In this document: piece after piece, positions 1 to 64,000 of the stretch
How the letters are laid out: the number at the start of each line of letters is the position of its first letter
How positions within the stretch are numbered: position 1 is the stretch's first letter
From: an uncultured Syntrophaceae bacterium
GTDB taxonomy: Bacteria; Desulfobacterota; Syntrophia; Syntrophales; Fen-1087
Direction of reading: 5' to 3'
NCBI GenBank assembly: GCA_964460245.1
Contig: CAYWTL010000001.1
Span: 56-64,055 of the forward strand
Length of the DNA stretch: 64,000 bases
Translations under genes and position numbers: made by a program
Notes under the pieces: generated by a model
The model's database searches: none
What the model was told of the DNA's origin: nothing
What the model saw: only the letters and a program-made list of their open reading frames with translations

Positions 1-81
1 GTAGACCATGAAGGTCCATTTAGCCTGGGTGGTGATTCGGCTACCTGCCCTACCTGCTCTGTCTTCTCCAGCCTTTTCCAT
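1..81 (-). CDS. 5' end of an unidentified gene running off the left edge (partial)
   Basis: On the minus strand, ATG (81-79) is preceded by GGAGG 5 nt upstream. The frame stays open to position 1 (MEKAGEDRAGRAGSRITTQAKWTFMVY...). It is too short for any family call. Confidence 0.35.
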   Translation of the reverse strand, partial: MEKAGEDRAGRAGSRITTQAKWTFMVY

Positions 82-358
82 ATGCGCCTCCTTTTTTGGA
101 GGCATGGTAAATGCTGATAAAAACAAAAGTCTAAGAACAAGGCGTCTATAGACGCTATAGACACGATAGGCAGAGATTATTTATCTCCGATACCGCCGTG
201 CAGCATCATGAGGTCAAGGAGAAGGCGCTGATTTACAGATGTTTTTAAATTGACAGTTTGGCCGATCTCATCTATTCTGAAAGTGGAATTGAATTGTTTT
301 CGTAGGATATTTCGGTTTGTGGATGCGGAAACGATTCCAAGAAAAGGGAGGGTGAAAC

Positions 359-658
359 ATGTCGCTGACAGCCCAAAAACTGGATTACCCCTATATCACG
401 GCGGATCCCGGTATTGCCGGAGGGCGGCCGGTGATCGCGGGGACCAGGATCACCGTCAACTGCATTGCCGGATATTACCAGCTCGGCATGAGCATAGACG
501 AGATCCTTGACAGCCTTCGCCACCTGACCCCATCCCAGGTCCATTCCGCCCTGGCCTATTACTTCGACCACCAGGACGAAATCAACGCGGACCTGGAAGA
601 GGCTGGAAACGTCGAATACTGGAAGAGTCAGGTCCAGGCTCATCCTGCGCGGCAATAG
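359..658 (+). CDS. DUF433-family small protein (antitoxin-like partner of the downstream PIN-like gene)
   Basis: 99-aa ORF with GGGAGGG 6 nt upstream of the ATG. The sequence DPGIAGGRPVIAGTRITV..ILD matches my memory of the DUF433 signature. The next gene follows 14 nt later. Confidence 0.75.
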   Translation: MSLTAQKLDYPYITADPGIAGGRPVIAGTRITVNCIAGYYQLGMSIDEILDSLRHLTPSQVHSALAYYFDHQDEINADLEEAGNVEYWKSQVQAHPARQ

Positions 659-672
659 CGTAACGGCGACCG

Positions 673-1011
673 ATGAAACTGAAACTCTTCCTGGACGAGG
701 ATATTCACACCGGCCTGTCCCATGCCTTACGGCAGAGGGGATATGATGTCGTCCACGCCCAGGATCTGAAGCGAAAAGGAAAATCAGACAGCGAGCAACT
801 CGCCTTTGCCGTTCAGGAAGAACGCTGCCTCGTCACCTTCAACGTCCGGGACTTTGTCCATCTCCACAATGAGTATGCGGCACAGAACCGGGAACACTGG
901 GGGATCATCGTTTCCCGACAGATGCCCATCGGCGAGACGCTCAGGCGACTGCTGAAGAAGGTCGGTCTGGCAACCCGGGAGGATTTAAGGAACCGGGTCG
1001 AGTTTTTGTGA
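673..1011 (+). CDS. DUF5615-family PIN-like protein (putative toxin)
   Basis: 112-aa ORF. The N-terminal KLFLDEDI and the acidic residues typical of Mut7-C/PIN-like DUF5615 are present. DUF5615 is classically paired with DUF433. Confidence 0.7.
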   Translation: MKLKLFLDEDIHTGLSHALRQRGYDVVHAQDLKRKGKSDSEQLAFAVQEERCLVTFNVRDFVHLHNEYAAQNREHWGIIVSRQMPIGETLRRLLKKVGLATREDLRNRVEFL

Positions 1012-1190
1012 TAAACGCGGATAGGGGACAGGGGACAGGCGGAAATGGCGGCCGTAGATGTAACTAAAAGGTAACCGCCGCATCCGAAGACAAACCCATA
1101 AAACCGAATCTGATCCAAAATGCTCTTTCTAACTGCTTGATACATAAGCGATTAATTTATGATGGGGAATCGCCTATTTTAAATTTTCGT

Positions 1191-1255
1191 CTTCAAATCC
1201 GGTGTGGGGCGCTAAAACCGTCCCAGGTGGGTTCGATTCCCATGCACTTCCGCCA
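1191..1255 (+). tRNA. Truncated tRNA-Sec (selC) 3' portion, from anticodon loop to CCA; no 5' half present
   Basis: CTTCAAATCC GGTGTGGGGCGCTAAAACCGTCCCAGG TGGGTTCGATTCCCAT GCACTTCC G CCA aligns almost base for base with the E. coli selC 3' part (CTTCAAATCCAGTTGGGGCCGCCAGCGGTCCCGGGCAGGTTCGACTCCTGTGATCTTCCGCCA). It has the UCA anticodon, a long variable arm, an 8-nt acceptor strand, discriminator G and CCA. The complementary GGAAGTGC acceptor 5' strand is absent in the 100 nt upstream. Confidence 0.7.
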
Positions 1256-1601
1256 ATTTATTTTCAAGCACTTAGTGCATGTCATCTTTTTATACCCTGT
1301 CACCCATCAATGCGGTGTCTTCCTTTTTTGTATAGTTGGCGATTCATTGATGGTATTATCCAAGATGTCAACTGCTTTAAATTTGTGAGAAGGAGCAAGG
1401 TGGGCGTAACGGAGGGTCATCGTCAAGGTCTTATGGCCTTCTGAGTAACGCGGAAGCATTAGACTGCCGAGCCGCTTCCGAGTACATTTCTGAGCAATCG
1501 CGACCGCGGCAGCGCGATTATCGCATGATTCGAGCGTCTCCGGCCGTCTTAACGATTAGAGCAGAGAAGGTTGACGATTGGTTTACGAATACGGATTGAA
1601 C

Positions 1602-3419
1602 CTATTTCTGGATACTGCCGAGTAGTTCATCGGCGATACTCGGATTTTCGAGCCGCATAATACTCTCTTCCGAACGGCCGAAGCTTAAGAGGTTGATGCT
1701 CCCATACCAAACGATCCTCTGATCAAAGATCGCGAGTTTCTGATGAATGTTCGATTTGAACACTACATTGACACCTGCGGCGTGGAAGAGGGACAGTGCT
1801 TCTTCCAGAGATGTCCGATCCTTCTCCCGAAAATCGGATGCCGGTCTTGTAACGACAATCACCTTGACATCACGTCCCCTCGCAGAGGCCAGTAAAGGAA
1901 GCATCTGCGACACTCGCCTTTTTGTAACAAAGGGGCTGACGATCAGGATCTCCCGAGCCACAGTCAAGAGATCATTTTGGTAAACCGACAGAAATGTTGT
2001 GTTATCGAAAATAATGTCTATCGATCTACCGGAAACGATTTCCGCCCTCGCCTTGTATCCGATTGCAGAGTATCCGACCAGCCGCTTGTGGTACATCTTC
2101 TCCAGCATGGGGACGTGGACGTCAATGTAGTCATAGACCCGGACCTCCCGCTTGCCTTCATAGAGTCGGTGAAGCCGGCCCGCGTATTGTTGGAGCGTTC
2201 CTTTCCAGGAGATGGGCATGGCCAGAAAAAGCGTATCCAGGCGGGGCTCGTCGAATCCCTCGCCGATATATCTCCCGGTCGCAATCAGAGTCAGCGGCCT
2301 GTCGGCAGGCGCTTCAGAAACCTTTGCCAACGCTTCCCGGGCTTCTTTCGCTCTCTTGCCCCCTGTCAGGGCAATCAAGTCCGGGATCTGTTCCCGTAAT
2401 CTCTCCGCCAACAAGGCCACATAGGCGGTTCTCTCGGTGAGCACCAGGGCGTTACCGCCGCTTTGGAAGCAACGGACCACGTCCTCGACAATTCGCTCAT
2501 TTCTCGGTTCGTTCAAGGCGATGGCGGCGTAGAGTCGCTGGATCGACGGTTCCTTCCCTTCTTCCAGCGGAGCCCGGAAGCTCGTCAGTCGAGGAATGAC
2601 ATAATGGTCGAAGGGTCTCTTCTCCGCCTGCTTTCTGGCGTCCACTCGGTAACGGATCGGCCCGCAATGCATAAAGATGATCGGATGATGGCCATCTTGA
2701 CGCGTCGGGGTGGCTGTTAAGCCATAGACGTATTTTGCGTGAACGCCCTTGAGGATCTGCTCGAAGCTGAATGCCGGTACATGATGACATTCATCGACGA
2801 TCAACATGCCGTAATTCTTGATCAACGCCTTGACCTCATCGCTGCTGTTTAAAGACTGCATGATCGCCACGTCAATGATGCCGCTCGGACAGGACTTGCC
2901 TGCCCCGATCTGGCCGATAAGGCTTTGCTTCCTTTTGCGTCCCCTCTTCTTCTCCAAAAAGGGCAAGGCTTTGTCGATCTCCAGGAACTCGGATAGTTTC
3001 GCCGTCCACTGAGAGAGTAACTGCCTGCGGTGCGTCAAAATCAGCGTACTGACTTTTCGTTCGGCGATCAGCTTCGCGGCGATGACCGTTTTGCCGAAGG
3101 CCGTGGTTGCCGAAAGAACACCGATGTCGTGTTTCAGTATTTCTTCTGCCGCAGTGTTCTGCTCCTCTCTCAGGTTCCCCTTGAATGTGATGTGGATGCA
3201 CCTTCCCGAACAGGTATGATCCGACCATGCAGTCCTGACGCCGGCCTCGGCAAGCAGGCCCTCGACATCGGCGCCGCACCCTCTGGGCAGGCACAGGTAT
3301 TCCGGGGTTTCATCCGAACAGGAGATGACCCTCGGCTTGTCATAGGTCGGCAGCCGCAATGCCTGGGCCTTATAAAACTCCGGGTTTCTGAAGGCGGCCA
3401 GCCTTTTGAGCGTATTCAA
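1602..3419 (-). CDS. SF2 (ResIII/DEAD-like) helicase with a C-terminal single-HKD PLD/NucT-like nuclease domain
   Basis: Helicase motifs are present: TAFGKT (I), VDECHH (II), LTATP (III), GEGFD...QYAGRLHR (V/VI). The C-terminus has HQKLAIFD...GSINLL (HxKxxxxD + GSxN). The start is a TTG in the same frame as the upstream AEP ORF. Confidence 0.85.
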   Translation of the reverse strand: MNTLKRLAAFRNPEFYKAQALRLPTYDKPRVISCSDETPEYLCLPRGCGADVEGLLAEAGVRTAWSDHTCSGRCIHITFKGNLREEQNTAAEEILKHDIGVLSATTAFGKTVIAAKLIAERKVSTLILTHRRQLLSQWTAKLSEFLEIDKALPFLEKKRGRKRKQSLIGQIGAGKSCPSGIIDVAIMQSLNSSDEVKALIKNYGMLIVDECHHVPAFSFEQILKGVHAKYVYGLTATPTRQDGHHPIIFMHCGPIRYRVDARKQAEKRPFDHYVIPRLTSFRAPLEEGKEPSIQRLYAAIALNEPRNERIVEDVVRCFQSGGNALVLTERTAYVALLAERLREQIPDLIALTGGKRAKEAREALAKVSEAPADRPLTLIATGRYIGEGFDEPRLDTLFLAMPISWKGTLQQYAGRLHRLYEGKREVRVYDYIDVHVPMLEKMYHKRLVGYSAIGYKARAEIVSGRSIDIIFDNTTFLSVYQNDLLTVAREILIVSPFVTKRRVSQMLPLLASARGRDVKVIVVTRPASDFREKDRTSLEEALSLFHAAGVNVVFKSNIHQKLAIFDQRIVWYGSINLLSFGRSEESIMRLENPSIADELLGSIQK

Positions 3420-3449
3420 CCCCCTCTGGGAAATTCCCTCCTTTTCGAT

Positions 3450-4508
3450 TTAAAGCATATTCGCTTTGACCAGCCGCACTTCCTGCGGGAAATCACTCCC
3501 GGACCATCGCATCCGAACCGACTCCCACGGTTTTCCGGCTTCCTCATCGTCCGCCCGAAGCACTCCCAGTTCGTTTCCGGGACTCAACCGCGGGATAAGT
3601 CCCGCGATCTCCTCTTCGGACAATTTTCCGATGCCGGCCATGAAACCCCATTGGTCCTCATAAGGACGGAAGTTCTCATCCACGAAGACGCTTTTGCCTT
3701 GCTCCCTGGCCGTCTTCTGGAGGGGAAGAGCGATAAGGTTTCCGAAGCCACCCTTCGGCAAGGTGTCCTGATTGGGGAAGAAGCGGTCGTAAGATTTGAA
3801 GGTCAGTTCATGCCTTCGGCTCATGGCACAGGTCAGGAGGGCGGAACCAAACTTCCGCGCCAGGCCTGCGGGAAGGGGCTCCATAAAGAAAAACCAGGCA
3901 TGCGCCCCGTTTCCGGAACGGGAACGCTCCAAGGCCACGGGGATGCCGAAAGTATTGCATACTTCCCTGAGCGCGACGCAGTCCATTTGCCAACCTTCAT
4001 CGTCAAAATCGATGGCCAGAAGATGGCACAGATCATCCCGGCGCAGGGGGTAGAGGCCGGCGACAACACTCCCTCGGAGATGTGCCTCGATGACCTTTTC
4101 GTCCAGAGGATCGTATGATGGGTGAGGACAGTCAAAGCATTTCACTGTCGGTTTTCGGCAGATGCCCGCTTTCCATTCGTTTCGACAAACCGGTGCGTAT
4201 CCTACCCTGCCCTCTCGGTTCTGCCATCTCTTGGCGTACACATCCGCCCGTCCCTTGAACAGAGACATGAACAAGTGGATCTTTCCCGCCGCATTGAGTT
4301 GAGTGAGGATTCCCGAAGGATATTCCGCATTCGGAACATCCGATCTTTCATTTGCCGAAAACAGATGGGACTTAGGGTCTTGATCAGGATTCGGCAATCG
4401 ATCAGTAATCCCCAACCTTGCCTTCAGACGCTCGTTCTGTTCCCGTAGAGCGCTGTTTTCGGCAAGCAACGCCCGGTATTTTTGAAGCAATCCACTATCA
4501 TTTTCCAC
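3450..4508 (-). CDS. Archaeo-eukaryotic primase (AEP/PrimPol)-like domain protein with an N-terminal coiled coil; resembles TOTE-type conflict-system primase domain
   Basis: AEP motifs are present: AIDFDD (DxD) and GNGAHAWFFF (sGxGxH). A Cys-rich CRNEW..C..KC.DCPH segment is also present. The ORF ends in TAA exactly 30 nt upstream of, and in frame with, the helicase/PLD ORF. Confidence 0.7.
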   Translation of the reverse strand: MENDSGLLQKYRALLAENSALREQNERLKARLGITDRLPNPDQDPKSHLFSANERSDVPNAEYPSGILTQLNAAGKIHLFMSLFKGRADVYAKRWQNREGRVGYAPVCRNEWKAGICRKPTVKCFDCPHPSYDPLDEKVIEAHLRGSVVAGLYPLRRDDLCHLLAIDFDDEGWQMDCVALREVCNTFGIPVALERSRSGNGAHAWFFFMEPLPAGLARKFGSALLTCAMSRRHELTFKSYDRFFPNQDTLPKGGFGNLIALPLQKTAREQGKSVFVDENFRPYEDQWGFMAGIGKLSEEEIAGLIPRLSPGNELGVLRADDEEAGKPWESVRMRWSGSDFPQEVRLVKANML

Positions 4509-4544
4509 AGAGCAGCCCTCTGTCTGTCTTCCCTCAGAAACACT

Positions 4545-5759
4545 TCATCGAGACAAGGTGGGATACAGATCCGGGAAAAACCAGCTCGCGGCATGGATCG
4601 GGAACCCAAGACGAACGTCGCCTTTCGGCGTACTCGAAATGAGCAGCCCATCCATGATAAGTTGTCCCAGGAGACTTCTCCCCGTCCGTTCTTTGAGTCC
4701 TGACGCCTCGATGACGGCGCCCCGGGCTGCTTCACCCTTCACCAATACCTCCTGGAGCATTCGGGCCGATTCATTCCTCAAAGCTTTCTCCCCTGCAGGG
4801 CCGGGGATGATGCCGGAGCCGCGGAGTTCAATGTATCGCCGGATGCGTTCAACCAACTCTTCCAATCGCAGCAGGCCCCCCATGTATTCCACTTGGTCGA
4901 GACAGGCCTCCAGGAAGAAGCGGCAAAAAGAAATCAGCCCCTCATTGGACAGGTTACCCCTGCCGTCCAGATCATTCCGGCGAGGAGCATCGGCCTGAGA
5001 AAGGGCGGACTTGTATTCAATATTTCTCCGGGCCAACCCCCGGCTGACCGACCAGAGGCCGAAGCCACGGACAGGTATCCGGTGAAGGTAGGACTCGGTG
5101 AATAGGCGCGCCACCCGGCCGTTGCCGTCGAGAAAGGGGTGAATCCACATCAACCGATGGTGGGCCGCAGCGGCTGCAACAAGTTTCAGCGAACCATGAT
5201 GCCTGTCCGGCGCATAAAAGCCACTAAAACGGTCGAGAAACGCCTTTAGCGCCCCATGCTCCGGCGGTTGGTGGTAGCCTACTCGGACGGACTCTTCACG
5301 GAGTTCTCCCGGCACGACCCGCCTTTCCTTTCCCGTTTCAGGATTCTTCACAACCCGAAACTCCTCCGGCAGTTGCCGGTAAAACTCACGGTGGAGGTCA
5401 CAGAGAAATTCCCGGCCGGTTACATAGACTTCCGGTTCTTCCTGCAGCTTCTTCTCCATATCCCTCTGGACGGTGATATGGGCAACACTTTCCATCTGAA
5501 GATTGCGTTTTGCCGGTTCGGAATCATACTCCTTCTGCATGGCGCGAACGATGTCGTAAGGGTGGGTGTTATGACCCTCGATCAGATTGGAATAGTAGCT
5601 GTTGATGATCCTGAGCAGCTCATGAAGCGTGTTGAGTGTCACGGGATGCTGCCGGGTGCCGAGCGCAGCGGATTTTTGGATCACCTCTAGGGCGAGGTCT
5701 TGAAGATCGTCCGCCTCTTCGGGCAGGAGTGGCGTCATTTGGTGGATTTGCGTTCGCAT
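4545..5759 (-). CDS. Fic/DOC family protein (AMPylase-type) with an N-terminal inhibitory-helix motif
   Basis: Canonical Fic motif HPFLDGNGRVARL. The upstream SNLIEG matches (S/T)xxxE(G/N). GAGGGAG is the SD before the ATG at 5759. Confidence 0.9.
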   Translation of the reverse strand: MRTQIHQMTPLLPEEADDLQDLALEVIQKSAALGTRQHPVTLNTLHELLRIINSYYSNLIEGHNTHPYDIVRAMQKEYDSEPAKRNLQMESVAHITVQRDMEKKLQEEPEVYVTGREFLCDLHREFYRQLPEEFRVVKNPETGKERRVVPGELREESVRVGYHQPPEHGALKAFLDRFSGFYAPDRHHGSLKLVAAAAAHHRLMWIHPFLDGNGRVARLFTESYLHRIPVRGFGLWSVSRGLARRNIEYKSALSQADAPRRNDLDGRGNLSNEGLISFCRFFLEACLDQVEYMGGLLRLEELVERIRRYIELRGSGIIPGPAGEKALRNESARMLQEVLVKGEAARGAVIEASGLKERTGRSLLGQLIMDGLLISSTPKGDVRLGFPIHAASWFFPDLYPTLSR

Positions 5760-5772
5760 GTTGCTCCCTCGA

Positions 5773-5796
5773 TTTGCCGATATTTTTGCCGATCTA
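5773..5796. repeat. Two tandem 12-bp repeats (TTTGCCGATnnn) immediately upstream of the Fic start
   Basis: The sequence is tttgccgatatt|tttgccgatcta. The GCCGAT cores at 5776 and 5788 are 12 nt apart. Confidence 0.6.
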
Positions 5797-5861
5797 ATAA
5801 TTTATTTAGTTCATATTTACAAGGTATTTTATACTAATAGGGCGTTTTAAGCTACCATTTA

Positions 5862-5897
5862 TGCCGATAGTTTTGCCGATAGTTCGGCCGATGGAGG
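5862..5897. repeat. Three tandem 12-bp repeats (TGCCGATAGTTn) about 100 bp upstream of Fic
   Basis: The sequence is tgccgatagttt|tgccgatagttc|ggccgatggagg. The GCCGAT cores lie at 5863, 5875 and 5887. Confidence 0.6.
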
Positions 5898-6235
5898 ATA
5901 GCTAGACTGGCCAGTTAAACGATTTTCAAGAAAATGACCGGTCTTTAAGGTCTATTTTGCAATGAGAACAATGGGTTAGTAATGAAAGCGACTGTAATTA
6001 AAATTGTAACCGTCGTGTAACTAAACTGTTACCGTCCTAACCGAAAATTTTCCTAGATGCTGATCGAAACACGCTACAATTATGTTGCATTTTCACAAAA
6101 AATTCCTGATTGCTGTTCATGTGGTTTTACCTCGAAGAAAGTCACAATATTCTCAATGTAATTAATTTAATTAGATTTTTGGAACAACCTTTCAAGCAGT
6201 ACCATCTATCGTGTTACAATCTATCGCGTGAACAC

Positions 6236-6264
6236 TTGACAACCGATATAACAGATGCTATATA
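6236..6264 (+). promoter_or_regulatory. Sigma70-like promoter of the large defence operon (TTGACA-17-TATATA)
   Basis: TTGACA at 6236-6241, an exact 17-nt spacer, then TATATA at 6259-6264. It sits about 40 nt upstream of the helicase ATG in an AT-rich 540-bp intergenic region. The direct repeat ATCTATCG occurs at 6204-6211 and 6219-6226, just upstream. Confidence 0.5.
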
Positions 6265-6305
6265 GTTCTTGACATTTTGATGGACGGGAGAGACAAAATA
6301 CTTTG

Positions 6306-9300
6306 ATGGCCGACCAGAAATCCATAGGAATCAAACTTCAAGACGATTATCCCGAGCGGATCAAAAGGCTCCGTGCCGGTCTCGGTCTTACTCAGCAATC
6401 GTTGGCTAATGCACTTGGAGTCTCCTTTGCCACCGTCAATCGATGGGAGAACGGCCAAACCAAGCCCTCGCAACTCTCCTGGAATCAGCTTCGTCAATTG
6501 GAGATGAGTCTCAAGGAAGAAGCGGCTCCCGATCGATCAAATAACGAGAAACCCCCACCGCCCATTCTCGATTTCACGGCCTCACCGGAGATCGTGAAAA
6601 TGCTTGCCGAAGGCGAGAGACTCTCCTTCGGCCATCTGATGAACCCTACCTTCGCCACGGAAATCTCAAGCATCGATCCTCTGCCCCACCAGCGCATCGC
6701 CGTCTATGATCACATGATGAAGCAGGCAAGGCTTCGATTTCTATTGGCCGACGATGCGGGCGCGGGGAAAACCATCATGGCCGGCCTTTACATCCGCGAG
6801 ATGCTTTCCCGTCGCCTGCTGAAGCGCATCTTGATCGTGCCACCTGCCGGTTTGGTGGGAAACTGGCGACGCGAGCTTTTGAAGCTTTTCAGCCTCTCTT
6901 TCCACATCGTCAGCGGCAACGATACCCGTCACGGGAACCCCTTCGCCGGTGAAAACGGTGATCAGGTCATCGTCAGTATCGATACCCTATCCAGCTCACG
7001 CGTTTTTTTCTGTCTGAAGGATCCCCGCGTTGCCCCTTACGACCTCGTCATTTTTGACGAGGCGCACAAGTTGGCGGCAAACCGTGGTCCGGATCTCCGC
7101 ATTCGGAAGACAGAACGTTACTGTCTGGCCGAGGCCTTAGCCGGCGTGAAAAGCAATGATCGACGCTGGCAATTGGACTGGAGCGCCTACCATCTCTTGC
7201 TGCTCACAGCCACGCCTCATATGGGCAAGGATTATCCTTACTACGCCCTCTGGCGGCTCTTGGAGCCCGAGGTTTTGTCCACGCCAGATGCCTTCGGCGA
7301 ATATCCGGCGGATCAGCGGCAAGCCCATTTCATCCGTCGGACGAAAGAGGAAATGGTGTACCCCGATGGCCGCCCCCTCTACCCCAGGCGTATCTCCGAT
7401 ACCCTGGGCTACCTTTTGACTCAAGGTGACGTCAGCGAACAACGGCTTTATGACGAAACAACGGACTACCTGCGCTACGTATACAACAAGGCCAAGCTCC
7501 TGAACCGGGAGGCGGCAAGACTGGCCATGAGCGTATTTCAGCGACGCATGGCCAGTTCGACATATGCACTCCTGCGCTCCTTTGAACGGCGCGTCGAAAA
7601 ACTGAGTATCCTTATCGACGAGATCCAGGACGGAAAACTTAGTCCCGAAGCACTTGTTGCCCGCCAGCAACGGTTGCACCTGGAAGACGACGTCTTCGAT
7701 GCGAAAACAGCCGACGACGAGATTTCCGACGAGGAACGCGAGGAAAATGAAGCGGCCGAGGACAGGCTCCTACAAGGCGTTGTCGCCGCCTCATTGTCAG
7801 ACCTGCTGGCGGAAAGGGAACAGGTTCGGCAACTTCTCGACCTGGCGAAGCAGGTTTATGAATCAGGTCAGGAATCAAAATTCGAAAAGCTTCGGGAAGC
7901 ATTGACCGATCCCCGTTACAGCGACGAGAAATTCATCATCTTTACCGAGCATCGCGACACCCTCCTTTTCCTCGTGAGACGCTTGAGTGGGATGGGATAC
8001 ACCGACCAGATCGCCCAGATCCATGGTGGTATGCACTATAGCCAGAGGGAAGAAGAGGTCGAACGATTCCGAAAACCGGTCACCGAGGGAGGTACGCGTT
8101 TTCTGATCTGCACGGATGCAGCGGGCGAAGGCATCAATCTCCAGTTCTGTTGGATCATGATCAACTACGACGTTCCCTGGAATCCGGCCCGGCTGGAACA
8201 GCGGATGGGGCGCATCCATCGTTACCTCCAAAAGCACGATCCCGTGATCATTCTGAACCTGGTTGCCCCATCCACCCGTGAAGGAAAGGTTATCAAAACA
8301 CTCCTCGACAAGCTGGAAAAAATCCGCAAGGAACTTCAGTCCGACAAGGTTTTTGACTGTATCGGCCGCTTCTTTGAAGGGGTATCCATCAAGCAATACA
8401 TGGAGCTGGCCGTGACCGAAGACGCTGAAACGGTCGCCCGTGAACTGGATGGACGGCTGACAAAGGAACAGATTGAAGCCTTGGCAGAACGGGAGAGATC
8501 TCTCTATGGCGGTGGCGGCGACGTGGCCGGCGAGCTTCCGCGCCTTCGCGCCGACCTGGAGCGGGAAGTGCACTTCCATTTGCTCCCCGGCTATGTGCGG
8601 CAGTATATCGAACAGGCCGCCCCGCTCGTGAATATTGAGATCGCGGGCGATCCAGGCGGCATCTTCTCCTTGCATCCGAAACGATTGGGCGCCATGGATG
8701 CGCTATTACCGGATCTGGAGTTATACCCCGAAAAGACGCGGGAACGGTTTTCCGTTTCCCGGACCACGGATCTGCTGGCACCTGATGTAAAAACGGGGAA
8801 GGACGATTTCATTTGGCTCCATCCCGGTGATCCGGTTTTTGAACGATTCCGATCTCTGGTAGCCGAGTACCTGGGCAATCAAGGTAAGCGCGGCGCCGTC
8901 TTTATCGACCCCAATACCGAAAAGCCCTATCTCTTTCACATGGCCCTCATCCATATCGTTCGCAAGGCCGATCCGGAAATCCCAAGACTGGCCAAGGACG
9001 AGTTGCTGGATTGTCGCCTGGTCGGTGTGAAACAATATGAAGGCGCGGAAATTTCACTCTGCCCCGTCGAACATCTTCTCCTTTTGCGGGGTGGAAGTGG
9101 CCTGCCTGCATCAGCTCAGCGACTGGCCGTGCGGGCCAACGAGGAAAAGGGTCATGTCCTGGCCTACCTTTCTGAACGAGTGGCCCGGGAATTGGCGCTT
9201 GATCGACGGCAGAGCTTACTGGATAGCCTCCCCGAACGAGAGAATTTTCTGCAAAGAGGCTTTGATTGCCAGGAAGCAGAGTTGGCGCTGTCTCGCGCCC

Positions 9301-9902
9301 GGCATGCTGAAAAGGCGCGGTCGGGCAACCGGAAAGCTATCGAAGCCTTGGAAGAGATAAAGCGCCAGCAGCGGCAACTGGTAAGCCTCCGGGAAGGCGC
9401 CATGGCCCTACTGCAGCGAGAACCGGAACTCATCGCTCCAGGTTCGATCGCTTTCGTAGCCCATGCCTTGGTCGTTCCGTCTTCCGATCCGGCGGATCAG
9501 GAACAGTATGACGTCAATGTTGAGCAAGTGGCGATGAAGGTTGCCCAAGCCTTCGAGGAGGCGGCCGGCGCCAAGGTGCTCGATGTCCATACGCCAGAAC
9601 GAGCCCGCGCAGCAGGCCTTCCGGAGAATCCTGGATTCGATCTCTTCTCACTGCGGTCGGAAAATGAAAAACTGGGCATCGAGGTCAAAGGGCGAGCGGG
9701 AACAGGCAACATCGAGGTATTAGCCAATGAATGGGCCAAGGCCTGCAACATGCGGCAGGATTACTGGTTCTACGTAGTATATGACTGTGCCACACCAAAC
9801 CCCAGGCTAGTGCGGGTTCAAGATCCCTTCGGAAGCTTGCTCGCCAAGAGCAAGGGCAGCGTTTTGATCAGCGCCAAGGAAATCGGACAGGCAGCAATTT
9901 AG
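6306..9902 (+). CDS. XRE-HTH / SNF2-family helicase / C-terminal DUF3883 (PD-ExK-like) fusion protein
   Basis: N-terminal HTH: LGLTQQSLANALGVSFATVNRWENGQ. Helicase motifs: DDAGAGKT (I), FDEAHKL (II), LTATPH (III), GEGINLQ...QRMGRIHRY (V/VI). C-terminus: GFDLF...IEVKG...YWFYVVY. The ATG at 6306 follows the TTG at 6303. Confidence 0.9.
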   Translation: MADQKSIGIKLQDDYPERIKRLRAGLGLTQQSLANALGVSFATVNRWENGQTKPSQLSWNQLRQLEMSLKEEAAPDRSNNEKPPPPILDFTASPEIVKMLAEGERLSFGHLMNPTFATEISSIDPLPHQRIAVYDHMMKQARLRFLLADDAGAGKTIMAGLYIREMLSRRLLKRILIVPPAGLVGNWRRELLKLFSLSFHIVSGNDTRHGNPFAGENGDQVIVSIDTLSSSRVFFCLKDPRVAPYDLVIFDEAHKLAANRGPDLRIRKTERYCLAEALAGVKSNDRRWQLDWSAYHLLLLTATPHMGKDYPYYALWRLLEPEVLSTPDAFGEYPADQRQAHFIRRTKEEMVYPDGRPLYPRRISDTLGYLLTQGDVSEQRLYDETTDYLRYVYNKAKLLNREAARLAMSVFQRRMASSTYALLRSFERRVEKLSILIDEIQDGKLSPEALVARQQRLHLEDDVFDAKTADDEISDEEREENEAAEDRLLQGVVAASLSDLLAEREQVRQLLDLAKQVYESGQESKFEKLREALTDPRYSDEKFIIFTEHRDTLLFLVRRLSGMGYTDQIAQIHGGMHYSQREEEVERFRKPVTEGGTRFLICTDAAGEGINLQFCWIMINYDVPWNPARLEQRMGRIHRYLQKHDPVIILNLVAPSTREGKVIKTLLDKLEKIRKELQSDKVFDCIGRFFEGVSIKQYMELAVTEDAETVARELDGRLTKEQIEALAERERSLYGGGGDVAGELPRLRADLEREVHFHLLPGYVRQYIEQAAPLVNIEIAGDPGGIFSLHPKRLGAMDALLPDLELYPEKTRERFSVSRTTDLLAPDVKTGKDDFIWLHPGDPVFERFRSLVAEYLGNQGKRGAVFIDPNTEKPYLFHMALIHIVRKADPEIPRLAKDELLDCRLVGVKQYEGAEISLCPVEHLLLLRGGSGLPASAQRLAVRANEEKGHVLAYLSERVARELALDRRQSLLDSLPERENFLQRGFDCQEAELALSRARHAEKARSGNRKAIEALEEIKRQQRQLVSLREGAMALLQREPELIAPGSIAFVAHALVVPSSDPADQEQYDVNVEQVAMKVAQAFEEAAGAKVLDVHTPERARAAGLPENPGFDLFSLRSENEKLGIEVKGRAGTGNIEVLANEWAKACNMRQDYWFYVVYDCATPNPRLVRVQDPFGSLLAKSKGSVLISAKEIGQAAI

Positions 9903-9915
9903 GACAGGTAATTCC

Positions 9916-10248
9916 ATGAACCCTCTTCTGTCCGCAGCAACCATTATGGCTCTCAGTTATCGGGCGCTTCAGCTTAAGGAGCAATTCAGGGATGATAACC
10001 TGTTTTCATTTTCGATTGAACTCTTGACAGATTGCCGTCATAGCACGTATGAACTATTCATTACCCCCCTCGGTAGCTTCGGCGAAAAGGCGCAGAGTAG
10101 CCCCGCAATGGGCGGCTCTTGCTTTATCCATACAACCCATTCGGATTCCGACCAACATATAAGACAATCAGCCGATTTGTATGTATTGTTTAGGGTCTAT
10201 GCTCACAAGAAGGGTCATTGTGTTTCTATGCCAAGGAGGACTGACTGA
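9916..10248 (+). CDS. Small hypothetical protein (110 aa)
   Basis: The ORF starts 14 nt after the helicase stop and ends in TGATG, overlapping the next start. It has no recognisable motif, and whether it is coding is uncertain. Confidence 0.3.
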   Translation: MNPLLSAATIMALSYRALQLKEQFRDDNLFSFSIELLTDCRHSTYELFITPLGSFGEKAQSSPAMGGSCFIHTTHSDSDQHIRQSADLYVLFRVYAHKKGHCVSMPRRTD

Positions 10249-11441
10249 TGAATAATCAAGAATTGGAAGAACTTCTCTTCGATTTGGAATCGGATCGGAT
10301 AGAGCGAAAAGAATCTATCGCCGATATGAAAAAGATCCGTCAGGCCGTCTGCGCCTTTGCGAATGATTTGCCCAATCATCGGCAGCCTGGCGTAATCTTC
10401 ATCGGGGCTCGAGATGACGGTAGTTGTGCAGGTCTACAGATTACAGATCAATTGCTACTCACGCTTTCTGATATGCGATCGGATGGCAATATACTGCCGC
10501 TTCCCATGATAACTGTCGAAAAAAGAGTGTTAAGGGGCTGTGAACTGGCGGTCGTCATAACGGAACCTTCGGATCTCACGCCCGTTCGTTTTCAGGGCAG
10601 GGTATGGATTCGTGTGGGACCGAGGCGCGCAATCGCTACGGCAGAGGAAGAGCGACGCTTGAATGAAAAGAGGCGCTCGCGCGATCTTCCTTTTGATCTC
10701 TATCCCCTAAGCTCTGCATCAATCCAGGATTTGGATCTGGATCTTTTCCAAAGAACCTATCTCTCCGCAGCTATTTCACCGGATATTCTTGCAGAGAACC
10801 AACGATCGACGGAACAGCAGTTGGCCTCATTGCGTTTTATAACGCCCGATAGCCCTGCCATACCCACGGTAGCCGGTTTGCTGGCGGTCGGCAAATCCCC
10901 GAACGATTTCATCCCTGGCGCCTATGTGCAGTTCTTGAGATTTGAAGGTGCGGAGCTGACAGATCCCATTGCCGACCAAAAATCCATATCCGGCCCATTA
11001 TCACAGGTGCTCAGGGAACTTGATGAAATTTTCAAGGCAAACATCCGTATTCCAACAGATATTGTTTCAGAAGCCACTGAAGTGAGACGGCATGACTATC
11101 CCATTACCGCAATCCAACAATTCGTGAGAAATGCCGTCATGCATCGCGATTATCAGACATCGAACGCACCGGTCCGCGTGACTTGGTTTGTCGACCGTGT
11201 CGAAATTCAGAATCCCGGCGGCCCGTTCGGACAGGTCACCAGACAGAATTTCGGCCAACCTGGCATCACGGATTATCGCAATCCCAATATTGCTGAAGTA
11301 ATGAAGAATCTCGGTTATGTGCAACGATTTGGCGTCGGAATTCAGATTGCCCGTAAGGCTCTTGCCGACAACGGAAATCCGCCTGCGGATTTTCATATTG
11401 AAGACAACCATGTACTGGTGACGATCCGGAGGAGAACATGA
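10248..11441 (+). CDS. AlbA_2 (Schlafen-like) DNA/RNA-binding domain protein with an HATPase_c_4-like C-terminal domain
   Basis: The N-terminal ELLFDLESDRIERKES...A.AN is typical of the AlbA_2/AAA_4 family. The C-terminal FVRNAVMHRDY...RNP.IAEVM..LGYVQRFGVG is also typical. A strong AAGGAGGA SD precedes the start. The stop overlaps the next ATG (ATGA). Confidence 0.7.
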   Translation: MNNQELEELLFDLESDRIERKESIADMKKIRQAVCAFANDLPNHRQPGVIFIGARDDGSCAGLQITDQLLLTLSDMRSDGNILPLPMITVEKRVLRGCELAVVITEPSDLTPVRFQGRVWIRVGPRRAIATAEEERRLNEKRRSRDLPFDLYPLSSASIQDLDLDLFQRTYLSAAISPDILAENQRSTEQQLASLRFITPDSPAIPTVAGLLAVGKSPNDFIPGAYVQFLRFEGAELTDPIADQKSISGPLSQVLRELDEIFKANIRIPTDIVSEATEVRRHDYPITAIQQFVRNAVMHRDYQTSNAPVRVTWFVDRVEIQNPGGPFGQVTRQNFGQPGITDYRNPNIAEVMKNLGYVQRFGVGIQIARKALADNGNPPADFHIEDNHVLVTIRRRT

Positions 11442-12436
11442 GCATTCCCGTCATTGCCTTTTTCAATAACAAAGGAGGGGTAGGAAAAACATCCCTCGTC
11501 TATCATGTGGCCTGGATGATGAGCGAACTTGGGCTACAGGTCTTAGCAGCAGATCTTGACCCCCAATGCAATCTCACCGCAGCCTTTCTTGACGAGGACC
11601 AACTGGAGTCGTTATGGCCCGACAATGAGCAGCCGCCAAGCACGATTTACGGTGCCATTCGTCCTCTGCAGACGGGCATCGGCGATGTGACTGAACCGAA
11701 ACTTCAGAATCCGGTGGAAAATCTCTCGCTACTTGCCGGCGATATGCTGTTGTCCGGATTTGAAGACGGCCTTTCCGAAGCATGGCCCAAATGCCTCGAT
11801 CGGGATGAACGCTCGTTTCGAGTTATATCATCCTTCTGGCGCATCATCCAAAAAGGAGCTGCACAAAAAGATGCTGAAGTCATCCTAATTGATTTGGGGC
11901 CGAATCTCGGCGCAATCAACCGCGCGGCCTTGATCGCATCGGATTATGTGGTCATCCCTCTGGGACCGGATCTCTTTTCTTTGCAGGGTCTGAAAAACTT
12001 GGGACCGGCTTTGCGGAACTGGCGGGAAGGATGGAAAGAAAGACTGCCGAAGAATCCTTCAAAGAACTTGATTCTTCCGAAAGGGGATATGCAACCGTTA
12101 GGATACATCGTCATGCAGCATTCCGTGCGTCAGGACCGTCCGGTGAAAGCGTATGATAAGTGGGTATCCAGAATTCCTTTCACCTACGAGCGTTTTGTTC
12201 TCGATCGGGATACAAAGCTTCATCGAAGAATAGAAGGTGATCCCAATTGTTTTTCTCTTATCCGCCATTACCGGAGCCTCATGCCCATGGCCCAAGAAGC
12301 AAGAAAACCCATGTTTTTTCTAAAGCCAGCCGATGGCGCAATAGGTGCTCATGCCAGGTCTGTTCAGGATTCCTACAATGATTTCAAAGAGTTAACGAAA
12401 AAAATCCTCTCAAAGGCAGGGATTCTTCAAATATGA
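11438..12436 (+). CDS. ParA/Soj-like AAA ATPase (long form, 332 aa)
   Basis: Deviant Walker A FNNKGGVGKTS, followed by AADLDPQCN. ATGA overlaps occur at both ends. Confidence 0.85.
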   Translation: MSIPVIAFFNNKGGVGKTSLVYHVAWMMSELGLQVLAADLDPQCNLTAAFLDEDQLESLWPDNEQPPSTIYGAIRPLQTGIGDVTEPKLQNPVENLSLLAGDMLLSGFEDGLSEAWPKCLDRDERSFRVISSFWRIIQKGAAQKDAEVILIDLGPNLGAINRAALIASDYVVIPLGPDLFSLQGLKNLGPALRNWREGWKERLPKNPSKNLILPKGDMQPLGYIVMQHSVRQDRPVKAYDKWVSRIPFTYERFVLDRDTKLHRRIEGDPNCFSLIRHYRSLMPMAQEARKPMFFLKPADGAIGAHARSVQDSYNDFKELTKKILSKAGILQI

Positions 12437-15400
12437 CCGATACACCACGTTTGATTGAACACGCCTTTCCCTTGAAGCAGGCGTCCCTGGATTCGGTACA
12501 TGAGAAGAACGTTCGCCATGGTCATATCTCGACCCTCCATATCTGGCCGGCGCGACGGCCACTGGCAGCCTGTCGGGCAGCCCTGATCGCTACGCTGCTG
12601 CCCGACCCAAGCGCCCAGCCAAAGCCCGATGGCATGTCCGATGAAGAGTGGCATCAGGAAATCATCCGTCTGCGTCGGGAACTCTGCGAGAAGATCGGCG
12701 GCAAGACGGTGAAGACCGTCGAAAAGAAGAAGATGCCGAACGGTCAGATCGTCGAACGGGAGAAGGAAGAAACGTCTGGCGGCATCCTCCATTGGGGCTT
12801 GGAGACAAAGAACAAAGAGCTTTTGGATTGGTTCCGTCAGGAGATTCGCAAGGCCCACGGCGGTCGGGCGCCGAAGATCCTCGACCCCTTCGCCGGCGGC
12901 GGGGCGATCCCTCTGGAGGCGATGCGGCTGGGTTGCGCGGCAACCGCCGTGGACATCAATCCCGTGGCCTGGTTCCTTCTGAAATGCACCCTCGAATACC
13001 CCCACCGATTGGCGGGTAAGACCCTTCCACTTCCTGATTTCATCCTCGACGACGAAGCCTTCATGGAGGTCTTTTACAAGGCCCATTCCCATCTGATCGG
13101 CCGCACCAAGAAGACCAAACAGCAAAAGGAAAAAGAGGAAAGGGCGCCAGGCCTTTTCGACAAGCCGGATTCCGGGAGGGCGCCGAAGGCGGATCTCGCC
13201 TGGCATGTTCGGGCCTGGGGCCAGTGGGTGCTGAAAAATGCCCGCCGCGAGCTGGCTGCCTACTATCCGGCCTATGCGGATTTTGAGCCCATCAGCGGCA
13301 CTTTCCCCAAGCCCTATGAAAAACAGCCTTTGCGGCTCGTGCCGCTAAGCAAGGACGGCACGCCGGATATCGAAGCCCTCAACATCGATTTCAGCGAGGA
13401 ATACCTCCGGGACAAGAGCAATCCCCGCTGGGTAGCCAAACCGACGGTAGCCTACCTCTGGGCGCGAACGGTGTCATGCAAGAACTGCCGTGCCGTCATC
13501 CCGCTCCTCAAGACCCGGTGGCTCTGCAAAAAGGATAAGAAACGGGTTCTCCTCACCATGGCGCCGAATGCCGACAGGTCCAGCGTCACCTTCGGCATCG
13601 AGGCAAATGTCCCGGTCAAGGGCGGCAACGCGGCCCAGCGCCGGGAACAGGACAAGCAGCTCGGCAGCGGCACCATGTCCCGCTCCGGGGCCAAGTGCCC
13701 CTGCTGCGGGACGATCATGACCATGGAAGACATCCGTCTGGAGGGGAAGGCCGGCCGCCTGGGATCGGTCAATACAGCCGTGGTCGTGGACGGCCAGAAG
13801 GGCAAGGAGTATCGCCTGTCCATGGATCATGAGATACGGATGGCGGCCGAAGCCGAGAAGGCTGTTGCCGATGTCTTTGCCGAGATCCCCTTCGGGCTGC
13901 CGGAAGAACCAACACCCAAAGGTGGAAGTGGCGCTAGTAGGGCTTTCTCAGTGGACGGCTATGGTTTCAACCAATGGCAAAAGCTCTTCACGCCTCGTCA
14001 GCTCTTGGCTATGGGAACATTCGTGAAATCGACGCGGGCTATTATCAAGAACTCTCAATTAGGAAAAAACAATGAACTTGTGCCTATCTTAGCCTACCTA
14101 GCGGCAGCAGTAGACAGGTTGTCCGACAGATGTGCCACACTCTGCACGTGGGATCAAGGATACACCAAGGTTAACCATGTGTTCAATAGGTATGCACTAC
14201 CAATTACATGGGACTTCTGTGAAGGAAATCCGCTGTCTGAAACAACGGGGAATTACGGAGATGCTGTAACGTGGATATGCAAATATATTGACCACGCAAT
14301 TGATGCCTGTCCTAACGCAACGGCCCCAATTGTTCGTCAAGAATCAGCCATTTCCACCAATATCAATGAGATTTTCGATATCATTGTTACCGATCCTCCA
14401 TACTATGACGCCATTCCTTATTCGGATCTCATGGACTTCTTCTATGTTTGGCTCCGCAGGGTCCTCTTCGGAATCACTGAAGACTTTGATACTGCCTTTC
14501 AGGAGACGCTATCTCCAAAGTGGAATCACAGTACAAGTGATGGTGAATTGATTGACGACGCCAGTCGTCATGGAGGGGATAAAAATAAATCCAAAACAGT
14601 CTATGAAGAGGGTATGTTTCATGCTTTTCAGAAATGTTCCGAAGCATTAAATGATGAAGGAAGATTAGTGATCGTCTTTGCACATAAACAACCAGATGCG
14701 TGGGAAACTTTAGTATCAGCTATTATACGTGCCGGATTCACTGTTGACGGTAGTTGGCCCATTCAGACTGAAATGAGTACCGGCCTTCGCAATTATGGAC
14801 GGGCATCACTTGCATCCTCAGTTTGGCTTGTCTGTAAAAAACGGTCTGCAACGGCTAAACCCGGATGGGACAATCAGGTCCTGGAAGAGATGCGGAAAAA
14901 GATCCGGGAGCAGCTCCGCGAGTTTTGGGACGCAGGGATCCGCGGTCCCGACTTCGTCTGGGCGGCGACGGGCCCGGCATTAGAGGCTTATAGCAGGCAT
15001 CCAGTCGTCCGCAAAGCCACCGAACCGGGTCCGATGACGGTCAGCCAGTTTCTCACCCACGTCCGAAGAATGGTTGTGGATTTCGTAGTTGGCCGAGTAC
15101 TTTCTGGAGACGGAACCGCTTCTCTGGCACCGGAGGAGATAGACGCGATGGGCCGGGATCGTCTGGATGAGCCAACAGCTTACTACCTGCTTCATCGTCA
15201 CGACTTTGGTATGGAGGAGGCTCCGGCTGGGGCGTGCATCCTCTACGCGGTCTCTTGTGGTATCTCGGACAAGGAACTAGCCGACACCTGGGACCTCATC
15301 AGTTCTGCAAAAGGGAAGTCGTCAGAGGAAGCGGAAGAAAAGGCCGACGCCGATGCGGAGGCGGACCCGGAAGCCTCGGAGGAATCGGGAAACAAGGTGA

Positions 15401-15723
15401 AGCTCAAAACCTGGGCGCAGCGGAAGGGTCGCTCTATGGGATACGAGGCCCCCGGAGGCAAGCCCGTTCCTCTCATCGATCGCGTTCACCGCCTGATGCA
15501 CCTTTGGAAGGCGGGCGACCTTCACAAGGTGGACGGATATCTCGATGACAACGGCCTACGGCGCCAGGAGCTTTTCCGGCGGCTCCTGCAATCCTTGATC
15601 GAACTGTCGCCCGCCGGAAGCGAGGAAAGATCGCTTCTTGAATCCATCAGCAACCATATCCATGCCAAAGGCGCCGTCAATGATCGGCAGGTAGGCATGG
15701 CCTTCGACGAGAATGGAGCATGA
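12433..15723 (+). CDS. DUF1156-type (COG1743-like) Zn-ribbon DNA methyltransferase (N6-A/N4-C class)
   Basis: The N-terminal IEHAFPL...HIWPARRPLAACRA is the DUF1156 signature. Motif I is LDPFAGGGAIPLEA. Zn-ribbon pairs are CKNC and CPCC. Motif IV is VTDPPYYD. Confidence 0.9.
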   Translation: MTDTPRLIEHAFPLKQASLDSVHEKNVRHGHISTLHIWPARRPLAACRAALIATLLPDPSAQPKPDGMSDEEWHQEIIRLRRELCEKIGGKTVKTVEKKKMPNGQIVEREKEETSGGILHWGLETKNKELLDWFRQEIRKAHGGRAPKILDPFAGGGAIPLEAMRLGCAATAVDINPVAWFLLKCTLEYPHRLAGKTLPLPDFILDDEAFMEVFYKAHSHLIGRTKKTKQQKEKEERAPGLFDKPDSGRAPKADLAWHVRAWGQWVLKNARRELAAYYPAYADFEPISGTFPKPYEKQPLRLVPLSKDGTPDIEALNIDFSEEYLRDKSNPRWVAKPTVAYLWARTVSCKNCRAVIPLLKTRWLCKKDKKRVLLTMAPNADRSSVTFGIEANVPVKGGNAAQRREQDKQLGSGTMSRSGAKCPCCGTIMTMEDIRLEGKAGRLGSVNTAVVVDGQKGKEYRLSMDHEIRMAAEAEKAVADVFAEIPFGLPEEPTPKGGSGASRAFSVDGYGFNQWQKLFTPRQLLAMGTFVKSTRAIIKNSQLGKNNELVPILAYLAAAVDRLSDRCATLCTWDQGYTKVNHVFNRYALPITWDFCEGNPLSETTGNYGDAVTWICKYIDHAIDACPNATAPIVRQESAISTNINEIFDIIVTDPPYYDAIPYSDLMDFFYVWLRRVLFGITEDFDTAFQETLSPKWNHSTSDGELIDDASRHGGDKNKSKTVYEEGMFHAFQKCSEALNDEGRLVIVFAHKQPDAWETLVSAIIRAGFTVDGSWPIQTEMSTGLRNYGRASLASSVWLVCKKRSATAKPGWDNQVLEEMRKKIREQLREFWDAGIRGPDFVWAATGPALEAYSRHPVVRKATEPGPMTVSQFLTHVRRMVVDFVVGRVLSGDGTASLAPEEIDAMGRDRLDEPTAYYLLHRHDFGMEEAPAGACILYAVSCGISDKELADTWDLISSAKGKSSEEAEEKADADAEADPEASEESGNKVKLKTWAQRKGRSMGYEAPGGKPVPLIDRVHRLMHLWKAGDLHKVDGYLDDNGLRRQELFRRLLQSLIELSPAGSEERSLLESISNHIHAKGAVNDRQVGMAFDENGA

Positions 15724-15804
15724 GAACGGAATTATTTCTTGGATGGGAAATTCGGCAGACTGCGTCTGCTGAATTGGTGCGATAACATGAGGAGGGAAAA
15801 ACCG

Positions 15805-18800
15805 ATGACTAAGCTCCCCTGGAAGCCATGGCATGAAGTGGTGAAGCTCCGCGACGATCTCCGGTCTGGTGATCTGCCTCTGCACCTGTTTGCCGCCGAT
15901 CTCTACGACGTCATGATGCAACGAGGGAAAAGAAAAGTTTATGAAGATCCGGAACAGTTCTTTGCCCTCACCTTTCCCACCTTCAACCTCCGGCGTCTGG
16001 TCCGGGATGTCATGCTGCGGCTGGCCGGGAAGAACGATAAGGCCGTCCGCCAATTGGAGCTGACCTACGGCGGAGGAAAGACCCATACCCTGATCACACT
16101 TCGGCATCTTGTCCATGATCCGGAAAAGTTGCCGAAACTGCCGGCCGTGGAGGAGTTCATCCAAGAGATCGGCCAGAAACCGCCCCGGTGCCGTGTGGCT
16201 GCCCTTTGTTTCGACAAACTGGATGTTGAAAAGGGAATGGAGGTTGTCTCGCCCTCCGGCAAGACCAGGATGCTGAAACAGCCCTGGAGTGTATTGGCCT
16301 GGCAGTTGGCGGGAGAAGAGGGGTTGAAGATTCTCCATGCTGATGGCCTGCCTGAGGAGCGCGAAACGGCGCCGGCCGAGAATCTGCTCACCGAGCTGTT
16401 GGAGATACCGGGCAAGGAAGGACTCGGGAGCCTCTTGCTCATCGACGAAGTACTTTTGTATGCCCGAGAGAGGGTAGGCAAAGATGTCGTCCGCCTTCAG
16501 AGTTTAGTGAACTTTTTTCAATACCTGACGCAAGCGGCCACCAAGGCAGACCGGTGTTGTATTGTGGCATCGCTGTTGGCTAGCGAGCCCACCTCGGAGG
16601 ACGAACTGGGTCGAAGGATAAAGGCTCAGATATACGACATTTTCCAGCGCCAGCGGGAGGAGGCCGTCGAACCCGTGGTCAAGGAAGATGTGGCCGAGGT
16701 CCTCAGAAGGCGGTTCTTCAAACCCGAATCCCTCAAGGATCGGGAGGTCTTCCGCCAGCATGTCGTAGCGGCCCTCAAAGGGATTACGGCCGTCGACGAG
16801 CAGACGGCCAAACAGGGTGCAAATGCGGAACAGCGGTTTCTGGACAGCTACCCCTTTCATCCCGATCTCACGGAAGTGCTCTACTCCAAATGGACGCAGT
16901 TGGCCCGTTTTCAGCGGACCCGGGGCGTATTGCGGATCTTCGCCCTGGCCCTGCGGGAGGCGGAGAAGTGGGACAAATCGCCCCTCATCGGCCCGGCCGT
17001 GTTTCTCAATGCCCCAAAAAGCGAAGGGTTGTCGGAAGCCCTCCGGGAAATGGTCACCGTCGCCGACACCGAGGAAACCGAAGGTAAGAAACAGGCATGG
17101 ACAGGGATACTGGACAACGAATTTGAACAGGCCAAGCGGATTCAGCAAGAGTCGGTGGGTCTAAAATTTCGGGAAGTCGAACAGGCTGTTGTTGCTACTT
17201 TTCTTCATTCCCAACCCATCAGCCAGAGCGCCAAAACGAGAGAGCTTGTTGTGCTGATGGGCTCGACCCGCCCCGACAAGATCGAGTTAGAAAAAGGCCT
17301 CTATCGTTGGTCGCAGACCAGCTATTGGCTTGACGATCTCAATACCTCGACACCGGAGGGACAGCTTCCCGGTACCTGGCGCCTTGGGAATCGGCCCAAC
17401 CTCAACCAGATGCACGCTGTAGCGGCAAAAAACATCCCGGACGATACGGTCCGCGCTCGGCTGCTGGACGACATCGGCAAGCTCAAGTCCCTGACGGCCA
17501 ACGCCTCAGCCGCGGGGGTTCATCCTCATACGCTTCCGATACGACCGAAGGATATAGAAGACGATGGGGCCTTCCACTATGCTGTTTTGGGACCTGGAGC
17601 AGCGTCCGAATCGGGTAAGCCGAGCATCGAGGCCAAGCGATTCCTGGACGAGACAACGGGGTCCGACAAACCTCGCGTCTACCGGAATGCAGTCGTTCTG
17701 GTCACACCTTCCAAGGATGGATTAGAACTGGCGTCGGCCCGCGTACGCGACTATCTGGGATGGGAGGGCGTGCGGGAAGAGATCAAACAGCAACAAAAGG
17801 ACGGCAACGTCGATCCGGCCAGGGCACAGACGCTGTCCATCAACATCGACAAGGCCAAGGGACGCATCCCCGATGCGATCCGTCAGGCCTGGTGCATCGT
17901 CGTTACGGTTTCGGAGAAGGATGAAGCGCAGTCCTTCAAGATCACGGTCACGGATGATCCCCATTTCAACATTATCAAGTCAGACAAGCGGAGCCGTATG
18001 CAGGATACGCCGGTCACCGCAGAGGCCCTCTTGCCCGATGGCCCTTATAACCTCTGGCGTCCTGGTGAGACCGCCCGGCGGGTCAAGGATCTTTCCGGCG
18101 CCTTCGCCCAGCTCCCCCATCTGCCGAAGATGATCAAGGCCAGCGCCATCCTCAGTACGCTGGCGGAAGGCTGCGGGAAAGGAATCTTTGTCCTGCGCCT
18201 TGTCAGACCGGACGGCACATCCCGCACTTGGTGGATGACAAAGCCCGATGATATCGCCCTGAGCGATCCGGCACTGGAGCTCGTACTGCCGGCGTCAGCC
18301 GAACTGGGCGAGATTCCGCCGGCGCTGCTGTCCCCAAACGTCCTGCCCGGCTTGTGGACAGCGGATGAGATCACCTTTCAAGCTGTCACCGACTACTTCA
18401 ATGGCAAGAATGTGGTTCAGGTCGAGCGGGAGGGCTACCGGGAGTCGCTCCCCATTCCAAAGGCCGCTGAAGGTGTTGTGGAAAAGGCTGTTGCCTCCGC
18501 AGTGGAAAGCGGCTTGTTGTGGCTCCTTTGCGGACCGGCAAGCATCCTCGGTGAACCGATACCGCCCGGCGTATTGAATGAAAGCGCTAAGCTCTCAGCG
18601 CCGCCAGCGGTCATCGCCGCCGCAGAGATCCTGCCGGAAAACCTGCCGGGTGCCTGGAAGGGCGGCTATGCATCGGGACTTTCCGTCTCTACGGCGCTAT
18701 CCATCAGGGAGAAAAAAACGCTGCCCTGGAAGACGATCAAGGACGTGATCGGCGGTGCTTTACAGGCGCGGTTTCTTGCCCTGTCGGAAAAGTCAGCCGC

Positions 18801-19101
18801 ATGGCCCTGTGACTTCCCGTCGGCGCAATCGGTCATCCTGAAACCGCCAGCCACGCCGCCCCCCCCGCCTCCGCCCCCGCCGGGACTGACGCTCGGTGCA
18901 GAAGCCGATCTCGAACCATCACAGATTCAAGACCTGGGGGACATCGTTCCCAAGCTTTTGGAAATCAAGAAAACGGGCTTGCCGATGCGGTTTCGTCTGC
19001 GAATCGAGATCGGCGACGGCAAGACCGCGCCTCCTGAAAATGTGGTCAAGGAAGTGAATACCTTGCTTAAGGATGTGAAGGAGGATTTGCAGCTGAAGTA
19101 G
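15805..19101 (+). CDS. DUF499-type (COG1483-like) P-loop ATPase
   Basis: The N-terminal WHEVVKLRDDLRSGDL..FAADL is DUF499-like. Walker A is TYGGGKTHT and Walker B-like is LLLIDEV. I moved the start to the ATG at 15805 (GAGGAGGG SD 8 nt upstream); the longest ORF starts at 15739. A poly-Pro linker (P9) precedes a ~70-aa C-terminal domain. Confidence 0.8.
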   Translation: MTKLPWKPWHEVVKLRDDLRSGDLPLHLFAADLYDVMMQRGKRKVYEDPEQFFALTFPTFNLRRLVRDVMLRLAGKNDKAVRQLELTYGGGKTHTLITLRHLVHDPEKLPKLPAVEEFIQEIGQKPPRCRVAALCFDKLDVEKGMEVVSPSGKTRMLKQPWSVLAWQLAGEEGLKILHADGLPEERETAPAENLLTELLEIPGKEGLGSLLLIDEVLLYARERVGKDVVRLQSLVNFFQYLTQAATKADRCCIVASLLASEPTSEDELGRRIKAQIYDIFQRQREEAVEPVVKEDVAEVLRRRFFKPESLKDREVFRQHVVAALKGITAVDEQTAKQGANAEQRFLDSYPFHPDLTEVLYSKWTQLARFQRTRGVLRIFALALREAEKWDKSPLIGPAVFLNAPKSEGLSEALREMVTVADTEETEGKKQAWTGILDNEFEQAKRIQQESVGLKFREVEQAVVATFLHSQPISQSAKTRELVVLMGSTRPDKIELEKGLYRWSQTSYWLDDLNTSTPEGQLPGTWRLGNRPNLNQMHAVAAKNIPDDTVRARLLDDIGKLKSLTANASAAGVHPHTLPIRPKDIEDDGAFHYAVLGPGAASESGKPSIEAKRFLDETTGSDKPRVYRNAVVLVTPSKDGLELASARVRDYLGWEGVREEIKQQQKDGNVDPARAQTLSINIDKAKGRIPDAIRQAWCIVVTVSEKDEAQSFKITVTDDPHFNIIKSDKRSRMQDTPVTAEALLPDGPYNLWRPGETARRVKDLSGAFAQLPHLPKMIKASAILSTLAEGCGKGIFVLRLVRPDGTSRTWWMTKPDDIALSDPALELVLPASAELGEIPPALLSPNVLPGLWTADEITFQAVTDYFNGKNVVQVEREGYRESLPIPKAAEGVVEKAVASAVESGLLWLLCGPASILGEPIPPGVLNESAKLSAPPAVIAAAEILPENLPGAWKGGYASGLSVSTALSIREKKTLPWKTIKDVIGGALQARFLALSEKSAAWPCDFPSAQSVILKPPATPPPPPPPPPGLTLGAEADLEPSQIQDLGDIVPKLLEIKKTGLPMRFRLRIEIGDGKTAPPENVVKEVNTLLKDVKEDLQLK

Positions 19102-19213
19102 GCGACTCATGATGACGCGACACCCCGATTGGCATGGGGTCAGAAAGTGGGATGTTGACGCCTGAAATGACTAATAGTGACTTTTCGCTGATCTATGTTC
19201 GCGAGTATCTATT

Positions 19214-20545
19214 ATGGACCTTTTTTTAACGGCATATGATCCTTCCGATCTGCCAGGGGGCAGTATTGACCCGTTGGGTTTTGAACGTGGCTATCTCTTC
19301 TTGGCAGATAAGATTCTTCCTGGCATGACGAACGTCGCCTCGTGTCCAAGATATTTTGGGATGCTTTGTGCCGCGTCGCTCCTATCAGGCGTTGGAGGGG
19401 AAGAAGCATCTCGGAATCAAAGAACAAAGAGGGTCGAAAGCATTTTGAGGTTGGAGCGTCTGTGGGCATTGGCAAATGTTCTCGCCAAAACCAAAGACGG
19501 CAATCTGTCCGGATTGAGGGGCGTGACCTATGCACAGAGACAAGCGGAGCGCCTAAATGAAAACGGGCATACCAAAACAAGTTGCGATTACAAGCTCCTT
19601 GTCCGTCAGGCACCGTATGGCGCCGTGGGCATTTATGGTGCCGTATCGGAATACTGTAAACTTCTTTACCGGAAGACCTATGAATTGACCCCAGGGCTAG
19701 GCGCAGTTTTAGCGGAATGTTTCATTGAAGAAACAGGTATGCCCAAACAAGTAAAGAAAGCTGTTGTTGAGGCTGCTGAAGTATCTATCAGTGTCTTGGC
19801 CGAGTGGGGAGAGAGGGCCTACCTCTGGGGAAAATCCGGTACCGGAGAAAGTGCGTGCATAGCTGATATGATCGACGGCGTCGATATCAGATCACGCTTT
19901 GCTCTTCTTGCAACGAAAAACCAACCATTAGAAAATGAAACGGAAATCCAGCGGCTCGGGCGGATGACAGTCGCCATAAAGGGGAGTGATGATAACCATG
20001 ACATCTGGGAATCCCTTCAGGCAATCATGGGTTACGAATCCTGCTACAGATTGGCCCAACTCGCTTTCGAGAGACTCCTTTTTCTTTGTCGAAAAAGGAG
20101 CGGTCCTGGTGGAAGTTTCAAAATTTCTGATCTTACAGAAGATAAAGTGTTTCTCAATATTCTTGCACAGCTCCCCGTCGCCGTCGGATCTTTTTGTCAG
20201 ACCCTGGACAAGGCTGAAACTGCACACTTCAGAAAGGAAACCGAAGAGCGACTGGCCGACGTCCGTCAGTTTCTCGTTGATGCGGCAACAGCAGGCACCA
20301 GTTCCAGCAACCTCTGTGAGATCATTTTGAATCGTCACAGAGACGTCCAGCACGGAAAATTTGATCATGGAAGGAGAAAAATGCCATGGATTCAGATGAA
20401 TGACGGGAAACTATCCCTAACGATGACGCGGGTCGGCGGATTGGACCGGGAGGCAACAGAGCCGGAAGACATTACGCCTCACTTTTATCGATTGGAAGCT
20501 GCCGATAACTGGATGAGGGCCGCGGGTCGTTATGAAGACAGGTGA
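19214..20545 (+). CDS. Hypothetical protein (443 aa), no motif recognised
   Basis: A long ORF on the operon strand with protein-like composition. The N-terminal GGSIDPLGFERGY..LAD..LPG.T is reminiscent of DUF4007-like proteins, but only vaguely. The SD is poor. The 3' end overlaps the PLD start by 14 nt. Confidence 0.6.
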   Translation: MDLFLTAYDPSDLPGGSIDPLGFERGYLFLADKILPGMTNVASCPRYFGMLCAASLLSGVGGEEASRNQRTKRVESILRLERLWALANVLAKTKDGNLSGLRGVTYAQRQAERLNENGHTKTSCDYKLLVRQAPYGAVGIYGAVSEYCKLLYRKTYELTPGLGAVLAECFIEETGMPKQVKKAVVEAAEVSISVLAEWGERAYLWGKSGTGESACIADMIDGVDIRSRFALLATKNQPLENETEIQRLGRMTVAIKGSDDNHDIWESLQAIMGYESCYRLAQLAFERLLFLCRKRSGPGGSFKISDLTEDKVFLNILAQLPVAVGSFCQTLDKAETAHFRKETEERLADVRQFLVDAATAGTSSSNLCEIILNRHRDVQHGKFDHGRRKMPWIQMNDGKLSLTMTRVGGLDREATEPEDITPHFYRLEAADNWMRAAGRYEDR

Positions 20546-22625
20546 CAGCAAGATAGATGAACGCAAACTGATAGGCAACATCGCTCGACGCGAAGATTGG
20601 GGAAACTGTCACGGTTTCTGGGCAACGACCTACGAGTTTCAGCCTGTTTTTTTTGAAATGGACTTTCTTCCCAATCTTCTAAACCTCGGATCTTGGGACG
20701 ACCACCATTGGACGACTCGCATCACGCTGGAAAGGGAACTGGCACTGATGGACACTGCGTCCATTATGTTAGATGCCGGTTGCTACAATGAACGACCGCA
20801 ATCTCTCCGGGTCGAAATCTTACCGACGAAGGGTCGCAACGGTAATAAGCTGCACGCCAAGGTGCTCCTTTGTCTCTACGAGAAAGCACTTCATTTAATT
20901 GTTGGAAGCGCGAATCTCACCGACCCGGGATACCGGAAAAACATTGAAGTAGCTGCTGTTCTTACCGTCACACCGAAAAATGTTGGGCATGCGGGTTTAA
21001 TCAGTGAAGCCCTGACCAATGCCGGGGACATCCTCGGACCATGGTGGTCAGAAGCGGCCAATGGGTTGAATCAAAAAGCCATCGAATGGTTAAAGAAAGT
21101 CAGTACCACCAATTCCTCGACACGAGATTGGTTTGCCTGGGGCGGGGGCAAAACCCCCTTATGGCAACAATTCTTGAGCCGGTGGCCCCAAGATGAACAA
21201 ATTAGAAAAATCACCATAGTCTCTCCCTTCTGGTCCGATGAGGATGGCAAGGGGCCGGTGGCGCGATTTGTCAAAGAACTTCAAAGGCGAAAAGCATTAG
21301 TGAAGGATGCAGAAGTTCTTCTGGTCACCGAAGCAACACCGGAAGGGCAGAACTCATATCTGCCCAGTTTACCTTCGACTTACGGAATATTCGATTTCTC
21401 TGGCCTTAGTATCCAATGCTATGCACAGCCAGTGGATCCCACAGTCGCTAAGGAAGAGGTTCTGCGGGACGATCTACTCGTCACACGACGCCTTCATGCA
21501 AAAGTTGTCCTCCTTGAAGGCCAACGATCAAGCCTGGCATATGTCGGATCAGCGAATTTTACCCATAAAGGATGGGGTTTCCTGACTACACCGCTTACAT
21601 CAAATATCGAGGCAGGAATCATCGCCTTGAAGCGTGGCGACGGAAATAACGGCGTTGAGCAGTTGATCCCTAAACTTACCGGAACTCGCATTCGTTTGAA
21701 CGGTGAGAACGAGGCCCCATTAGGAACTTATCCAAATTACCAGAAAGGCATTCCCTGGCCTGCCTTCATCAAAGATATTCGTTTGGTTCCTGAAAACAAA
21801 ACCTCTCACATTCTCCAATTCCAAATCACCACCCGCCCTGTCGATAAAAGTGGACCTTGGAAAATCGCGTTTGTTGACGAAGAGGAAGAACCCAAGAAGC
21901 TTTTGGATGAAACCGAAGTTCCATTCACAGAACATGAATTCAACCGGCCCCTCGATAAAAATCAATTGGAACGCCTCCTGCGTGAGCGAGAGGTCTTAAT
22001 TTCTTGGTGGGAATGTCCGACTGGAAGGAGATGTCCGATCAATGTCGACGCGGCAGCCAGAGATAATCTTCCTATCAGTCCAGAATCACGAGATCCCAAT
22101 GAACGGATGCTCTTGGCCTATTATCAAGGGCGAATACTCTATGAGGATCTTTTCCCTCCCCCTGACGGAACGGGAGAAGAACTGCCAGAGCCAATTGATA
22201 GAAATCTCTCGGGGGTTGACACATCCAAGATTCAGTCATACCAGATCAGAGAATTTGTCGAGTCGATCGAAGGTATTCGTCAAGATCTGCAAGAAGCAGC
22301 AGACCATTCCGAAAAGGCCATGCGGTTGGCCCTTCTGGGTCCGGTAAGCCCCGTAGCCTTGTCCCGTATCATAGTCGATAGTGTTACCGACAAGACTGTA
22401 GGACGAACGCCTCTTGCTGCTGGATTCCAACTGACTGAGATTTTGTGCCTCCTGAAGGACGCTTCATATCTCCCTGGGAATGATTCCTGGGATGAGCATT
22501 TGCAGAAAGCAATCGGAGAGATTCAAACGCTGATCAATCAAATGGTGACCGACTACCCGGATATCTTGGGCAAGCAGACGCGTTTTGAAAAATACTTTAA
22601 CGCCCTGCTGTCTCATTTTTCTTGA
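20532..22625 (+). CDS. PLD-superfamily nuclease-like protein with two HKD motifs
   Basis: The two motifs are KLHAKVLL...VGSANLT and RLHAKVVLL...VGSANFT. Confidence 0.8.
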   Translation: MKTGDSKIDERKLIGNIARREDWGNCHGFWATTYEFQPVFFEMDFLPNLLNLGSWDDHHWTTRITLERELALMDTASIMLDAGCYNERPQSLRVEILPTKGRNGNKLHAKVLLCLYEKALHLIVGSANLTDPGYRKNIEVAAVLTVTPKNVGHAGLISEALTNAGDILGPWWSEAANGLNQKAIEWLKKVSTTNSSTRDWFAWGGGKTPLWQQFLSRWPQDEQIRKITIVSPFWSDEDGKGPVARFVKELQRRKALVKDAEVLLVTEATPEGQNSYLPSLPSTYGIFDFSGLSIQCYAQPVDPTVAKEEVLRDDLLVTRRLHAKVVLLEGQRSSLAYVGSANFTHKGWGFLTTPLTSNIEAGIIALKRGDGNNGVEQLIPKLTGTRIRLNGENEAPLGTYPNYQKGIPWPAFIKDIRLVPENKTSHILQFQITTRPVDKSGPWKIAFVDEEEEPKKLLDETEVPFTEHEFNRPLDKNQLERLLREREVLISWWECPTGRRCPINVDAAARDNLPISPESRDPNERMLLAYYQGRILYEDLFPPPDGTGEELPEPIDRNLSGVDTSKIQSYQIREFVESIEGIRQDLQEAADHSEKAMRLALLGPVSPVALSRIIVDSVTDKTVGRTPLAAGFQLTEILCLLKDASYLPGNDSWDEHLQKAIGEIQTLINQMVTDYPDILGKQTRFEKYFNALLSHFS

Positions 22626-22634
22626 GGGAGACCA

Positions 22635-25600
22635 TTGATCAATCTTTCGCACGATTTCGATCTGGGCCAAGACAAGACACGAATGAAAGATCCGCGGGAT
22701 GCAGCGCGGCAAACCGCTACGGTTGAAGCCCTCCTTGATCGCTTTTTCAACGACGATCCTGACAGAAGATACGAGATTCAGATTCTGGCCGATGAGGTCG
22801 GCATGGGAAAGACGTTTGTAGCCCTTGCCGTGGCATATTCCATCCTGAGCGCCATGCGAGATAACCACAGTGATGGCGACCTTGATGGTTGCTATCAAAG
22901 AGTCCTCATTATCACCCCCAGCAACCAAGCGCTCTTCGACAAATGGCAGAGAGAGGTTGGTGAGTTCGTCAAGCGCTGCGGGGCTGAAAAAAATGATGAG
23001 ACGCGGCACTGGTTTGCTCCATTGGCAGTTAATCGAATTGATGATTTGTCGGCCGAATTGCGAACGCCCGGCCAGCGACCCAGAGTGCTTATAGCGACGA
23101 TGAGCCTTTTTGCCGGCACAAGGCTAAAACATTATGACCTGAAACGTAGGTTCTTGCTTGCTGCCCTTTTCCGTTACTGGGGGAATCGGTTTCAATATGA
23201 CTTGAGGCATAATCTTCTCAAAGGCACCCCTGCGGACTGGCCTCGAAAACATGATGAGTTATCCTTGTTGAGTGAGAGCGAAAAAGAAGTCCTCCCGTTC
23301 ACTGCAGACGAAATCTGTGATGCGCTGAGGAGATTGGATGAGCATGACACTGCAATATCTGGGGGATTGGAAAGCATTGAACAGCTCCGTTATATCTGCA
23401 GGCAGATCGCTGAGCCATACCAGCGCAACCGTAATGACTTGTTCAAGGAAGTAGAAAAGAGACTCACCGCAATCTACAAAGCCGTCACAGGCCTCCTGAT
23501 TCTCAAGTCCTTTCCGCTTGTCATTGTGGACGAGGCACACAACTGGAAAAATGGCCCGTCCAAGGGAGCCAATGGATATAAAGAATTTGTCCGTTATATC
23601 GCTTCCAGGGCACGGCGCGCCCTCTTACTCACCGCAACACCCTTTCAGCTTCGGCCTGAAGAGATGATGGAAATTCTAAAGGTGTCCGATGAGCTCGTGC
23701 CGTCATCAAAAATGGCCGACACCGTGCTGCGCCGCACCAGGCTGGAAAGGTTTCGGGAAAATTTCATCAGACCCACCCTCAAAAAATCCGAGAGCGCAAG
23801 CAGAAAATTTGCCAAGGAATGGGCCAGGCTCCCGTCCAGCGTTTCCATGCACACCATACAGGAAACGTGGTTAATACCTCGGGTGGATGAGATAAGACGA
23901 AAAATCGCAAAAAAGGCCAATGGAGAAAGCACAATCCCAGATACCTGGCTTCAGGAAACACTGCAAGACGCCTGTAGTTGGATGGAACCCGATCTCCGTC
24001 CTTTCTTACGCGAGGCGATGAAGCTCTACGCGCACAATTTGGAACTTTCACTGAAACTTGGCGCCCTGGTCATACGTCACCGTCGCGGGACTGAGCACAG
24101 ATTCTTTAAGATAGGCGGTGAGTACGGGAAAAATTCAATTGACGTGCTGATGCGCCCGGATAGGCATCTTCTACATGCAGCTCCAGGGCTCGACGTTCGT
24201 GGTGATGGTGAACTCCCCCACTACACCCTCATGAGATGCGTAACCGAGGCAAAAAAAGCGAAAGGACGGAAGGGACGCTCCTCTCTCGGGGCTGCCCTAA
24301 CCGGCTGCTATTCGACGCTTCTTTATAGCGCAGAGGGGAAAGACGTTCAGAATTGGCTTGAATCTTCAAAGGTCGGAAAAGTTTATCTGGCGCTGCTTAT
24401 GGACATGGTTTCGGAAAATGAGGATGAAAACCATCCCAAAATGAAAAGGGTTGTTGAAGAGGTGGTCTCGTCATGGCGCCGCGGGGAAAAGAGTCTCATC
24501 TTTTGTTTCCGTGTCAATACGGCAAAAAGGCTTCAAGAAATTATCGACCAGAACATCCGGAAGGAAATAGAGGATCAGGCAGGCCGCTGCCTGGGCGGGC
24601 GTACAAAGTTGGAGACCCTTCGTGGCCGCCTGACGAGACGAGATCAGGATCTTGTTACCATTGGGTTGGATCGAGTCCTTTGGTCATTGCTGTGGGCTGA
24701 AGGGGGAAATAAGAAAAGAAATGGCATAATCAAACCATCGTACCTTGAGGTGAAACAGCAGGACATTGAAGATTTGGCCAAGCTGTCCCTGCAATACGGG
24801 GTTCCAGTGACAGGGGAACGTGTTGACAGGGTTTTTATCAACAGGGCCGTGGAGCATATCATCGCCAAACGGCTGCTCAGGATCAAGGGATTGACGGAGA
24901 ATTGGAAGACGCTTCTCAATGCGGTATCAAAGTCGGAGTGGGTGGCACGCCCCTATGGCTTAAATCCAGATGTAGAAGAAGACGCCGGTGGCGATGAAAC
25001 ACCGTCTTTTGATGAGCGCGGTGTACATACAGCTTACAACCCGATCCCGTCTCCTTCTGAAGAACAGATACGCGCTCTCGCAAAGCAGATTCGAGAGACA
25101 CGCAGGAGGGCTGAAAAAACGGCACAAGTCCCTATAATCAACAACTACGCACAGGGGGCAAGTCTGTGGTTCGGCGAAGCACCATCTAAAACCTATACGA
25201 AAACGACTAAGGCCAACCATCTCGCTCTGATGCTATCTCGCATCCATAGGCATCTATGGTCACTTTCTCATGGCTCTGACAAGAACTTTGACTGGGAGTC
25301 CCGTCGAAAGGTTCTGCATGCCTTGCGTAAGGCCGTATTTAGAAATTCAGTCCTCCTGAGAATACTGCCAACACAGGCCGATCGTGAAGAAAGTTCGTGG
25401 GGACAGATGCTTGTCCAGTCTTTCTTCCGTCCAATGCCGGATCAAAAGGAATCCGTGGCGGACAGAATAACTGTTTTTTTGGAGGATCTCGATGCCGCGA
25501 GCGGAAGCCTCTCCTCAAAACGACCGGAAGAACAGGGTATGCGTCATGCTATCTATAGCGCGACCAGGCTCTCAGATCAGCGTTTTGTCGCTCTTGTGAC

Positions 25601-26120
25601 CGGCGCAAGCGGTGGTAATGACATAGATGCAAGGACAAGAGTCTTCAATGGATTCAATACGCCACTGCTTCCGGAAGTCCTTGTCTGTACACAGGTAGGG
25701 CAGGAAGGTATCGATTTGCATCGTCATTGCAGGCATGTGATCCACTATGACCTTGATTGGAATCCGGCGAAAATCGAGCAGCGAACTGGACGCGTTGATA
25801 GAATCGGAAGCAAGACGTTTAGAGAGAGGGAAACGTTTCACGGCAACCATGGAGTTTTTCTTGAAATCGGTGTTCCTTTTCTCGCCGGCACATACGATGA
25901 ACGCATGTATGAGGAGTTACGCCTTAGGGCGCAAATATTTGAAGTTCTAACGGGCGGGGACTTTGTTTCGGAAAATGTGGAAGGCCATGATCAGCCTGAA
26001 AGAATACAAAATGATGAGAGAGATCCTGACTCTCTTGACCGATTTCTGCCACTTCCCACAGAAATGGTGGATCAACTCCGAGTAAAGCTCCATGTTTGGA
26101 CGGAAGGACCACCGAAATGA
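22635..26120 (+). CDS. SNF2/DEAH-like SF2 helicase (1161 aa)
   Basis: Motifs: ADEVGMGKT (I), VDEAHNWKN (II), LTATPFQL (III), GQEGIDLH...EQRTGRVDRIGS (V/VI). The TTG start at 22635 has GAGGGAG upstream. An alternative ATG lies at 22683. Confidence 0.85.
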   Translation: MINLSHDFDLGQDKTRMKDPRDAARQTATVEALLDRFFNDDPDRRYEIQILADEVGMGKTFVALAVAYSILSAMRDNHSDGDLDGCYQRVLIITPSNQALFDKWQREVGEFVKRCGAEKNDETRHWFAPLAVNRIDDLSAELRTPGQRPRVLIATMSLFAGTRLKHYDLKRRFLLAALFRYWGNRFQYDLRHNLLKGTPADWPRKHDELSLLSESEKEVLPFTADEICDALRRLDEHDTAISGGLESIEQLRYICRQIAEPYQRNRNDLFKEVEKRLTAIYKAVTGLLILKSFPLVIVDEAHNWKNGPSKGANGYKEFVRYIASRARRALLLTATPFQLRPEEMMEILKVSDELVPSSKMADTVLRRTRLERFRENFIRPTLKKSESASRKFAKEWARLPSSVSMHTIQETWLIPRVDEIRRKIAKKANGESTIPDTWLQETLQDACSWMEPDLRPFLREAMKLYAHNLELSLKLGALVIRHRRGTEHRFFKIGGEYGKNSIDVLMRPDRHLLHAAPGLDVRGDGELPHYTLMRCVTEAKKAKGRKGRSSLGAALTGCYSTLLYSAEGKDVQNWLESSKVGKVYLALLMDMVSENEDENHPKMKRVVEEVVSSWRRGEKSLIFCFRVNTAKRLQEIIDQNIRKEIEDQAGRCLGGRTKLETLRGRLTRRDQDLVTIGLDRVLWSLLWAEGGNKKRNGIIKPSYLEVKQQDIEDLAKLSLQYGVPVTGERVDRVFINRAVEHIIAKRLLRIKGLTENWKTLLNAVSKSEWVARPYGLNPDVEEDAGGDETPSFDERGVHTAYNPIPSPSEEQIRALAKQIRETRRRAEKTAQVPIINNYAQGASLWFGEAPSKTYTKTTKANHLALMLSRIHRHLWSLSHGSDKNFDWESRRKVLHALRKAVFRNSVLLRILPTQADREESSWGQMLVQSFFRPMPDQKESVADRITVFLEDLDAASGSLSSKRPEEQGMRHAIYSATRLSDQRFVALVTGASGGNDIDARTRVFNGFNTPLLPEVLVCTQVGQEGIDLHRHCRHVIHYDLDWNPAKIEQRTGRVDRIGSKTFRERETFHGNHGVFLEIGVPFLAGTYDERMYEELRLRAQIFEVLTGGDFVSENVEGHDQPERIQNDERDPDSLDRFLPLPTEMVDQLRVKLHVWTEGPPK

Positions 26121-26223
26121 TTCCTAATTTGGATGTCGATTTATCTGTTCGCCAAGGACATGATTTTAATCCGGGTTTGATTGGCTGGCGCTGTTTGTAA
26201 TGACACCGCGTCTCCAATAAAGC

Positions 26224-28311
26224 GTGACTGGAATGATTGATTCAATGCATCGTGCGCAAAAGATCCTCAAAGACGTTTTCGGTTTTGAAGGGTTCTGGCC
26301 ACTTCAAGAAAAGATCATCGACCATGTCCTGAGGAAGAAGGATTCCTTGGTGGTCATGCCCACGGGCGGGGGAAAGTCCCTCTGCTATCAGATCCCCGGG
26401 ATGCTCTTCGAAGGCATGACGATTGTGGTGTCGCCGCTCATCTCCCTGATGAAGGATCAGGTGGATCAACTCAGAGAGTACGGCGTTCCGGCTCTTTTCC
26501 TGAACAGCACCCTGAGTGTGGCAGAGTACCGCGAAAACGTGACGAAGCTCAGGGGAAAACTGGCAAAGCTCCTCTACCTGGCCCCGGAGGCCCTGCTGGC
26601 GCCGCGGACCTTGTCGCTGCTTTCCGAGTTGGTTGTCGATTGCATTGCCATTGACGAAGCGCATTGCATCTCTCAGTGGGGACACGACTTCCGACCCGAA
26701 TACCGGCAACTGGCAGAGGTTCGAACCGCCTTTCCCGATGCCTGTTGCGTGGCGCTCACGGCCACCGCGACACCGCGAGTTCGGGAAGACATTCGCCAAT
26801 GCCTGAAGATCGACGGCCGAAATGAGTTCATCGGCTCCTTCAACCGTCCCAATCTCTTCCTGGAGGTGGCCCCAAAGGAAAAACCCCTCGACCAGGTTCT
26901 GGATGTTCTGGAATGGTATCCGAACGAATCGGGCATTATCTACTGCGCCACTCGACGCCAGACGGAGGAGCTCAATGCTACCCTCCGACAAAACGGTTAC
27001 GCCTCCCTCCCCTACCATGCCGGGCTATCGGAAGAGGAACGAACCGAAAACCAGGAGCGCTTCCGCCGTGACGATTGTCGGATCATTGTAGCGACCATCG
27101 CTTTCGGGATGGGGATCAACAAGTCCAATGTTCGCTTTGTCATCCACTACGACCTGCCCGGAAGCATCGACAACTACTACCAGGAAATCGGTCGGGCGGG
27201 GCGCGATGGCCTTCCGGCCCACTGCCTTCTGCTGTTTGGCTATGGGGATCTGCACAAGATCCAGTACTTCATCGGACAAAAGACGGAACAGGAACAGCGG
27301 GTGGCCCAAATCCTCTTGAGCCAGCTCTTGGGCTTTGCCGAGACGGACCTTTGCCGCCGGATCCCCTTGTTGCACTATTTCGGAGAGCCCGATGTACCTG
27401 AGCGGTGCGGCATGTGTGACAACTGCCGGGACGGGAAAGAAAAAAAGCCCCTCGTCGATTTGACTATCCAGGCCCAGATGTTCCTTTCCTGCGTCAAACG
27501 GACCGGCGAAATATTCGGCGCAGGGCATATCACCGATGTCCTGCGAGGTTCCGCATCCCAGAAGATCATGAAATTCGGCCATGAGGCGCTTTCCACTTAC
27601 GGTATCGGCAAGGATCATTCCACCAATCAATGGCGGCATCTCATGAGGCAGTTGATTCAGAAGGACCTTCTGTTTTACGAGTATGAACATGGATCACTGA
27701 AACTGACTCCGAAGGCGTGGGAGGTCCTGCGCGGGAAAGAGCCCTTTTTCGGCCGGATGGATGAGCCCCGCAAAAAAAATGTCAAGGGAAGGAACGCGAT
27801 TCAAAGGCCACATGCAGATGAAGCGACGGCCTTTGATCCGGACTTATTTGAAGCTCTCAGAAAAAAGCGTAAGGCGCTCGCCGATGAAGCGAACCTTCCC
27901 CCTTATGCCATCTTCCATGACCGGACCTTGCGGGAAATGGCCACCACCTATCCCAGCAACAAGGAAGGCATGCTGGCGCTCTATGGAGTAGGCGAACGAA
28001 AACTGGAGAAATACGCCGATGCTTTTCTGGAGATCATCCGGGAGCATCTTCAAACCCACCCGATGCCGGAGACTCCAAAACCGATGCAGGCGTCAGAACC
28101 CGCCACCGATCCCACGCCCCCGGAGAACAATGGCAAGAGGCGCTATATCGTGATCGGTGAGCGATTCAATCAGGGGCGCACCATCGAAGAGCTGGCACGG
28201 GAATTCAACATCCAGCAAAATACGGTCATCGAACATCTCTTCCGATATCGGCGGAAAAACCGGCCCCTCCGCAAGGATGTTCTTATAAACTCGCGTCTGC
28301 CGCAAGATTAG
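26224..28311 (+). CDS. recQ: ATP-dependent DNA helicase RecQ, ending at an in-frame TAG
   Basis: Motifs: PTGGGKSLCYQIP, DEAHCISQWGHDFRPEY, the Zn-binding CGMCDNC, the HRDC segment LPPYAIFHDRTLREMA, and a C-terminal HTH-like segment. Start alternatives are GTG 26224, ATG 26233 and ATG 26245. Confidence 0.9.
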   Translation: MTGMIDSMHRAQKILKDVFGFEGFWPLQEKIIDHVLRKKDSLVVMPTGGGKSLCYQIPGMLFEGMTIVVSPLISLMKDQVDQLREYGVPALFLNSTLSVAEYRENVTKLRGKLAKLLYLAPEALLAPRTLSLLSELVVDCIAIDEAHCISQWGHDFRPEYRQLAEVRTAFPDACCVALTATATPRVREDIRQCLKIDGRNEFIGSFNRPNLFLEVAPKEKPLDQVLDVLEWYPNESGIIYCATRRQTEELNATLRQNGYASLPYHAGLSEEERTENQERFRRDDCRIIVATIAFGMGINKSNVRFVIHYDLPGSIDNYYQEIGRAGRDGLPAHCLLLFGYGDLHKIQYFIGQKTEQEQRVAQILLSQLLGFAETDLCRRIPLLHYFGEPDVPERCGMCDNCRDGKEKKPLVDLTIQAQMFLSCVKRTGEIFGAGHITDVLRGSASQKIMKFGHEALSTYGIGKDHSTNQWRHLMRQLIQKDLLFYEYEHGSLKLTPKAWEVLRGKEPFFGRMDEPRKKNVKGRNAIQRPHADEATAFDPDLFEALRKKRKALADEANLPPYAIFHDRTLREMATTYPSNKEGMLALYGVGERKLEKYADAFLEIIREHLQTHPMPETPKPMQASEPATDPTPPENNGKRRYIVIGERFNQGRTIEELAREFNIQQNTVIEHLFRYRRKNRPLRKDVLINSRLPQD

Positions 28312-28473
28312 CAGCAGGCGGTATTCGCAGCCTTCGCCCGTCTGCGCACTAAGCGGTTGCGTCCCATCTTTGATGATCTGAAAGGGACAATCCCCTACGA
28401 CGAGCTGAAGCTCTGTCTCGCTCCGACAGCGGAACTCCCCGCATCCAGCCTCAATAAAACACCCCTCGCTTAA
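28312..28473 (+). other. In-frame continuation of recQ after the TAG (53 codons, conserved-looking C-terminal tail)
   Basis: The same frame reads QQAVFAAFARLRTKRLRPIFDDLKGTIPYDELKLCLA... and then TAA at 28471-28473. This resembles the ...lg...lkPi.e.l.g.isYeeirl tail of long RecQ proteins. Confidence 0.55.
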
Positions 28474-28800
28474 TGGCCGGTCTTATCGCTTGCGACTTTG
28501 GATTTCCGAGCGCCCGACCGGACGGACCCGACCGCAGGGCGGGACCGCCGGCGCCCTGGAATCCGCTTTAGCGGTTTCAAGGACGAGGGCGTGAATCAGA
28601 GAGACGTGTCTCGTCCGGAGCGATGCGGAGGGCGAGTCACGGCGACCGAACAGAAATTGATCGCCCACGGCCGCCTGTTTCCTACGAAGGAGGAAATACG
28701 GCCAAGCGGGCCACCATTGGCCTTGACTCAAACGGCAGCGGATCGGATGTCTCAATTCCATTGATTCTTAAAATGTATCATATCGATATAAACAATATAT

Positions 28801-28829
28801 TTTACATAGCATGCCGCCCGCATTATATT
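28801..28829 (+). promoter_or_regulatory. Candidate sigma70 promoter (TTTACA-17-TATATT) for the acyl-CoA dehydrogenase gene
   Basis: TTTACA at 28801-28806, a 17-nt spacer, then TATATT at 28824-28829. It lies in a short AT-rich patch about 200 nt upstream of the ATG at 29029. Confidence 0.4.
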
Positions 28830-29028
28830 CGCCTTGAAGTCAACGAACGAGCGGATCGACAGGGCAGCGCATGGCGCAGCGCCCCTGTCTCAGGGAAGAG
28901 AGGCGCAAGGGCTGAAGAATATCGGCGGATGCCTTGAAATTCCCGGATAAAACGGAATCGATCCGGCTGCGGCCGACTTCGTGATCGGCCGCCCGGAAAA
29001 GTGAAAACCCGGATTCGAGAGGAACGTC

Positions 29029-30171
29029 ATGGAATTCAGATTGACAGAGGAACAGGAACTCATTCGCGCAAACATGAGGGAATTTGCCGAGCGGCACGTG
29101 GCGCCCGTTGCCGCGGAGATCGATCAGAACAGCCGCCACCCGGCGGAGCTTTTCCGAAAGCTCGGCGAGGGCGGCTGGATGGGGATTCCCATTCCTCAGG
29201 AATACGGGGGTGCGGGAGCTGACTTTCTGACCCATGTCGTCGCCGTGGAAGAAATATCCCGCTTCTGCTCATCGACCGGTTTCACCTTGTCCTTCCATGC
29301 CGGAATCATCGGCATCTCCCTGTATCTTGCCGGCAGCGCGGAGCAGAAGAAGCGCTATCTCGTCCCGCTGGCCCGGGGGCAGCACATGGGTTCTTTCGCA
29401 CTGACCGAGCCCGGCGCCGGCACGGACGTCATGGCCATCTCGTCCGCGGCCGTCCGTCAGGGAAACCAATATGTCCTCAACGGAACGAAGACTTTCGTAT
29501 CCAACGGTCCGATCGCCGACACCTACATCGTCTTCTGCTGGACGGACCGGTCCGCGGGAAGGAACGGCATGAGCGCCTTTATCATTCCCCGGGGCACCTC
29601 CGGAATGAAACCGGGCGAGCATTTCGAGAAAATGGGTCTCCGATCCTCCCAGACATCGGAAGTGTACTTCAAGGATTGCCGGATTCCCGAGGACCATCTG
29701 CTCGGGAAGGAGGGACAGGGTCTTGCCATCGCCATGCAGGGATTCGAGCGCGGGAGAGTGGGGATCGCCGCGCAGGCCTTGGGGATGCTTCAGGCGGCCC
29801 TGGACGAATCGATCCGATATTCCCGAGAGAGGATCCAGTTCGGCAAGCCGATTGCCCGTCAGCAGGCCATTGCCTGGATGCTCGCCGACATGGCGACCGA
29901 CCTTTCCGCCGCCAGGCATCTCACCTATCACGCCGCTTGGTTGAAGGACACCCATCAACCCTTCGGCAAGGAGGCCTCCATGGCGAAGCTTTTTGCGACG
30001 GAAGCCGCGATGAGGCACACCGTCAAAGCCGTACAGATCCAGGGCGGTTATGGATACATGACCGGGGCGAAGGTCGAGCGGCTGATGCGGGATGCCAAGA
30101 TTGCCGAGATCTACGAGGGCACCTCGGAGGCCCAGCGGATGGTCATATCGGGAAAAGTTCTCCAAGGGTAG
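29029..30171 (+). CDS. Acyl-CoA dehydrogenase (short/butyryl-CoA type)
   Basis: 380 aa. The sequence LTEEQELIR..REFAE..V.P.A.EID and the C-terminal IYEGTSE.QR are the ACAD family pattern. A GAGAGGA SD is present. Confidence 0.9.
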   Translation: MEFRLTEEQELIRANMREFAERHVAPVAAEIDQNSRHPAELFRKLGEGGWMGIPIPQEYGGAGADFLTHVVAVEEISRFCSSTGFTLSFHAGIIGISLYLAGSAEQKKRYLVPLARGQHMGSFALTEPGAGTDVMAISSAAVRQGNQYVLNGTKTFVSNGPIADTYIVFCWTDRSAGRNGMSAFIIPRGTSGMKPGEHFEKMGLRSSQTSEVYFKDCRIPEDHLLGKEGQGLAIAMQGFERGRVGIAAQALGMLQAALDESIRYSRERIQFGKPIARQQAIAWMLADMATDLSAARHLTYHAAWLKDTHQPFGKEASMAKLFATEAAMRHTVKAVQIQGGYGYMTGAKVERLMRDAKIAEIYEGTSEAQRMVISGKVLQG

Positions 30172-30374
30172 CGCCGGGATGATGGGCTTTTCCTGCGGTC
30201 CATGCTTCAAGAAAGGATGCGTTCCATCCGTCGGCGCCGATGCGCCATCTCCCCGCAGCTGCACCGAAGAGGCTTTCGAGGGATTCCCTGGCGGAAAGGC
30301 CGTCCGGGTTAAAGACGGAAAAGTGGCGGTCGAACATCATGCCCCTCCCAGTAGATCGAGGTTGGAGGCACTCG

Positions 30375-31340
30375 TCACGGCTGATCTTCCATCACGTAAG
30401 AGAAGATCAGGGGAGCCACGATGGTGGCATCCGACTCGATGATGAAGCGGGGCGTGTCGGGATTCAGTTTTCCCCAGGTGATTTTCTCGTTCGGCACGGC
30501 CCCCGAGTAGGATCCGAAACTGGTGGTGGAATCGCTGATCTGGCAGAAGTATCCCCAGAGGGGGGTTTCTCCGGCCTTCAGATCCTCCCGAATCATGGGA
30601 ACGACGCAGATGGCGAAATCGCCGGCGATGCCGCCGCCGATCTGAAAGAAACCGAGGGGGCCCTTGTCGACCGTTTCCCCGTACCAGCGGGACAGCTCCA
30701 TCATGTACTCGATACCGGATCGGATCGTACCCACATTCCGGACTTTCCCCAGCAGGCAAAACGACGCGTAGGCGTTGCCGAGCGTCGAGTCTTCCCAGCC
30801 GGGAACGAAAATCGGCAGGTTCCGGTCGCAGGCCGCCACGACCCAACTGTCTGCCGGATTTCCCTCGGACAACGCGTCCCGGCGGCGGTGAATGAGGCGA
30901 TACAAATACTCGTGAGGGAAGAATCGTTTTCCCTCCAGATCGCATGCCATCCAGTCCTCGCCGATCATTCCTTCGACCTTCAGCATGGCCTCCGTCGAAA
31001 TGCAGGTGTCCGTCACCCGGTGGAGGCGCCGGTTATACAGATCCTTCTCCTGATCGGGCGTCAGGCAGCGGTAATCGGGAAAGTTTTCGCGGCGGGTTTC
31101 CACGAGGTTAAAGATGTCTTCCTCCAGGTTGGCTCCCGTGCAGGAGACGGCATGGATTTTGTCCCTGCGGATCATTTCGGCGATGGCGATGCCGAGCCGT
31201 GCCGTGCTCATCGCTCCGGCGAGGCTCAGCATCATGCGGCCTCCCGCCTTCAGGAACTTCCTGTAGGCCTCTGCAGCCTGCATCACGGTGGCGGCATTGA
31301 AATGCCGATAGTGCCGTCGCATGAATTCCTGTATGCTCAC
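30375..31340 (-). CDS. Deoxyhypusine synthase-like family protein
   Basis: 321 aa. FNAA....A...Y..........L.LAGAMSTA..G....E.I....I....TGANLEED is typical of bacterial DHS homologues. The GTG start has GGAGGA 6 nt upstream. Confidence 0.8.
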   Translation of the reverse strand: MSIQEFMRRHYRHFNAATVMQAAEAYRKFLKAGGRMMLSLAGAMSTARLGIAIAEMIRRDKIHAVSCTGANLEEDIFNLVETRRENFPDYRCLTPDQEKDLYNRRLHRVTDTCISTEAMLKVEGMIGEDWMACDLEGKRFFPHEYLYRLIHRRRDALSEGNPADSWVVAACDRNLPIFVPGWEDSTLGNAYASFCLLGKVRNVGTIRSGIEYMMELSRWYGETVDKGPLGFFQIGGGIAGDFAICVVPMIREDLKAGETPLWGYFCQISDSTTSFGSYSGAVPNEKITWGKLNPDTPRFIIESDATIVAPLIFSYVMEDQP

Positions 31341-31786
31341 TGTCGTCCTCCATCCGTCACATTCTCCGCTCCCTTTTCAGGATTTCAACCCGGTCGCCGG
31401 ACTTCGAGGACAAGCGGCCGCATCGCTCTTTCGACCGGGTTTTCCGTGCAAGAGGTTACTGTATAGGAAGCTTTGCCTGCCGCGTCAAGCAAAAGCAACG
31501 GCCGCCACGGGCTTTCCCTTCGGGCGACGTTACATTTTTGTAACGTTTTTCCTTGACTTTTCCGCGATGAAACGCAACGATCTGCCAACCGAAAATCGCG
31601 TCGGACACGGGCAAATCCTATACGGGAGAGCGGGATTTGCCTTTTCGTTGCGGCGGGAGCGGATGCCGCGGGAAGGCTCGCCCGGGCCCGGTTTCCGGGT
31701 CCATGAATCCCGGTCCCGGCATCCTTTCCGGTCGTTCTTCCCGAACGCGGAAACCCGCCGACGGCCCGTCGCAAAACGGAAGGGAA

Positions 31787-33910
31787 ATGGAAAAAACAAC
31801 GGATTTCACGAAGCGCGTCTGGTGCGGGTCTCTTCGTTCCGGGGATGCGGGCAGAGAGGTGCTGCTGGCCGGGTGGGTCGATACCCTGCGGGATCACGGC
31901 GAGGTGCTGTTCGTTCACCTGCGGGACCGGAGCGGCATCGTTCAGATCGTCTTCAGCCCCGAACGCAGCTCGCCGGAGCTGTGCCGGACCGCCGACTCGC
32001 TGAAGAGCGAATACTGCCTCGCGGTGCGGGGCCGGGTGGAACGGCGCCTGGCCGGCACGGAGAACCCCTATCTCGAAACGGGGACCGTCGAGGTCTTTGC
32101 CGCGGAAATGGAGCTCCTGAACGCGGCGGACCCGCTGCCGTTCACGGTTTCCGAAAAGGCCGCGGCGACCGGCGAGCGGGAGGCGGAGGCCGTCGCCGAG
32201 GACCTGCGGCTCAGGCACCGCTATCTCGACCTGCGGCGCCCCTCCATGCAGGACAATCTTTTCCGGAGGCACCGCATCTTCAAGTGCGTCCGCGATTACC
32301 TGGATGAGCAGGGCTTCCTGGAGGTCGAAACGCCGATGCTCACGAAGAGCACGCCCGAGGGGGCGCGCGATTACCTGGTGCCCAGCCGGATCCACCAGGG
32401 CAGCTTCTACGCCTTGCCCCAGTCTCCCCAGCTCTTCAAACAGCTCCTGATGGTCGGCGGCTTCGAGCGCTACTTCCAGCTGGCCCGCTGCTTTCGGGAC
32501 GAGGACCTGCGGCCCAACCGCCAGCCGGAATTCACCCAGCTCGACATCGAGGCCTCCTTCATCGACGAGGAGTTCATCTACGGTCTCGTGGAGGAGCTGA
32601 CGGTCCGCATGTTCGCCGTCGGCGGGATTGCCCTGCCCAGGCCCTTCCCCCGCATGACCTATCAGGAAGCCATGGAGTCGATGGGTTCGGACCGTCCCGA
32701 CACCCGCTTCGGGCTCCGGTTCATCGAGGCCACGGATCTGTTCCGGGACACCCGGTACGGCATCTTCCGGCAGATTCTCGACCGGGGGGGGCGGATCAAG
32801 GGGATCAACATCCAGGGCCACTCGGCGAGCCTCAGCAAGAACGTCCTGCAGAACGAGTATGCCAAGGAAATCGTCCCCGCCATGGGCGCCAAGGGGATGA
32901 CCTGGATGCGGGTCCTCGACGGGAAGCTGGAGTCCAACATCGTCCAGTTCTTCAGCCGCGGGGAGCAGGCGGCCATCCTCGAGCGGTTCGGCGCCGGAAA
33001 CGGCGACGTGCTGATCATGATCGCCGATGCGTCGCCGGATCTCGTCCACTCCGTCCTGGGACAGTTGCGCCTTCACCTGGCCGGGCGGCTCGGCATGATC
33101 CCGCCCGGGACCTTCGCGCCCCTCTGGGTGACCGATTTCCCGCTCTTCGAGCCGACGGACGAGGGCGTGACATCCAGCCATCACCCCTTCACGGCGCCCC
33201 ATCGGCCGGATTTCGATCCCGAGAATCGCGACGAGCTCCTGGGGCTCAAATCCAGGGCTTACGACCTCGTCGTCAACGGGGAGGAACTCGGGGGCGGCAG
33301 CATCCGCATCCATGACCGCGTCCTGCAGTCCCGAATCTTCCAGGCCCTCGGTCTCTCCCGGGAGGCCGTGGAGGAAAAATTCGGTTTTTTCCTGCGCGCC
33401 CTCGACTACGGCACCCCGCCCCACGGCGGTCTCGCGCTGGGCATGGACCGTGTGGTCTCCATGGTTCTGTGCGCTTCGTCCATTCGGGAAGTGATCGCCT
33501 TTCCCAAGAACCGCAGCGCCCAGTGCCCCCTGACGCAGGCGCCGTCCGATGTCAGCCGCGAGCAACTGGGTGAACTCGGGCTTCTCGACCTCGGCGCCGA
33601 CAGGGAGCTCCCGGGAACGGCGCAAAAAGAGGACCTTCTGGATTACCTTTCCTGGGTATCAAGAATCGGAGTGACGGATTCCGAACGCCCCGCACTCGAG
33701 GAGGCCCTGGCGGAAGCCCTGGCCCTTGCCGCCGCGGTCGAGGTAAGGCAAACCGATGCGGAGCCCGCTTATTCCGTCGTGCCGGTGAAAGGCCGCGTTC
33801 GGCCGGGGGGGGAGCCCCGGGTGTCCCCGCACGCCGAATCGAGGGTCCTGTTTGAAAATGCGCCGGCCATGAAGGGTCGATACTTCAAGGTGGCCGGCAT
33901 TCTGGAATGA
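31787..33910 (+). CDS. aspS: Aspartate--tRNA ligase fused to a C-terminal GatC-like domain
   Basis: AspRS motifs: FVHLRDRSG, FRDEDLRPNRQPEFTQLDIE, GGGSIRIHD, AFPK. The normal C-terminus is followed by a ~110-aa extension ending in ...ENAPAMKGRYFKVAGILE, which is GatC-like. I chose the start at ATG 31787; the longest ORF begins at 31637. Confidence 0.85.
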   Translation: MEKTTDFTKRVWCGSLRSGDAGREVLLAGWVDTLRDHGEVLFVHLRDRSGIVQIVFSPERSSPELCRTADSLKSEYCLAVRGRVERRLAGTENPYLETGTVEVFAAEMELLNAADPLPFTVSEKAAATGEREAEAVAEDLRLRHRYLDLRRPSMQDNLFRRHRIFKCVRDYLDEQGFLEVETPMLTKSTPEGARDYLVPSRIHQGSFYALPQSPQLFKQLLMVGGFERYFQLARCFRDEDLRPNRQPEFTQLDIEASFIDEEFIYGLVEELTVRMFAVGGIALPRPFPRMTYQEAMESMGSDRPDTRFGLRFIEATDLFRDTRYGIFRQILDRGGRIKGINIQGHSASLSKNVLQNEYAKEIVPAMGAKGMTWMRVLDGKLESNIVQFFSRGEQAAILERFGAGNGDVLIMIADASPDLVHSVLGQLRLHLAGRLGMIPPGTFAPLWVTDFPLFEPTDEGVTSSHHPFTAPHRPDFDPENRDELLGLKSRAYDLVVNGEELGGGSIRIHDRVLQSRIFQALGLSREAVEEKFGFFLRALDYGTPPHGGLALGMDRVVSMVLCASSIREVIAFPKNRSAQCPLTQAPSDVSREQLGELGLLDLGADRELPGTAQKEDLLDYLSWVSRIGVTDSERPALEEALAEALALAAAVEVRQTDAEPAYSVVPVKGRVRPGGEPRVSPHAESRVLFENAPAMKGRYFKVAGILE

Positions 33911-33921
33911 GAAGGAGAGCG

Positions 33922-35118
33922 ATGGGATCGGGAGTCTTTGCCTATCGAGACGAGCTTTCGGAAGTCTCCGGGAACGGTCTTCTCAAGGGGAGGACCGTTT
34001 CCGTGCAGGCCAACATCTCCGTGGCGGGCTGGCCGACCGAGGCGGGCAGCCTCGCGCTGAAGGGCTTCAAGGCCATCGAGGATGCGACCGTCGTGAGGCG
34101 GATGCGGGACCAGGGAGCCCGGATCGTCGGCAGCACCCGGATGAGCGAACTGGGCCTGGGCCTGCAAGGCGCCGCGGCGGCGCGGGCCGTGGCCGAAGGG
34201 ATCGTGGAAATCGCCCTGGTGACGGAGCATGTCGGCGAGGCGCGGCTCGCGGCGGCCGGAGAGGGGCTCATCGGGTTCAAGCCGAGCTACGGCCTCGTGT
34301 CGCGGTACGGCCTGATCGGTCTCACGCCGTCCATGGAAACGATCGGCCTGCTGGCGCGCTCGCCGTCCGATGTCGCCGTCGTCCTGGCCGCCGTTGCCGG
34401 CAGGGACGAGCGGGATTTCTCCATGCCCGAGGAAGACGTTCCGGACTTTCTCGACGTTTCCTGCCGGCCGGGTATCCGCACCCTGGGATGGATTCATGAA
34501 AGCGCGGCCTGCCTCGAGGCCGACGAGCGGAAAGCCTTTCAGCGCCGCATGGAGGCCTTTGCGGAAGCCGGCTGCACCCTTGTCGAGATGAGCCTGCCGG
34601 ATTTCGCCCTCTTTCGGACCGCGCACCAGGTCATCGGTTCCGTCGAAGCCTCCTCCGCCGCCGGCAAGTACGACGGCGTGCGGTTCGGATACCGGACGCC
34701 GTCGGCGAAAAACTGGAACGAGATGTACCTGAAAACCAGGGGAGAGATCTTCGGCCCGGCCATCAAGACGTTCCTCTTCCAGGGGGCGTATTATCAGTTC
34801 GTGAAATACGGCGTGTTCGAAAAGGCGTGCCGCCTGCGGTCTCATCTGATGCGGGAGATGCAGCGCCTGCTCGGGACCGTGGACGCGCTGGCGATGCCCG
34901 CCGTCCGCGGGAACTTCGACCCCTTCGAGGCCGCGACGGTCCCCGCCCTCTACGATGCCGCCCTGTTCACCGTGCCCGCCAGCCTGACGGGCCTTCCCGC
35001 CCTGTCCCTTGCCGGCGGCCCAGCCTCTCCCGGGGTGCAGATCATCGGGCCGAGACGCGGCGATGCAACGCTGCTTGCCCTCGCGGCAAGGGTATCGAAA
35101 AAAACGAAGGAGTCCTGA
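33922..35118 (+). CDS. GatA-like amidase-fold subunit lacking the Ser-cisSer-Lys catalytic residues
   Basis: It aligns with GatA (GFKPSYGLVSRYGLI, SMETIGLLARS, EASSAAGKYDGVRFGY, PASLTGLPALSL). However KDN is QAN, GGSSGGS is LQGAAAA and DTGGSIR is TEHVGEAR. It has about 398 aa versus about 485. The ATG at 33922 has GAAGGAG 5 nt upstream. An alternative ATG at 33907 overlaps the aspS-gatC stop (ATGA). Confidence 0.75.
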   Translation: MGSGVFAYRDELSEVSGNGLLKGRTVSVQANISVAGWPTEAGSLALKGFKAIEDATVVRRMRDQGARIVGSTRMSELGLGLQGAAAARAVAEGIVEIALVTEHVGEARLAAAGEGLIGFKPSYGLVSRYGLIGLTPSMETIGLLARSPSDVAVVLAAVAGRDERDFSMPEEDVPDFLDVSCRPGIRTLGWIHESAACLEADERKAFQRRMEAFAEAGCTLVEMSLPDFALFRTAHQVIGSVEASSAAGKYDGVRFGYRTPSAKNWNEMYLKTRGEIFGPAIKTFLFQGAYYQFVKYGVFEKACRLRSHLMREMQRLLGTVDALAMPAVRGNFDPFEAATVPALYDAALFTVPASLTGLPALSLAGGPASPGVQIIGPRRGDATLLALAARVSKKTKES

Positions 35119-35120
35119 GC

Positions 35121-36548
35121 GTGCAGTACGAAGCGATCATCGGCCTCGAAATCCACGTGGAGCTCAACTGCCTGACGAAGATGTTCTGCGATTGCCCGAA
35201 TCGCCCGGGTGACGAGCCCAATCGGAATACCTGTCCCGTCTGCCTGTGGCTCCCGGGGGCCCTGCCCCGCTTCAGCCGGGAAGCCCTCGAGAAGGCGGCG
35301 CTGGCATGCCTCGCGCTGAACTGCGAAATCCAGGAGCGCAGCGCCTTCGACCAGAAGGTCTACTACTATCCGGACCTGCCGAAGGGTTATCAGCTCTCCC
35401 AGGCCCACTTTCCGCTGGCCCGCGGGGGATGGCTCGACATCGCGGACGAATCGGGCGCCCCGAAGCGGCTCCGCATTCGACACATCCACATGGAGGAAGA
35501 CGTGGCCAAGCTCGTCCACGAGCTCGAGGGCCGGATCCCCGTGAGTCTGGTCGATTTCAACCGGGCCGGGGCGCCCCTCGTGGAGATCGTGACGGAACCC
35601 GACATCCGCTCCCCCCACGAAGCCATGGAATTCATCCGGAACCTTCGGACCCAGATCCGCTACGTGGGAAGCTCCGAGTGCAGCATGGAGACCGGCACGA
35701 TGCGCGTGGACGCCAACATCTCCATCCGCGAGCAGGGAACGAGCGCCCTGAACACCAAGGTGGAAGTCAAAAACATGAATTCCGTCCGGCACCTGGGCGA
35801 CGCGATCGCCTACGAGATCGAACGGCAGATGGCTTCCCTGAAGGCGGGGGAGGCCATTGTCCTGCACACCCGGCTCTGGGACCCGGAAAAGGGCGCGACC
35901 CTGCCGATGCGGGGCAAATTCGAGGGTCCCTGCGTGCCCGATCCGTCCGTCCCCGAGATCGTCGTCTCCGAGGAGTGGATCGGCCGGATGCGCGGGTCGC
36001 TGCCCGAAATGCCGGCGGTGAAGACGTCCCGCTTTCAGAGCGATTACGGGCTGCCGAGGGACCTGGCGTCCTCGCTGGCAGGAGACCGGGAATTGTCCGA
36101 CTATTTCGAGGCCGTCACCCGGAAATCCATCTCGCCGCGCATGGCCGCCCACTGGCTCATGACGCAGTATCTGCCGGCGCTGCGGGAGAGGCAGCTTTCG
36201 ATCTTCGGAAACCCCGTGACCCCCGACCGGTTCGCCGACGTCCTGCAGCGGCTCGAAAAGGACGAGATCAACGCCAATGCGGCCAGGGAAGTCCTTTCGC
36301 GGCTGTTCGCGAGCGACGAAACGCCCGATGCCATCATCGAGCAGGGTGGGTTCCGGCAGGTCTCCGACGCCGCATCCCTGGAAACCCTGGTCGAGCAGGT
36401 GCTCGGCTCCCACCCGGCAGCGGTCAGCGACTACAAGTCCGGACAGGGAAAGGCTCTGGGCTTTCTGATCGGGCAGGTGATGCAGGCCTCGTCCGGCAAG
36501 GCCAACCCCAAGCGCGTCCGGGAAATCCTGATGTCGAAGCTGACGTAA
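35121..36548 (+). CDS. gatB: Asp/Glu-tRNA amidotransferase subunit B
   Basis: The GTG start has AAGGAG 8 nt upstream. The sequence YEAIIGLEIHVEL...YYYPDLPKGYQ.SQ...HMEEDVAKL...DFNRAG.PL.EIV is canonical GatB. The longer ORF from 34827 overlaps the gatA-like gene and was rejected. Confidence 0.9.
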   Translation: MQYEAIIGLEIHVELNCLTKMFCDCPNRPGDEPNRNTCPVCLWLPGALPRFSREALEKAALACLALNCEIQERSAFDQKVYYYPDLPKGYQLSQAHFPLARGGWLDIADESGAPKRLRIRHIHMEEDVAKLVHELEGRIPVSLVDFNRAGAPLVEIVTEPDIRSPHEAMEFIRNLRTQIRYVGSSECSMETGTMRVDANISIREQGTSALNTKVEVKNMNSVRHLGDAIAYEIERQMASLKAGEAIVLHTRLWDPEKGATLPMRGKFEGPCVPDPSVPEIVVSEEWIGRMRGSLPEMPAVKTSRFQSDYGLPRDLASSLAGDRELSDYFEAVTRKSISPRMAAHWLMTQYLPALRERQLSIFGNPVTPDRFADVLQRLEKDEINANAAREVLSRLFASDETPDAIIEQGGFRQVSDAASLETLVEQVLGSHPAAVSDYKSGQGKALGFLIGQVMQASSGKANPKRVREILMSKLT

Positions 36549-36683
36549 GCCGCGGAAGGCAGGCGGTTCGATCGGCCGGTTTGCCGATGTCAAAACAAAT
36601 GTAAATAAATACTTTAAGTATGACTTGTAAATGCCCGTTTTTGATAATTTTAATTCTTTGCCATTTCAGAATCGCCCTACGTT

Positions 36684-37364
36684 TCAGCGGCTGCTTTGAC
36701 CCGGCGTTTCCCTCCTGAACAGGCGGTCGCCTGAGGGAGTTCCGGCTGTGTGTCTGCGGATGAGGCCGATGATCCGTCTGAGCTTCTCAGGATCTTTCTT
36801 CCCAGGGGACGCTTCCGCGCCGCTGTTGATGTCCACGGCACGAGGCGCCACCCGCGTCAGCGCCTTTTCGATGTTTGCCTCGTTGAGGCCCCCGGCCAGG
36901 ATCAGGGGATGCCGGCGGGCGATCCGGGCGGCGAGGTCCCAGTCGGCTTCCTTCCCCGTTCCGCCCCGGCGCCCTTTATCGGCGGCATCGAGAAGGAATG
37001 CCCCGACGGGATAATCCCGCAGGCGAAAGGCGACATCTTCGGGACGGCCGGAAAGGGCCTTGATCAGGACGCTCTGTGGGAAGCGGCGGCAGTATTCCGT
37101 TGTTTCATCGCCGTGGAGCTGGATCCGGTCCAGGCCGCAGGCCTTCTGAATTGCAAGCACCGTTTCCGGCGCCTCGTTCACGAAAACACCGATCCGGGCG
37201 ACACGGTCCGGCAGAGCGGCAACGATGCGGGCCGCCGCTTCGGGAGTCACGCGGCGAGGGCTTCCGGCGTAGAAGATGAAGCCCAGGGCATCGGCTCCGC
37301 AGGCGGCGGCGTGAAGGGCGTCCGCGACATTCGTGATGCCGCAGATCTTGATCTCCGTCAGCAT
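36684..37364 (-). CDS. trpF: Phosphoribosylanthranilate isomerase
   Basis: The sequence is KICGIT....A......GADALGFIF...SPR. It is the last gene of the trp block, and its start overlaps the trpC stop by 7 nt. Confidence 0.9.
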   Translation of the reverse strand: MLTEIKICGITNVADALHAAACGADALGFIFYAGSPRRVTPEAAARIVAALPDRVARIGVFVNEAPETVLAIQKACGLDRIQLHGDETTEYCRRFPQSVLIKALSGRPEDVAFRLRDYPVGAFLLDAADKGRRGGTGKEADWDLAARIARRHPLILAGGLNEANIEKALTRVAPRAVDINSGAEASPGKKDPEKLRRIIGLIRRHTAGTPSGDRLFRRETPGQSSR

Positions 37365-38131
37365 GCCAAGAGCTCCCGCAGCTTTTTCCCGGCATCCGGC
37401 GCCGCCATCAGGGCCTCGCCGATCAGGAAGGCGTGTACGCCCGCATCCATCAGCCTGCGGATGTCGTCTCTCGCAGCGATGCCGCTCTCGCTGACGACGA
37501 TGCGGTCCCCGGGGATCCGAGCGGCCATTTCCAGAGTTTTTCCCGTGTCGGTCCGGAACGTCCGGAGGTCCCGGTTGTTGATCCCGATGATTTCGGCGCC
37601 CGCATCGATGGCCTTGTCGAGGTCCTCCTGTTCGTGGACCTCCACGAGGGGCGTCATGCCGAGCGATTTCGAAAGCCCGAGATAATCCCGCAGCCGCTCC
37701 CGGTCCAGGATGCCGGCGATGAGGAGGAGCGAATCCGCTCCCGCGGCCCGGGCTTCGTAGATCTGGAAGGGGTCGATGATGAAGTCCTTTCTCAGGACGG
37801 GGATGCCGGCGGAGCGGCCGACGGCACGAAGGTCCTCGATGCTGCCGCCGAAGAACGGCCCGTCGGTGAGCACCGAAACGGCCGCGGCGCCGCGGCGCTC
37901 GTAGACGGCGGCCGTTCGAACGGGATCGATTCCTTCCCGGAGAACACCCCGCGAGGGGGACCGGCGTTTCACCTCCGCGATGATCGCACAGTCCCGGCCG
38001 GTCAGGGCAGCCCGGAAGTCGCGGGCGGGCGGAGCGGCCAGTGCGGCCTCTTCGATGCGGGTTCGGGGCGTGCCCCTTCGGGACCGCTCGACCTCCGCTT
38101 TCTTGTCGGCGATGATTCGATCCAGGATCAT
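37358..38131 (-). CDS. trpC: Indole-3-glycerol phosphate synthase
   Basis: The sequence is [13 protein letters not shown]...[11 protein letters not shown]...KDFIIDP.QI. The ATG at 38131 overlaps the trpD TGA (ATGA). Confidence 0.9.
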
Positions 38132-39146
38132 GGCTTGGCCCAACTGTGGGTCATTTCGATCAGGGCCTGGAGTTTTTTGGCGGCGGCCCCGCTGTCGATG
38201 CACTCCTCCGCAAGGGAGACGCCTTCGCGAATCGCATCGGCCCGGCCCCCGGCCACGATGGCCAGGGCGGCGTTCAGGAGCACGATCTTCCTTGCGGGAC
38301 CGTCCCGGCCGGACAGGACGGCCCGCGTGATCTCGGCATTGACGGCGGCATCGCCGCCGGCGAGGGCCTCGCCGGGAAAGGTCTCGCCGAAGATCTCCAC
38401 CGGGTCGATATTGTAAGTGCGGACCAGCCCGTCGTTCAGCTCGGACACCCGCGTCTCCCCCGTAACGGTCGCCTCGTCCAGGCCGTCGGCGCCATGGACG
38501 ACGAAGGCCCGCTTCGCGCCCAGGTTCCGCAGGACGCCGGCGAACATCTCCGTCAGGCCGGGGTCATAGACCCCGATGAGCTGGGAAGTGGCGCCGGCCG
38601 GGTTCGTCAGGGGCCCCAGCATGTTGAAGACCGTCCGGATGCCGATCTCGCGGCGGGGGCCGATCGCGTGCTTCATGGCGCCGTGGAGCCGCGGCGCAAA
38701 GAGGAAGCCGATCCCCGCCTGCTGGATGCACTCTTCGACGATCTCCGGGCCGGCGTCGATATTGACGCCCAGGGCTTCGAGCACGTCGGCGCTGCCGCAT
38801 CCGCTCGACACGGCGCGGTTTCCGTGTTTGGCCACGGTCAGGCCGGCCGCGGCCACGACGAAGGCGGCCGTCGTGGAGATGTTGAAGGTGTTTCTCCCGT
38901 CCCCGCCGGTGCCGCAGGTGTCCACGATGACCGATGAACGGGCATCGATCCGGGTCGCCTTCCAGCGCATGATCCGGGCCGCCCCGGTGACCTCCTCCAC
39001 CGTCTCGCCCTTGATCCGCAGGGCCGTGATGAAGGCGGCGATCTGCGCGGGCGTGGCCTTTCCATCCATCACCTCTTCCATGACCTCCATCATCACGGTC
39101 TCAGGGAGGTTTTCCTGATTGACGACTTTTACGAGCGCTTCCCGTA

Positions 39147-39150
<4 letters not shown>
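38128..39150 (-). CDS. trpD: Anthranilate phosphoribosyltransferase
   Basis: The sequence is [19 protein letters not shown]...[16 protein letters not shown]. The ATG at 39150 overlaps the trpG stop (ATGA). Confidence 0.9.
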
Positions 39151-39730
<580 letters not shown>

Positions 39731-39734
<4 letters not shown>

Positions 39735-41236
39735 GTCTCCTTCTCCTTTGTATTGAGATTGAATCCGGCCTCCGCGAGCCGGATGGCCTGCATCATCGCC
39801 GCCGCCTTGTTCAGGCACTCCCGGTGCTCCGCCTCGGGGCTGGAATCGGCCACAATGCCCGCGCCCACCTGGAGCGAAGCCTTCCCGTCATGAACGAGGA
39901 TCGTGCGGATGGTGATGCAGAAATCCATATTGCCCGAAAAGCTGAAATAGCCGACGGCGCCCCCGTAAGGCCCGCGACGCGACGGTTCCAGTTCCTCGAT
40001 GATCTCCATGGCCCGGACCTTGGGGGCGCCCGTCAGGGTTCCGGCCGGGAAGGTCGCCCGCAGCACGTCGAAAGCGTCGTTCCCCTGCGCAAGCTGCGCC
40101 TGGATGTGGGAAACGAGATGCATGACGTGGGAATACCGCTCCACCGCCATGAGCTGGTTGACCTGGACGCTTCCGATGCGGGCGATCCGGCCGAGGTCGT
40201 TTCGCCCCAGATCGACCAGCATGACGTGCTCCGCCCGCTCCTTCGGATCCGCCAGCAGCTCGTCGGCCAGACGCCGGTCTTCCTGTTCGGTCGCGCCGCG
40301 CCTGCGCGTGCCCGCGATGGGCTTCAGTTCCACCACGCCCTCCTCCAGCCGGACCATGACTTCCGGCGACGAGCCGATGAGCGCCGTCCCGCCGGTCTTC
40401 AGAAAAAAGAGATAGGGCGAGGGGTTCGTGTAGCGGAGCGCCCGGTAGAGGTCGACGGGATCGATGCCGCACCGTCCGGTAAAGCGCTGGGAGAGGACGA
40501 CCTGGATGATGTCGCCGGCGGCAATGTACTCCCGCGCCCGGTCGACCATGAGCTTGAAGCCGTCCGGGGTCATGTCGGGCCGCAGCTCCGTTTTGGCTGC
40601 CGCTTCGACGGGATTTGCGAAGGGGCGTTCCGGGGCGCGGAGCAGGGCGACCGTGCTCTCGATCCGGCTGGCGGCGCTTTCGTACAATGCCCGAAGATCG
40701 TCGCCGTCGTTGACCGTGACGCAGGCCACGACCTTGATGGTGTGGCGGACGTTGTCGAAGACGACCAGCGTGCCGGTGACGAGGAACACCGCATCGGGAA
40801 CGCCGGCATCCGCGGGGTGGCGGCTGGGCAGCCTCTCGAAATGGCGGACCATGTCGTAGCCGAGGAAGCCGACGGCGCCGCCGAAGAAGCGCGGCAGCCC
40901 CGGCAGCGGCACCGGGCGATCGCCGTCCAGAATGTTTTTGAGATGCTGAAGCGGATTGCCTCCGTGTGGAAAGGCGCGCGCTTCTCCATCCTTCTCGAGG
41001 ATGACCTCGTCCCCCCGGACGGTGAAGATCAGTTGCGGATCGGCCCCGAGGAAGGTGTAGCGACCCCACTTTTCGCCCCCTTCCACGCTCTCCAGCAGAA
41101 AGACATGGGACCGGGCGCTCATTTTCATGAGGGCCGAAACGGGCGTTTCCGCGTCCGCAAGGATTTCCCGGTAGACGGGGATCAGGTTCCCCGCGCCGGA
41201 CATCCCGGCAAACGTTTCGAAATCCGGTTCGTACAT
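39731..41236 (-). CDS. trpE: Anthranilate synthase component I
   Basis: The sequence is [16 protein letters not shown]...[17 protein letters not shown]...RG.YGGAVGY. I chose the start at ATG 41236, downstream of the terminators. Confidence 0.9.
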
Positions 41237-41263
41237 GGCGATGTTCTCTCTTTTCTTCCCAAT

Positions 41264-41290
41264 AAAAAAAGCCGTGATTCGGGTCACGGC
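41264..41290 (-). terminator. Intrinsic terminator/attenuator hairpin 2 upstream of trpE
   Basis: The minus strand reads GCCGTGA-CCCGAA-TCACGGC followed by TTTTTTT. It lies 28 nt upstream of the trpE ATG. Confidence 0.7.
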
Positions 41291-41315
41291 CTTTCCGGGG
41301 TGAATGATTACCAGC

Positions 41316-41351
41316 AAAAAAGCCGTGGAGATCGAGTGGTCTCTCCACGGC
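41316..41351 (-). terminator. Intrinsic terminator-like hairpin 1 of the trp leader
   Basis: The minus strand reads GCCGTGGAGA-GACCACTCGA-TCTCCACGGC followed by TTTTTTG. Its 3' arm (CACGGC) can also pair with the 5' arm (GCCGTG) of hairpin 2. Confidence 0.65.
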
Positions 41352-41379
41352 TTTCGGTTTTCTTATCGATGGCTAAACG

Positions 41380-41451
41380 TCAGCGGCGGATAAACCCCTC
41401 CTGTGCGTTGTGCCACCACCAGTTCATTGTCATTGCAGCGTTCCGGTTCAT
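41380..41451 (-). CDS. trp leader peptide with three consecutive Trp codons
   Basis: The minus-strand ORF ATG AAC CGG AAC GCT GCA ATG ACA ATG AAC TGG TGG TGG CAC AAC GCA CAG GAG GGG TTT ATC CGC CGC TGA encodes MNRNAAMTMNWWWHNAQEGFIRR. Internal ATGs lie at 41433 and 41427. The TGG TGG TGG run is at 41413-41421. It sits between tyrA and the two terminators. No strong SD is present. Confidence 0.65.
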   Translation of the reverse strand: MNRNAAMTMNWWWHNAQEGFIRR

Positions 41452-41530
41452 CTTCGTCTCTGACATTCCTTCGGCACGAGGCTTTTGCGGCCTCAATTGC
41501 CGTTTCGCATAACAGGCTTTTGCGGGCATG

Positions 41531-42361
41531 TCAATCGTTTATTTCGATGAGCTTTTTTCCCCGCGGCGGTTTTTTGTTATCCGGCCGCGGCCGTTCACGG
41601 GATGCGCAATCCACGATCCGCTTTCGAAGGGCCTCCGCATCGCCCCGGCCGACCAGTTCCTTCAGGTCCCGCAAGTTTTTCTCGAAGCGCCGGATCACCT
41701 CCGGGATGTCCGGGTTGCCCATGATGATGCCCGCGTAGAGCCCGGGGCTGCCGCCGAAGACCTTTTCGATCATCTTCAGCCGGGCCCGGAATGTCGGGGT
41801 GGAGAACTTTTCCAGCTCCTTCGGATCCATCCCGGTCTCGTGGAGCGTCAGTCCCATGACGACCGTGTCGAGATGGGTCAGTCCCTGGACGATGGCCATC
41901 ATCCGGTCGTGGCGCTCCGGCGTCGTCTCGATGACACGGGCCGAATGTTCCCGAAACAGCCCCGCGAGCCAATCCAGCCATTTCCGGCCCCGGCCCGGGC
42001 ACAGCACGATGTTCTGTCCGGCGATGGACAGCACATCCGGCCCGAAGAGCGGGTGGCAGCCAACGACCTCCGCCGTCGAAGCCTCCAGCATGGCCCGGAC
42101 CGGTTCCCTTTTCAGGGACGTCAGGTCCATGAGCAGGCCGTCGCCCCGGACATGGGGCCCCGCCTGCCGGATCACGTCCGGAGTGGCTGCGATCGGGACG
42201 CTCACGATCAGGATGTCGCTCTCCCGGGCCATGGCGGGCAGGTCCGGCGCCGACGCCCTTCCCGCCGTCCGGACCGGGAATCCCGCGACCCGGAAAAAAT
42301 CCGCGAACCAGCGGCCGATGCCGCCCGTGCCGCCCACGATGCCGATGCGAATCTTGCTCAT
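41531..42361 (-). CDS. tyrA: Prephenate dehydrogenase
   Basis: The sequence is [13 protein letters not shown]......G.......VGCHPLFGP...TPE.HD..MA.VQ.LTH. The ATG overlaps the aroC stop (ATGA). Confidence 0.8.
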
Positions 42362-43413
42362 GCGCCGATGGCCCTCTGTCTCAGCAGGTGGTCGGCCAGC
42401 ACGATGCCGACCATGGCCTCGCAGACCGGGAGAATGCGGGGGATGACGGACACGTCGTGCCGCCCCCGAATCGAGAGCGTGACCGGGGTTCCGGTTTCAT
42501 CGATCGTCTCCTGAGGTCTGGAAATGGACGGTATGGGTTTGCAGGCCACGCGCAGGACGATGTCGCTGCCGTTGGTGATCCCCGCCAGGATGCCGCCGGC
42601 ATGGTTCGTCCGGAAGCCGTCCGGCCCCAGGGCATCGTTGCACGCCGAGCCCGTCATCCGCGCCGCCGCGAAGCCCGCGCCCACCTCCACGCCCTTGACC
42701 GTTCCGATGCTCATCAGCACCTTGGCCAGGTCGGCGTCGATCTTGTCGAAGACCGGCGCACCCAAGCCGGCGGGGCACCCGCTGACGACGACCTCGACCA
42801 CGCCGCCCAGGGAATCGCCGCGTTTCCTCGCCCGCTCGATCCTCCGTTCCATCTTCCCGGCGGCCTCGGCATCCGGGCAGCGCAGCGGATTGCTCTCCAT
42901 CTCCGCCGGCGAAAACTTCCGGGCGGCAATGCCCCCCAGCTCCTTCGTGTAGGCGACCATCCGGATGTTCTCCCGCCCCAGGATTTTTTTCGCGATGGCG
43001 CCCGCGGCCACGCGGCCCGCCGTTTCCCGGCCGGAGGCCCGTCCGCCGCCCCGGTGATCGCGAATGCCGTATTTGCGCTGATAGGTGAAGTCCCCGTGCC
43101 CCGGCCGGAAGACCGAACGAAGATCCTCGTAATCGTCGCCGCGGACGTCCCGGTTCCGGATGATGAGGGAGATGGGGGTCCCCGTGGTTTTCCCCTCGAA
43201 TACGCCGGACAGGATCTCCACCCGGTCCGCCTCCCGGCGGGCGGTCGACGTGGAAACCGCCTGCGGCCTCCGCCGGTCCAGCTCCCGCTGAATATCCGTC
43301 TCGCTCAGGGGGATGCGCGGGGGGCACCCGCCCACCACCGCGCCGATGGCCGGTCCGTGGGATTCCCCCCACGTGGTGACCCGAAAGAGTGTTCCGATGG
43401 AATTGCCTGACAT
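42358..43413 (-). CDS. aroC: Chorismate synthase
   Basis: The sequence is [35 protein letters not shown] lies 7 nt upstream of the ATG at 43413. An alternative GTG at 43431 overlaps the aroK stop. Confidence 0.9.
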
Positions 43414-43427
43414 GGCCGCTTCCTTTC

Positions 43428-43952
43428 TCACCGCATGGTGTGCTTCATCGCTGCGCGGATCTGCGCGGCGATCTCTTCGACCGTCCGCTCCCCGGTCTCA
43501 ATGGCCAGGTCGGCCAGCGATCGGTAGAGGGGGGTCCTTTCCCGCAGCATCCGCTCCGTCTCCGCGGCCGTCCCGCCGTTCGAAAGCGCGGGGCGCTGGC
43601 CGTCACCGCCGCAGCCGGCCTCCAGCCTTCGGATAATGGCATCCGGCTCGGCCGAAAGCCAGACGAAGAATCCGTTCTTCTTCAAGATGGCCGCGTTTTC
43701 CCGATCCACAACCGTCCCCCCGCCGATGGCGATGACGCCCCCGTCGATACCGGCCAGTTCCCGGACCGTCTCCCTCTCCGCGGCGCGGAAGGCCGGCCAG
43801 CCGCCGGCGCCGACGATCTCGGCCACCGTCCGGCCGGTCCGCCGCAGGATCATTTCATCGGTGTCGTAAAAGGGGACCCGCAGCATGCGGGCCAGCATCC
43901 TTCCGACGGACGATTTGCCCGTGCAGCGGTACCCCATCAGGACGATGTTCAT
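43428..43952 (-). CDS. aroK: Shikimate kinase
   Basis: The sequence is [20 protein letters not shown]...F.DTD. The ATG at 43952 overlaps the aroA TGA (ATGA). An alternative ATG lies at 43961. Confidence 0.85.
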
Positions 43953-45217
43953 CTCCGCCACTTTTCCAGTTCGTTCCAGAAGCCGGGAAAGGACTTGCCG
44001 ACGCAGGCCCGGTCCGCGATGCGGATTCCCGGAACGGCAAGTCCCAGCACGGCGAAGCTCATGGCGATCCGGTGGTCGCCGTACGTCTCCACCTCCGCGC
44101 CGTGCAGGCGGGCGCCGCCCTCGACCACGATGCCGTCCTTCCGCTCCTCCGCGCGGGCGCCGACCCGCCGAAGCTCGCTGACCAGGGCGGCCAGACGGTC
44201 GCTTTCCTTCACCCGCAGGTGCGCGACGTTCCGGATCACGGTTCGGCCGCGGCGGACCGCGGAAAGCGCCGCCAGCGTCGGCACCATGTCGGGCATATCG
44301 CCGAGATCGAACGCGAACGGGCCTTCCCGAAGATCCCGCCCGGTCACCCGGATCCCGCGGTCCGATGACTCGACCTTCGCCCCGAGCCTCTCCAGGACGG
44401 CCAGCAGGCCGGCATCTCCCTGCAGCGTCCGGGCATCCACGTTCTCGACCCGCACCGTTTCCCGGCAGAGGGCGGCCGCCAGGAAGAAGTAGGAGGCGGA
44501 GGAAAAGTCCCCCTCGATCGAGCAGGTGATTCCCCGGTATGCCTGCCTTCCCCGGACGCGGTACCAGCCGGGCCCCTCGGCAGCGGCCTCGACGCCGAAG
44601 TCCCTCATGGCGGCGATCGTCATGTCCACGTAGGGCTGCGAGGGAACGCGCCCCCGCACCTCGATCGCGCAGTCCCGCTTTGCGAGCGCGCCGCAGATCA
44701 GCAGCGAGGAGATGTACTGGCTGCTGTCGATGTTCGCAAGGACGGCCCGGCCCCCGGGAATGCCGCGGGCGCGGATGATCACGGGAGGATAGCCCGTCCC
44801 GTCCCGGGTGCCGGCATCGACCCCGAAGGATCGCAGGGCCTCCGTCAAGGGTCCGATCGGCCGCTCGCAGAGCCGCCGGTCACCGGTCAGCACGAAGTCT
44901 CCCCGGCCCAGGGAAACGATGCCGGCCAGGAGCCGAATGGCCGTGCCGTTGTTTCCCAGACGGATCTCCCGGTCCGGGTTGGCGATGTCCCCGGCCGTAC
45001 CCCGCACAATCAGGTCTTCCCCCCGAAACTCGATCCCGGCGCCGAGCAGCCCGAGACCGCCCATGAGATGTTCCGTGTCTTCCGACCGCAGGGCGTTTTT
45101 CAGCGTGGACTCCCCCTGCGCGAGGGCCGCCAGGACGAGGGCCCGCTGGGTGTAGCTCTTCGAGCCGGGAACCCGAACCGGCCGGTCGAATTTCCCGATG
45201 GTCCCGATCTCCGTCAC
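43949..45217 (-). CDS. aroA: 3-phosphoshikimate 1-carboxyvinyltransferase (EPSP synthase)
   Basis: The sequence is VRVPGSKSYTQRALVLAALA.GEST..N.L.SEDT. The GTG start at 45217 overlaps the aroE TGA (GTGA). The 652-aa extended ORF runs through aroE and was rejected. Confidence 0.85.
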   Translation of the reverse strand: MTEIGTIGKFDRPVRVPGSKSYTQRALVLAALAQGESTLKNALRSEDTEHLMGGLGLLGAGIEFRGEDLIVRGTAGDIANPDREIRLGNNGTAIRLLAGIVSLGRGDFVLTGDRRLCERPIGPLTEALRSFGVDAGTRDGTGYPPVIIRARGIPGGRAVLANIDSSQYISSLLICGALAKRDCAIEVRGRVPSQPYVDMTIAAMRDFGVEAAAEGPGWYRVRGRQAYRGITCSIEGDFSSASYFFLAAALCRETVRVENVDARTLQGDAGLLAVLERLGAKVESSDRGIRVTGRDLREGPFAFDLGDMPDMVPTLAALSAVRRGRTVIRNVAHLRVKESDRLAALVSELRRVGARAEERKDGIVVEGGARLHGAEVETYGDHRIAMSFAVLGLAVPGIRIADRACVGKSFPGFWNELEKWRR

Positions 45218-46014
45218 CGCTCCTCCAGCCTCTCCATGACCTCCGCCCGCATCCGCGCCAGGGGCGGCTCCATTCCCGTCCAGAGCCGGATCTGCTCGGC
45301 CCCCTGACGGACGAACATCCCCACCCCGGAAAGGACGGCGCATCCGGCCTCCCGCGCCTCCCGCAGCAGCCTCGTTTCCGGCGGGTTGTAGATGACGTCG
45401 ACAACCAGCCCGAACCGGTTCAGGATGTCCGGGCCGACCGGCGACGCGTCCGTTTCGGGAAACATTCCGACGGGCGTCGTGTTGATCAGGCACTCTGCCC
45501 GGACGTCCCCGATTTCGCCCGGCGGCAGAAAGCGGCAGTGGAACTCGGCGGCCAGCGCCTCCGCTTTCGCGACGGACCGGCCGGCCACCCAAGGAATCCC
45601 GCCTTCCTTCCGAATCCCGAATACCGCCGCCCTCGCCGTCCCTCCGGTTCCGAGGATGATGAAATTCCTCCCGTCGATTTCGGTGCATTCCCGAAGGCTC
45701 TCGACCAGACCGAGCCAGTCCGTGTTGTGCCCCAGAAGCCTGCCGTCGCGGTTCGTGACCGTGTTGACCGCGCCGATGATCCGGGCGCTGCCGTCCATCC
45801 CGTCCAGGTGGCGCAGGATATCGCTCTTGAAGGGAAGGGTCACGCTCGCCCCTCGAATGTCCATCTCCCGGATTCCGGCAACCGCCTCCGCCGCACCGTT
45901 CACGCAAAATGAAAGGTACCGCGCCTCGATTCCCATCTGTTCGTATGCGGCATTGTGCATCAGCGGCGAAAGGCTTTGGCCGACGGGGTTTCCGAACAGG
46001 GCGTACGTCTCCAT
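45214..46014 (-). CDS. aroE: Shikimate dehydrogenase
   Basis: The sequence is YALFGNPVGQSLSPLMHNAA....G....Y........NVT.PFK...GHNTDW.G. Confidence 0.85.
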   Translation of the reverse strand: METYALFGNPVGQSLSPLMHNAAYEQMGIEARYLSFCVNGAAEAVAGIREMDIRGASVTLPFKSDILRHLDGMDGSARIIGAVNTVTNRDGRLLGHNTDWLGLVESLRECTEIDGRNFIILGTGGTARAAVFGIRKEGGIPWVAGRSVAKAEALAAEFHCRFLPPGEIGDVRAECLINTTPVGMFPETDASPVGPDILNRFGLVVDVIYNPPETRLLREAREAGCAVLSGVGMFVRQGAEQIRLWTGMEPPLARMRAEVMERLEER

Positions 46015-46015
46015 G

Positions 46016-46708
46016 CTATCTCCCCGCCTCGTGCCGCAACATTTTCAAAAGGGCTCGCATCTCCCGGACCGTCCACTGTCCGGGGGCCGACGCTTCGCCG
46101 TCGTCCAGGGCGGCGTAGCTGATCCGGGACCCGAAAAGCGGCGCGAGCGCCCTGCTGGGGCGGCCCTGCTCGCCCATACAGAAGGCGATGACCGCCTGTC
46201 CCTTTCTGCGGGCGCCGGCCAGAAGTTGCAGCACTCGAAGGTTGTCTTCCGGAGCCATCGCCAGGGTGACGATCTTGGCAATGTCCGCGCCGCTTTCGAA
46301 ACAGTCCTCCAGCCATCCTTCGAGCGTTCGTTCCGAAGGCGTTTCCCGAAAATCGTGGCGGGAAACGATCAGCCGCACGCGGCCCCGGCGGGTCCGGGCA
46401 GCCCGGAGCAGTTCGTCCTTGAGGTCGGCCTCCGTGCTCGACTCGACATCCACGTAGTCTGCGTCGAGCAGTGCCGCCTGCGTGAGCAGACCCACCCGCG
46501 CCCTTTCGCTCCCCCTGAAGCGCCCCCCCTCGTCCCGGCGGCGGCTGGTCACGATGATCTTGCCGCGGCGCGCCCCGATCAGCCTCCCCAGGTTCGGGTC
46601 CCGCATGCCGTCGATGCGCAGCTCCACGAGATCGGCCAGCGCAAAGGCCCGCCCCATTTTGGCCAGCATGGCCTCCTCGCTTTCCGCCATCACCGGGATG
46701 CAGATCAT
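46016..46708 (-). CDS. aroD: 3-dehydroquinate dehydratase, type I
   Basis: The sequence is MICIPVM......DLVELR.D...ADIAKIV..A......CMGE.G..SR. The ATG at 46708 overlaps the pheA stop (ATGA). Confidence 0.8.
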   Translation of the reverse strand: MICIPVMAESEEAMLAKMGRAFALADLVELRIDGMRDPNLGRLIGARRGKIIVTSRRRDEGGRFRGSERARVGLLTQAALLDADYVDVESSTEADLKDELLRAARTRRGRVRLIVSRHDFRETPSERTLEGWLEDCFESGADIAKIVTLAMAPEDNLRVLQLLAGARRKGQAVIAFCMGEQGRPSRALAPLFGSRISYAALDDGEASAPGQWTVREMRALLKMLRHEAGR

Positions 46709-47787
46709 GGTCGTTCCTCTCCGCGAGGGTAGGACCCCAGGACCTTGACAAAGGCCGCCTTCTTTTCGAGCTGCCGCAGGCAGGAGCCGATTCGCTTCTC
46801 GGCGCTGTGGCCGGCGAGGTCCATGAAGAACAGGTACTCCCACATGCGGTCCCGCACGGGATAGGATTCGATCCGGGTCAGGTTGACGCGGGCGCTTGCG
46901 AACGGCCCCAGGGCCAGGTGCAGCGCGCCCGGCGCATGCGCCGTTCCGAACAGGACGGAGGTCTTGTCCCGCCCCGTCGGTTCCGGCTTCCCCCTCCCGA
47001 TGACGACAAACCGGGTCGTGTTCAGGGGATGGTCTTCGATCCCGTCGGCAAGGATGCGCAGACCGTAGCGGGACGCGGCGGCCCGGCTCCCCACGGCCGC
47101 CCCCTCCGGGTCTTCCAGCGCCTTTCCGGCAGCCGCGGCGGTGCTGTTCACTTCGATCAGCCGGCACTGCGGCAGGTTGGCCCGCAGCCATTGCCGGCTC
47201 TGGGCGATCGCCTGCGGGTGTGAGTAGACCCTCCTGGGCGATTTCCGCCGGCCGCGCGGGGTCAGCAGGGCATGGCGGATATGGACGAAAATTTCCGCCT
47301 GGAGCGCCAGCGGCGTCGCGACCAGCCGATCCAGCGTCGCCTTGACGGAGCCCTCCGTGGAATTCTCGATGGGCACGATCCCCAAGCGGCCGGAGTCCCG
47401 CTCCGCCGCGTCGAAGACCTCCGCGATGGTGGCGGCGGGAGACAGCTCTGCGCCCTTCCCGAAATGGGTTAGTGCCGCCGCATGGCTGAAGGAAGCCTCC
47501 GGGCCGAGGTAAGAAACGACCGGCGCGGCCTGGAGCGCCCGGGACGCCGAAAGGATCTCCCGGAAAATATCCGCCAGCGCCGCCGCGGGAAGCGGCCCTT
47601 CGTTGATCTCCTCGAGACGGCGGTAAACGAGGCTTTCCCGGGCGGAATCGTACACCGGCCGGCCCGCCGCCTGCTTGACCCGGCCGATCGCAAGGGAAAG
47701 CGCAGATCGCTCGTTGAGCAGCCGGACGATCCTTTCGTCCTTCGCGCTGATTTTTTCTCTCAGCCTCCGCATCCGGTCTTCGTTCAT
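46705..47787 (-). CDS. pheA: Bifunctional chorismate mutase / prephenate dehydratase (P-protein)
   Basis: The N-terminal chorismate mutase helix motif LR..I...D..I..LL.ER is present. The dehydratase part is VSYLGPE.SFSH.AA, and an ACT-like C-terminus (ESYP) follows. The ATG overlaps the aroB stop. Confidence 0.9.
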   Translation of the reverse strand: MNEDRMRRLREKISAKDERIVRLLNERSALSLAIGRVKQAAGRPVYDSARESLVYRRLEEINEGPLPAAALADIFREILSASRALQAAPVVSYLGPEASFSHAAALTHFGKGAELSPAATIAEVFDAAERDSGRLGIVPIENSTEGSVKATLDRLVATPLALQAEIFVHIRHALLTPRGRRKSPRRVYSHPQAIAQSRQWLRANLPQCRLIEVNSTAAAAGKALEDPEGAAVGSRAAASRYGLRILADGIEDHPLNTTRFVVIGRGKPEPTGRDKTSVLFGTAHAPGALHLALGPFASARVNLTRIESYPVRDRMWEYLFFMDLAGHSAEKRIGSCLRQLEKKAAFVKVLGSYPRGEERP

Positions 47788-48878
47788 CCCCTCATCCCCT
47801 CGATCGTTTCCCGGATCAGCGGTTCGGGCACGCCCCCGTTCATGAAGGGCATCCCCGCCCGTTTGAGCAGAACGAAGTGAACCGCCGCGCCCTGCTTCTT
47901 CTTGTCCTTTTTCAGCCGGGTCAGGATCGCTCCCCCGTCCAGGCCTTGCGGGACACGGTCGGCAAGACCGAGTTTCCGAATGAGCGACAGGATCCGTTCA
48001 CCCTCTTCCTCCGGGAGATACTTCATCCGCACCGAAATGCGAACCGCGGCCGCCATGCCGATGGCGACGGCGTCCCCGTGCGACAGGCGGAACCCCGACT
48101 CGGCTTCAACGGCATGGCCGATGGTGTGGCCGAAGTTGAGAATCCGGCGGAGCCCCGTGTCCCTCTCATCCAGTTCGACGATCCCCTTCTTGATGCGGCA
48201 GCATTGCAGGACCAAGCCCTCCAGAAAGTCCGCATCGCGCCGCAGCAGCGCCTCCGCCTTCCCGTCGAGGAGGTCCAGAATCTCCGGAGATTCGATGACC
48301 CCGTACTTCACGATCTCGGCCAGGCCGTTTCGAATCTCCGCTTCCGGCAGCGTTTTGAGGAAGGAGACGTCCGAAAACACCGCCTTCGGCTGATGAAACG
48401 TTCCAATGTAGTTCTTTCCCGCCTCCGTGTCGACGCCGGTTTTGCCCCCGATGCTGCTGTCGACCTGGGCGAGCAGCGTCGTGGGAATCTGGATGCAGGG
48501 AATCCCCCGCATGAAGATCGAGGCGGCGAAGCCGGCGACGTCGCCCGTAACGCCCCCGCCCAGGGCGATCACGGCGGATGTCCGGTCCGCTCCCAGCCCG
48601 GCCATCTTTTCCAGGATTTCGAGGCAGGTCTGCACGTTCTTCGACGCCTCGCCTCCCGGAAATACGATCAGATCGGCCTTCAGATCCATCTGCCGGAGGA
48701 GTTTGAGGACCTCGCCCCCGTAGAGCGACGCCACGCGGGAGTCGGAGACGATCACGTACCGCGCTGCCCAGTTGTTCTTCGCCAAGAGCAGCCCGGCGCG
48801 GTCCAGAATGTCGCGGCCGACATGAATGTCATAGCTTCTCACCGTTTTCCGGTCCAGGTTCAGTCTGATTTTGTTCAT
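47784..48878 (-). CDS. aroB: 3-dehydroquinate synthase
   Basis: The sequence is GGE..K.......ALGGGV.GD..GF.A....RGI...[18 protein letters not shown]. The ATG at 48878 overlaps the DAHP synthase TGA (ATGA). Confidence 0.9.
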
Positions 48879-49903
48879 TGCAGCACCCTGATTTCCTCTC
48901 TCATGATTTTTTCCATGACCCGGACTTCCTCCATCATCTGGTAAAACTGCTCCGGCCGCAGCGACTGGGCGCCGTCCGAAAAGGCCTTCTCGGGCTCCGG
49001 GTGGACTTCTACGATCAGGCCGTCCGCCCCGACGGCGACGGCGGCGCGGGTCAGCGGAATCACGTACCGGGAGTATCCGGCGGCATGGCTGGGATCGATG
49101 ATGACCGGCAGATGGGTCAGCTCCTTCAAGACGGGAACGGCGCTGATGTCCAGGGTATTGCGCGTCGCCGTTTCGAAAGTCCGGATCCCCCGTTCGCAAA
49201 GGATGACCTGCTCATTCCCCGCCGACAGGATGTATTCCGCCGACATGAGCAGCTCCTCGATGGTGGTCATCAGGCCGCGCTTCAGCAACACCGGCTTTTT
49301 CGCGCGGCCCACCTCCTTCAGCAGGGCGAAGTTCTGCACATTCCGGGCGCCGATCTGCAGGATGTCCGCGTAGGACTCCACCAGATCCACATCCGTCGTG
49401 TTCATCACTTCCGTCACGACCGGGAGTCCCGTTCGCTCCCGGACCTTCTTCAGGAGTTTCAGGCCCTCTTCGGCCATGCCCTGAAAGCTGTACGGCGACG
49501 TCCGGGGCTTGAACGCCCCCCCGCGCAGGATATGGGCGCCGGCCTTCTTCGCGACATAGGCCGATGCCATGAGCTGTTCCTCGCTTTCCACGGAGCAGGG
49601 GCCGGCCATGACGATGAAATCCGGCCCACCGATGGCCAGGTCACCGACGCGGACGACGGTATTGCCCTCCCGCACCTCCCGGCTGGCCAGTTTGTAGGGT
49701 TTGAGGATCGGCATGACCTTGTCCACGCCGGGGAGGAATTCGGCGGACTTCAACTGGGCCTTCCCCCGGTCATCCCCCACGGCGCCGACGATGGTGCGCT
49801 CCACGCCGCGGGACAGGTGCGCGCTGTAACCGACGGATGCGATCCACTCCACGATCCGGTCGACCTGGGCATCCGTCGCATTTTTTTTCATAATGATGAT
49901 CAT
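48875..49903 (-). CDS. aroF: DAHP synthase (type I-beta, Thermotoga-like, with an N-terminal ferredoxin-like regulatory domain)
   Basis: The sequence is GPCSVES.EQ......[22 protein letters not shown]...IGARN.QNF.LL.....KPVLLKRG. The ATG at 49903 has GGAGGA 7 nt upstream. It is the first gene of the supraoperon. Confidence 0.9.
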
Positions 49904-49962
49904 ATCTGTTTCCTCCAAAAAGAAAGGGCCGTGGAAAATCGGCTCCCACAGCCCCGAAACGC

Positions 49963-50000
49963 AAAAAGCCATGGGTAGCGTTTTTCGATCTACCCATGGC
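49963..50000 (-). terminator. Intrinsic terminator/attenuator between the aromatic-rich leader ORF and aroF
   Basis: The minus strand reads GCCATGGGTAG-ATCGAAAAACG-CTACCCATGGC (11-bp perfect stem) followed by TTTTTG. It lies 23 nt after the leader stop and about 60 nt before the aroF ATG. Confidence 0.75.
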
Positions 50001-50023
50001 TCCGTTTGATGATTTAAATTTCT

Positions 50024-50125
50024 TTAAGTCCTCCTGAGCGTCGGGCAGACCGGTGCATAAAAATAGTAATAGCCGTACCAGCTCTTAAAATTTCTTCCGG
50101 TTTGACCGCTTTTGAAGCCCGACAT
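50024..50125 (-). CDS. Aromatic-residue-rich leader peptide (33 aa) upstream of the aro supraoperon
   Basis: My own translation of the minus strand gives MSGFKSGQTGRNFKSWYGYYYFYAPVCPTLRRT*. Seven of eight consecutive residues are W/Y/F (WYGYYYFY). GAGGAG lies 12 nt upstream of the ATG at 50125, and the TAA stop is at 50026-50024. The ORF is too short for the supplied ORF track. Confidence 0.65.
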   Translation of the reverse strand: MSGFKSGQTGRNFKSWYGYYYFYAPVCPTLRRT

Positions 50126-50246
50126 GCTGCTGCGAATCTCCTCACTTTTACTCTTTGCCCTGCAGGCAACCACAATCAGGGGGCCCTGTCAAGGAAAAAC
50201 TTCCTGAAATAATCTCCGTCACGCGGCGGCGGGGAACGGTCGCCGG

Positions 50247-51068
50247 CTACTTCACGGTGTATCCGCGCCCGTCGAGGCAGGCCCCCATGGCCCTCTGGTA
50301 CTCGACGCGCTTCTGGCCCGCCGGATCCGCCAGATCCCCCTCGCGGGGCCGGGTGGGGTCGTAGCCGGTCTGCTGGACGGCCCAGGCATGGCACTCGTAG
50401 CGGTCCTTCGCCAGCTGCTCTTCGCTCTGGCCCTGACGGGGGTAGACGAAAAGCTGATCGATGGATGCCTCGATTTCCGGAGGCAGCGTTTCACTGGCCT
50501 CGCCGCTCGGCGGCGCGACGACGGCGTAGCCGTTGGGCACGCGTGTATAATAAACCTCATTGGCGTAGTAGTAGGGGATCCCGCCGAACCAGACCGTCGC
50601 GTAATAGGGCGGTAGGTAGGGAACGACCACGCCGAAAGGGGGCGCGATGACGGCAAAGCGGGGCCCGTACGGACGGTACCAGACGCCCCCCCGGTAATAA
50701 TAGCGCGTCCCGCCGTGCACGATCACCCGGTGGTCGCGGGGAAGCCGCTGGATGTAGCGGCCGCGCACCGGATAGGAACGGTCATGGCGATAGCGCGAAT
50801 CCAGGTAAAGCCCCGGCCGAATCGGGCCCGGAGGCGGCGCCTTTAAATTCCGGGGAGGCGGCGCCTGGCTTCCCCGCGGCGCCATGCGCGGCCCGGGAGG
50901 CGGAACCGGGCGCGACGACGGTTCCCGGTACTGGCGGAACTGCTCGGAACGGGGCCCGCGTTCAGCCGCATTCGCCGTCTGTAAGAGCGGGTACAGCAGG
51001 ACCCCGGTCAGCAGGGCCGCCGCCATGCCGAGCGTAAATCTCACGTTTCTGCTAAATAAAAGTGACAT
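50247..51068 (-). CDS. Secreted Pro/Tyr-rich hypothetical protein with a conserved C-terminal Cys-containing domain
   Basis: The signal-peptide-like N-terminus is LGMAAALLTGVLLYPLLQTANA-AE. YYY/GxWY repeats are present. The C-terminal YPRQGQSEEQ..DRYECHAWAVQQTGYDP...YQRAMGACLDGRGYTV is shared with the next gene. Confidence 0.6.
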   Translation of the reverse strand: MSLLFSRNVRFTLGMAAALLTGVLLYPLLQTANAAERGPRSEQFRQYREPSSRPVPPPGPRMAPRGSQAPPPRNLKAPPPGPIRPGLYLDSRYRHDRSYPVRGRYIQRLPRDHRVIVHGGTRYYYRGGVWYRPYGPRFAVIAPPFGVVVPYLPPYYATVWFGGIPYYYANEVYYTRVPNGYAVVAPPSGEASETLPPEIEASIDQLFVYPRQGQSEEQLAKDRYECHAWAVQQTGYDPTRPREGDLADPAGQKRVEYQRAMGACLDGRGYTVK

Positions 51069-51110
51069 GTGCGTATCCTCCTCAAAATCGAATCCGGATT
51101 CCCGCTGCCG

Positions 51111-51677
51111 TCACTGTACGCTGTAGCCCCGGCCTTCGAGGCACGCGGACATGGCCCTGCGGAAATCGAACTCCTTTGCCTGGTAGTGGACATCCAGTGC
51201 TCGGTCTCGCCGGGAGTAGGCTTCCTCCATCTGCTGGGCATACTGCTGACGGGACGCATCCGATACGGCGCCGGTAAACGCCCCGCCGGCCGCCCCGATC
51301 AGGGCGCCCTCCCCGGCATGTCTCGGCCCTCCGATCAGCGCGCCGAGCACCGCGCCCGCCACGGCCAGCACGGCCGTATCATGACCGGGCGGCGGCATCG
51401 GCACGACCCGGACACGCTGCACGGGCGGAACCTGGGACCGGCTGGGGTCGAAATGCGTCTGCTTCACGGCCCAGTTGTAGCACTCGTAGTGGTCCCGGGA
51501 CTGGCGCTCCTGGCTCTGGCCCATCTTCGGGTAGAAGTAGAGCTGGGCCATGCGGGCTTTCGGGGCCATGCCGGAATCCGGCGGGACAGGTCCCGCAACC
51601 GGATGATAAGACGCCGGATAGCACCCGGCCAGCGGAAGCACGGTCAGAAAAAACAGGAGACCCAGACCGGCGCGCAT
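51111..51677 (-). CDS. Lipoprotein with a glycine-zipper segment, paralogous to the preceding gene's C-terminal domain
   Basis: The start is at ATG 51677 (MRAGLGLLFFLTVLPLAGC, with lipobox LAGC). The domain YPKMGQSQER..DHYECYNWAVKQTHFDP ... FRRAMSACLEGRGYSV is interrupted by GALIGGPRHAGEGALIGAAGGAFTGA. Confidence 0.6.
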   Translation of the reverse strand: MRAGLGLLFFLTVLPLAGCYPASYHPVAGPVPPDSGMAPKARMAQLYFYPKMGQSQERQSRDHYECYNWAVKQTHFDPSRSQVPPVQRVRVVPMPPPGHDTAVLAVAGAVLGALIGGPRHAGEGALIGAAGGAFTGAVSDASRQQYAQQMEEAYSRRDRALDVHYQAKEFDFRRAMSACLEGRGYSVQ

Positions 51678-52129
51678 TACCGGGTGACCGCCTCGATGCC
51701 TGTCGGCCCTTTCCTCGATTCTCCGAATGCCCATCGCTTTCCTCCCCATTCGTCAAACACCGGTCATCGCCACCGCCGAAAACCGGGTGCACCGCCGGCT
51801 TTGCGAGGCTTCCCGTATTTTATAATACCGCACACATTTTATTGCAAGAGGGATGCCAATCGCGGCACTTGAAACGCAACCGCTCGGATTGATGAAGGGT
51901 TGATCCATTCGAAGGCCTTCCGGTCCAGCCGCTGCGGTTTCCGGCGTGGATAAATATTACCCGGTTTCCGTATCCACTTGTGAAAAAAATACACACCTTG
52001 CGGGGGCGGGTCGCACCGACCCGCATCGATTCCCCGCACGCGTTTCGACGCTTGCGTTGGCGGTTCTTTTTGAATATGATTCTCTGCCGGAATCGACAAA
52101 ATCCCATATTCGCCGAAAAGAGGACCGCC

Positions 52130-53011
52130 ATGATCGTCGAGAGCAGGGGGGAGATCGCAAAAGGGCTCTGCGCCATCGGGAAGCCCGAACTGCCGGCCTT
52201 TCTCCTGATCGGCGAACGGCCTGCCCTCTTCGACGCCGGCATGACCTTCATGGGACCCCTGTACATCGAGGGATTGAGAACCCGCCTCGGCGACGAGCAG
52301 CGTCTTTCACGCAATTTTCTGACCCATTCCCATTTCGACCACTGCGGGGCATCCCCTTTCCTGAAAAGAAAGATCCGCCGCCTTCAGACCGGCGCCCATC
52401 CGCTCGCCGCCGAAACGTTCCGGAAACCCGGGGCCGTCTCGCTGATCCGAAGCCTGAGCGAGCATTTCGAAAAGAGGAATGGTGACGAGGACGTTGCTTT
52501 CGACGGCCTGAATGTCGATCTGTTTCTTCACGACGGCATGGAAATGGATCTCGGCGGCGGACTCGATTTCCGCGTGATCGCCACACCGGGCCATACGCGC
52601 GATTCGGTCTCCTTTTACATCCCGAAACTCAGGGCGCTGATCGCCGGTGAGGCCGTCGGCGTTTATGACCGGGACAGGACGATCCATCCCGAGTTTCTGT
52701 CGAGCTACCGGGACTACCTCCACTCTCTCGACAAGTTGGCTTCCCTCGAGCCGGAAGTCCTGATGATGGCCCATTACTTCACGCTGACGGGTCCGGAGGC
52801 GAGATCGTACGTCGCAAAATCGATCGAAAGGACAAAGGCATTCCGGACGAGGATCGAAGACTTCCTTCATGAACAAAACGGCGACAGGGCAGCGGTGGTG
52901 CAGAGAATTTTCCGGGAGGACTACCTGGAAACGGGGGCCATCCTGCAGGAGGAACGGCCCTATCGGATCAACCTTGAAGCGAAGGTACGGGCGGTTGCGG
53001 AGGATCGTTGA
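52130..53011 (+). CDS. MBL-fold metallo-hydrolase
   Basis: The HxHxDH motif LTHSHFDHCG is present, with a later TPGHT. The ATG at 52130 has AAGAGGA upstream. Confidence 0.8.
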   Translation: MIVESRGEIAKGLCAIGKPELPAFLLIGERPALFDAGMTFMGPLYIEGLRTRLGDEQRLSRNFLTHSHFDHCGASPFLKRKIRRLQTGAHPLAAETFRKPGAVSLIRSLSEHFEKRNGDEDVAFDGLNVDLFLHDGMEMDLGGGLDFRVIATPGHTRDSVSFYIPKLRALIAGEAVGVYDRDRTIHPEFLSSYRDYLHSLDKLASLEPEVLMMAHYFTLTGPEARSYVAKSIERTKAFRTRIEDFLHEQNGDRAAVVQRIFREDYLETGAILQEERPYRINLEAKVRAVAEDR

Positions 53012-53061
53012 CCGGCTCTTCTTGAACGACCGGCGTGGTGAAAACCGGAAGGCAGGGCAGG

Positions 53062-53493
53062 ATGGACGAAGGGGTCAGGGCGGCGATTTTCCGTCAGGTG
53101 CGGCAGGAGCCTTTTGCGGAAAAATTCGGACTGAAGCTGATCGCGCTGGAATCGGGCTATTCGAAAGTCGAGATGGACTTCACCCCCGACATGGAAAACA
53201 TCTTCGGGATGGCGCACGGCGGGGCGCTCTTCGCCCTGATCGACGAGGCTTTCGAGACTGCATCCAATTCCCACGGCACCATGGCCGTTGCGCTCAACAT
53301 GAACGTCACCTACCTTTCGGCCCCCGCCGCGGGGGCGAGATTGACCGCCGAGGCAAGGGAACTGAACCGGACCCGCAAAACTGCGGTCTATGACATTCGG
53401 GTGACCGACGGCCGAAATCAGCTCATCGCTTCCTGCCAGGCCCTCGTGTACCGGAAGGAGACCCCCCTCCCCTTCCTCGGACCGGCGACCTGA
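53062..53493 (+). CDS. PaaI-family (hotdog-fold) thioesterase
   Basis: The sequence is FA..FG.......G.........M.N..G.AHGGA.FAL.D.AF..A, plus the C-terminal A.A.LVYRK pattern. Confidence 0.8.
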   Translation: MDEGVRAAIFRQVRQEPFAEKFGLKLIALESGYSKVEMDFTPDMENIFGMAHGGALFALIDEAFETASNSHGTMAVALNMNVTYLSAPAAGARLTAEARELNRTRKTAVYDIRVTDGRNQLIASCQALVYRKETPLPFLGPAT

Positions 53494-53538
53494 ATGCCCC
53501 GCGCCCGCCTCTGTCCGCCGGCCGGGGCGCGGCATGCG

Positions 53539-53814
53539 CTATTTCCACTCGATCGTGTGCATTTTCAGAAGGAATTCCTTGAAGGCCTCCTTCGTGGTTT
53601 CGCGGATGTCCGCGATGTGGACAATGATCGCCTTGTTGCAGAAGGCATACCCGTCGGCGATCATTTCCGGAGTGTCGTCCTCGTCGCAGAAGTGCTGAAT
53701 GAATTCCTGCGCGATGTTTCGGGCCTCCGTAATATCGCGCGCCGTCACCAGGTAGTGATGGCGCTGAACCTTGTCGTCTTCCTTCTCCGTGATTTTCACC
53801 CAGTAGTCCGGCAT
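53539..53814 (-). CDS. Small hypothetical protein (91 aa)
   Basis: The ORF has a GGTGAGGGA SD and starts 15 nt downstream of the DUF218 gene stop. Its composition is protein-like. No motif was recognised. Confidence 0.5.
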   Translation of the reverse strand: MPDYWVKITEKEDDKVQRHHYLVTARDITEARNIAQEFIQHFCDEDDTPEMIADGYAFCNKAIIVHIADIRETTKEAFKEFLLKMHTIEWK

Positions 53815-53829
53815 TCCCTCACCTCATTA

Positions 53830-54501
53830 TTACGCATCGGAAAATTTGATCGGTATATATCCTCGAACCTGATAATATGCAAGTTTCAGCCACTCGGAAA
53901 AAAAATCCCGCACCCCGTCGTCGCTCTGCCACCACCGGTCGGGCTGATAGGTCGTGAAATAGGCCAGCGGAACGATTTTGATCTTCAGCGGCGCGGCGAG
54001 ATGCCGGTAAACCAGGAAACTGCGGCGCATGTGAAACCCCTTGGCGAGCAGAACGGCGCTGCGGACCCCGCTTTGCGAAAGCAGTCCCAGAACGGACTGC
54101 GCCTCGGTCAGGGTCACGGGGTGACGAACCGGAACGGATACCACCTGGAACCGGCCCTCGGGAAGCGGCATGCGGGCCAGTTCTTTCTTCACCAGTTCCG
54201 GGTAGTCGCCGGGAAGCGCGAAAACCCGTCCCCCGTCCGGGTACTGATGCAAAACGACCAGGATCCGCCGGACTTTCCCGGACCGCAGCAGGTCTGCGGC
54301 GCGGCTGACGGCGGCCTGCTCCATCCAGGCATCGCCCTCCACAACAGCCACATCGGCGGCGCCTGCCGGCGCCTTCTCGCCGGCCGCCAGAAACGCCCCG
54401 GCCCGGTTCAGGACCGGCTGATACAGGAAGGGGACGAGCAGCAGCAGGATCAGGACAATCGCCAGCAGGACGACCAGAATTTTTCCGGATGACCGTTTCA
54501 T
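53830..54501 (-). CDS. DUF218/YdcF (ElyC/SanA-like) family membrane-anchored protein
   Basis: It has an N-terminal TM helix. VVLGG-like ILVVL and the T..EA pattern typical of DUF218 are present. Confidence 0.7.
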   Translation of the reverse strand: MKRSSGKILVVLLAIVLILLLLVPFLYQPVLNRAGAFLAAGEKAPAGAADVAVVEGDAWMEQAAVSRAADLLRSGKVRRILVVLHQYPDGGRVFALPGDYPELVKKELARMPLPEGRFQVVSVPVRHPVTLTEAQSVLGLLSQSGVRSAVLLAKGFHMRRSFLVYRHLAAPLKIKIVPLAYFTTYQPDRWWQSDDGVRDFFSEWLKLAYYQVRGYIPIKFSDA

Positions 54502-54567
54502 TTCTTTCCTCGTGCCCTCTCTATAATGTTCCGGCGGAAGTTCTTCAAGGTTTTTCTAAAAAAATGC

Positions 54568-54595
54568 TTGATTTTAAGCTTTTTTGTGCTATAGG
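54568..54595 (+). promoter_or_regulatory. Candidate extended -10 promoter for the metK-like gene (TTGATT-16-TGcTATAGG)
   Basis: TTGATT at 54568-54573. TG at 54587-54588 precedes TATAGG at 54590-54595. Confidence 0.45.
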
Positions 54596-54674
54596 GCGGA
54601 ACACAGCGGTGATTTAAGGGTAAATTGCTCCGCGATATAAATGTGCTAAAGCGCCGATCCCGAGTTGAGATCAA

Positions 54675-54698
54675 CCCGCGCTCCGGCGCGGGTTTTTT
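54675..54698 (+). terminator. Intrinsic terminator inside the 5' leader of the metK-like gene
   Basis: The hairpin is CCCGCGC-TCCG-GCGCGGG followed by TTTTTTATTTTT. It lies 33 nt upstream of the ATG at 54731. Confidence 0.7.
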
Positions 54699-54730
54699 AT
54701 TTTTGCGAGGCAAATGAAAGGAGAGCAAAG

Positions 54731-55921
54731 ATGCAAATTTCGTCGGAAAGTATCAAAGTCGGACATCCGGACGTTGTCGCCGACATCATCGCGGCCAATG
54801 TCATCGCAGCCATTCTGGATGAGGAAAAGAAGGAGAAGGACGGCCTGAACCTGGGAAACATGCCCCACTGCGGCATCGAGGTCTTCCTGGGCAAGGGGAT
54901 CTGCGTTGTCGGCGGGGAAGTCCGGACGCGGGTATACGTCGACATCGACAAAATCGCCCGCGAAGCGGTCCTGGCGCTCGGTTACAACGACGCGGCCGTC
55001 GGGCTCAACGGAAATTCGATGGGAGTCCTCAACGCCATCATTCCTCAATCCCCGGACATCAATCAGGGCACGTCCATGAAACTGAACAAAAAGCACCAGA
55101 TCGGCGCCGGCGACCAGGGCATCATGTACGGCTTCGCCTGCGACGAGACTCCGGAACTGTTGCCCCTCCCCTATGTCCTGGTCAGCCGGCTGATGCGTGC
55201 CTTCGAGAACTGCGGCGATCCCGATTTCGCGCCCGACGGAAAGGGCCAGGTGTCCGTGGAGTACGACGAAAAGACCGGCAAGCCCGTCCGTCTTGCCAAG
55301 GTGCTGATGTCCAACGCCATCGATTACCGCCGGGTGAAGAAATCCGACAAGGGCAGGATTCGGGAAAAGGCCCGGAAAATAGCCTTTGAGTGCGACTGCA
55401 CCCATGGCTGGATCGACAAGAAAACGGAATTCCTGTTCAACCCGACCGGGGAATGGCAGGCCGTCAACTCCTGCAGCGCCGCCGACTCCGGCGTCACCGG
55501 CCGCAAGCTGGTCGTGCAGTTCTACGGCGGATATCCGGGCGCCCAGATGGGCGGCGGTTCGGTGGTCAACAAGTCGCCGGAAAAGGTCGACTGCTCGGCG
55601 GCCTTCGGCGCCCGATACGTGGCGAAGAACATCGTCGCCGCGGGGCTGGCCACGAAGTGCTCCATTCAGCTCGCCTACGCCATCGGCGTGGCCAAGCCCT
55701 TCTCCATCTATGTCGACACCTTCGGAACGGGAAAAGTGCCGGACCGGCAGCTCGCGAAGATCGTCACGCAGGTCTTCGACCTCACGCCGGGCGGAATGAT
55801 CGAGAAGTTCGACCTTCTCAACAGCAAGGTGTACCGGGAAATCCCCGTCACGCTCTTCATGAACAACTACCGCTGGGAAAAAACCGATATGGTCAAAGTC
55901 CTGAAAGCGGCGATCCGATAG
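54731..55921 (+). CDS. metK: Divergent S-adenosylmethionine synthetase (MetK-like)
   Basis: MetK-like blocks are present but diverged: KVGHPDVVAD (vs EGHPDK.CD), GAGDQGIMYGFA, DGKGQV, DSGVTGRKLVVQFYGG, GGGS..NKSPEKVDCSAAFGARYVAKN. A GAAAGGAGAG SD is present. Confidence 0.75.
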   Translation: MQISSESIKVGHPDVVADIIAANVIAAILDEEKKEKDGLNLGNMPHCGIEVFLGKGICVVGGEVRTRVYVDIDKIAREAVLALGYNDAAVGLNGNSMGVLNAIIPQSPDINQGTSMKLNKKHQIGAGDQGIMYGFACDETPELLPLPYVLVSRLMRAFENCGDPDFAPDGKGQVSVEYDEKTGKPVRLAKVLMSNAIDYRRVKKSDKGRIREKARKIAFECDCTHGWIDKKTEFLFNPTGEWQAVNSCSAADSGVTGRKLVVQFYGGYPGAQMGGGSVVNKSPEKVDCSAAFGARYVAKNIVAAGLATKCSIQLAYAIGVAKPFSIYVDTFGTGKVPDRQLAKIVTQVFDLTPGGMIEKFDLLNSKVYREIPVTLFMNNYRWEKTDMVKVLKAAIR

Positions 55922-55985
55922 GCCCGGCCCCGTCCGGATGCCTTGGCCCCCGGCCCGGGCGTCCGGACACCCGGGACGCCCGGCC

Positions 55986-57176
55986 ATGCACCCTTCCTAC
56001 CCCAGAATCCGGCTGAAGCCCGGCCGCGAAGTCTCCCTGCAAAAGGGTCACCCCTGGATCTTTTCCGGGGCCCTGGACGCCGTAGAGGGAAACCCCGCTT
56101 CGGGCGACATCGTGCTCGCCGCCACCCGCGCCGGGGAACCGCTGGCCCTGGGCTTCTTCAATCCCGAAAGCGACATCGCCTTTCGGCTGCTGACCCGCCG
56201 GACCGGCACGCTCGCGGATGACCGCTTCTGGCGGGGCCGCATCGCCGCCGCCGCGGCCCTTCGGCAGCGGCTCATCCCGGCTGACACGACCGCCTGGCGC
56301 CTGATCAATGCCGAGGGCGACGGCATTCCGGGCCTGATCGTGGACCGCTACGGCGCCTTTCTCGTCATCTCGATCGAAACGGCGGGCGCGGAAAAACACA
56401 GGGGCATGATCCTCGACGCCCTTCGCAGGGAGGTCCATCCGGAGGGAATTTACGAGCGGAGCGAAGGGCGGGCGCGCCGGCGCGAGGGATTGCCGGACCG
56501 GACCGCCACGGCTTTCGGCGCCGCTCCGCCGGAAACGATCGAAATCCGGGAAAACGGCCTGGCATTCGCGGTGGACATCCGCACGGGCCAGAAAACCGGC
56601 TTTTTCCTGGACCAGCGCGACAACCGCGACCGCATCGGCCGGATCAGCCGGAACGCCGCCGTGCTGAACTGCTTCTCCTACACCGGCGGCTTCTCCGTCT
56701 ACTGCGCATACGGCGGGGCAAAGCGGGTCGTTTCCGTCGACGCGTCCGGGCCGGCGAATGTTCTGGCCCGGAGCAACCTCGAACGAAACCGATTTTCGGC
56801 TCAGGACCACCCGGTTGTTCAGGCCGACGCTTTTTCGTTCCTGAGGGAGACGGCAGAGCGGTTCGACCTGGTGATCCTGGATCCGCCTCCTTTCGCCAAA
56901 TCCCGAAAAGACACGGCTCAGGCCGCGCGGGGATACAAGGACATCAACCTGCAGGCCGTCCGGCGCCTCTCGGAAGGCGGCCTGCTGGCCACCTTCTCCT
57001 GCTCCAATCACCTGGATGAAATCCTGTTCGAGAAGATCGTGATCGCCGCCGCGCGCGACGCCGGACGGGAGATGCAGCTTGTGGCGCGGCTGGGCCCCGG
57101 ACCGGATCACCCCGTGAATCTGGCGCATCCGGAGGGACGCTACCTCAAGGGTCTTCTGCTTCGATCTTCAGCCTGA
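55986..57176 (+). CDS. PUA-domain class I SAM-dependent rRNA methyltransferase (RlmI/YccW-like)
   Basis: The sequence is L..G.E..L..GHPWIF.GA......G...DRY......QI.....QKTGFFLDQR.NR....VLN.FSYTGGFS...DPP.F. Confidence 0.8.
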   Translation: MHPSYPRIRLKPGREVSLQKGHPWIFSGALDAVEGNPASGDIVLAATRAGEPLALGFFNPESDIAFRLLTRRTGTLADDRFWRGRIAAAAALRQRLIPADTTAWRLINAEGDGIPGLIVDRYGAFLVISIETAGAEKHRGMILDALRREVHPEGIYERSEGRARRREGLPDRTATAFGAAPPETIEIRENGLAFAVDIRTGQKTGFFLDQRDNRDRIGRISRNAAVLNCFSYTGGFSVYCAYGGAKRVVSVDASGPANVLARSNLERNRFSAQDHPVVQADAFSFLRETAERFDLVILDPPPFAKSRKDTAQAARGYKDINLQAVRRLSEGGLLATFSCSNHLDEILFEKIVIAAARDAGREMQLVARLGPGPDHPVNLAHPEGRYLKGLLLRSSA

Positions 57177-57216
57177 CGGGTGAGTCGACGCCCTGATTCC
57201 GTCGGGGACCTCGGCG

Positions 57217-58056
57217 CTACCGAAGAAGAAAGAAGAGGGCCTGAAACACCGCCCATGCCAGCACGGCAACGGTCAGGAGCGCGCAGAGGCCCGCCAGGGC
57301 CCGAAGGAAAAAGGTCTCCCGCCGCCGTTCCTGGTAGCCCGCGGCAAAGGCGAGCAGGATGCCGGCCAGAACGCCGCCCCCGTGAGCCCAGTTGTTGATC
57401 CCCGGAATCAGGAGCCCGAAGAGGACCAGCCCCACGACCCATCCCATGGCCTGCCGGTAGATCGTCTCGCCGTAGAAGCCCCCCCGGCTCTTCCCGTAAT
57501 AGAGAATCGCTCCGATCAGCCCGCATACGCTGGCCGACGCCCCGATGGTCAGGGGAATGCCCGCCAGGACGGACAGATAGAACCCGGCGATCCCGGCCAG
57601 GATGTAGATCAGCACGAAGCGGCTCGCGCCGAATTCCCGAATGACAAAAGGCCCCAGTTGCCAGAGGGCCGCCATGTTGAAGAAAATGTGGAGAATCCCG
57701 CCATGGAGGAAGGATGCCGATATCAGGGTCCACCAGCGGCCGTATTGCGCGACGGGGATGGCGCCCGTCGCGCCGAGCAGGAAAAGGCTCCCTTCGGACG
57801 GGGCCAGAAGCCCGATCGGATTGGCCGTAAATCCCAGGGATGAGGGATTCAGCAAAAGCGACAGGAGAAAAAAAACGGCGTTCGCGTAAATGATGATCCG
57901 GACCATGTCCGGAAAGCCCGACAAGAGCCGGCTGAAAAACAGAGATGCCTTGCGGGACCCGGGGCGGGACAGGCCGCAGTAGGGGCAGGCCGGCTCGTCG
58001 ATGCTGATCAGCCGGCGGCAATTCGGGCAGAGCATGGAATTCTTGGCGGTCGTCAT
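57217..58056 (-). CDS. Rhomboid-family intramembrane serine protease with an N-terminal Zn-ribbon
   Basis: The start is at ATG 58056 (MTTAKNSMLCPNCRR...CPYCG). The sequence WWTLISASFLHGGILHIFFNM and GASASVCGLIGA carry the GxSx catalytic Ser and the His. Confidence 0.8.
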   Translation of the reverse strand: MTTAKNSMLCPNCRRLISIDEPACPYCGLSRPGSRKASLFFSRLLSGFPDMVRIIIYANAVFFLLSLLLNPSSLGFTANPIGLLAPSEGSLFLLGATGAIPVAQYGRWWTLISASFLHGGILHIFFNMAALWQLGPFVIREFGASRFVLIYILAGIAGFYLSVLAGIPLTIGASASVCGLIGAILYYGKSRGGFYGETIYRQAMGWVVGLVLFGLLIPGINNWAHGGGVLAGILLAFAAGYQERRRETFFLRALAGLCALLTVAVLAWAVFQALFFLLR

Positions 58057-58064
58057 CCGCAATC

Positions 58065-59297
58065 CTAAAAAAAGTACTTCATCATCACCGGGATCGCGAT
58101 AAAGGTGCCCACGGAGGTCGTCAGGTTCACAATGGCCACGAGCAGGAGAATGCGCGTGATCTTGTTGTGGAAAAAACCTCTCACCGTGGTGACGTCGTCC
58201 TTCAGGTCGAGAAAATCCCGGACCTGCGGCTTGCGAAACGTCGCTTCCGTCAACCCGGCGATCCAGCCCGTGGCGATGAAGGGATGAAGCGTGGCCAGCG
58301 GCGCCGAGAGGGCCGAGGCGAGAACGGTCAGCGGGTGCGCAAGCATAAGAAGGGCGCCGGCCGTCGCGCAGGTCGCCGTAATCAGCGACCAGGACCAGAT
58401 CATGTTCATGCTGGTCTCCCCCCCGGAGTAGAAGAAGCCGGCGACGAACAGGGCGATGACGGCCGCGGAAAATCCCCACCCGAAGAAGCGGGGCCAGAAG
58501 CCCGGCGGCGGGACGGTATTGATCCGGTCGATGTCGATCTCCCTGCCCATGTTTTCCAGAATGCCCGGGATGTGGCCGGCGCCCACCACGGCCACGATTT
58601 TGCGCCCCGGGCTGCGGCCGATGCGGTGGGCGAGGAACTGGTCCCTCTCGTCGATCAGGGTGGTCTTCAGTTCGGGCATTTTTTCGCCGACCGTTTTCAG
58701 GGCCAGATCGAGGACATCGTGCTGCTTGAGCTTCTCGATCTCCTCCTCGGTGATGTCCTCCCCGACAAAGAGGGACAGGACCATGTCGAAAAGGAACCTC
58801 ATCCGGGTCCAGAACCCCATCGTCCGCCAGGCCCGGAGCAGCGTCACGCGGATCTCCCGGTCCGCCAAGACCACCTGCGCCCCGGTTTCACCGGCCCGCT
58901 GAATCGCCCGAATCATCTCCTCGCCGGGGGTAACATGGAAGCGTTCCGCGATCTTCTTCTGAAAGGACATCATCAGCAACTGCGCCAGCAGCAGAGCCGT
59001 CCGGTTTTCCCGGATCACCCGCACGATGTCCGTCTCCTGCCACTTGTCCTTCTGCCGAATGGCTTCGAAGCGGGCCTCGCAGAGTTCCACGCAGACCGTG
59101 TCCGGCTTCTCCTCCGCGATCACGCGATCGACCAGATCGGCGCTTTCCCTGGAAACATGGGCGGTGCCGACGAGGATGATCTCCCGGCCGTCGATGGCCA
59201 GGCGATGCACATTTTGATGATCCAACGGAACGTCCCTTCGGAACCGGACCGGAATGGCCCGGAAATTCCGGATTTTTCGACTCGCTACTACCAGCAT
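58065..59297 (-). CDS. TraB/GumN family protein with a C-terminal membrane domain
   Basis: The sequence is REIILVGTAHVS..S...V...I....PD.V.VELC..R. The start choice (ATG 59297) is tentative. The longer ORF overlaps the divergent gene. Confidence 0.7.
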   Translation of the reverse strand: MLVVASRKIRNFRAIPVRFRRDVPLDHQNVHRLAIDGREIILVGTAHVSRESADLVDRVIAEEKPDTVCVELCEARFEAIRQKDKWQETDIVRVIRENRTALLLAQLLMMSFQKKIAERFHVTPGEEMIRAIQRAGETGAQVVLADREIRVTLLRAWRTMGFWTRMRFLFDMVLSLFVGEDITEEEIEKLKQHDVLDLALKTVGEKMPELKTTLIDERDQFLAHRIGRSPGRKIVAVVGAGHIPGILENMGREIDIDRINTVPPPGFWPRFFGWGFSAAVIALFVAGFFYSGGETSMNMIWSWSLITATCATAGALLMLAHPLTVLASALSAPLATLHPFIATGWIAGLTEATFRKPQVRDFLDLKDDVTTVRGFFHNKITRILLLVAIVNLTTSVGTFIAIPVMMKYFF

Positions 59298-59367
59298 TGG
59301 TCGGGGTTGTAAAGAGAAATGCAAAAAGGCATGGTCTTTTCGACCGGTTTGCATTAAGGCAAGGGGC

Positions 59368-60579
59368 ATGGAGATGCGGGTGAAAACCGGCGACGCCGTG
59401 GAAGTTCTGATCGAACGGGTTGCCTTCGGCGGTGAGGGGGTGGGCCGCGTCGGCGCGATGGTCGTTTTCGTCCCCTTCACCGCAGCGGGCGACCGTGTCG
59501 AAATAACGGTGACCGAAACGAAGAGGAGATACGTGAGAGGGAAAATCCGCCGGTTATGCGTCCCCTCCAAGGAAAGGCAGCAGCCCCTCTGCCGTCATTT
59601 CACCGACTGCGGCGGCTGCCGGTACCAGCACATCCGCCATCCGGAACAGGTCCGGATCAAACAATTCCAGGTCGCCGAGCTCTTCGAACGCATCGGGAAA
59701 ATGCCCTCCCCGCCTGTGCGGGAGATCATCCCGTCCCCCCTGCCCTTTCACTACCGCGTCAAGGCGGATTACCACCTCGCCCTGCCGCCGGGGCAACCCC
59801 CCATCCTCGGCTTCATGAACGTCTCGAACCGCCGCGTGACCGACATCGACCGCTGCGAGATCGTCGATGATACGATCAACCGGGCCTGCCGCGCGTTCCG
59901 TCAGGACCTGGCGGCGGGCCGGATCGCGAAGCCCCGGGACCGCCAGACCGTCTGGTCCGCGGACACACCCGGCGGGAACGCGGAGGTGATCACGGATTTC
60001 CGCGTTCCTCGGTTCGTCACCCGGACGGTCATGGGGCATCGCCTGCAGGTCCCCTACCGGGGCTTCTTCCAGGCGAACGGGGCCCTTCTTCCGCGCCTGG
60101 TCGCGGCCGTGGTGGAAGCGGCGGACCCGACGGGCCGGGAAACCATAGCCGATGTTCACTGCGGTTCCGGGTTGTTCTCGCTCTTTCTCGCCCCGCATGC
60201 CCGCGCCGTCCACGGCATCGAGTCGGACGGCGAGGCGGTCCATTGCGCCCGCCGGAATCATCGCGAGGCCGGCCTGGCGAATGCCGCTTTCCATCGGGGA
60301 GACGCAGGGGAAGTGCTGAACGGGATTTTTGTCGCCGGAAAAAGAAAGATCGACATCCTCGTCCTCGATCCGCCGAGAACCGGCTGCGATTCGGCGCTGC
60401 TCTCGGCCCTGGTCGACCTGAGACCGGGAAGAATCGTTTACGTCTCCTGCAACCCGGCAACGCAAGCCCGGGATATCCGTTGTCTGGCGGATCGGGGCTT
60501 CAGGCTGAAATACCTTCAGCCCTTCGACATGTTTTCCCAGACCGCCCACATCGAGGTCGTCGCCCTGCTGGAGCGATAG
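59368..60579 (+). CDS. 23S rRNA (uracil-5)-methyltransferase RumA/RlmD-like (TRAM + Fe-S + MTase)
   Basis: A TRAM-like N-terminus is present. The Cys cluster is C.HF..CGGC..QH. The C-terminal block is DPPR.G......L.......IVYVSCNP.T.ARD. Confidence 0.85.
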   Translation: MEMRVKTGDAVEVLIERVAFGGEGVGRVGAMVVFVPFTAAGDRVEITVTETKRRYVRGKIRRLCVPSKERQQPLCRHFTDCGGCRYQHIRHPEQVRIKQFQVAELFERIGKMPSPPVREIIPSPLPFHYRVKADYHLALPPGQPPILGFMNVSNRRVTDIDRCEIVDDTINRACRAFRQDLAAGRIAKPRDRQTVWSADTPGGNAEVITDFRVPRFVTRTVMGHRLQVPYRGFFQANGALLPRLVAAVVEAADPTGRETIADVHCGSGLFSLFLAPHARAVHGIESDGEAVHCARRNHREAGLANAAFHRGDAGEVLNGIFVAGKRKIDILVLDPPRTGCDSALLSALVDLRPGRIVYVSCNPATQARDIRCLADRGFRLKYLQPFDMFSQTAHIEVVALLER

Positions 60580-60703
60580 CGCCTTCCGTCAACATCCCTT
60601 TTCATATCGGCGGAAAGGCATCTGCCTTTTCCAATCCGTGAAAAACGGCGAGATGCAATCCGTCCCGCTTTTGCAGAATCTCCCCTTCCGTCCGGGAACC
60701 GTT

Positions 60704-61120
60704 TTACGCCGATGGCCTCGGGGGCAGGCCCGGCATCTCACGAGCCTGGGCGACGGTGGCGACCTCGCGGTTCAGCTCTTCGGCGATCCGCTTCACCCAG
60801 GCCACGACTTGGGCGTTGCTTTTCACCTTCTCCCCTTTCCGGTAGTAGATGTTGTCCTCCATCCCGACCCGGACATGACCGCCCATGATGATGCCCATGA
60901 CGTTCATGGGATTCTGGAAAGTGCTGACGCCGATGACGGCAAACATCGAATTCGGCGGCAGATCCAAGGCTAAAACAGTCAGGCTGTGTTTGCCCGGCGC
61001 CAGGATCAGGGGGGGATGATAGCTGAACCCCTCGGGTTTGATGACAGCGACCCGGGTCACGTCGATGTTGTCCACCTCGATGAAGATTCGGTTCCGGTCG
61101 GGAACCCGTTCGGACCGGCG
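60704..61120 (-). pseudogene. 5'-truncated remnant of a BKACE/DUF849 (3-keto-5-aminohexanoate cleavage enzyme-like) gene
   Basis: Only the C-terminal ~138 codons of a ~275-aa family are present (IKPE.....GGHVRVGMEDNIYY.KG....SNAQ.V......A..L.R..AT..QARE). The frame is open up to the TAG at 61121-61123, which is also the stop of the upstream M48 gene. Confidence 0.55.
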
Positions 61121-62065
61121 CTATTTCTTGCGAAGTCCCGCGGCCGCCTGCTTGGCTCTACCGAAATCGGCGGTGCTGACCAGCCCTTTCTTTGCAGGGC
61201 TGTTCATGGCCAGTTCGTTCATCTGTTTCACCCGTTCCTCGCTGGGAGGGTGCGTGCTCATCGCATCGGCAAGGCTGCTCAACACGGCTCCGCCGCTTTT
61301 CCTGGCGTTTTTCTCCGTCTCGAGGAGCTTCTCGTAAAATTTCCCGACCTGGTCCTTGTCGTATCCGGCGCCGACCGCATACTTGAAGCCGATGCGATCC
61401 GCTTCCATCTCGTCTTCCCGGGAATTCACCAGGAATGTGTATTTCTGAACGAGCAGGCCGCCGCCCGCACCCAGTGCGCCCCCGATCAATGCCGCTCTCG
61501 CCATGCAGGCGGCGTCTCCGTCCCCGCAGAGCAGCATCCCCAGGCCGAAACCGGCCGCCGCGCCGACGATGCCCCCGCCACCCGCCAGGAGCCAGGTTTT
61601 GTTCTCGGCTTTCTCCATCGCGTACATCCGCTCCGCGGCGTGTCTGGCAACGACGTGTCCGATCTCATGCGAAATGACTCCGGACAGCTCCGCCTCGTTG
61701 GATGCCATGGCAATCAGCGGTGCGGTCACGAACACTTTTCCCGCCGGCATCGCAAATGCGTTGACGGCGGCCACATCGACCACGGCAAACTCATAGTGGT
61801 AGGGATTGCCCTCCAGGTTGTTCGCCCGGACGATTTTCATGCCGAGATTCGAAACATAATCCTGCAGCTCCCGGTTCCCGGCCGGCGGATAATCCTTGAG
61901 CATCTTCGGAAGCGCCTCTTCCGTCAGCCGGCGCTCGTCCTGCACGGTCATGGGAATTTCCTGCCCCACGTTGCTTCCCTCGCGATAACGCGAACTGGTT
62001 GCCGGAGCGCAGGAAAGGATTGCCGCAGATGACAACAGGATGAATAAGAGAATCTTCTTTTTCAT
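61121..62065 (-). CDS. M48-family Zn metalloprotease lipoprotein
   Basis: The HEIGHVVARH (HExxH) motif is present. The start is at ATG 62065 with an AAGGAG SD. The signal peptide MKKKILLFILLSSAAILSC carries a lipobox. Confidence 0.85.
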   Translation of the reverse strand: MKKKILLFILLSSAAILSCAPATSSRYREGSNVGQEIPMTVQDERRLTEEALPKMLKDYPPAGNRELQDYVSNLGMKIVRANNLEGNPYHYEFAVVDVAAVNAFAMPAGKVFVTAPLIAMASNEAELSGVISHEIGHVVARHAAERMYAMEKAENKTWLLAGGGGIVGAAAGFGLGMLLCGDGDAACMARAALIGGALGAGGGLLVQKYTFLVNSREDEMEADRIGFKYAVGAGYDKDQVGKFYEKLLETEKNARKSGGAVLSSLADAMSTHPPSEERVKQMNELAMNSPAKKGLVSTADFGRAKQAAAGLRKK

Positions 62066-62172
62066 GGCTAACTCCTTGTGATTCGTTTTCGCATTTCCTG
62101 TCACGTGATGAGGGTACATTCGTCGAGAGACCCGCGGCTGTCCGCTTCCGCGCACGCCGGAAAATCCCTGTC

Positions 62173-63066
62173 TCACGTCTCCGGGCTTTCCGCGGAGCGG
62201 TCCGCGCTGAAACGGAACTCTTCGAAGCGTCCGCTTTCCAGGTCGACATGTTTCATGATCCGTCTGAAGATCCTCCCGCGACGAAGCAGGATCTTGAGGA
62301 CCTCCATCGTCTGAAGGGTGGCGATCAGGGCGGCGGTCACGGCGGGAACGCCCAGGAGCGCTTCCGGCCGTTCCAAGTCCGCTTCAGCCGTCGCCTCGGC
62401 GCCATAGAGCTGCGTAAGGCCCGGATCTCCCGGAAAGACCGTCATGATCCTGCCCTCAAAGCCGGCCAGGGCGCCGTGCACCAAGGGAAGTCCCCGACGC
62501 CGGGCCGCCTCCTGCAGGATGAGGCGATCCGGTACATTGTCCAAGGCATCGACAATCACATCGGCGCCGGTCAGAATCCGATCGATGTTTTCTGCCTCGA
62601 TCCTCACCGGATGGGCCATGACCCGGACCCCGGGATTGATGGACGCCACAGCATCCGCAGCCGTCCGTGCCTTCTGCCTTTGCAACGATTCCTGACTGCA
62701 AAGGACCTGACGGTTGAGATTCGTTTCCTCAAAACAGTCAGGATCCGCCACAATCAGCCGTCCGACGCCGATCCGCGCCAGCAACAGGATGACTTGCCCG
62801 CCCAGCCCTCCCGCGCCGACAACGGCAACCTGCGACTCCGCCAGTTTCAACTGCTCGGCCGGAGAGATGACCGCCCGGTTGCGGATGTAACGGCAGGGGT
62901 AGACGAGGCTTCTCAGGGCTTCCGCATAGACCTCCTGGAGGCTCAGGCTGCACTGACGGGCGATCTCGATGGCAGCACAATCCTCGATGACCTGAACTTC
63001 GCGCCCCGCTGGGTCGGTGATCTTTCTCGCCTTTTCATGAATCCGACGATGGATGCCCGCGTTCAT
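62173..63066 (-). CDS. ThiF/MoeB/HesA-family E1-like adenylyltransferase with an extra ~70-aa N-terminal domain
   Basis: The sequence is VAVVGAGGLGG.....LAR.GVG.L...D.D..E..NLNRQ...DA.DN...R. Confidence 0.8.
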   Translation of the reverse strand: MNAGIHRRIHEKARKITDPAGREVQVIEDCAAIEIARQCSLSLQEVYAEALRSLVYPCRYIRNRAVISPAEQLKLAESQVAVVGAGGLGGQVILLLARIGVGRLIVADPDCFEETNLNRQVLCSQESLQRQKARTAADAVASINPGVRVMAHPVRIEAENIDRILTGADVIVDALDNVPDRLILQEAARRRGLPLVHGALAGFEGRIMTVFPGDPGLTQLYGAEATAEADLERPEALLGVPAVTAALIATLQTMEVLKILLRRGRIFRRIMKHVDLESGRFEEFRFSADRSAESPET

Positions 63067-63205
63067 TCCAATCGCACCTGTTTGTTTATTACCATAAATT
63101 GCCTTTCATCTCCAGGACGGGAAACGACTTCGGAATAAAAAAAGAGGAAAATCCCGCAGAGAAAGGTTAAACTGTGGTTCCAACGCATTGGAAGGGCAAG
63201 CGAGC

Positions 63206-63448
63206 ATGAATATCGAACTGAATCTTTATGCTTCCCTGGCGCGCTACCTTCCCCGCGAAACGGGGGCGCCCCGTAACCAAATCCGGGACGTGGCCGAGGG
63301 AACCACCATTCGGGAACTCCTCCTTCATCTCCGGGTCCCGATGGTCAGAGTCAAGCTGCTGTTTCTGAACGGGCTTCATGCCCATGGCGATGAGGTCCTG
63401 AAGGATGGGGACCGGGTAGGCGTTTTCCCGCCGGTGGCCGGAGGATAG
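63206..63448 (+). CDS. MoaD/ThiS-family ubiquitin-like sulfur carrier (C-terminal GG)
   Basis: 80 aa ending in ...DGDRVGVFPPVAGG*. It is divergent from the ThiF-like gene. The ATG at 63206 lies inside the longer ORF that starts at 63188. Confidence 0.75.
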   Translation: MNIELNLYASLARYLPRETGAPRNQIRDVAEGTTIRELLLHLRVPMVRVKLLFLNGLHAHGDEVLKDGDRVGVFPPVAGG

Positions 63449-63449
63449 A

Positions 63450-64000
63450 TCAGACAGTCCGGATTCGCAGATAAACCGGGGAGCCCGTGAAATCCCGGTG
63501 CGGTATTTCCGCGATCCCGATGTTTCTCCCGTCCACCTCGGCTTCGATACATCCATCCCTCCAGTTATTCGACCGGCTCCTGAAGAAATCCGCCAGAAGC
63601 TCCCCATCCACCCAGATCCCCCGCGCCAGAAACACGGGCCCCAGTTCCCGGATCGTCAGGTTGAAGAGCTTCACGATAATCCGGCCATCTGTCCGCAGGG
63701 GCGGCGCCGCACTTTCCACATGGGTGATCTGACTGCGCATTCGGGAATAGTAACCCCCTCTCCTCAGGGTTGCGCCCAGCACGCCGGGCATGGCGGAAGA
63801 AAGGGCAAGCCTCGAACCGTCGCGAACGATGGCGGCATCAATATCATCGACGGGTTTGCCGTTCAGAAATACGGTCTGGATTCTATGTTCGATGTATTCC
63901 ACGGACAGGCGGAATTGATCGGAAAGCAACGACCGGACACTGCAGCCGACCTGTATTTTCTGGGTGAACCCTCGCTGCAGGAGCGGAAAAAAGAAAGGAA
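63450..64000 (-). CDS. Hypothetical protein, 5'-partial (frame open to the right edge)
   Basis: The minus-strand frame has no stop between 63450 and 64000. The ORF track starts it at TTG 63929. No motif was recognised. The stop lies 2 nt from the MoaD-like stop (convergent). Confidence 0.5.
   Translation of the reverse strand, partial: PFFFPLLQRGFTQKIQVGCSVRSLLSDQFRLSVEYIEHRIQTVFLNGKPVDDIDAAIVRDGSRLALSSAMPGVLGATLRRGGYYSRMRSQITHVESAAPPLRTDGRIIVKLFNLTIRELGPVFLARGIWVDGELLADFFRSRSNNWRDGCIEAEVDGRNIGIAEIPHRDFTGSPVYLRIRTV

Follow-up and report, generated by a model that had tools for sequence, protein, structure and literature searches.

The tRNA-Sec gene (selC) is a well-known recurrent integration site in enterobacteria (e.g. 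LEE, SHI-2 and PAI-I), where P4-type integrases act near the selC 3' end. The window analysed here, that is, the whole 64-kb stretch of DNA, which leaves at most 3.85 kb of its source contig outside, contains a short selC sequence between two segments of foreign appearance. The locus thus raises the question whether this sequence is a tRNA gene, the relic of one, or an attachment-site scar left by integration, and, if it is a scar, which elements meet at it and in what order they arrived.

A partial tRNA-Sec gene that begins in the anticodon loop

The 65 nt at 1191-1255 on the plus strand (CTTCAAATCCGGTGTGGGGCGCTAAAACCGTCCCAGGTGGGTTCGATTCCCATGCACTTCCGCCA) are the 3' part of a tRNA-Sec gene. 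They span the anticodon loop CUUCAAA (anticodon UCA), the first base of which is position 1191, the 3' strand of the anticodon stem, the long variable arm and the T arm, and they end with the 8-nt 3' strand of the acceptor stem, the discriminator G and CCA. All 65 nucleotides are identical to those of the intact genes of L093 and L254, and the 33 nt immediately 5' of the fragment match the tRNA-Sec 5' half at 8 of 33 positions, which is the chance level. For comparison, tRNA-Sec loci were collected by their last 24 nt (T loop to CCA) with one genome per species, which gave at least 120 loci, mostly of Desulfobacterota. Among the matches listed, blastn between the fragment and the loci with this 24-nt pattern reached E values down to 2e-28, and the onset of similarity lies at window position 1191 in nearly all comparisons. 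A preliminary description of this DNA, made from its letters, had claimed a selC 3' part with similarity stopping in the anticodon loop and no 5' half upstream, and both claims hold; no other tRNA-Sec piece (a second copy of the fragment or a 5' half) and no tRNA-Lys fragment was found elsewhere in the 64-kb window.

It is also evident that the fragment is not an intact gene. ARAGORN predicts no tRNA in the whole 64-kb window, and Rfam at its gathering thresholds gives no match at the fragment. A permissive Rfam search aligns the fragment with the tRNA-Sec model RF01852 at 37 bits (E 9.8e-6; gathering score 47), and the mismatched pairs of this alignment, in the acceptor, D and anticodon stems, all involve the 5' half, so that 1191-1255 does not make the full cloverleaf expected from RF01852 or from a tRNA-SeC call of ARAGORN. 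Of the 121 matches to the 24-nt pattern listed for public genomes, ARAGORN recognises 107 as intact tRNA-SeC, which makes its negative result on the window meaningful. An intact tRNA at 1191-1255 is thus ruled out by ARAGORN, by the Rfam gathering threshold and by the sub-threshold score, and the covariance-model prediction of an intact tRNA-Sec here, which the preliminary description had named as counter-evidence, does not arise.

Islands and prophages integrated in tDNA are the subject of Williams (2002, PMC100330), as cited in PMC4383910. In such integration an element with a tyrosine integrase interrupts a tRNA gene and makes it whole again with a copy that it carries. In the Islander collection, a regenerated tDNA and a displaced tDNA fragment mark the ends of an island, crossovers fall in the anticodon loop, the T loop or the T/acceptor junction, and tandem arrays occur (Hudson, Lau and Williams 2015, PMC4383910). 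Of its 3919 islands, 2083 have an anticodon-centred attP site (PMC4383910). The window resembles these islands in that its 3' tDNA part begins at a known crossover sublocation, the anticodon loop, in the orientation of the tRNA, and in that related genomes have an unoccupied site (L254, and L243 as compared with L242). It differs from them in that only one end lies within the window, where neither the regenerated gene nor the integrase of the left element was found, and that the junction is a hybrid of two accreted elements. We consider it very probable that 1191-1255 is a displaced 3' part of selC, a non-functional att-type scar at the junction of two accreted foreign segments, the features of which are collected in Table 1.

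Table 1. Features on both sides of the selC fragment, with window positions, strands and the basis of each assignment
Feature	Position	Strand	Basis
Peptidase C11 (clostripain-like), 5' end of gene	1..83	-	N-terminus match
DUF433, putative antitoxin partner	359..658	+	PF04255, E 2e-20
DUF5615 / PIN-like, putative toxin, terminal cargo module of left element	673..1011	+	PF18480, E 6e-19
Element-side arm (P-arm type spacer), DUF5615 stop to anticodon-loop junction	1012..1190	+	Conserved in relatives
selC fragment (3' part of tRNA-Sec)	1191..1255	+	Identity to intact genes
Flank 3' of selC (ATTTATTTTCAAGCACTTAGTGCATGTCATCTTTTT...)	1256..1295	+	Same flank as intact selC of L254
Tyrosine integrase C-terminal remnant, about 50 codons, box II GHKTLTMTLRYAHLAP	1307..1459	-	Six-frame translation, PHROG_1, tblastn
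Helicase + PLD nuclease (defence module 1)	1602-3419	-	Pfam, PADLOC
AEP-TOTE PrimPol (defence module 1)	3450-4508	-	Pfam, PADLOC
SoFic-like Fic protein (defence module 1)	4545-5759	-	Pfam, PADLOC
Degenerate second copy of distal arm spacer (TGTAACTAAACTGTTACCGTCCTAACCGAAAATTTTCC)	5990..6057	+	42 nt vs L158 10381-10422, 93%
HmaA, SNF2 helicase	6303-9902	+	PADLOC E 1.8e-146
Schlafen/AlbA_2-like	10248-11441	+	Pfam/PADLOC
ParA-like	11438-12436	+	Pfam/PADLOC
HmaB, DUF1156 methylase	12433-15723	+	PADLOC E 1.8e-122
HmaC, DUF499 ATPase	15739-19101	+	PADLOC E 1.2e-72
ZacB-like PLD	20532-22625	+	Pfam/PADLOC
ZacC/PDC-M27C-like SNF2 helicase	22635-26120	+	Pfam/PADLOC
RecQ-type helicase	26224-28311	+	Pfam
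Acyl-CoA dehydrogenase	29029-30171	+	Pfam
408-aa ORF, last of variable region	30240-31466	+	ORF

The selC locus in relatives and the region to the right

Among named organisms, the toxin-antitoxin proteins and AspRS are closest to those of MAGs assigned to Syntrophales and Deltaproteobacteria. AspRS (about 31.8-33.9 kb of the window) has a counterpart of 96% identity on many contigs, which are of two kinds. Those of type B (L243, L244, L245, L249 and L251) carry Mfd, NadA, a ferredoxin-type protein, MoeA and an intact tRNA-SeC on the plus strand, followed 3' of selC by an integrase remnant of 153 to 164 aa on the minus strand, a 98-aa ORF, AspRS, GatA, GatB and the trp operon. Those of type A (L242, L246, L247, L248 and L250) have the same 98-aa ORF and no tRNA; to the left of the ORF they carry DnaJ, a TPR protein, radical SAM, metallophosphoesterase, MBL hydrolase, PLD nuclease and HU, and after HU a 143-aa protein, SLT, peptidase C11 on the minus strand and then a Fic gene. 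L242 and L243 show 99.985% identity over 13.2 kb from inside the selC T loop rightwards, whereas to the left of this point L243 continues with the rest of the tRNA and L242 with an unrelated arm bearing TTTCCCCC repeats. The same identity to type B from the T loop rightwards applies to L246-248 and L250. The opposite junction is present on a short contig, L252, as MoeA, an intact selC and an arm with the same TTTCCCCC repeats. Because L242 and L243 are nearly identical except to the left of the T loop, the C11 block of this sister species forms the right end of an element that entered selC, and there are strains that lack it. The same comparison ruled out another candidate, in which the C11 block, conserved beside tRNA-Sec fragments by 80 metagenome contigs, would be native backbone beside selC.

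Other relatives show the site with other neighbours. In L253, MoeA and selC are followed by a different island (Fic, Rep_O, PIN and type I restriction genes), and the 704-kb contig L254 has MoeA, an intact selC, a hydrolase and the trp operon. Window 1191-1291 and L254 11305-11404 are 94% identical over 101 nt. This match of the 65 nt and of the flank shows them to be the selC 3' end and the following flank that are normal for the lineage; the downstream flank is also present in L098, L179 and L191, and the sequence 3' of selC is different in every relative. To the left of 1191 the relatives have the tRNA 5' half and MoeA, whereas the window has a 179-nt spacer, DUF433/DUF5615 and the start of C11. 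Homology with the backbone resumes at 31465, from where the window is 92.7% identical to L242/L243 over 12.5 kb (31465-43927). Among the matches listed, no synteny of the window or of the C11-block proteins with the at least 120 GTDB selC loci was seen. The proposal of the preliminary description that the fragment is an att-type remnant at an integration hotspot agrees both with the relatives that lack the insertion and carry an intact selC at the homologous site (L254, L243-245, L249, L251 and L253) and with the recurrence of the same breakpoint beside integrases.

To the right of the fragment, the integrase remnant lies 52 nt past CCA, is convergent with the tRNA fragment and ends in the box II region (...GHKTLTMTLRYAHLAPSHKFKAVDILD...). 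It matches the PHROG_1 integrase profile (E 7.9e-5) and, in tblastn, a 409-aa integrase of L005; Pfam gave no match for the 72-aa remnant because it is too short, and the remainder of this integrase gene is gone. On their left, tDNA islands usually begin with the 3' end of a tRNA, next to which come an integrase of convergent orientation and the foreign cargo. Since the integrase remnant abuts the fragment, the low-GC defence region is best explained as a decayed island of its own that occupies the same site. The GC content is 51% at 1-1190, 53% at 1256-28311, 59% at 28312-31464 and 64% from 31465 onward, as compared with 64.5% in the backbone left of selC in L243, and the defence genes are absent between selC and AspRS in relatives. 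The genes from HmaA to the ZacC-like helicase (6303-26120) make up a second defence module, in which HmaA, HmaB and HmaC are encoded together, with three other genes between HmaA and HmaB; individual defence systems were identified by profile matches alone. DISARM, an earlier candidate for the DUF1156, DUF499, PLD and SNF2 genes, was replaced by Hma plus a Zac-like module on the PADLOC assignments. A degenerate second copy of the arm spacer (Table 1) is probably the end of an older element, internal to the right region. We infer that the region from 1256 to about 31.4 kb comprises one or more older, decayed islands, and the order and mode of their entry are reconstructed in the same way. The preliminary description had called the defence region an older or separate acquisition: its separateness is upheld by the integrase remnant, by the GC difference (53% vs 64%) and by its absence from relatives, and its greater age belongs to the reconstruction that follows.

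The ancestral order, as seen in relatives, is Mfd, NadA, the Fer4 protein, MoeA, selC, a short flank, AspRS, GatA, GatB and the trp operon. In a first step, an island with a tyrosine integrase adjoining the tRNA 3' end may have settled downstream of selC, bringing the helicase-PLD, TOTE PrimPol, SoFic, Hma and Zac-like modules, and its integrase would later have decayed to the 50-codon remnant. In a second step, suggested by the junction and with an equivalent event seen in relatives, another element would have recombined with selC at a site centred on the anticodon loop. With its own copy of the tRNA 3' part, the element would have made selC whole again at the far (left) end, beside MoeA, and the old 3' part would have been left at the element's right end, behind its arm and the DUF433/DUF5615 module, and pushed rightwards together with the older island and the flank. 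Such scars in the clade, with their intact T arm, probably also stay usable as secondary attachment sites.

This last property opens the way to the opposite order, in which the left element came first and the defence island entered later, using the orphan fragment (its T arm or its 3' end) as the site, and is hence younger. L158 offers a parallel: behind its 65-nt fragment lies an island of 3.3 kb with CopG-like and Fic genes and two ORFs, and beyond this island a T-loop-class fragment with its own arm. The integrase remnant beside the fragment in the window is compatible with either order. No distal T-loop or acceptor repeat, however, and no other terminal repeat for the right-hand island occurs anywhere in the window. 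In L254, moreover, the intact selC shares both its 3' allele and its downstream flank with the window, so that the fragment and the flank look like one pre-existing unit that was displaced together. The reverse order is thus unlikely, and less likely than the island-first order. On the island-first order, the selC fragment forms the right-hand, attR-type junction of the left element and also the left edge of the older island.

The left element and its arm

The C11 gene at the left edge of the window is, in relatives, the last gene of a conserved cargo block of radical SAM, metallophosphoesterase, MBL hydrolase, PLD nuclease, HU and C11. The gap between DUF433 and DUF5615 is 14 nt, and the two adjacent small genes with these domains make up a two-gene module, a putative type II toxin-antitoxin pair. 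Both genes and the arm are co-linear in L151-L161 and L233, and DUF5615 has homologues of 85-95% identity in a number of different settings. The pair thus moves as a unit with the arm, which bears out the earlier view that the pair is the tip of the left island. Conservation of the arm is high over its last 45 nt or so (1146-1190, ...TAAGCGATTAATTTATGATGGGGAATCGCCTATTTTAAATTTTCGT). Window 1-1260 is co-linear with L158 9332-10582 at 84% identity, the fragment included (L158 and L159 are a Syntrophales MAG), and with L233 at 80% through the same 65-nt fragment; in both L158 and L233 the same arm is joined to a tRNA-Sec fragment. An identical piece of 1.8 kb is present in SRR8925802.

The same pair and arm are also found before a different tRNA. 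In L160/L161 and in L154-157 the arm (GATGGGRAATCGCCTATTTTAARTT...) is joined, again in the anticodon loop, to the 3' part of tRNA-Lys(UUU), and the similarity to the window ends at 1204. This tRNA-Lys(UUU) piece appears in Rfam as a sub-threshold tRNA with a broken 5' half, and ARAGORN makes no call on it. L158 and L160 have 6.85 kb in common left of the junction (CMAS to spacer) and differ beyond on both sides. The anticodon stem-loops of tRNA-Sec and tRNA-Lys(UUU), CGGACTTCAAATCCG vs CGGACTTTTAATCCG, are identical at 13 of 15 positions, and the two differences are anticodon bases. One arm on two tRNA fragments at the same position fits site-specific integration, by related elements or by one element with two targets, and not deletion.

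These observations bear on whether the fragment could be a plain pseudogene, left when selC was truncated by deletion or by a non-site-specific insertion with no integrase involved, the tRNA-Sec having been lost or kept as another copy. Such an origin would agree with the left side as it stands, which weighs against the integration reading: the window contains no integrase and no intact copy left of the selC fragment, in homologous loci the 10 kb to the left of the toxin-antitoxin pair are free of tRNAs and integrases, and no intact tRNA was found among the 80 metagenome contigs with the conserved C11 block. It is nevertheless very improbable, given that the breakpoint is the first base of the anticodon loop and recurs in independent elements with adjacent integrases, that the identical left arm is joined to tRNA-Lys(UUU) at the same loop position, and that the left block is shown as an insertion into selC in a sister species.

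Integration of a mobile element is thus the reading that we carry forward for the left side. The C11 block occurs beside tRNA-Sec fragments with at least four different arms of two crossover classes, namely the toxin-antitoxin arm, another anticodon-loop arm (L162) and two T-loop arms; the cassette at the arm of L162 is a candidate DarTG-like system in our reading of its two ORFs. These suggest that the left element family is mosaic, or that repeated events and deletions have taken place at that end. The C11 block has no match in viral contigs, which gives no evidence of a phage nature. By comparison with relatives, window 1-1190 is supported as the right end of a mobile element. The preliminary description had likewise placed an island on the left, and the analogous loci, with the C11 block as an insertion in the sister species and the left arm joined elsewhere to a tRNA-Lys fragment, speak in its favour.

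Anticodon-loop fragments, selC alleles and known islands

Fragments of the same class are found in other elements. All 29 IMG/VR contigs with the 24-nt tRNA-Sec end carry a fragment and not a gene; six of them (L123, L125, L138, L142, L148 and L150) start at the anticodon loop (CTTCAAA) and the rest at the T loop. At least five orphan anticodon-loop fragments are present in genomes (L057, L077, L086, L089 and L107). An integrase-sized ORF adjoins the fragment in L123, L150, L142 and L057, and Pfam confirmed a tyrosine integrase in L123, L142 and L057 (PF00589, E 1e-28 to 1e-31); the L150 ORF is a close homologue of that in L123. The window resembles the viral attP sites (L123, L150, L142/L148, L125 and L138) in having the same 65-nt CTTCAAA class, with a tyrosine integrase confirmed or indicated in L123, L142 and L150. 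It differs in that the integrase lies immediately upstream of the fragment in those contigs and not in the window, and their arms have no detectable similarity to window 1012-1190.

The variable arm of the intact selC of L243 is the same allele as in viral L123, and that of L253 the same as in viral L150. These shared alleles are direct evidence that element-borne 3' parts enter the host selC. When the window is compared with L158 and L233, all 30 positions of the T arm and acceptor agree, the adjacent spacer is about 65% identical, and the differences in the variable arm are compensatory, a pattern that is explained if the fragments are copies of different functional alleles and not one drifting relic. 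Retention of the fragment as a functional RNA, such as a split-tRNA half or a tRNA-like element, could draw on the same conservation but is the least probable of the alternatives, and indeed next to negligible, because the variant arms are known alleles of intact selC and of viral attP copies (L254, L243/L123 and L253/L150), so that independent captures of functional alleles account for the conservation, because the window has no 5' half, and because the upstream arm is the same before the Sec and Lys fragments and cannot pair specifically with both acceptor strands; split tRNAs are not known in bacteria.

Capture of functional alleles by integrating elements leads to a wider and more tentative proposal. 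It is conceivable, though we would not rely on it, that a Syntrophales element family recognises the stem-loop common to tRNA-Sec and tRNA-Lys(UUU) and alternates between the two genes, that it overwrites the 3' two-thirds of the host's only selC and so drives the turnover of variable-arm alleles, and that the orphan fragments serve as secondary sites for T-loop-class islands, so that defence cargo would accrete with the functional gene untouched.

The locus shares with the enterobacterial selC islands the same target gene as a recurrent hotspot with cargo that differs by strain; it differs in the host, a Syntrophales-type deltaproteobacterium, in the anticodon-loop junction and in carrying anti-phage defence instead of virulence cargo. 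As in defence islands at other hotspots, the Hma, Zac/PDC-M27-like, SoFic, TOTE PrimPol and helicase-PLD systems are clustered by a tRNA hotspot and a decayed integrase, and nothing in the cluster of the window is unusual in this respect. The mechanism is not new, since a displaced 3' fragment, an anticodon-centred site and tandem accretion are the standard signature of tDNA integration. New here are the host group, the combination of one arm with both Sec and Lys(UUU) targets, and an exchange of alleles with viral contigs that can be seen in the sequences.

These results give an exact coordinate for one island boundary and assign the Hma, Zac-like and TOTE modules to a mobile setting. For annotation, they should prevent a tRNA-Sec pseudogene from being listed as a gene by gene callers and tRNA finders. 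Syntrophic deltaproteobacteria depend heavily on selenoproteins, and selC is documented here as an integration hotspot in these organisms; the locus and its relatives thereby provide a small natural data set of elements that replace part of a tRNA gene which is essential and present in a single copy.

Integrase remnant and defence genes

The 3' fragment of selC (tRNA-Sec) in the window is followed, after 52 nt, by a remnant of a tyrosine integrase, and the two genes are convergent. This remnant ties together the selC site and the defence region, the low-GC cargo to the right of the fragment. It adjoins a cluster whose AEP-TOTE PrimPol matches PF22548 (E 1.5e-100), and which looks like a TOTE-type conflict system. 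Farther right, three genes part HmaA from HmaB/HmaC. The Schlafen/AlbA_2 protein among them, lying between HmaA and HmaB, has a HATPase_c_4 domain and is also matched by pAgo-associated models. Such a layout of the Hma system, with three intervening genes, is unusual. Within the ParA-like gene, a 15-nt stretch repeats the junction sequence CGTCTTCAAATCCGG exactly, in inverted orientation; this match (blastn-short E about 0.003) is probably due to chance.

Coordinates of features in the window and in the compared loci
Feature	Location	Strand	Content
Tyrosine integrase remnant	window 1307-1459	-	50 codons; box II GHKTLTMTLRYAHLAP
Putative conflict-system cluster	window 1602-5759	-	helicase+PLD protein, AEP-TOTE PrimPol, SoFic-like Fic protein
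Degenerate second copy of distal arm spacer	window 5990-6057		TGTAACTAAACTGTTACCGTCCTAACCGAAAATTTTCC; between SoFic gene and HmaA
Genes between HmaA and HmaB/HmaC	within window 6303-19101		110-aa ORF, Schlafen/AlbA_2 protein, ParA-like ATPase
Inverted junction copy	window 11754-11768	-	
tRNA-Lys(UUU) 3' fragment	L160 10508-10556		
tRNA-Lys(UUU) 3' fragment	L154 10509-10556		
Locus of alternative cassette	L162 143-3017		two genes
Nested event at tRNA-Sec fragment	L158 10513-13867		
3.3-kb island	within L158 10513-13867		CopG-like, DUF4172-Fic, two ORFs
selC with insert	L098 6623-7240		
Intact selC	L243 8895-8992		
Intact selC	L253 11271-11368		

The arm within and beyond the window

The arm, the spacer between the DUF5615 gene and the selC fragment, has a degenerate second copy of its distal part in the window, which matches positions 10381-10422 of the Syntrophales MAG locus L158 at 93% over 42 nt and is followed by no tRNA fragment. 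This copy may mark where an older element terminated, dividing the defence region into two islands. The window's putative toxin-antitoxin pair (DUF433 and DUF5615) and arm are also found in L160 and L154, joined at the anticodon loop to a 3' fragment of tRNA-Lys(UUU). Moreover, L154 bears a truncated integrase C-terminus on the minus strand immediately downstream of this fragment, and Mu-like phage genes to the left of the toxin-antitoxin pair. In L162, another cassette replaces DUF433/DUF5615 between the C11 peptidase gene and an anticodon-loop-class Sec fragment, and its arm is unlike that of the window; from the ORF translations alone, we read its genes as macro-domain and DarT-like/HD.

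Insertions and allele exchange at selC

In L158, a 3.3-kb island lies after the 65-nt tRNA-Sec fragment, and beyond the island comes a second fragment, which is of the T-loop class and has its own arm with TTTCCCCCAAATTTCCCCC repeats. This is a nested event, in which the orphan tRNA-Sec fragment appears to have acted as a secondary attachment site. L098 bears a mini-insertion at the acceptor end of selC: the intact gene is followed by an insert of ~500 bp coding for a small protein that looks secreted, and beyond the insert come a 14-nt direct repeat (ATGCACTTCCGCCA) and the window's flank type. Mobile elements also evidently rewrite their hosts' tRNA-Sec in its 3' part: the intact selC genes of L243 and L253, two strains of one species, differ in their variable-arm alleles, and these alleles are identical to the fragments of two different IMG/VR viral contigs (L123 and L150).

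Follow-up and report, generated by a model that had tools for sequence, protein, structure and literature searches.

Positions 6236-26120 of the window, a 64,000-nucleotide stretch of DNA from an uncultured Syntrophaceae bacterium, very probably form a segment of a low-GC defense island with three modules, each mobile on its own, on a single strand. Judging by homology, these are a complete Hma system, a Schlafen/ParA gene pair nested inside it and an Azaca-like trio beside it. Each is found alone elsewhere, which argues for an ordinary defense island rather than for one system. What novelty remains is modest and lies in the Schlafen+ParA pair and in an Azaca-like family whose first gene escapes current models. 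A preliminary description had presented the segment as a ten-gene operon, but scanning the + strand within 6236-26120 yields nine open reading frames (ORFs) that are 80 aa or longer. Pfam, PADLOC and reading of the sequence bore out all of that description's domain and motif calls. The features are:

6236-6264, + strand: promoter-like site of the Hma module, TTGACA-17 nt-TATATA (read directly; conserved in the related contig L055)
6306-9902, + strand: hmaA (ORF1), N-terminal XRE-type HTH, SNF2 helicase and C-terminal NOV_C PD-(D/E)xK nuclease (D...EVK)
9916-10248, + strand: ORF2, 110 aa, in the hmaA-to-ORF3 spacer, no profile match
10024-10127, + strand: conserved non-coding element with TTGACA-N18-TATGAA, leader, hairpin and TTTAT
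10248-11441, + strand: embedded gene 1 (ORF3), Schlafen (AlbA_2) RNase domain fused to GHKL/HATPase_c_4, a "Schlatpase"
11438-12436, + strand: embedded gene 2 (ORF4), ParA/MinD-type ATPase, ATGA-coupled to both neighbors
12433-15723, + strand: hmaB (ORF5), DUF1156 N6-adenine DNA methyltransferase with FAGGG, DPPY and two Cys pairs
15805-19101, + strand: hmaC (ORF6), DUF499 AAA+ ATPase with Walker A GGGKT and Walker B IDEV
19214-20545, + strand: zacA-like gene, 443 aa, all-alpha, no Pfam domain
20532-22625, + strand: zacB-like PLD/HKD nuclease with two HxK...GSAN motifs (PADLOC, Pfam PLDc_2)
22635-26120, + strand: zacC-like SF2/SNF2-type helicase with GMGKT and DEAH (start TTG 22635 or ATG 22683)

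The Hma module and its transcription signals

ORF1 matches the PADLOC HmaA model (E 1.8e-146, 488 bits; protein residues 90-1159 against model positions 69-1130 of 1176) as well as Pfam HTH_3, ResIII, SNF2-rel_dom, Helicase_C and NOV_C (5.6e-13; formerly DUF3883), and shares 87.6% amino acid identity with HmaA of L055. ORF5 matches HmaB (E 1.8e-122) and DUF1156 (6.7e-19), and ORF6 matches HmaC (E 1.2e-72) and DUF499 (4.3e-19). The hmaC reading frame opens at TTG 15739, and its start is likely ATG 15805, which is preceded by GGAGG. The center of HmaB (aa ~480-800) is a mosaic: at residues 521-560 and 601-640 it shares only ~40% identity with HmaB of a relative that has 98.5% identity in HmaC. 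The three genes stand in the canonical A-B-C order on one strand; two genes (three ORFs) separate hmaA from hmaB, and hmaC is the next gene after hmaB. They are predicted to form a complete Hma system, that is, a Type-1 DUF499-centered BREX-related system. The segment had earlier been read as a possible new variant to which no named system corresponds. HmaA, HmaB and HmaC are all strong PADLOC matches, and the last three genes probably fall in the Azaca/PDC-M27 superfamily, so that reading is not supported. The PADLOC and Pfam searches suggested at the time returned a complete named system for ORF1, ORF5 and ORF6 and left the 443-aa protein without a match.

Hma was named in PADLOC (Payne et al., 2021) and is also known as the Type-1 DUF499-centered BREX-related system (PMC12839542). 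Validation of HmaA comes from Halomonas meridiana, in a study that did not demonstrate a role for HmaB (PMC11232893). The mechanisms we consider for this locus are carried over from characterized relatives. From published work on the Hma family, HmaB would methylate host DNA, HmaC, the DUF499 ATPase, may act in assembly and scanning, and HmaA, in which an SNF2 translocase is joined to a PD-(D/E)xK nickase, would restrict unmodified invader DNA.

The near-consensus promoter described earlier, with its TTGACA box at 6236-6241, is present and conserved: nucleotide homology to L055, a ~80% identical relative, begins at 6223, the two boxes are kept there along with most of the spacer, and the sequence further upstream diverges. 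The N-terminal XRE HTH of HmaA may autoregulate this promoter. Another promoter-like site, also conserved, is found within the segment at 10024-10053. In a consensus scan, promoter-like and terminator-like sites were no commoner than in shuffled sequence. The junctions reported as evidence of coupling are all there (TGATG at 10246, ATGA at 11438 and 12433, a 14-nt overlap at 20532 and a 9-nt gap before the TTG start at 22635), but coupling is not uniform, with gaps of 13 nt from ORF1 to ORF2, 81 nt from hmaB to the hmaC ATG and 112 nt from hmaC to the 443-aa gene. Scans of this 112-nt spacer gave no terminator and no promoter, which leaves room for transcription to read through from the Hma promoter.

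The 110-aa ORF is probably not a gene. It has no match in Pfam, PADLOC or NCBIfam and no codon-position GC signature, its L055 counterpart is interrupted, and it is missing wherever else the pair is embedded in Hma, the Schlafen gene at those loci starting 12-46 nt after hmaA. The same spacer holds the conserved element, made up of the promoter-like TTGACA-N18-TATGAA, a 30-nt conserved leader, a GC-rich hairpin (10092-10122) and TTTAT. Over a 68-nt core it shares 90% identity with L055, against 69% for the surrounding spacer, a comparison of only two independent sequences. Hairpin pairing is preserved between the two despite changes on both sides, RNA fold z-scores are -2.0 and -3.2, and the element has no Rfam match at E <= 10.

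The embedded Schlafen-GHKL/ParA pair

ORF3 matches SLFN_AlbA_2 (9.2e-13) and HATPase_c_4 (2.9e-18), and the Schlafen catalytic motif, defined as E-x4-(E/D)-x-K (bioRxiv 10.1101/2025.07.24.666596), is intact as E-x4-E-x-K in ESDRIERK at residues 14-21 (E14...E19-R-K21). Its PADLOC matches to pAgo and Aga span just the Schlafen and GHKL domains. ORF4 carries a deviant Walker A motif (NNKGGVGKTS, residues 10-19) and matches Pfam AAA_31 (2.9e-28) and CbiA. Its PDB relatives include Soj and ParA, the best being the uncharacterized 3pg5 (2.2e-35), and its AF2 model has a pLDDT of 82. The ParA-like family is 57-85% identical across phyla, and a family search scored 8000 of 8000 candidates at E <= 1e-10.

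A Schlafen-GHKL gene lies directly upstream of the ParA-like gene in at least 66 of 75 testable loci. The pair occurs autonomously: 48 of the 63 classifiable loci are solo, including one between prfA and era in Gloeobacter and one among sulfatase genes in another contig, and the 15 Hma-associated copies are spread over at least six clades of a neighbor-joining tree. We found no mention of a Schlafen+ParA pairing in the literature searched.

The site between hmaA and hmaB, where the pair is nested, is a known insertion hotspot of Hma. Genes nested within Hma are a common, published phenomenon (10.1101/2024.01.29.577857; PMC11232893; PMC12839542). Embedded genes occur in 62.7% of 1,485 Hma systems in a survey that allowed up to three of them (bioRxiv 10.1101/2024.01.29.577857), and insertions in 66.5% in another study, which speaks of an "insertion hotspot" (PMC11232893). 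We propose that the pair could serve as a backup abortive-infection effector in which the Schlafen domain cleaves tRNA or rRNA, its activation being gated by ATP-driven oligomerization and by the ParA-like partner.

The pair might instead be no autonomous defense system at all. In that view it would assist or regulate RM-like systems such as Hma, for instance as a backup effector or by sensing that the host system has failed. Several diverged Hma-associated loci have the ParA-like gene joined to hmaB by an ATGA overlap, and in L074 and L076 it adjoins hmaA without a Schlafen gene, arrangements that hint at a closer tie to Hma than that of a passenger. A published analysis connects Schlafen-histidine-kinase proteins with the core loci of BREX/BR systems in at least 1017 taxa and regards them as auxiliary or backup effectors (PMC12839542), and a cassette beginning with this Schlafen family was marked "Reject" in the Payne et al. 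curation. We nevertheless consider an accessory role unlikely, though the least so of the alternatives weighed here, given the predominance of solo loci, some of them inserted between housekeeping genes, the polyphyly of the Hma-embedded copies and the finding that other single-protein prokaryotic Schlafens are protective alone (10.1101/2025.07.24.666596).

The Azaca-like trio and the module borders

The 443-aa protein had been described as lacking any recognizable motif, and indeed no Pfam model (E <= 10) or PADLOC model (E <= 1) matches it, those for ZacA, PDC-M27A and DUF6361 included. Its AF2 model (pLDDT 88.5) has no fold match in the PDB. It has hundreds of ~440-aa homologs at ~50% identity; 10 of 31 family members weakly match PDC-M27A (best 1e-4), three of the 31 match ZacA (best 2e-3) and none matches Pfam DUF6361. 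Among more distant profile relatives, nine of ten match ZacA only, with E from 2e-8 to 2e-3 and mostly at model positions 26-95, and one of these ZacA-matching relatives (L137) has the same three-gene layout. The proposed link to ZacA is thus transitive and draws mainly on an N-terminal motif.

The two genes that follow are matched directly, the PLD protein by ZacB (2.2e-24, 84 bits, partial coverage) and PDC-M27B (1.1e-10), and the helicase by PDC-M27C (2.8e-42), ZacC (2.5e-35) and Pfam Helicase_C and SNF2-rel_dom. The PLD gene comes after the 443-aa gene in 35 of 43 loci, which keep the same coupled, overlapping trio order and are distributed over Planctomycetota, Verrucomicrobiota, Acidobacteriota, Myxococcota, Desulfobacterota and other phyla. 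On these grounds we place the last three genes as distant relatives of Azaca ZacABC and PDC-M27 within one superfamily. The proteins of Bacillus Azaca have been shown to degrade phage DNA as one complex, and the ZacA-like protein, PLD nuclease and SF2 helicase may do likewise. The 443-aa protein had also been proposed as an anchor for the conservation of the whole neighborhood; the trio alone proved conserved around it, and HmaB or HmaC lies within 10 kb in none of the 35 loci.

In comparisons with related contigs, homology is lost precisely at the edges of the modules, at 12433, 19103 and 26132. L054 and L055 have Hma with the same pair, lack the trio and cease to be homologous at 19103. L050-53 share hmaB through the zacC-like gene, from 12434 to 26132, at 90-95% nucleotide identity; their embedded cassette differs (a Ppl-like ABC ATPase with a Schlafen-GHKL protein only 27% identical), as do their downstream genes. 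All three modules occur together in one lineage among the ~40 examined. GC at codon position 3 is 0.63-0.69 in the hma genes versus 0.49-0.53 in the pair and trio. The earlier suggestion of two or three systems fused under one promoter is therefore right in that several systems lie side by side, since the three modules are independent elsewhere and homology breaks exactly at their borders. We observed these breakpoints, the independence of the modules and their homology assignments at the loci compared here.

That all eight or nine genes form a single integrated, co-transcribed system, with pair and trio as obligate subunits of an enlarged Hma, appears highly improbable. Such a system would fit the shared strand, the five of eight junctions that overlap or span at most 13 nt, the strong conserved promoter-like site at the 5' end, the module junctions without terminator-like sites in our scans and the return of the hmaBC-trio block in L050-53. 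That block recurs, however, within one lineage only, at ~95% nucleotide identity; each module stands alone many times, L054 combines Hma with the pair but lacks the trio, L050 combines Hma and trio with a different cassette, homology breaks exactly at gene borders, and GC at codon position 3 differs between the modules.

The adjacency of Hma and trio across the same 112-nt spacer recurs in L050-53, so it has persisted at least within one lineage, and any cooperation between the modules is speculative. Hma and the trio might be complementary and selected as a unit, Hma restricting unmodified DNA and the trio attacking hypermodified phage DNA that escapes methylation-based discrimination, analogous to the pairing of Type I and Type IV restriction. 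Bacillus Azaca prefers glucosyl-hmC T4 DNA in vitro (10.1101/2025.07.10.664194), and L050-53 keep adjacency and spacer despite their different embedded cassette and downstream flank. We regard such complementarity as rather improbable: the two stand side by side in a single lineage, ~35 trio loci have no Hma, and no trio accompanies the nearest Hma relative. Independent modules brought together in an island remain our preferred reading.

Comparison with known systems

With class 1 DISARM and MADS the segment shares a general parts list of SNF2 helicase, methylase, PLD and ATPase. Class 1 DISARM had already been set aside for want of a DUF1998-type DrmA or DrmB, and rightly so: no ORF matches DrmB or DUF1998. 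ORF1 scores 322 and 214 bits against DrmD and DrmA versus 488 bits against HmaA, and matches to DrmC are confined to the HKD motif. The sole match to MADS (mad1-mad8) is a local 30-bit hit of mad2 over 40 residues in the SAM-binding region of HmaB.

The Schlafen protein resembles the pSlfn-HisKinase class (10.1101/2025.07.24.666596) and the "Schlatpase" supradomain (10.64898/2026.05.29.728809) in having AlbA_2 with an intact motif followed by GHKL (PF13749), and in its association with RM-like loci. It differs by its translationally coupled ParA/MinD-type ATPase partner of ~332 aa, which none of the papers searched mentions, and by the absence of a C-terminal HTH.

The trio shares with Azaca (10.1101/2025.07.10.664194; PADLOC) and the PADLOC candidate PDC-M27 a coupled three-gene operon, the order of small alpha-helical protein, two-HKD PLD nuclease and large SF2 helicase (Walker A, DEAH), and B and C proteins that match both model sets. 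In contrast, its scores are low for the lengths involved (84 bits over 697 aa and 120-143 bits over 1161 aa) and its first protein matches no A-gene model. The family looks like a separate branch, which current models would probably not call.

The Hma module has the same three proteins and gene order as known Hma systems and, like them, carries foreign defense genes between hmaA and hmaB. It departs from them in the extra N-terminal XRE-type HTH of HmaA, ahead of the PADLOC alignment that begins at residue 90, in an HmaC without HEPN fusion, and in an embedded cassette that consists of a Schlafen-GHKL/ParA pair rather than a Septu, PARIS, Ppl or HEC system.

Gene content of the stretch and its flanks

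The region at positions 6236-26120 carries nine open reading frames (ORFs) of at least 80 amino acids (aa) on the plus strand, where the preliminary description had claimed ten:

6303/6306-9902, plus strand: hmaA (ORF1), 1199 aa
9916-10248, plus strand: 110-aa ORF
10248-11441, plus strand: Schlafen-GHKL gene, 397 aa
11438-12436, plus strand: ParA-like gene, 332 aa
12433-15723, plus strand: hmaB, 1096 aa
15739/15805-19101, plus strand: hmaC, 1098-1120 aa
19214-20545, plus strand: 443-aa gene, first of a downstream trio
20532-22625, plus strand: PLD gene of the trio, 697 aa
22635-26120, plus strand: SNF2-like helicase gene of the trio, 1161 aa

Apart from this count, that description was largely correct in its details. 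The promoter-like TTGACA-17-TATATA at 6236 is present in the sequence, every junction quoted reads as stated, and all of the motifs named occur in the translations, in agreement with Pfam. Tight coupling throughout the operon holds for the quoted junctions but not for three others, which are loose (gaps of 13, 81, and 112 nt). A consensus scan for promoter- and terminator-like sites yielded no excess over shuffled sequence and none at module junctions.

GC content is 49-58% over ~1-29 kb, compared with 60-69% beyond ~29 kb. A bona fide recQ (TIGR01389, 739 bits; 26224-28311) of intermediate GC sits at the edge of this low-GC island. The window is free of tRNA genes, none marks the island borders, and the examined part of it showed no integrase. 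Four further genes precede the stretch:

673-1011, plus strand: DUF5615/PIN-like small protein
within 1602-4508, minus strand: AEP-TOTE primase-polymerase, 352 aa (Pfam AEP-TOTE, 1.5e-100)
within 1602-4508, minus strand: DEAD/ResIII helicase fused to a PLD domain, 605 aa, adjoining the AEP-TOTE gene
4545-5759, minus strand: Fic-domain protein (PADLOC SoFic, 2.8e-27)

The gene pair at 1602-4508 makes up a TOTE-type conflict module just upstream of the stretch. The Fic-domain and DUF5615/PIN-like genes are further defense- or toxin-like genes of the same island.

The Hma module and a conserved spacer element

In PADLOC, ORF1 matches HmaA over nearly its full length (E 1.8e-146), the DUF1156 methylase matches HmaB (1.8e-122), and the DUF499 protein matches HmaC (1.2e-72). 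By these assignments the three are a complete Hma system, a type originally defined by the authors of PADLOC. Searches with PADLOC, Pfam, and NCBIfam ruled out DISARM and MADS, since ORF1 scores clearly weaker against DrmD/DrmA, the stretch holds no DUF1998/DrmB, and the sole MADS match is a 30-bit local one. Experiments have shown that HmaA, which combines an SNF2 helicase and a NOV_C nickase, protects against T4 (PMC11232893). A 2026 comparative study renamed Hma loci Type-1 DUF499-centered BREX-related systems and proposed for them a methylate-scan-restrict mechanism (PMC12839542).

Residues 1-89 of HmaA (window 6306-6570) form an XRE-type HTH (Pfam HTH_3, 2e-10) that the PADLOC HmaA alignment does not cover and that is also found in the related contig L055. 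Together with a conserved promoter spacer, this domain suggests autoregulation. HmaB is a mosaic when compared with its counterpart in another related contig, L050: identity is 80-100% over the first 480 aa and 98.5% in the adjoining HmaC, while residues 521-560 and 601-640, just before DPPY, fall to ~40% identity, and nucleotide homology is missing between 14037 and 14374. The part at aa ~480-800 (window 13870-14830) resembles a target-recognition segment that has been exchanged or evolves fast.

The 110-aa ORF that follows hmaA was rejected as a gene: it has no codon-position GC signature, and its L055 counterpart is not intact. The spacer between hmaA and the Schlafen-GHKL gene is 69% identical to that of L055 overall, with many gaps, and contains a 68-nt core of 90% identity comprising a leader and a GC-rich hairpin followed by TTTAT. 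Hairpin pairing is kept through changes on both sides, and a conserved TTGACA-N18-TATGAA lies upstream of the core. The spacer matched no Rfam family at E ≤ 10, and no site in the window reached a gathering score; the core is absent from viral contigs and from all other fetched loci, and other Hma-embedded copies of the Schlafen-GHKL/ParA pair do not have this spacer. From the two sequences compared, the element at 10024-10127, which lies within the 110-aa ORF, could be a putative internal promoter with an attenuator-like or small-RNA element preceding the pair.

Module borders and the embedded Schlafen-GHKL/ParA pair

The preliminary description left open whether the locus is a single undescribed composite system or two to three systems fused together. 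The related contigs L054/L055 lack the trio but have HmaA (at 87.6% aa identity), the pair found here (80% and 85%), and HmaB with HmaC (89%); nucleotide homology between them and the window spans 6223-19103 and stops two bases past the hmaC stop. In a second set, L050-53, nucleotide identity to the window is 90-95% across hmaB, hmaC (98.5% identical at the aa level), and the trio (97-98% aa); the shared span opens at 12434, base two of the hmaB start codon, and closes at 26132. The genes preceding hmaB in these contigs encode an ABC ATPase resembling Ppl, together with a Schlafen-GHKL protein that shares only 27% identity with that of the window. In L050 this alternative cassette occupies 1-3226 (the ABC ATPase matches PADLOC Ppl at 9e-34; the Schlafen-GHKL protein has 408 aa), and the point of exchange is exactly the hmaB start codon. 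Downstream of the trio, L050-53 carry genes for HU, a tRNA-editing protein, and DinB, where the window has RecQ. Codon usage differs as well, with GC3 of 0.63-0.69 in the hma genes versus 0.49-0.53 in the pair and trio. Because homology breaks at the module borders, these breakpoints prove, at the level of sequence, that Hma, the pair, and the trio are separate modules. With the trio absent from L054/L055 and present in L050-53, the adjacency of Hma and trio is confined to one closely related lineage, L050-53 and the window.

The ParA-like family is very large (8000/8000 scored candidates pass E ≤ 1e-10), its members being 57-85% identical across phyla. In Gloeobacter morelensis the coupled pair sits between prfA and era, and in another contig set it lies among sulfatase genes. 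We sampled 80 metagenomic loci with the ParA-like gene as anchor, 75 of them testable for the upstream gene, and found Schlafen-GHKL directly upstream in at least 66 of the 75; loci without a Schlafen call are mostly ORF-start artifacts. HmaA-like and/or HmaB-like neighbors occur in 15 of the 63 loci with enough flank and in none of the other 48. As judged from gene context, the embedded pair is independent of Hma. In a neighbor-joining tree, the Hma-embedded copies fall into at least six separate clades, so the pair has entered or left Hma loci repeatedly. In two metagenomic contigs, L074 (1-3188) and L076 (1-2125), the ParA-like gene immediately follows an HmaA-like one, the Schlafen gene being absent, and in L074 an hmaB fragment comes next, so the ATPase can sit embedded by itself.

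In the Schlafen domain of the pair, the catalytic E-x4-E-x-K motif is intact (residues 14-21); characterized Schlafens need this motif to cleave tRNA. In a Schlafen-Argonaute fusion, ATP-dependent tetramerization via the GHKL domain activates the nuclease (10.64898/2026.05.29.728809), and the 2026 comparative study describes Schlafen RNases joined to a minimal histidine kinase as backup effectors associated with BREX/BR core loci, in at least 1017 taxa (PMC12839542). Among solved structures, the ParA-like protein (11438-12436) is closest to PDB 3pg5, with a full-length match (E 2.2e-35) well ahead of Soj/ParA. This entry was deposited as an "uncharacterized protein", so the subfamily has a structure with no function attached. 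We tentatively suggest, with more doubt than confidence, that Schlafen-GHKL and its ParA/MinD partner may be an undescribed, very widespread, autonomous two-gene anti-phage system in which the ParA-like ATPase acts as sensor or gatekeeper of the Schlafen tRNase. Repeated capture into the hmaA-hmaB hotspot flags the pair as a candidate system through "guilt by embedding", a principle already exploited in Hma to discover new defenses (10.1101/2024.01.29.577857). The operon is strictly conserved and has thousands of copies, the literature searched makes no mention of a ParA-type partner of Schlafen-GHKL, and the pair is not among the PADLOC v2 models. A cassette rejected by Payne et al., FAM_00002>>FAM_01381, starts with this Schlafen family and may be the same pair. 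The operon would be a cheap candidate for abortive-infection testing.

The Azaca-like trio and comparison with known systems

Two of the three downstream proteins resemble components of Azaca (ZacABC) and of the PADLOC candidate PDC-M27: the PLD protein matches ZacB (2.2e-24) and PDC-M27B (1.1e-10), and the last helicase matches PDC-M27C (2.8e-42) and ZacC (2.5e-35). The 443-aa protein, like the 110-aa ORF, gave no PADLOC or NCBIfam match at the thresholds used and no Pfam match at E ≤ 10. It has hundreds of homologs of ~440 aa at ~50% identity, none with a Pfam domain. When one genome per species was surveyed, this homolog turned up at 43 loci, in 35 of which the PLD gene and the helicase gene come next in that order, usually with 4-nt overlaps. 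These trio loci span Planctomycetota, Verrucomicrobiota, Acidobacteriota, Myxococcota, Desulfobacterota, Omnitrophota, and one spirochete, and an HmaB or HmaC homolog lies within 10 kb in none of the 43. On this gene-order evidence, the trio is an independent, conserved operon.

Within the 443-aa family, 10 of 31 members match PDC-M27A weakly and three match ZacA. A profile search of 1.84 billion representatives recovered 798 relatives; nine of ten distant full-length ones match ZacA alone (E 2e-8 to 2e-3), mostly over an invariant N-terminal motif, and one ZacA-matching distant relative has the same three-gene layout. The AF2 model of the 443-aa protein is confident (pLDDT 88.5) and all-alpha; a sequence search of the PDB gave no match, and Foldseek of the model against the PDB returned nothing below E 0.96. 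Sequence searches with the PLD and helicase proteins found no solved Azaca structure, the matches being to RapA and RAD54 helicase motifs only. From the matches of the trio proteins, family members, and distant relatives to Azaca/PDC-M27 models, together with the shared layout, we conclude that the trio represents a divergent branch of the Azaca/PDC-M27 superfamily, perhaps a third, unnamed one, which current detection models probably miss. In Bacillus Azaca, DNA cleavage needs all three proteins, the Walker A motif of ZacC is essential, and T4 DNA is preferred (10.1101/2025.07.10.664194). The first trio gene escapes both Pfam and PADLOC, and new HMMs for it would make several hundred loci annotatable by defense-finding tools.

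Taken together, the homology breakpoints and the independent occurrence of pair and trio speak against a single composite system, and the locus is better read as Hma, an independent pair, and an independent trio side by side. How the modules would act we infer from their characterized relatives. Mildly new are the unnamed Azaca-like branch and the Schlafen-GHKL/ParA operon, the latter taken as a candidate autonomous system. Regarded as a composite system, the locus has little importance, and its arrangement follows a published pattern: extra genes are nested between hma genes in 62.7% of 1,485 Hma systems (10.1101/2024.01.29.577857), and insertions occur in 66.5% of Hma loci, in a region termed an insertion hotspot (PMC11232893). 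It is one more case of Hma/BREX-like loci serving as landing pads for defense genes, and a clean natural illustration of that rule, with a 95%-identical backbone, a different cassette, and the swap at the hmaB start codon.

Follow-up and report, generated by a model that had tools for sequence, protein, structure and literature searches.

Prokaryotic Schlafen domains are phage-activated tRNases (PMC13056530), and all prokaryotic Schlafens characterised to date act in phage defence (PMC13056530, PMC13462974). [quoted passage not shown] A dyad of a HEPN protein (MAE_18760 family) and a ParA/Soj-like ATPase has been proposed to be a toxin-antitoxin pair (PMC3710099). In hma loci, the junction between hmaA and hmaB is an insertion hotspot, with inserts in 66.5% of the loci (PMC11232893).

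Here we describe a Schlafen gene and a ParA-like ATPase gene that together occupy this junction in an uncultured Syntrophaceae bacterium. The window, i.e. the whole stretch of DNA that was analysed, comprises 64,000 nucleotides and contains the following features:

hmaA, 6303–9902, forward strand: SNF2 helicase with an N-terminal HTH and a C-terminal NOV_C (PD-(D/E)XK) nuclease; upstream boundary of the cargo site
Cargo segment between the hmaA stop and the hmaB start, 9903–12432, forward strand: delimited by a G+C shift and blastn breakpoints
110-codon open frame, 9916–10248, forward strand: without a family match
Conserved hairpin element, 10058–10132, forward strand: supported by alignment, RNAalifold and covariance model R1
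Schlafen (AlbA_2) RNase domain plus GHKL/histidine-kinase-like ATPase (“Schlatpase”), 397 aa, 10248–11441, forward strand: predicted effector, based on Pfam, motifs and Foldseek
ParA-like deviant Walker A ATPase with a family-specific C-terminal extension, 332 aa, 11438–12436, forward strand: based on Pfam, NCBIfam and AlphaFold2
hmaB, 12433–15723, forward strand: DUF1156 N6-adenine methylase (Pfam DUF1156, MethyltransfD12); downstream boundary of the cargo site
hmaC, 15739–19101, forward strand: DUF499 AAA+ ATPase (Pfam DUF499)

We read the segment from 9903 to 12432 as an autonomous dyad that is lodged as cargo in the hmaA-hmaB hotspot and is not a core Hma subunit, and assign this reading a probability of roughly 70%. 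Judged by their domain content, the flanking genes are an Hma operon, i.e. a Type-1 DUF499-centred BREX-related anti-phage operon, as an SNF2 helicase with a NOV_C nuclease, a DUF1156 methylase and a DUF499 ATPase are encoded in one operon. The hmaA product matched the Pfam families Helicase_C, SNF2-rel_dom, HTH_3 and NOV_C as well as the PADLOC model HmaA (E = 1.8e-146), and the products of hmaB and hmaC matched PADLOC HmaB (E = 1.8e-122) and HmaC (E = 1.2e-72), respectively. These three genes are the context of the pair and not its parts.

The TGA of the 110-codon frame (10246–10248) and the Schlafen ATG (10248) have one base in common, which results in the sequence TGATG. The Schlafen TGA overlaps the ParA-like ATG in an ATGA (11438–11441), and the ParA-like TGA overlaps the methylase ATG (12433) in the same manner (12433–12436). 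Shine-Dalgarno-like motifs (AGGAGG/GGAGG) are located 7–8 nt upstream of the first two starts. All ORF limits and junctions listed in the initial annotation, including both ATGA overlaps and the TGATG, were reproduced exactly from the sequence, and its domain identities (AlbA_2 plus HATPase_c_4, ParA-like, helicase and methylase) were correct by Pfam. Promoter and terminator scans gave scores no higher than the shuffled expectation, and no internal promoter or terminator stood out clearly at the borders of the cassette. Overlaps of four nucleotides are frequent in operons and are little informative by themselves.

The 397-aa protein combines SLFN_AlbA_2 (PF04326; E = 9e-13) and HATPase_c_4 (PF13749; E = 3e-18) in one chain. 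It contains the catalytic Ex4(E/D)xK motif as E14-SDRI-E19-R-K21, and among 67 family members E14 was conserved in 65, E19 in all 67 and K21 in 56. The GHKL residues N295, H299, G324-G325 and G362/G364 are also kept in the family. In a predicted structure of moderate confidence (pLDDT 66.6), the C-terminal half matched histidine-kinase and PDK ATP-binding domains in Foldseek, which together with the conserved motifs identifies a Bergerat-fold ATP-binding domain. The best solved structure for the whole protein is 3LMM (DIP2311), and PADLOC-DB v2 returned domain-level matches to pAgo and Aga models on the SLFN+GHKL module. The protein had been described as belonging to a class of nucleic-acid-binding regulators. 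The domains behind this label are present, but the label itself is outdated; the architecture is nowadays interpreted as a Schlafen RNase joined to a GHKL ATPase. On the strength of its domains and motifs, we predict that the protein is a Schlatpase and a putative RNase effector.

The 332-aa protein matched AAA_31/CbiA/ParA-type models (Pfam; E = 3e-28), and its Walker A motif is of the deviant type (KGGVGKT). Residues K12, K17, D39, D41 and D152 are invariant in the family, and the protein shows the hallmarks of ParA/MinD-type ATPases, namely KGGxxGK[ST] with the signature lysine, the Walker A′ and Walker B aspartates and the ParA fold. The structure closest to its AlphaFold2 model (pLDDT 85) was 3PG5 (DIP2308), followed by Soj, ParA and McdA, which were matched with a Foldseek probability of 1.0. 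An extra C-terminal region comprises approximately 80–100 residues. In PADLOC-DB v2 the protein matched PDC-M28B in the P-loop only, and the database held no catalogued system whose models both pair proteins match. The family of DIP2308-type ParA-like ATPases is large (750 clusters at 50% identity and E ≤ 1e-30). We predict that this protein is an ATP-dependent switch, a sensor or an antidote.

The two genes are strictly linked. Across 80 genome loci ascertained through the ParA-like gene (the dyad census), a Schlafen+GHKL gene was located directly upstream on the same strand in all 80; its stop overlapped the ParA-like start in 72 loci, in 60 of them in the ATGA form. The Schlafen-to-ParA overlap is a conserved feature of the family, and the pairwise distances of the two proteins correlate with each other (r = 0.65). 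With 57–70% identity across phyla, the two proteins show more conservation than is usual for defence genes. A single-chain fusion of the Schlatpase and the ParA-like protein was found on 15 contigs; the fused single protein sits among housekeeping genes. Exact-sequence look-ups of both proteins retrieved two short identical contigs only and provided no new context. The pair is an autonomous, very widespread and horizontally spread dyad, in which the ParA-like gene is predicted to be translationally coupled to the Schlatpase gene. Its obligate Schlafen-ParA pairing appears to be undescribed, and nothing relevant was found in the published literature on a ParA+Schlafen system, a ParA+SIR2 system, DIP2308 or DUF3024.

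Weak matches of the 332-aa protein to NCBIfam partition RepA/ParA models, and relatives with 38–42% identity that lie among small genes in viral contigs, as in partition loci, could be taken to mean that the ParA-like gene encodes a conventional partition ATPase of a mobile element and that its Schlafen neighbour is unrelated to it. We consider this hardly credible: all NCBIfam scores were far under the curated cut-offs, no ParB-type Pfam family was present among the frequent families of immediate neighbours, and the contexts are mostly chromosomal. The invariable Schlafen adjacency, the conserved overlaps and the natural fusions also speak against a partition system, which is effectively refuted by the strict dyad together with the fusions.

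Approximately 16% of the 80 dyad loci lie in Hma or BREX operons, and approximately 84% occur without Hma. At least 13 of the 80 are inside BREX-related operons, of which about 12 are of the Hma type and one is a BREX operon with the dyad between BrxC and PglX. A second BREX context, in which the pair is followed by PglZ, was detected among viral contigs. The pair recurs across Hma and BREX operons and was also seen in one Type-2 BR locus. Genes flanking the dyad are of diverse kinds, many of them housekeeping genes such as uvrA or tRNA synthetases, and in several cyanobacterial loci the dyad is stably syntenic downstream of uvrA. In the dyad loci surveyed, immediate neighbours outside BREX-like operons had almost no matches to known defence families. 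Guilt by association is therefore weak for approximately 80% of the loci.

The initial annotation had concluded from the coupling to the methylase that the pair belongs to the helicase-methylase machine, and had at the same time held the pair not to be a standard component of DUF1156/DUF499 systems. The latter view agrees with an Hma census of 80 loci ascertained through the methylase. A core component would be present in most or all members, whereas the pair was found in 3 of the 80 loci, or in 4 if one adds a cut-off locus that shows, where the contig ends, only a ParA-like gene with 45% identity. hmaA directly adjoined hmaB in 9 of 64 loci, and some insert was present between them in 52 of the 64. 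The cargo at this position is varied (NYN, CBASS-like, AbiEii, Fic and others), and co-directional cargo genes of any kind overlapped hmaB or ended ≤20 nt from it in 34 of 49 cases. Since unrelated cargoes often overlap the hmaB start too, coupling to the methylase is generic to the site. The conclusion of membership is not supported, given that the pair is autonomous elsewhere, rare in Hma and no more tightly coupled than other cargoes. Elsewhere the pair is indeed a self-contained cassette, an outcome the initial annotation had allowed for; absence from all related loci, which it had named alongside, was not found.

The borders of the cargo are also visible at the DNA level. Its G+C content is approximately 0.48–0.52, compared with 0.53–0.62 in most 600-nt windows of the flanking Hma genes, with one dip inside hmaB. 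In blastn comparisons with seven pair-less Hma loci, homology stopped at approximately 9862–9897 and resumed at 12430–12454. These break points coincide with the end of hmaA and the beginning of hmaB, and the closest pair-less Hma backbone (HmaA 80% identical) has a different cargo. Pairs embedded in Hma are dispersed over both trees, that of the pair and that of HmaB, with non-pair sisters next to each of them, which indicates repeated insertion and not co-evolution. Consistent with this scatter, co-divergence of the pair with the Hma genes was not observed; a mirror-tree comparison of ParA and HmaB identities gave a weak correlation (r = 0.48, n = 9), driven by one close pair.

It is quite improbable that the pair is nevertheless a genuine accessory subunit of this Hma variant, engaged in DNA or nucleoid sensing or positioning, with the coupling setting its stoichiometry with the methylase. 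Such a role would agree with the ATGA coupling to hmaB and with the hmaA-pair-hmaB order, which is kept in all close relatives at 80–93% identity, but approximately 95% of the related Hma loci are without the pair, hmaA and hmaB are often adjacent, the closest pair-less backbone has other cargo, and unrelated cargoes are coupled to hmaB equally tightly. ATP dimers of Soj/ParA bind DNA non-specifically, and for the protein described here the corresponding evidence is a fold match. The pair also recurs directly 5′ of the methylase in divergent systems (four Hma loci, two Hma-like loci and, upstream of PglX, the BREX locus mentioned above), and this recurrence might point to a genuine functional link with the methylase; yet most pair loci are without any methylase, the pair also occurs as a fused protein among housekeeping genes, and the trees of the pair and of HmaB are not congruent. 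Because the pair recurs by independent insertions in Hma, Type-2 BR and BREX, synergy with Hma as an auxiliary layer remains plausible for an autonomous dyad. In Hma the cassette is probably an extra or backup layer and not a subunit of the helicase-methylase-ATPase machine.

The remainder of the cargo segment probably does not add a third protein to the dyad. Pfam, PADLOC and NCBIfam scans yielded no family match for the 110-codon frame, and no homologue was found outside the closest lineage. An open frame of 90–111 codons is retained in six close relatives. Substitutions in the frame were distributed 18/18/18 over the codon positions (9 synonymous vs 32 non-synonymous), as opposed to 17/11/97 (85 synonymous vs 29 non-synonymous) in the Schlafen gene, which served as the control in the same test. 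A conserved third protein component was rejected, as the codon-position test gave no sign of purifying selection and there was no family match. Going by these patterns, the frame is genuinely open but probably does not represent a protein-coding gene, and it may be a translated leader. The frame overlies the hairpin element (10058–10132), which consists of a small UUCG hairpin, an 11–13 bp G+C-rich stem and a U-rich tail and shows compensatory changes in 6 of 18 pairs (alignment, RNAalifold). Covariance model R1 detected the hairpin in four Hma loci whose cargo is NYN, whereas pair loci from outside this Hma lineage gave no match, and the hairpin was rejected as a part of the pair on these grounds. 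By its distribution among the loci, the hairpin is assigned to the 3′ flank of hmaA. A search of Rfam with the region 9700–10400 found nothing.

A ParA-like-RES toxin fusion adjoins a Schlatpase gene, and distant ParA-like paralogues pair with SIR2 effectors on 16 viral or prophage contigs. In P22-like prophages, ParA-like paralogues adjoin DUF3024 (PADLOC candidate PDC-S43) just after the repressor gene. The single-chain fusion, the ParA-RES fusion and the prophage ParA-like+SIR2 dyads support a sensor/effector logic. The pair is most likely a module of the toxin/switch type, in which a tRNase effector under ATP-driven partners forms an auxiliary layer.

The specific mechanism that we propose (RNase effector, GHKL gating and ParA-like switch) is tentative, with a chance somewhat below even. 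The Schlafen domain would be a toxic tRNA- or RNA-cutting effector, whose activity the GHKL domain would gate via ATP-dependent oligomerisation. The ParA-like ATPase would bind the Schlatpase as an ATP-dependent switch, and either hold the nuclease inactive like an antitoxin or sense a trigger, e.g. foreign DNA, a DNA mimic or a phage protein. Release of the nuclease would lead to a stop of translation and thus to abortive infection. In the Hma operon, the cassette is probably co-transcribed with the methylase. A broader proposal, which we regard as doubtful, is that the DIP2308-type ParA-like ATPases represent a large undescribed family of two-gene immune modules with a shared switch or sensor and suicide effectors that can replace one another (Schlafen-GHKL RNase, SIR2, RES and perhaps HEPN or DUF3024). 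In this scheme, the modules with a Schlafen effector would have been recruited repeatedly beside the BREX-type methylase as a guard. This guard would fire if a phage circumvented or blocked the primary system, for instance upon recognition of foreign DNA or DNA mimics via the DNA-binding surface of ParA.

A purely selfish, addiction-like toxin-antitoxin cassette, or a non-immune regulator of stress or translation, would account for the many loci outside recognisable defence neighbourhoods, the high sequence conservation and the stable cyanobacterial synteny downstream of uvrA; Hma and BREX operons would then be only a permissive site or be stabilised by the dyad, which would have no antiviral role. 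In 7 of the 80 dyad loci a degraded Schlafen gene lies beside an intact ParA-like gene, which fits a toxin/antidote reading, with the reservation that the sampling is biased because loci were ascertained through ParA. BREX-related operons are rare in genomes, however, so that the 13 or more of 80 loci inside them argue against an indifferent cassette, as does the fact that the other occupants of the hmaA-hmaB hotspot are bona fide defence modules. The ParA-like paralogues moreover have SIR2 and RES effectors as partners and are located in immunity regions of prophages. In the pSlfn study, approximately 30% of the Schlafen genes were not near defence genes, and 5 of 7 tested constructs gave no robust protection (bioRxiv 10.1101/2025.07.24.666596, later PMC13056530), which would suit a non-immune role, although the characterised prokaryotic Schlafens all act in phage defence as stated above. 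Altogether, we consider a purely selfish or non-immune role unlikely.

Our results illustrate that tight operon packing at a defence hotspot is easily misread as membership in a machine, as coupling is here a property of the site. They also identify one very large, highly conserved subfamily of Schlafen plus kinase-like proteins that is always accompanied by a dedicated ParA-like ATPase. To our knowledge, no activation mechanism is known for the commonest bacterial Schlafen class, which combines a Schlafen domain with a kinase-like ATPase, and the ParA-like ATPase is a concrete, testable candidate partner for regulating the nuclease. The dyads and fusions suggest a modular family of ParA switches and effectors, and the PDB already contains structures of remote homologues for the two parts (3PG5, 3LMM). 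Annotation pipelines label the two genes “RecG helicase”, “BcsQ” or “chromosome partitioning protein”.

Compared with described systems, the ParA-like protein has the fold, the deviant Walker A motif with the signature lysine and the catalytic aspartates in common with the partition ATPases Soj, ParA and McdA. It differs from them by its extra C-terminal region and its toxin-type effector partner, and no ParB or centromere partner was found. The closest structures to the ParA-like and Schlafen proteins are from Corynebacterium diphtheriae, DIP2308 (3PG5; ~27% identical) and DIP2311 (3LMM; 16–18% identical); both are uncharacterised, their locus tags are three apart, and DIP2311 is longer (583 aa). 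[quoted passage not shown] The insertion site is the hmaA-hmaB junction of PMC11232893, where inserts were present in 66.5% of the loci, compared with 52 of 64 in our data; the cargoes reported there are Septu, PARIS, Ppl, AAA_21 or GmrSD-like genes, and the Schlafen-ParA dyad is not among them. The “Schlatpase” supradomain of SLFN-pAgo (bioRxiv 10.64898/2026.05.29.728809) and pSlfn (PMC13056530) share the SLFN+GHKL module and the Ex4(E/D)xK motif with the window protein, which instead of an Argonaute or a fused sensor has a ParA-like ATPase encoded by a separate gene. The genes for a Schlafen RNase plus minimal histidine kinase (+wHTH), described as embedded “backup effectors” (PMC12839542), encode the same SLFN_AlbA_2 plus PF13749 architecture and occupy the same kind of host operon (BREX or DUF499-centred Hma), likewise inside the core locus and beside the methylase. 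The searchable part of that article's text and its supplementary files mention no ParA-type partner, and the files contain neither ParA nor Schlafen. In contrast to those effectors, the Schlafen protein described here is without a C-terminal wHTH, and its ParA-like partner is obligate.

The Hma operon of the window and the genes lying between hmaA and hmaB, assigned with PADLOC and Pfam, are arranged as follows.

6303-9902, + strand: HmaA, a SNF2 helicase with HTH and NOV_C nuclease domains (PADLOC and Pfam)
9916-10248, + strand: 110-codon open frame, terminating in TGATG on the start of the 397-aa gene (ORF listing)
10248-11441, + strand: Schlafen gene (397 aa), SLFN_AlbA_2 plus HATPase_c_4 (Pfam)
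start in ATGA at 11438-11441, stop in ATGA at 12433-12436, + strand: ParA-like gene (332 aa), ParA-type ATPase, AAA_31/CbiA (Pfam)
12433-15723, + strand: HmaB, DUF1156 methylase (PADLOC and Pfam)
15739-19101, + strand: HmaC, DUF499 ATPase (PADLOC and Pfam)

Pfam bore out the AlbA_2 plus HATPase_c_4 and ParA-like domain calls of the initial annotation. The three junctions which it had described, namely the TGATG and the ATGA overlaps of the Schlafen stop with the ParA-like start and of the ParA-like stop with the methylase start, were likewise recovered at the positions listed, from the ORF listing and by direct reading of the sequence. Hma has been renamed a Type-1 DUF499-centred BREX-related (BR) system (PMC12839542).

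From the overlap with the methylase it had been suggested that the two proteins belong to the machine, a view that found no support when homologous loci were surveyed. The methylase N-terminus, when used to scan metagenomes, retrieved 80 Hma loci (49-88% identity), and the Schlafen-ParA pair was absent from most of these DUF1156/DUF499 loci, although it did recur in three (L097, L102, and L105). One further locus, L092, which ends at a contig edge, has a 45%-identical ParA-like gene immediately 5' of hmaB, and four of the 80 carry an unrelated solo Schlafen-GHKL protein (27-30% identity). Among the 64 loci in which both the end of hmaA and the start of hmaB were visible, the two genes were adjacent in nine and separated by 600 bp or more of inserted DNA in 52. 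The cargo at this site comprised Schlafen (6), NYN (5), AAA_14/DUF4143 (4), and SMODS/CBASS (3) genes as well as OLD-type ATPases, AbiEii, Fic, Abi_C, and HEPN, and this diversity agrees with the published Hma hotspot, at which inserts are present in 66.5% of hma loci, Septu, PARIS, and Ppl among them (PMC11232893). The last cargo gene, where co-directional (n = 49), overlapped the hmaB start in 19 cases and stopped within 20 nt of it in 15 more. Coupling to hmaB therefore goes with the site, being shared by 34 of 49 cargoes of any kind, and fails as a sign of membership in the machine.

The composition and phylogeny of the locus were also examined. The cargo segment has a G+C content of 0.48-0.52, compared with 0.53-0.62 in most flanking 600-nt windows of Hma, barring a dip inside hmaB, and DNA homology to pair-less Hma loci breaks at ~9897 and restarts at ~12430. 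Pairs embedded in Hma are dispersed across the dyad tree, and pair-bearing loci are dispersed across the HmaB tree, every one next to pair-less sisters. The nearest pair-less backbone (L083, HmaA 80% identical) carries a different cargo. The hmaA-pair-hmaB arrangement is stable among members of the window's own lineage (80-93% identity). These data do not support the pair as a core part of Hma; it is possibly a functionally associated auxiliary module.

The pair is instead an autonomous dyad with a very wide distribution. Close homologues of each protein number more than 8000 and are uniform in length (~331 aa for the ParA-like and ~397 aa for the Schlafen protein), with 57-70% identity across phyla. 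Scanning one genome per species turned up at least 591 loci in Cyanobacteria, Planctomycetota, Chloroflexota, Desulfobacterota, Acidobacteriota, Verrucomicrobiota, and one Methanospirillum. In all 80 loci kept from this ParA-like gene scan, on which the context counts rest, the ParA-like gene is immediately preceded by a Schlafen-type gene in the same orientation; the latter is truncated or degraded beside an intact ParA-like gene in seven. The junction overlaps in 72 of the 80 and reads ATGA in 60, with a GGAG motif upstream. Clustering of the ten nearest genes revealed no conserved neighbour save Hma genes in a minority, and the flanking genes belonged mainly to Pfam families with unrelated roles (UvrA, tRNA synthetases, and transketolase, for example). 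About 12 of the 80 contexts were of Hma type. The pair also occurs between a DUF1156 methylase and a PLD-helicase in a Type-2 BR-like locus (L056, 5565-14884), in a BREX operon in the order BrxC, pair, PglX, Ppl (L012, 5330-17438), and ahead of a BREX-type PglZ (L176, 6758-11293). Most standalone loci are without defence context, defence matches were almost absent when 96 immediate neighbours from non-Hma loci were scanned with PADLOC, and conservation of the dyad is unusually high for defence genes.

In four cyanobacterial loci (L023, L042, L048, and L049; Nostocales HT-58-2, Anabaena, Dolichospermum, and Symploca) a gene of ~930-1000 aa lies immediately 5' of the dyad. UvrA domains were found in four upstream neighbours of the set, probably the genes at these four loci. 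If so, this stable non-island context would point to a long-standing presence of the dyad in this lineage or to a role outside defence there.

The 110-codon frame is open (90-111 codons) in all close relatives, five of them diverged, and invariably terminates at the Schlafen start. Its substitutions are spread evenly across codon positions and are mainly non-synonymous, a pattern from which the Schlafen gene, used as control, differs; the frame may be translated as a leader, with the sequence of its peptide immaterial. Its best-conserved part, conserved at the nucleotide level and with compensatory changes in the stem, is a hairpin element with the following copies.

Window 10058-10132, + strand: conserved element of ~75 nt with a UUCG mini-hairpin, an 11-13 bp G+C-rich stem, and a U-rich tail
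L085 1845-1920: copy
L087 4457-4533: copy
L098 6796-6872: copy
L141 8332-8407: copy
L164 4028-4102: copy

The element accompanies differing cargoes, either NYN or the Schlafen-ParA pair, and in L085, L087, L098, and L141 it lies just 3' of hmaA, ahead of NYN cargo. It was not found among pair loci outside the window's Hma lineage and had no Rfam match. Since it occurs with NYN cargo and is absent from pair loci of other lineages, it is a feature of the Hma backbone at the hotspot edge, where it could act in termination or attenuation, in processing, or as a landmark for recombination.

The operon is flanked on both sides by further genes of interest.

1602-5759, - strand: helicase-PLD (605 aa), AEP-TOTE primase-like, and Fic-domain genes, upstream of the Hma operon
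19214-26120, + strand: three-gene candidate system (443, 697, and 1161 aa) directly 3' of hmaC

Given the upstream genes, of which the primase-like one encodes a TOTE conflict system match (E 1.5e-100), the Hma operon lies within a defence island. In the candidate system, the 443-aa protein had no family match, the 697-aa tandem-PLD protein resembles ZacB/PDC-M27B, and the 1161-aa SNF2-type helicase resembles PDC-M27C/ZacC; the G+C content of the whole system (~0.50) is below that of Hma, and RecQ and housekeeping genes follow. Within hmaB, G+C drops sharply to 0.43-0.47 at 13900-14800 (+ strand) versus ~0.59 elsewhere in the gene, which may mark a swapped target-recognition segment.

The 397-aa protein has the architecture of the 'Schlatpase' supradomain, SLFN_AlbA_2 and a GHKL ATPase (HATPase_c_4) in a single chain. 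It contains the motif E14-x4-E19-x-K21, conserved family-wide; Schlafen tRNases have Ex4(E/D)xK as their catalytic motif (PMC13056530). The C-terminal half of the protein, in which Bergerat-fold motifs are conserved, matches the ATP-binding domains of histidine kinases and PDK. When the GHKL domain of SLFN-pAgo binds ATP, this drives the tetramerisation by which the nuclease is activated (bioRxiv 10.64898/2026.05.29.728809). In the ParA-like family, the signature lysine, the P-loop lysine, and the catalytic aspartates are all invariant, and the confident model (pLDDT 85) best matches DIP2308 (3PG5), followed by Soj, ParA, and McdA. The best solved match of the Schlafen protein is DIP2311 (3LMM). 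Both are uncharacterised structural-genomics targets from C. diphtheriae, and their locus tags, only three apart, hint at a related locus in that organism. The effector would be the Schlafen protein, a predicted RNase whose oligomeric activation may be gated by its GHKL domain, with the ParA-like ATPase as a putative ATP-dependent partner, either holding the nuclease in check or sensing a trigger. Inside Hma, the cassette would be co-expressed with the methylase and probably forms an additional layer.

Fusions and distant relatives offer evidence for joint action of the two proteins and for a modular family. A 731-aa Schlafen-GHKL-ParA-like single chain (P0255; L222, 6001-8196) was seen in several samples, on 15 contigs in all, amid housekeeping genes, and a 545-aa fusion of the ParA-like protein to a RES toxin (P0290; L225, 4814-7638) has a separate Schlatpase gene just upstream with a 4-nt overlap. 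The ParA-like profile search retrieved 750 clusters at E ≤ 1e-30, and these fusions came from its hits. Distant full-length paralogues (27-36% identity) were found within IMG/VR viral contigs (L197-L216), and on 16 viral or prophage contigs such a paralogue is followed by a ~288-aa SIR2 (ThsA/LmuA-like) protein, with a 4-nt overlap at most junctions; one of these dyads adjoins an integrase (L205, 3729-6642). The SIR2 dyad has no entry in PADLOC. P22-like Salmonella prophages such as phage ST160 (L168, NC_014900; 2753-5062) encode a full-length relative (24.5% identity) directly behind the c2 repressor gene and a gene for a DUF3024 protein that matches PADLOC candidate PDC-S43 (E 2e-41). The spot after the c2 repressor is typical of prophage-encoded exclusion genes. 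Relatives on plasmids have an Abi gene, a type I restriction gene, and genes for 'mobile mystery protein' in their vicinity.

A HEPN and ParA/Soj dyad has been proposed as a toxin-antitoxin pair (Anantharaman et al.; PMC3710099), and proteins combining a Schlafen with a kinase-like domain have been described as backup effectors embedded within BREX and BR loci (PMC12839542). No description of a Schlafen-ParA or SIR2-ParA system was found in the literature searched. That a Schlafen-kinase gene can be embedded in a BR/Hma operon is already published, as is the hotspot itself; what appears to be new is the obligate partnership with a ParA-like protein, together with the fusions and the broader pattern of ParA-like proteins and effectors.
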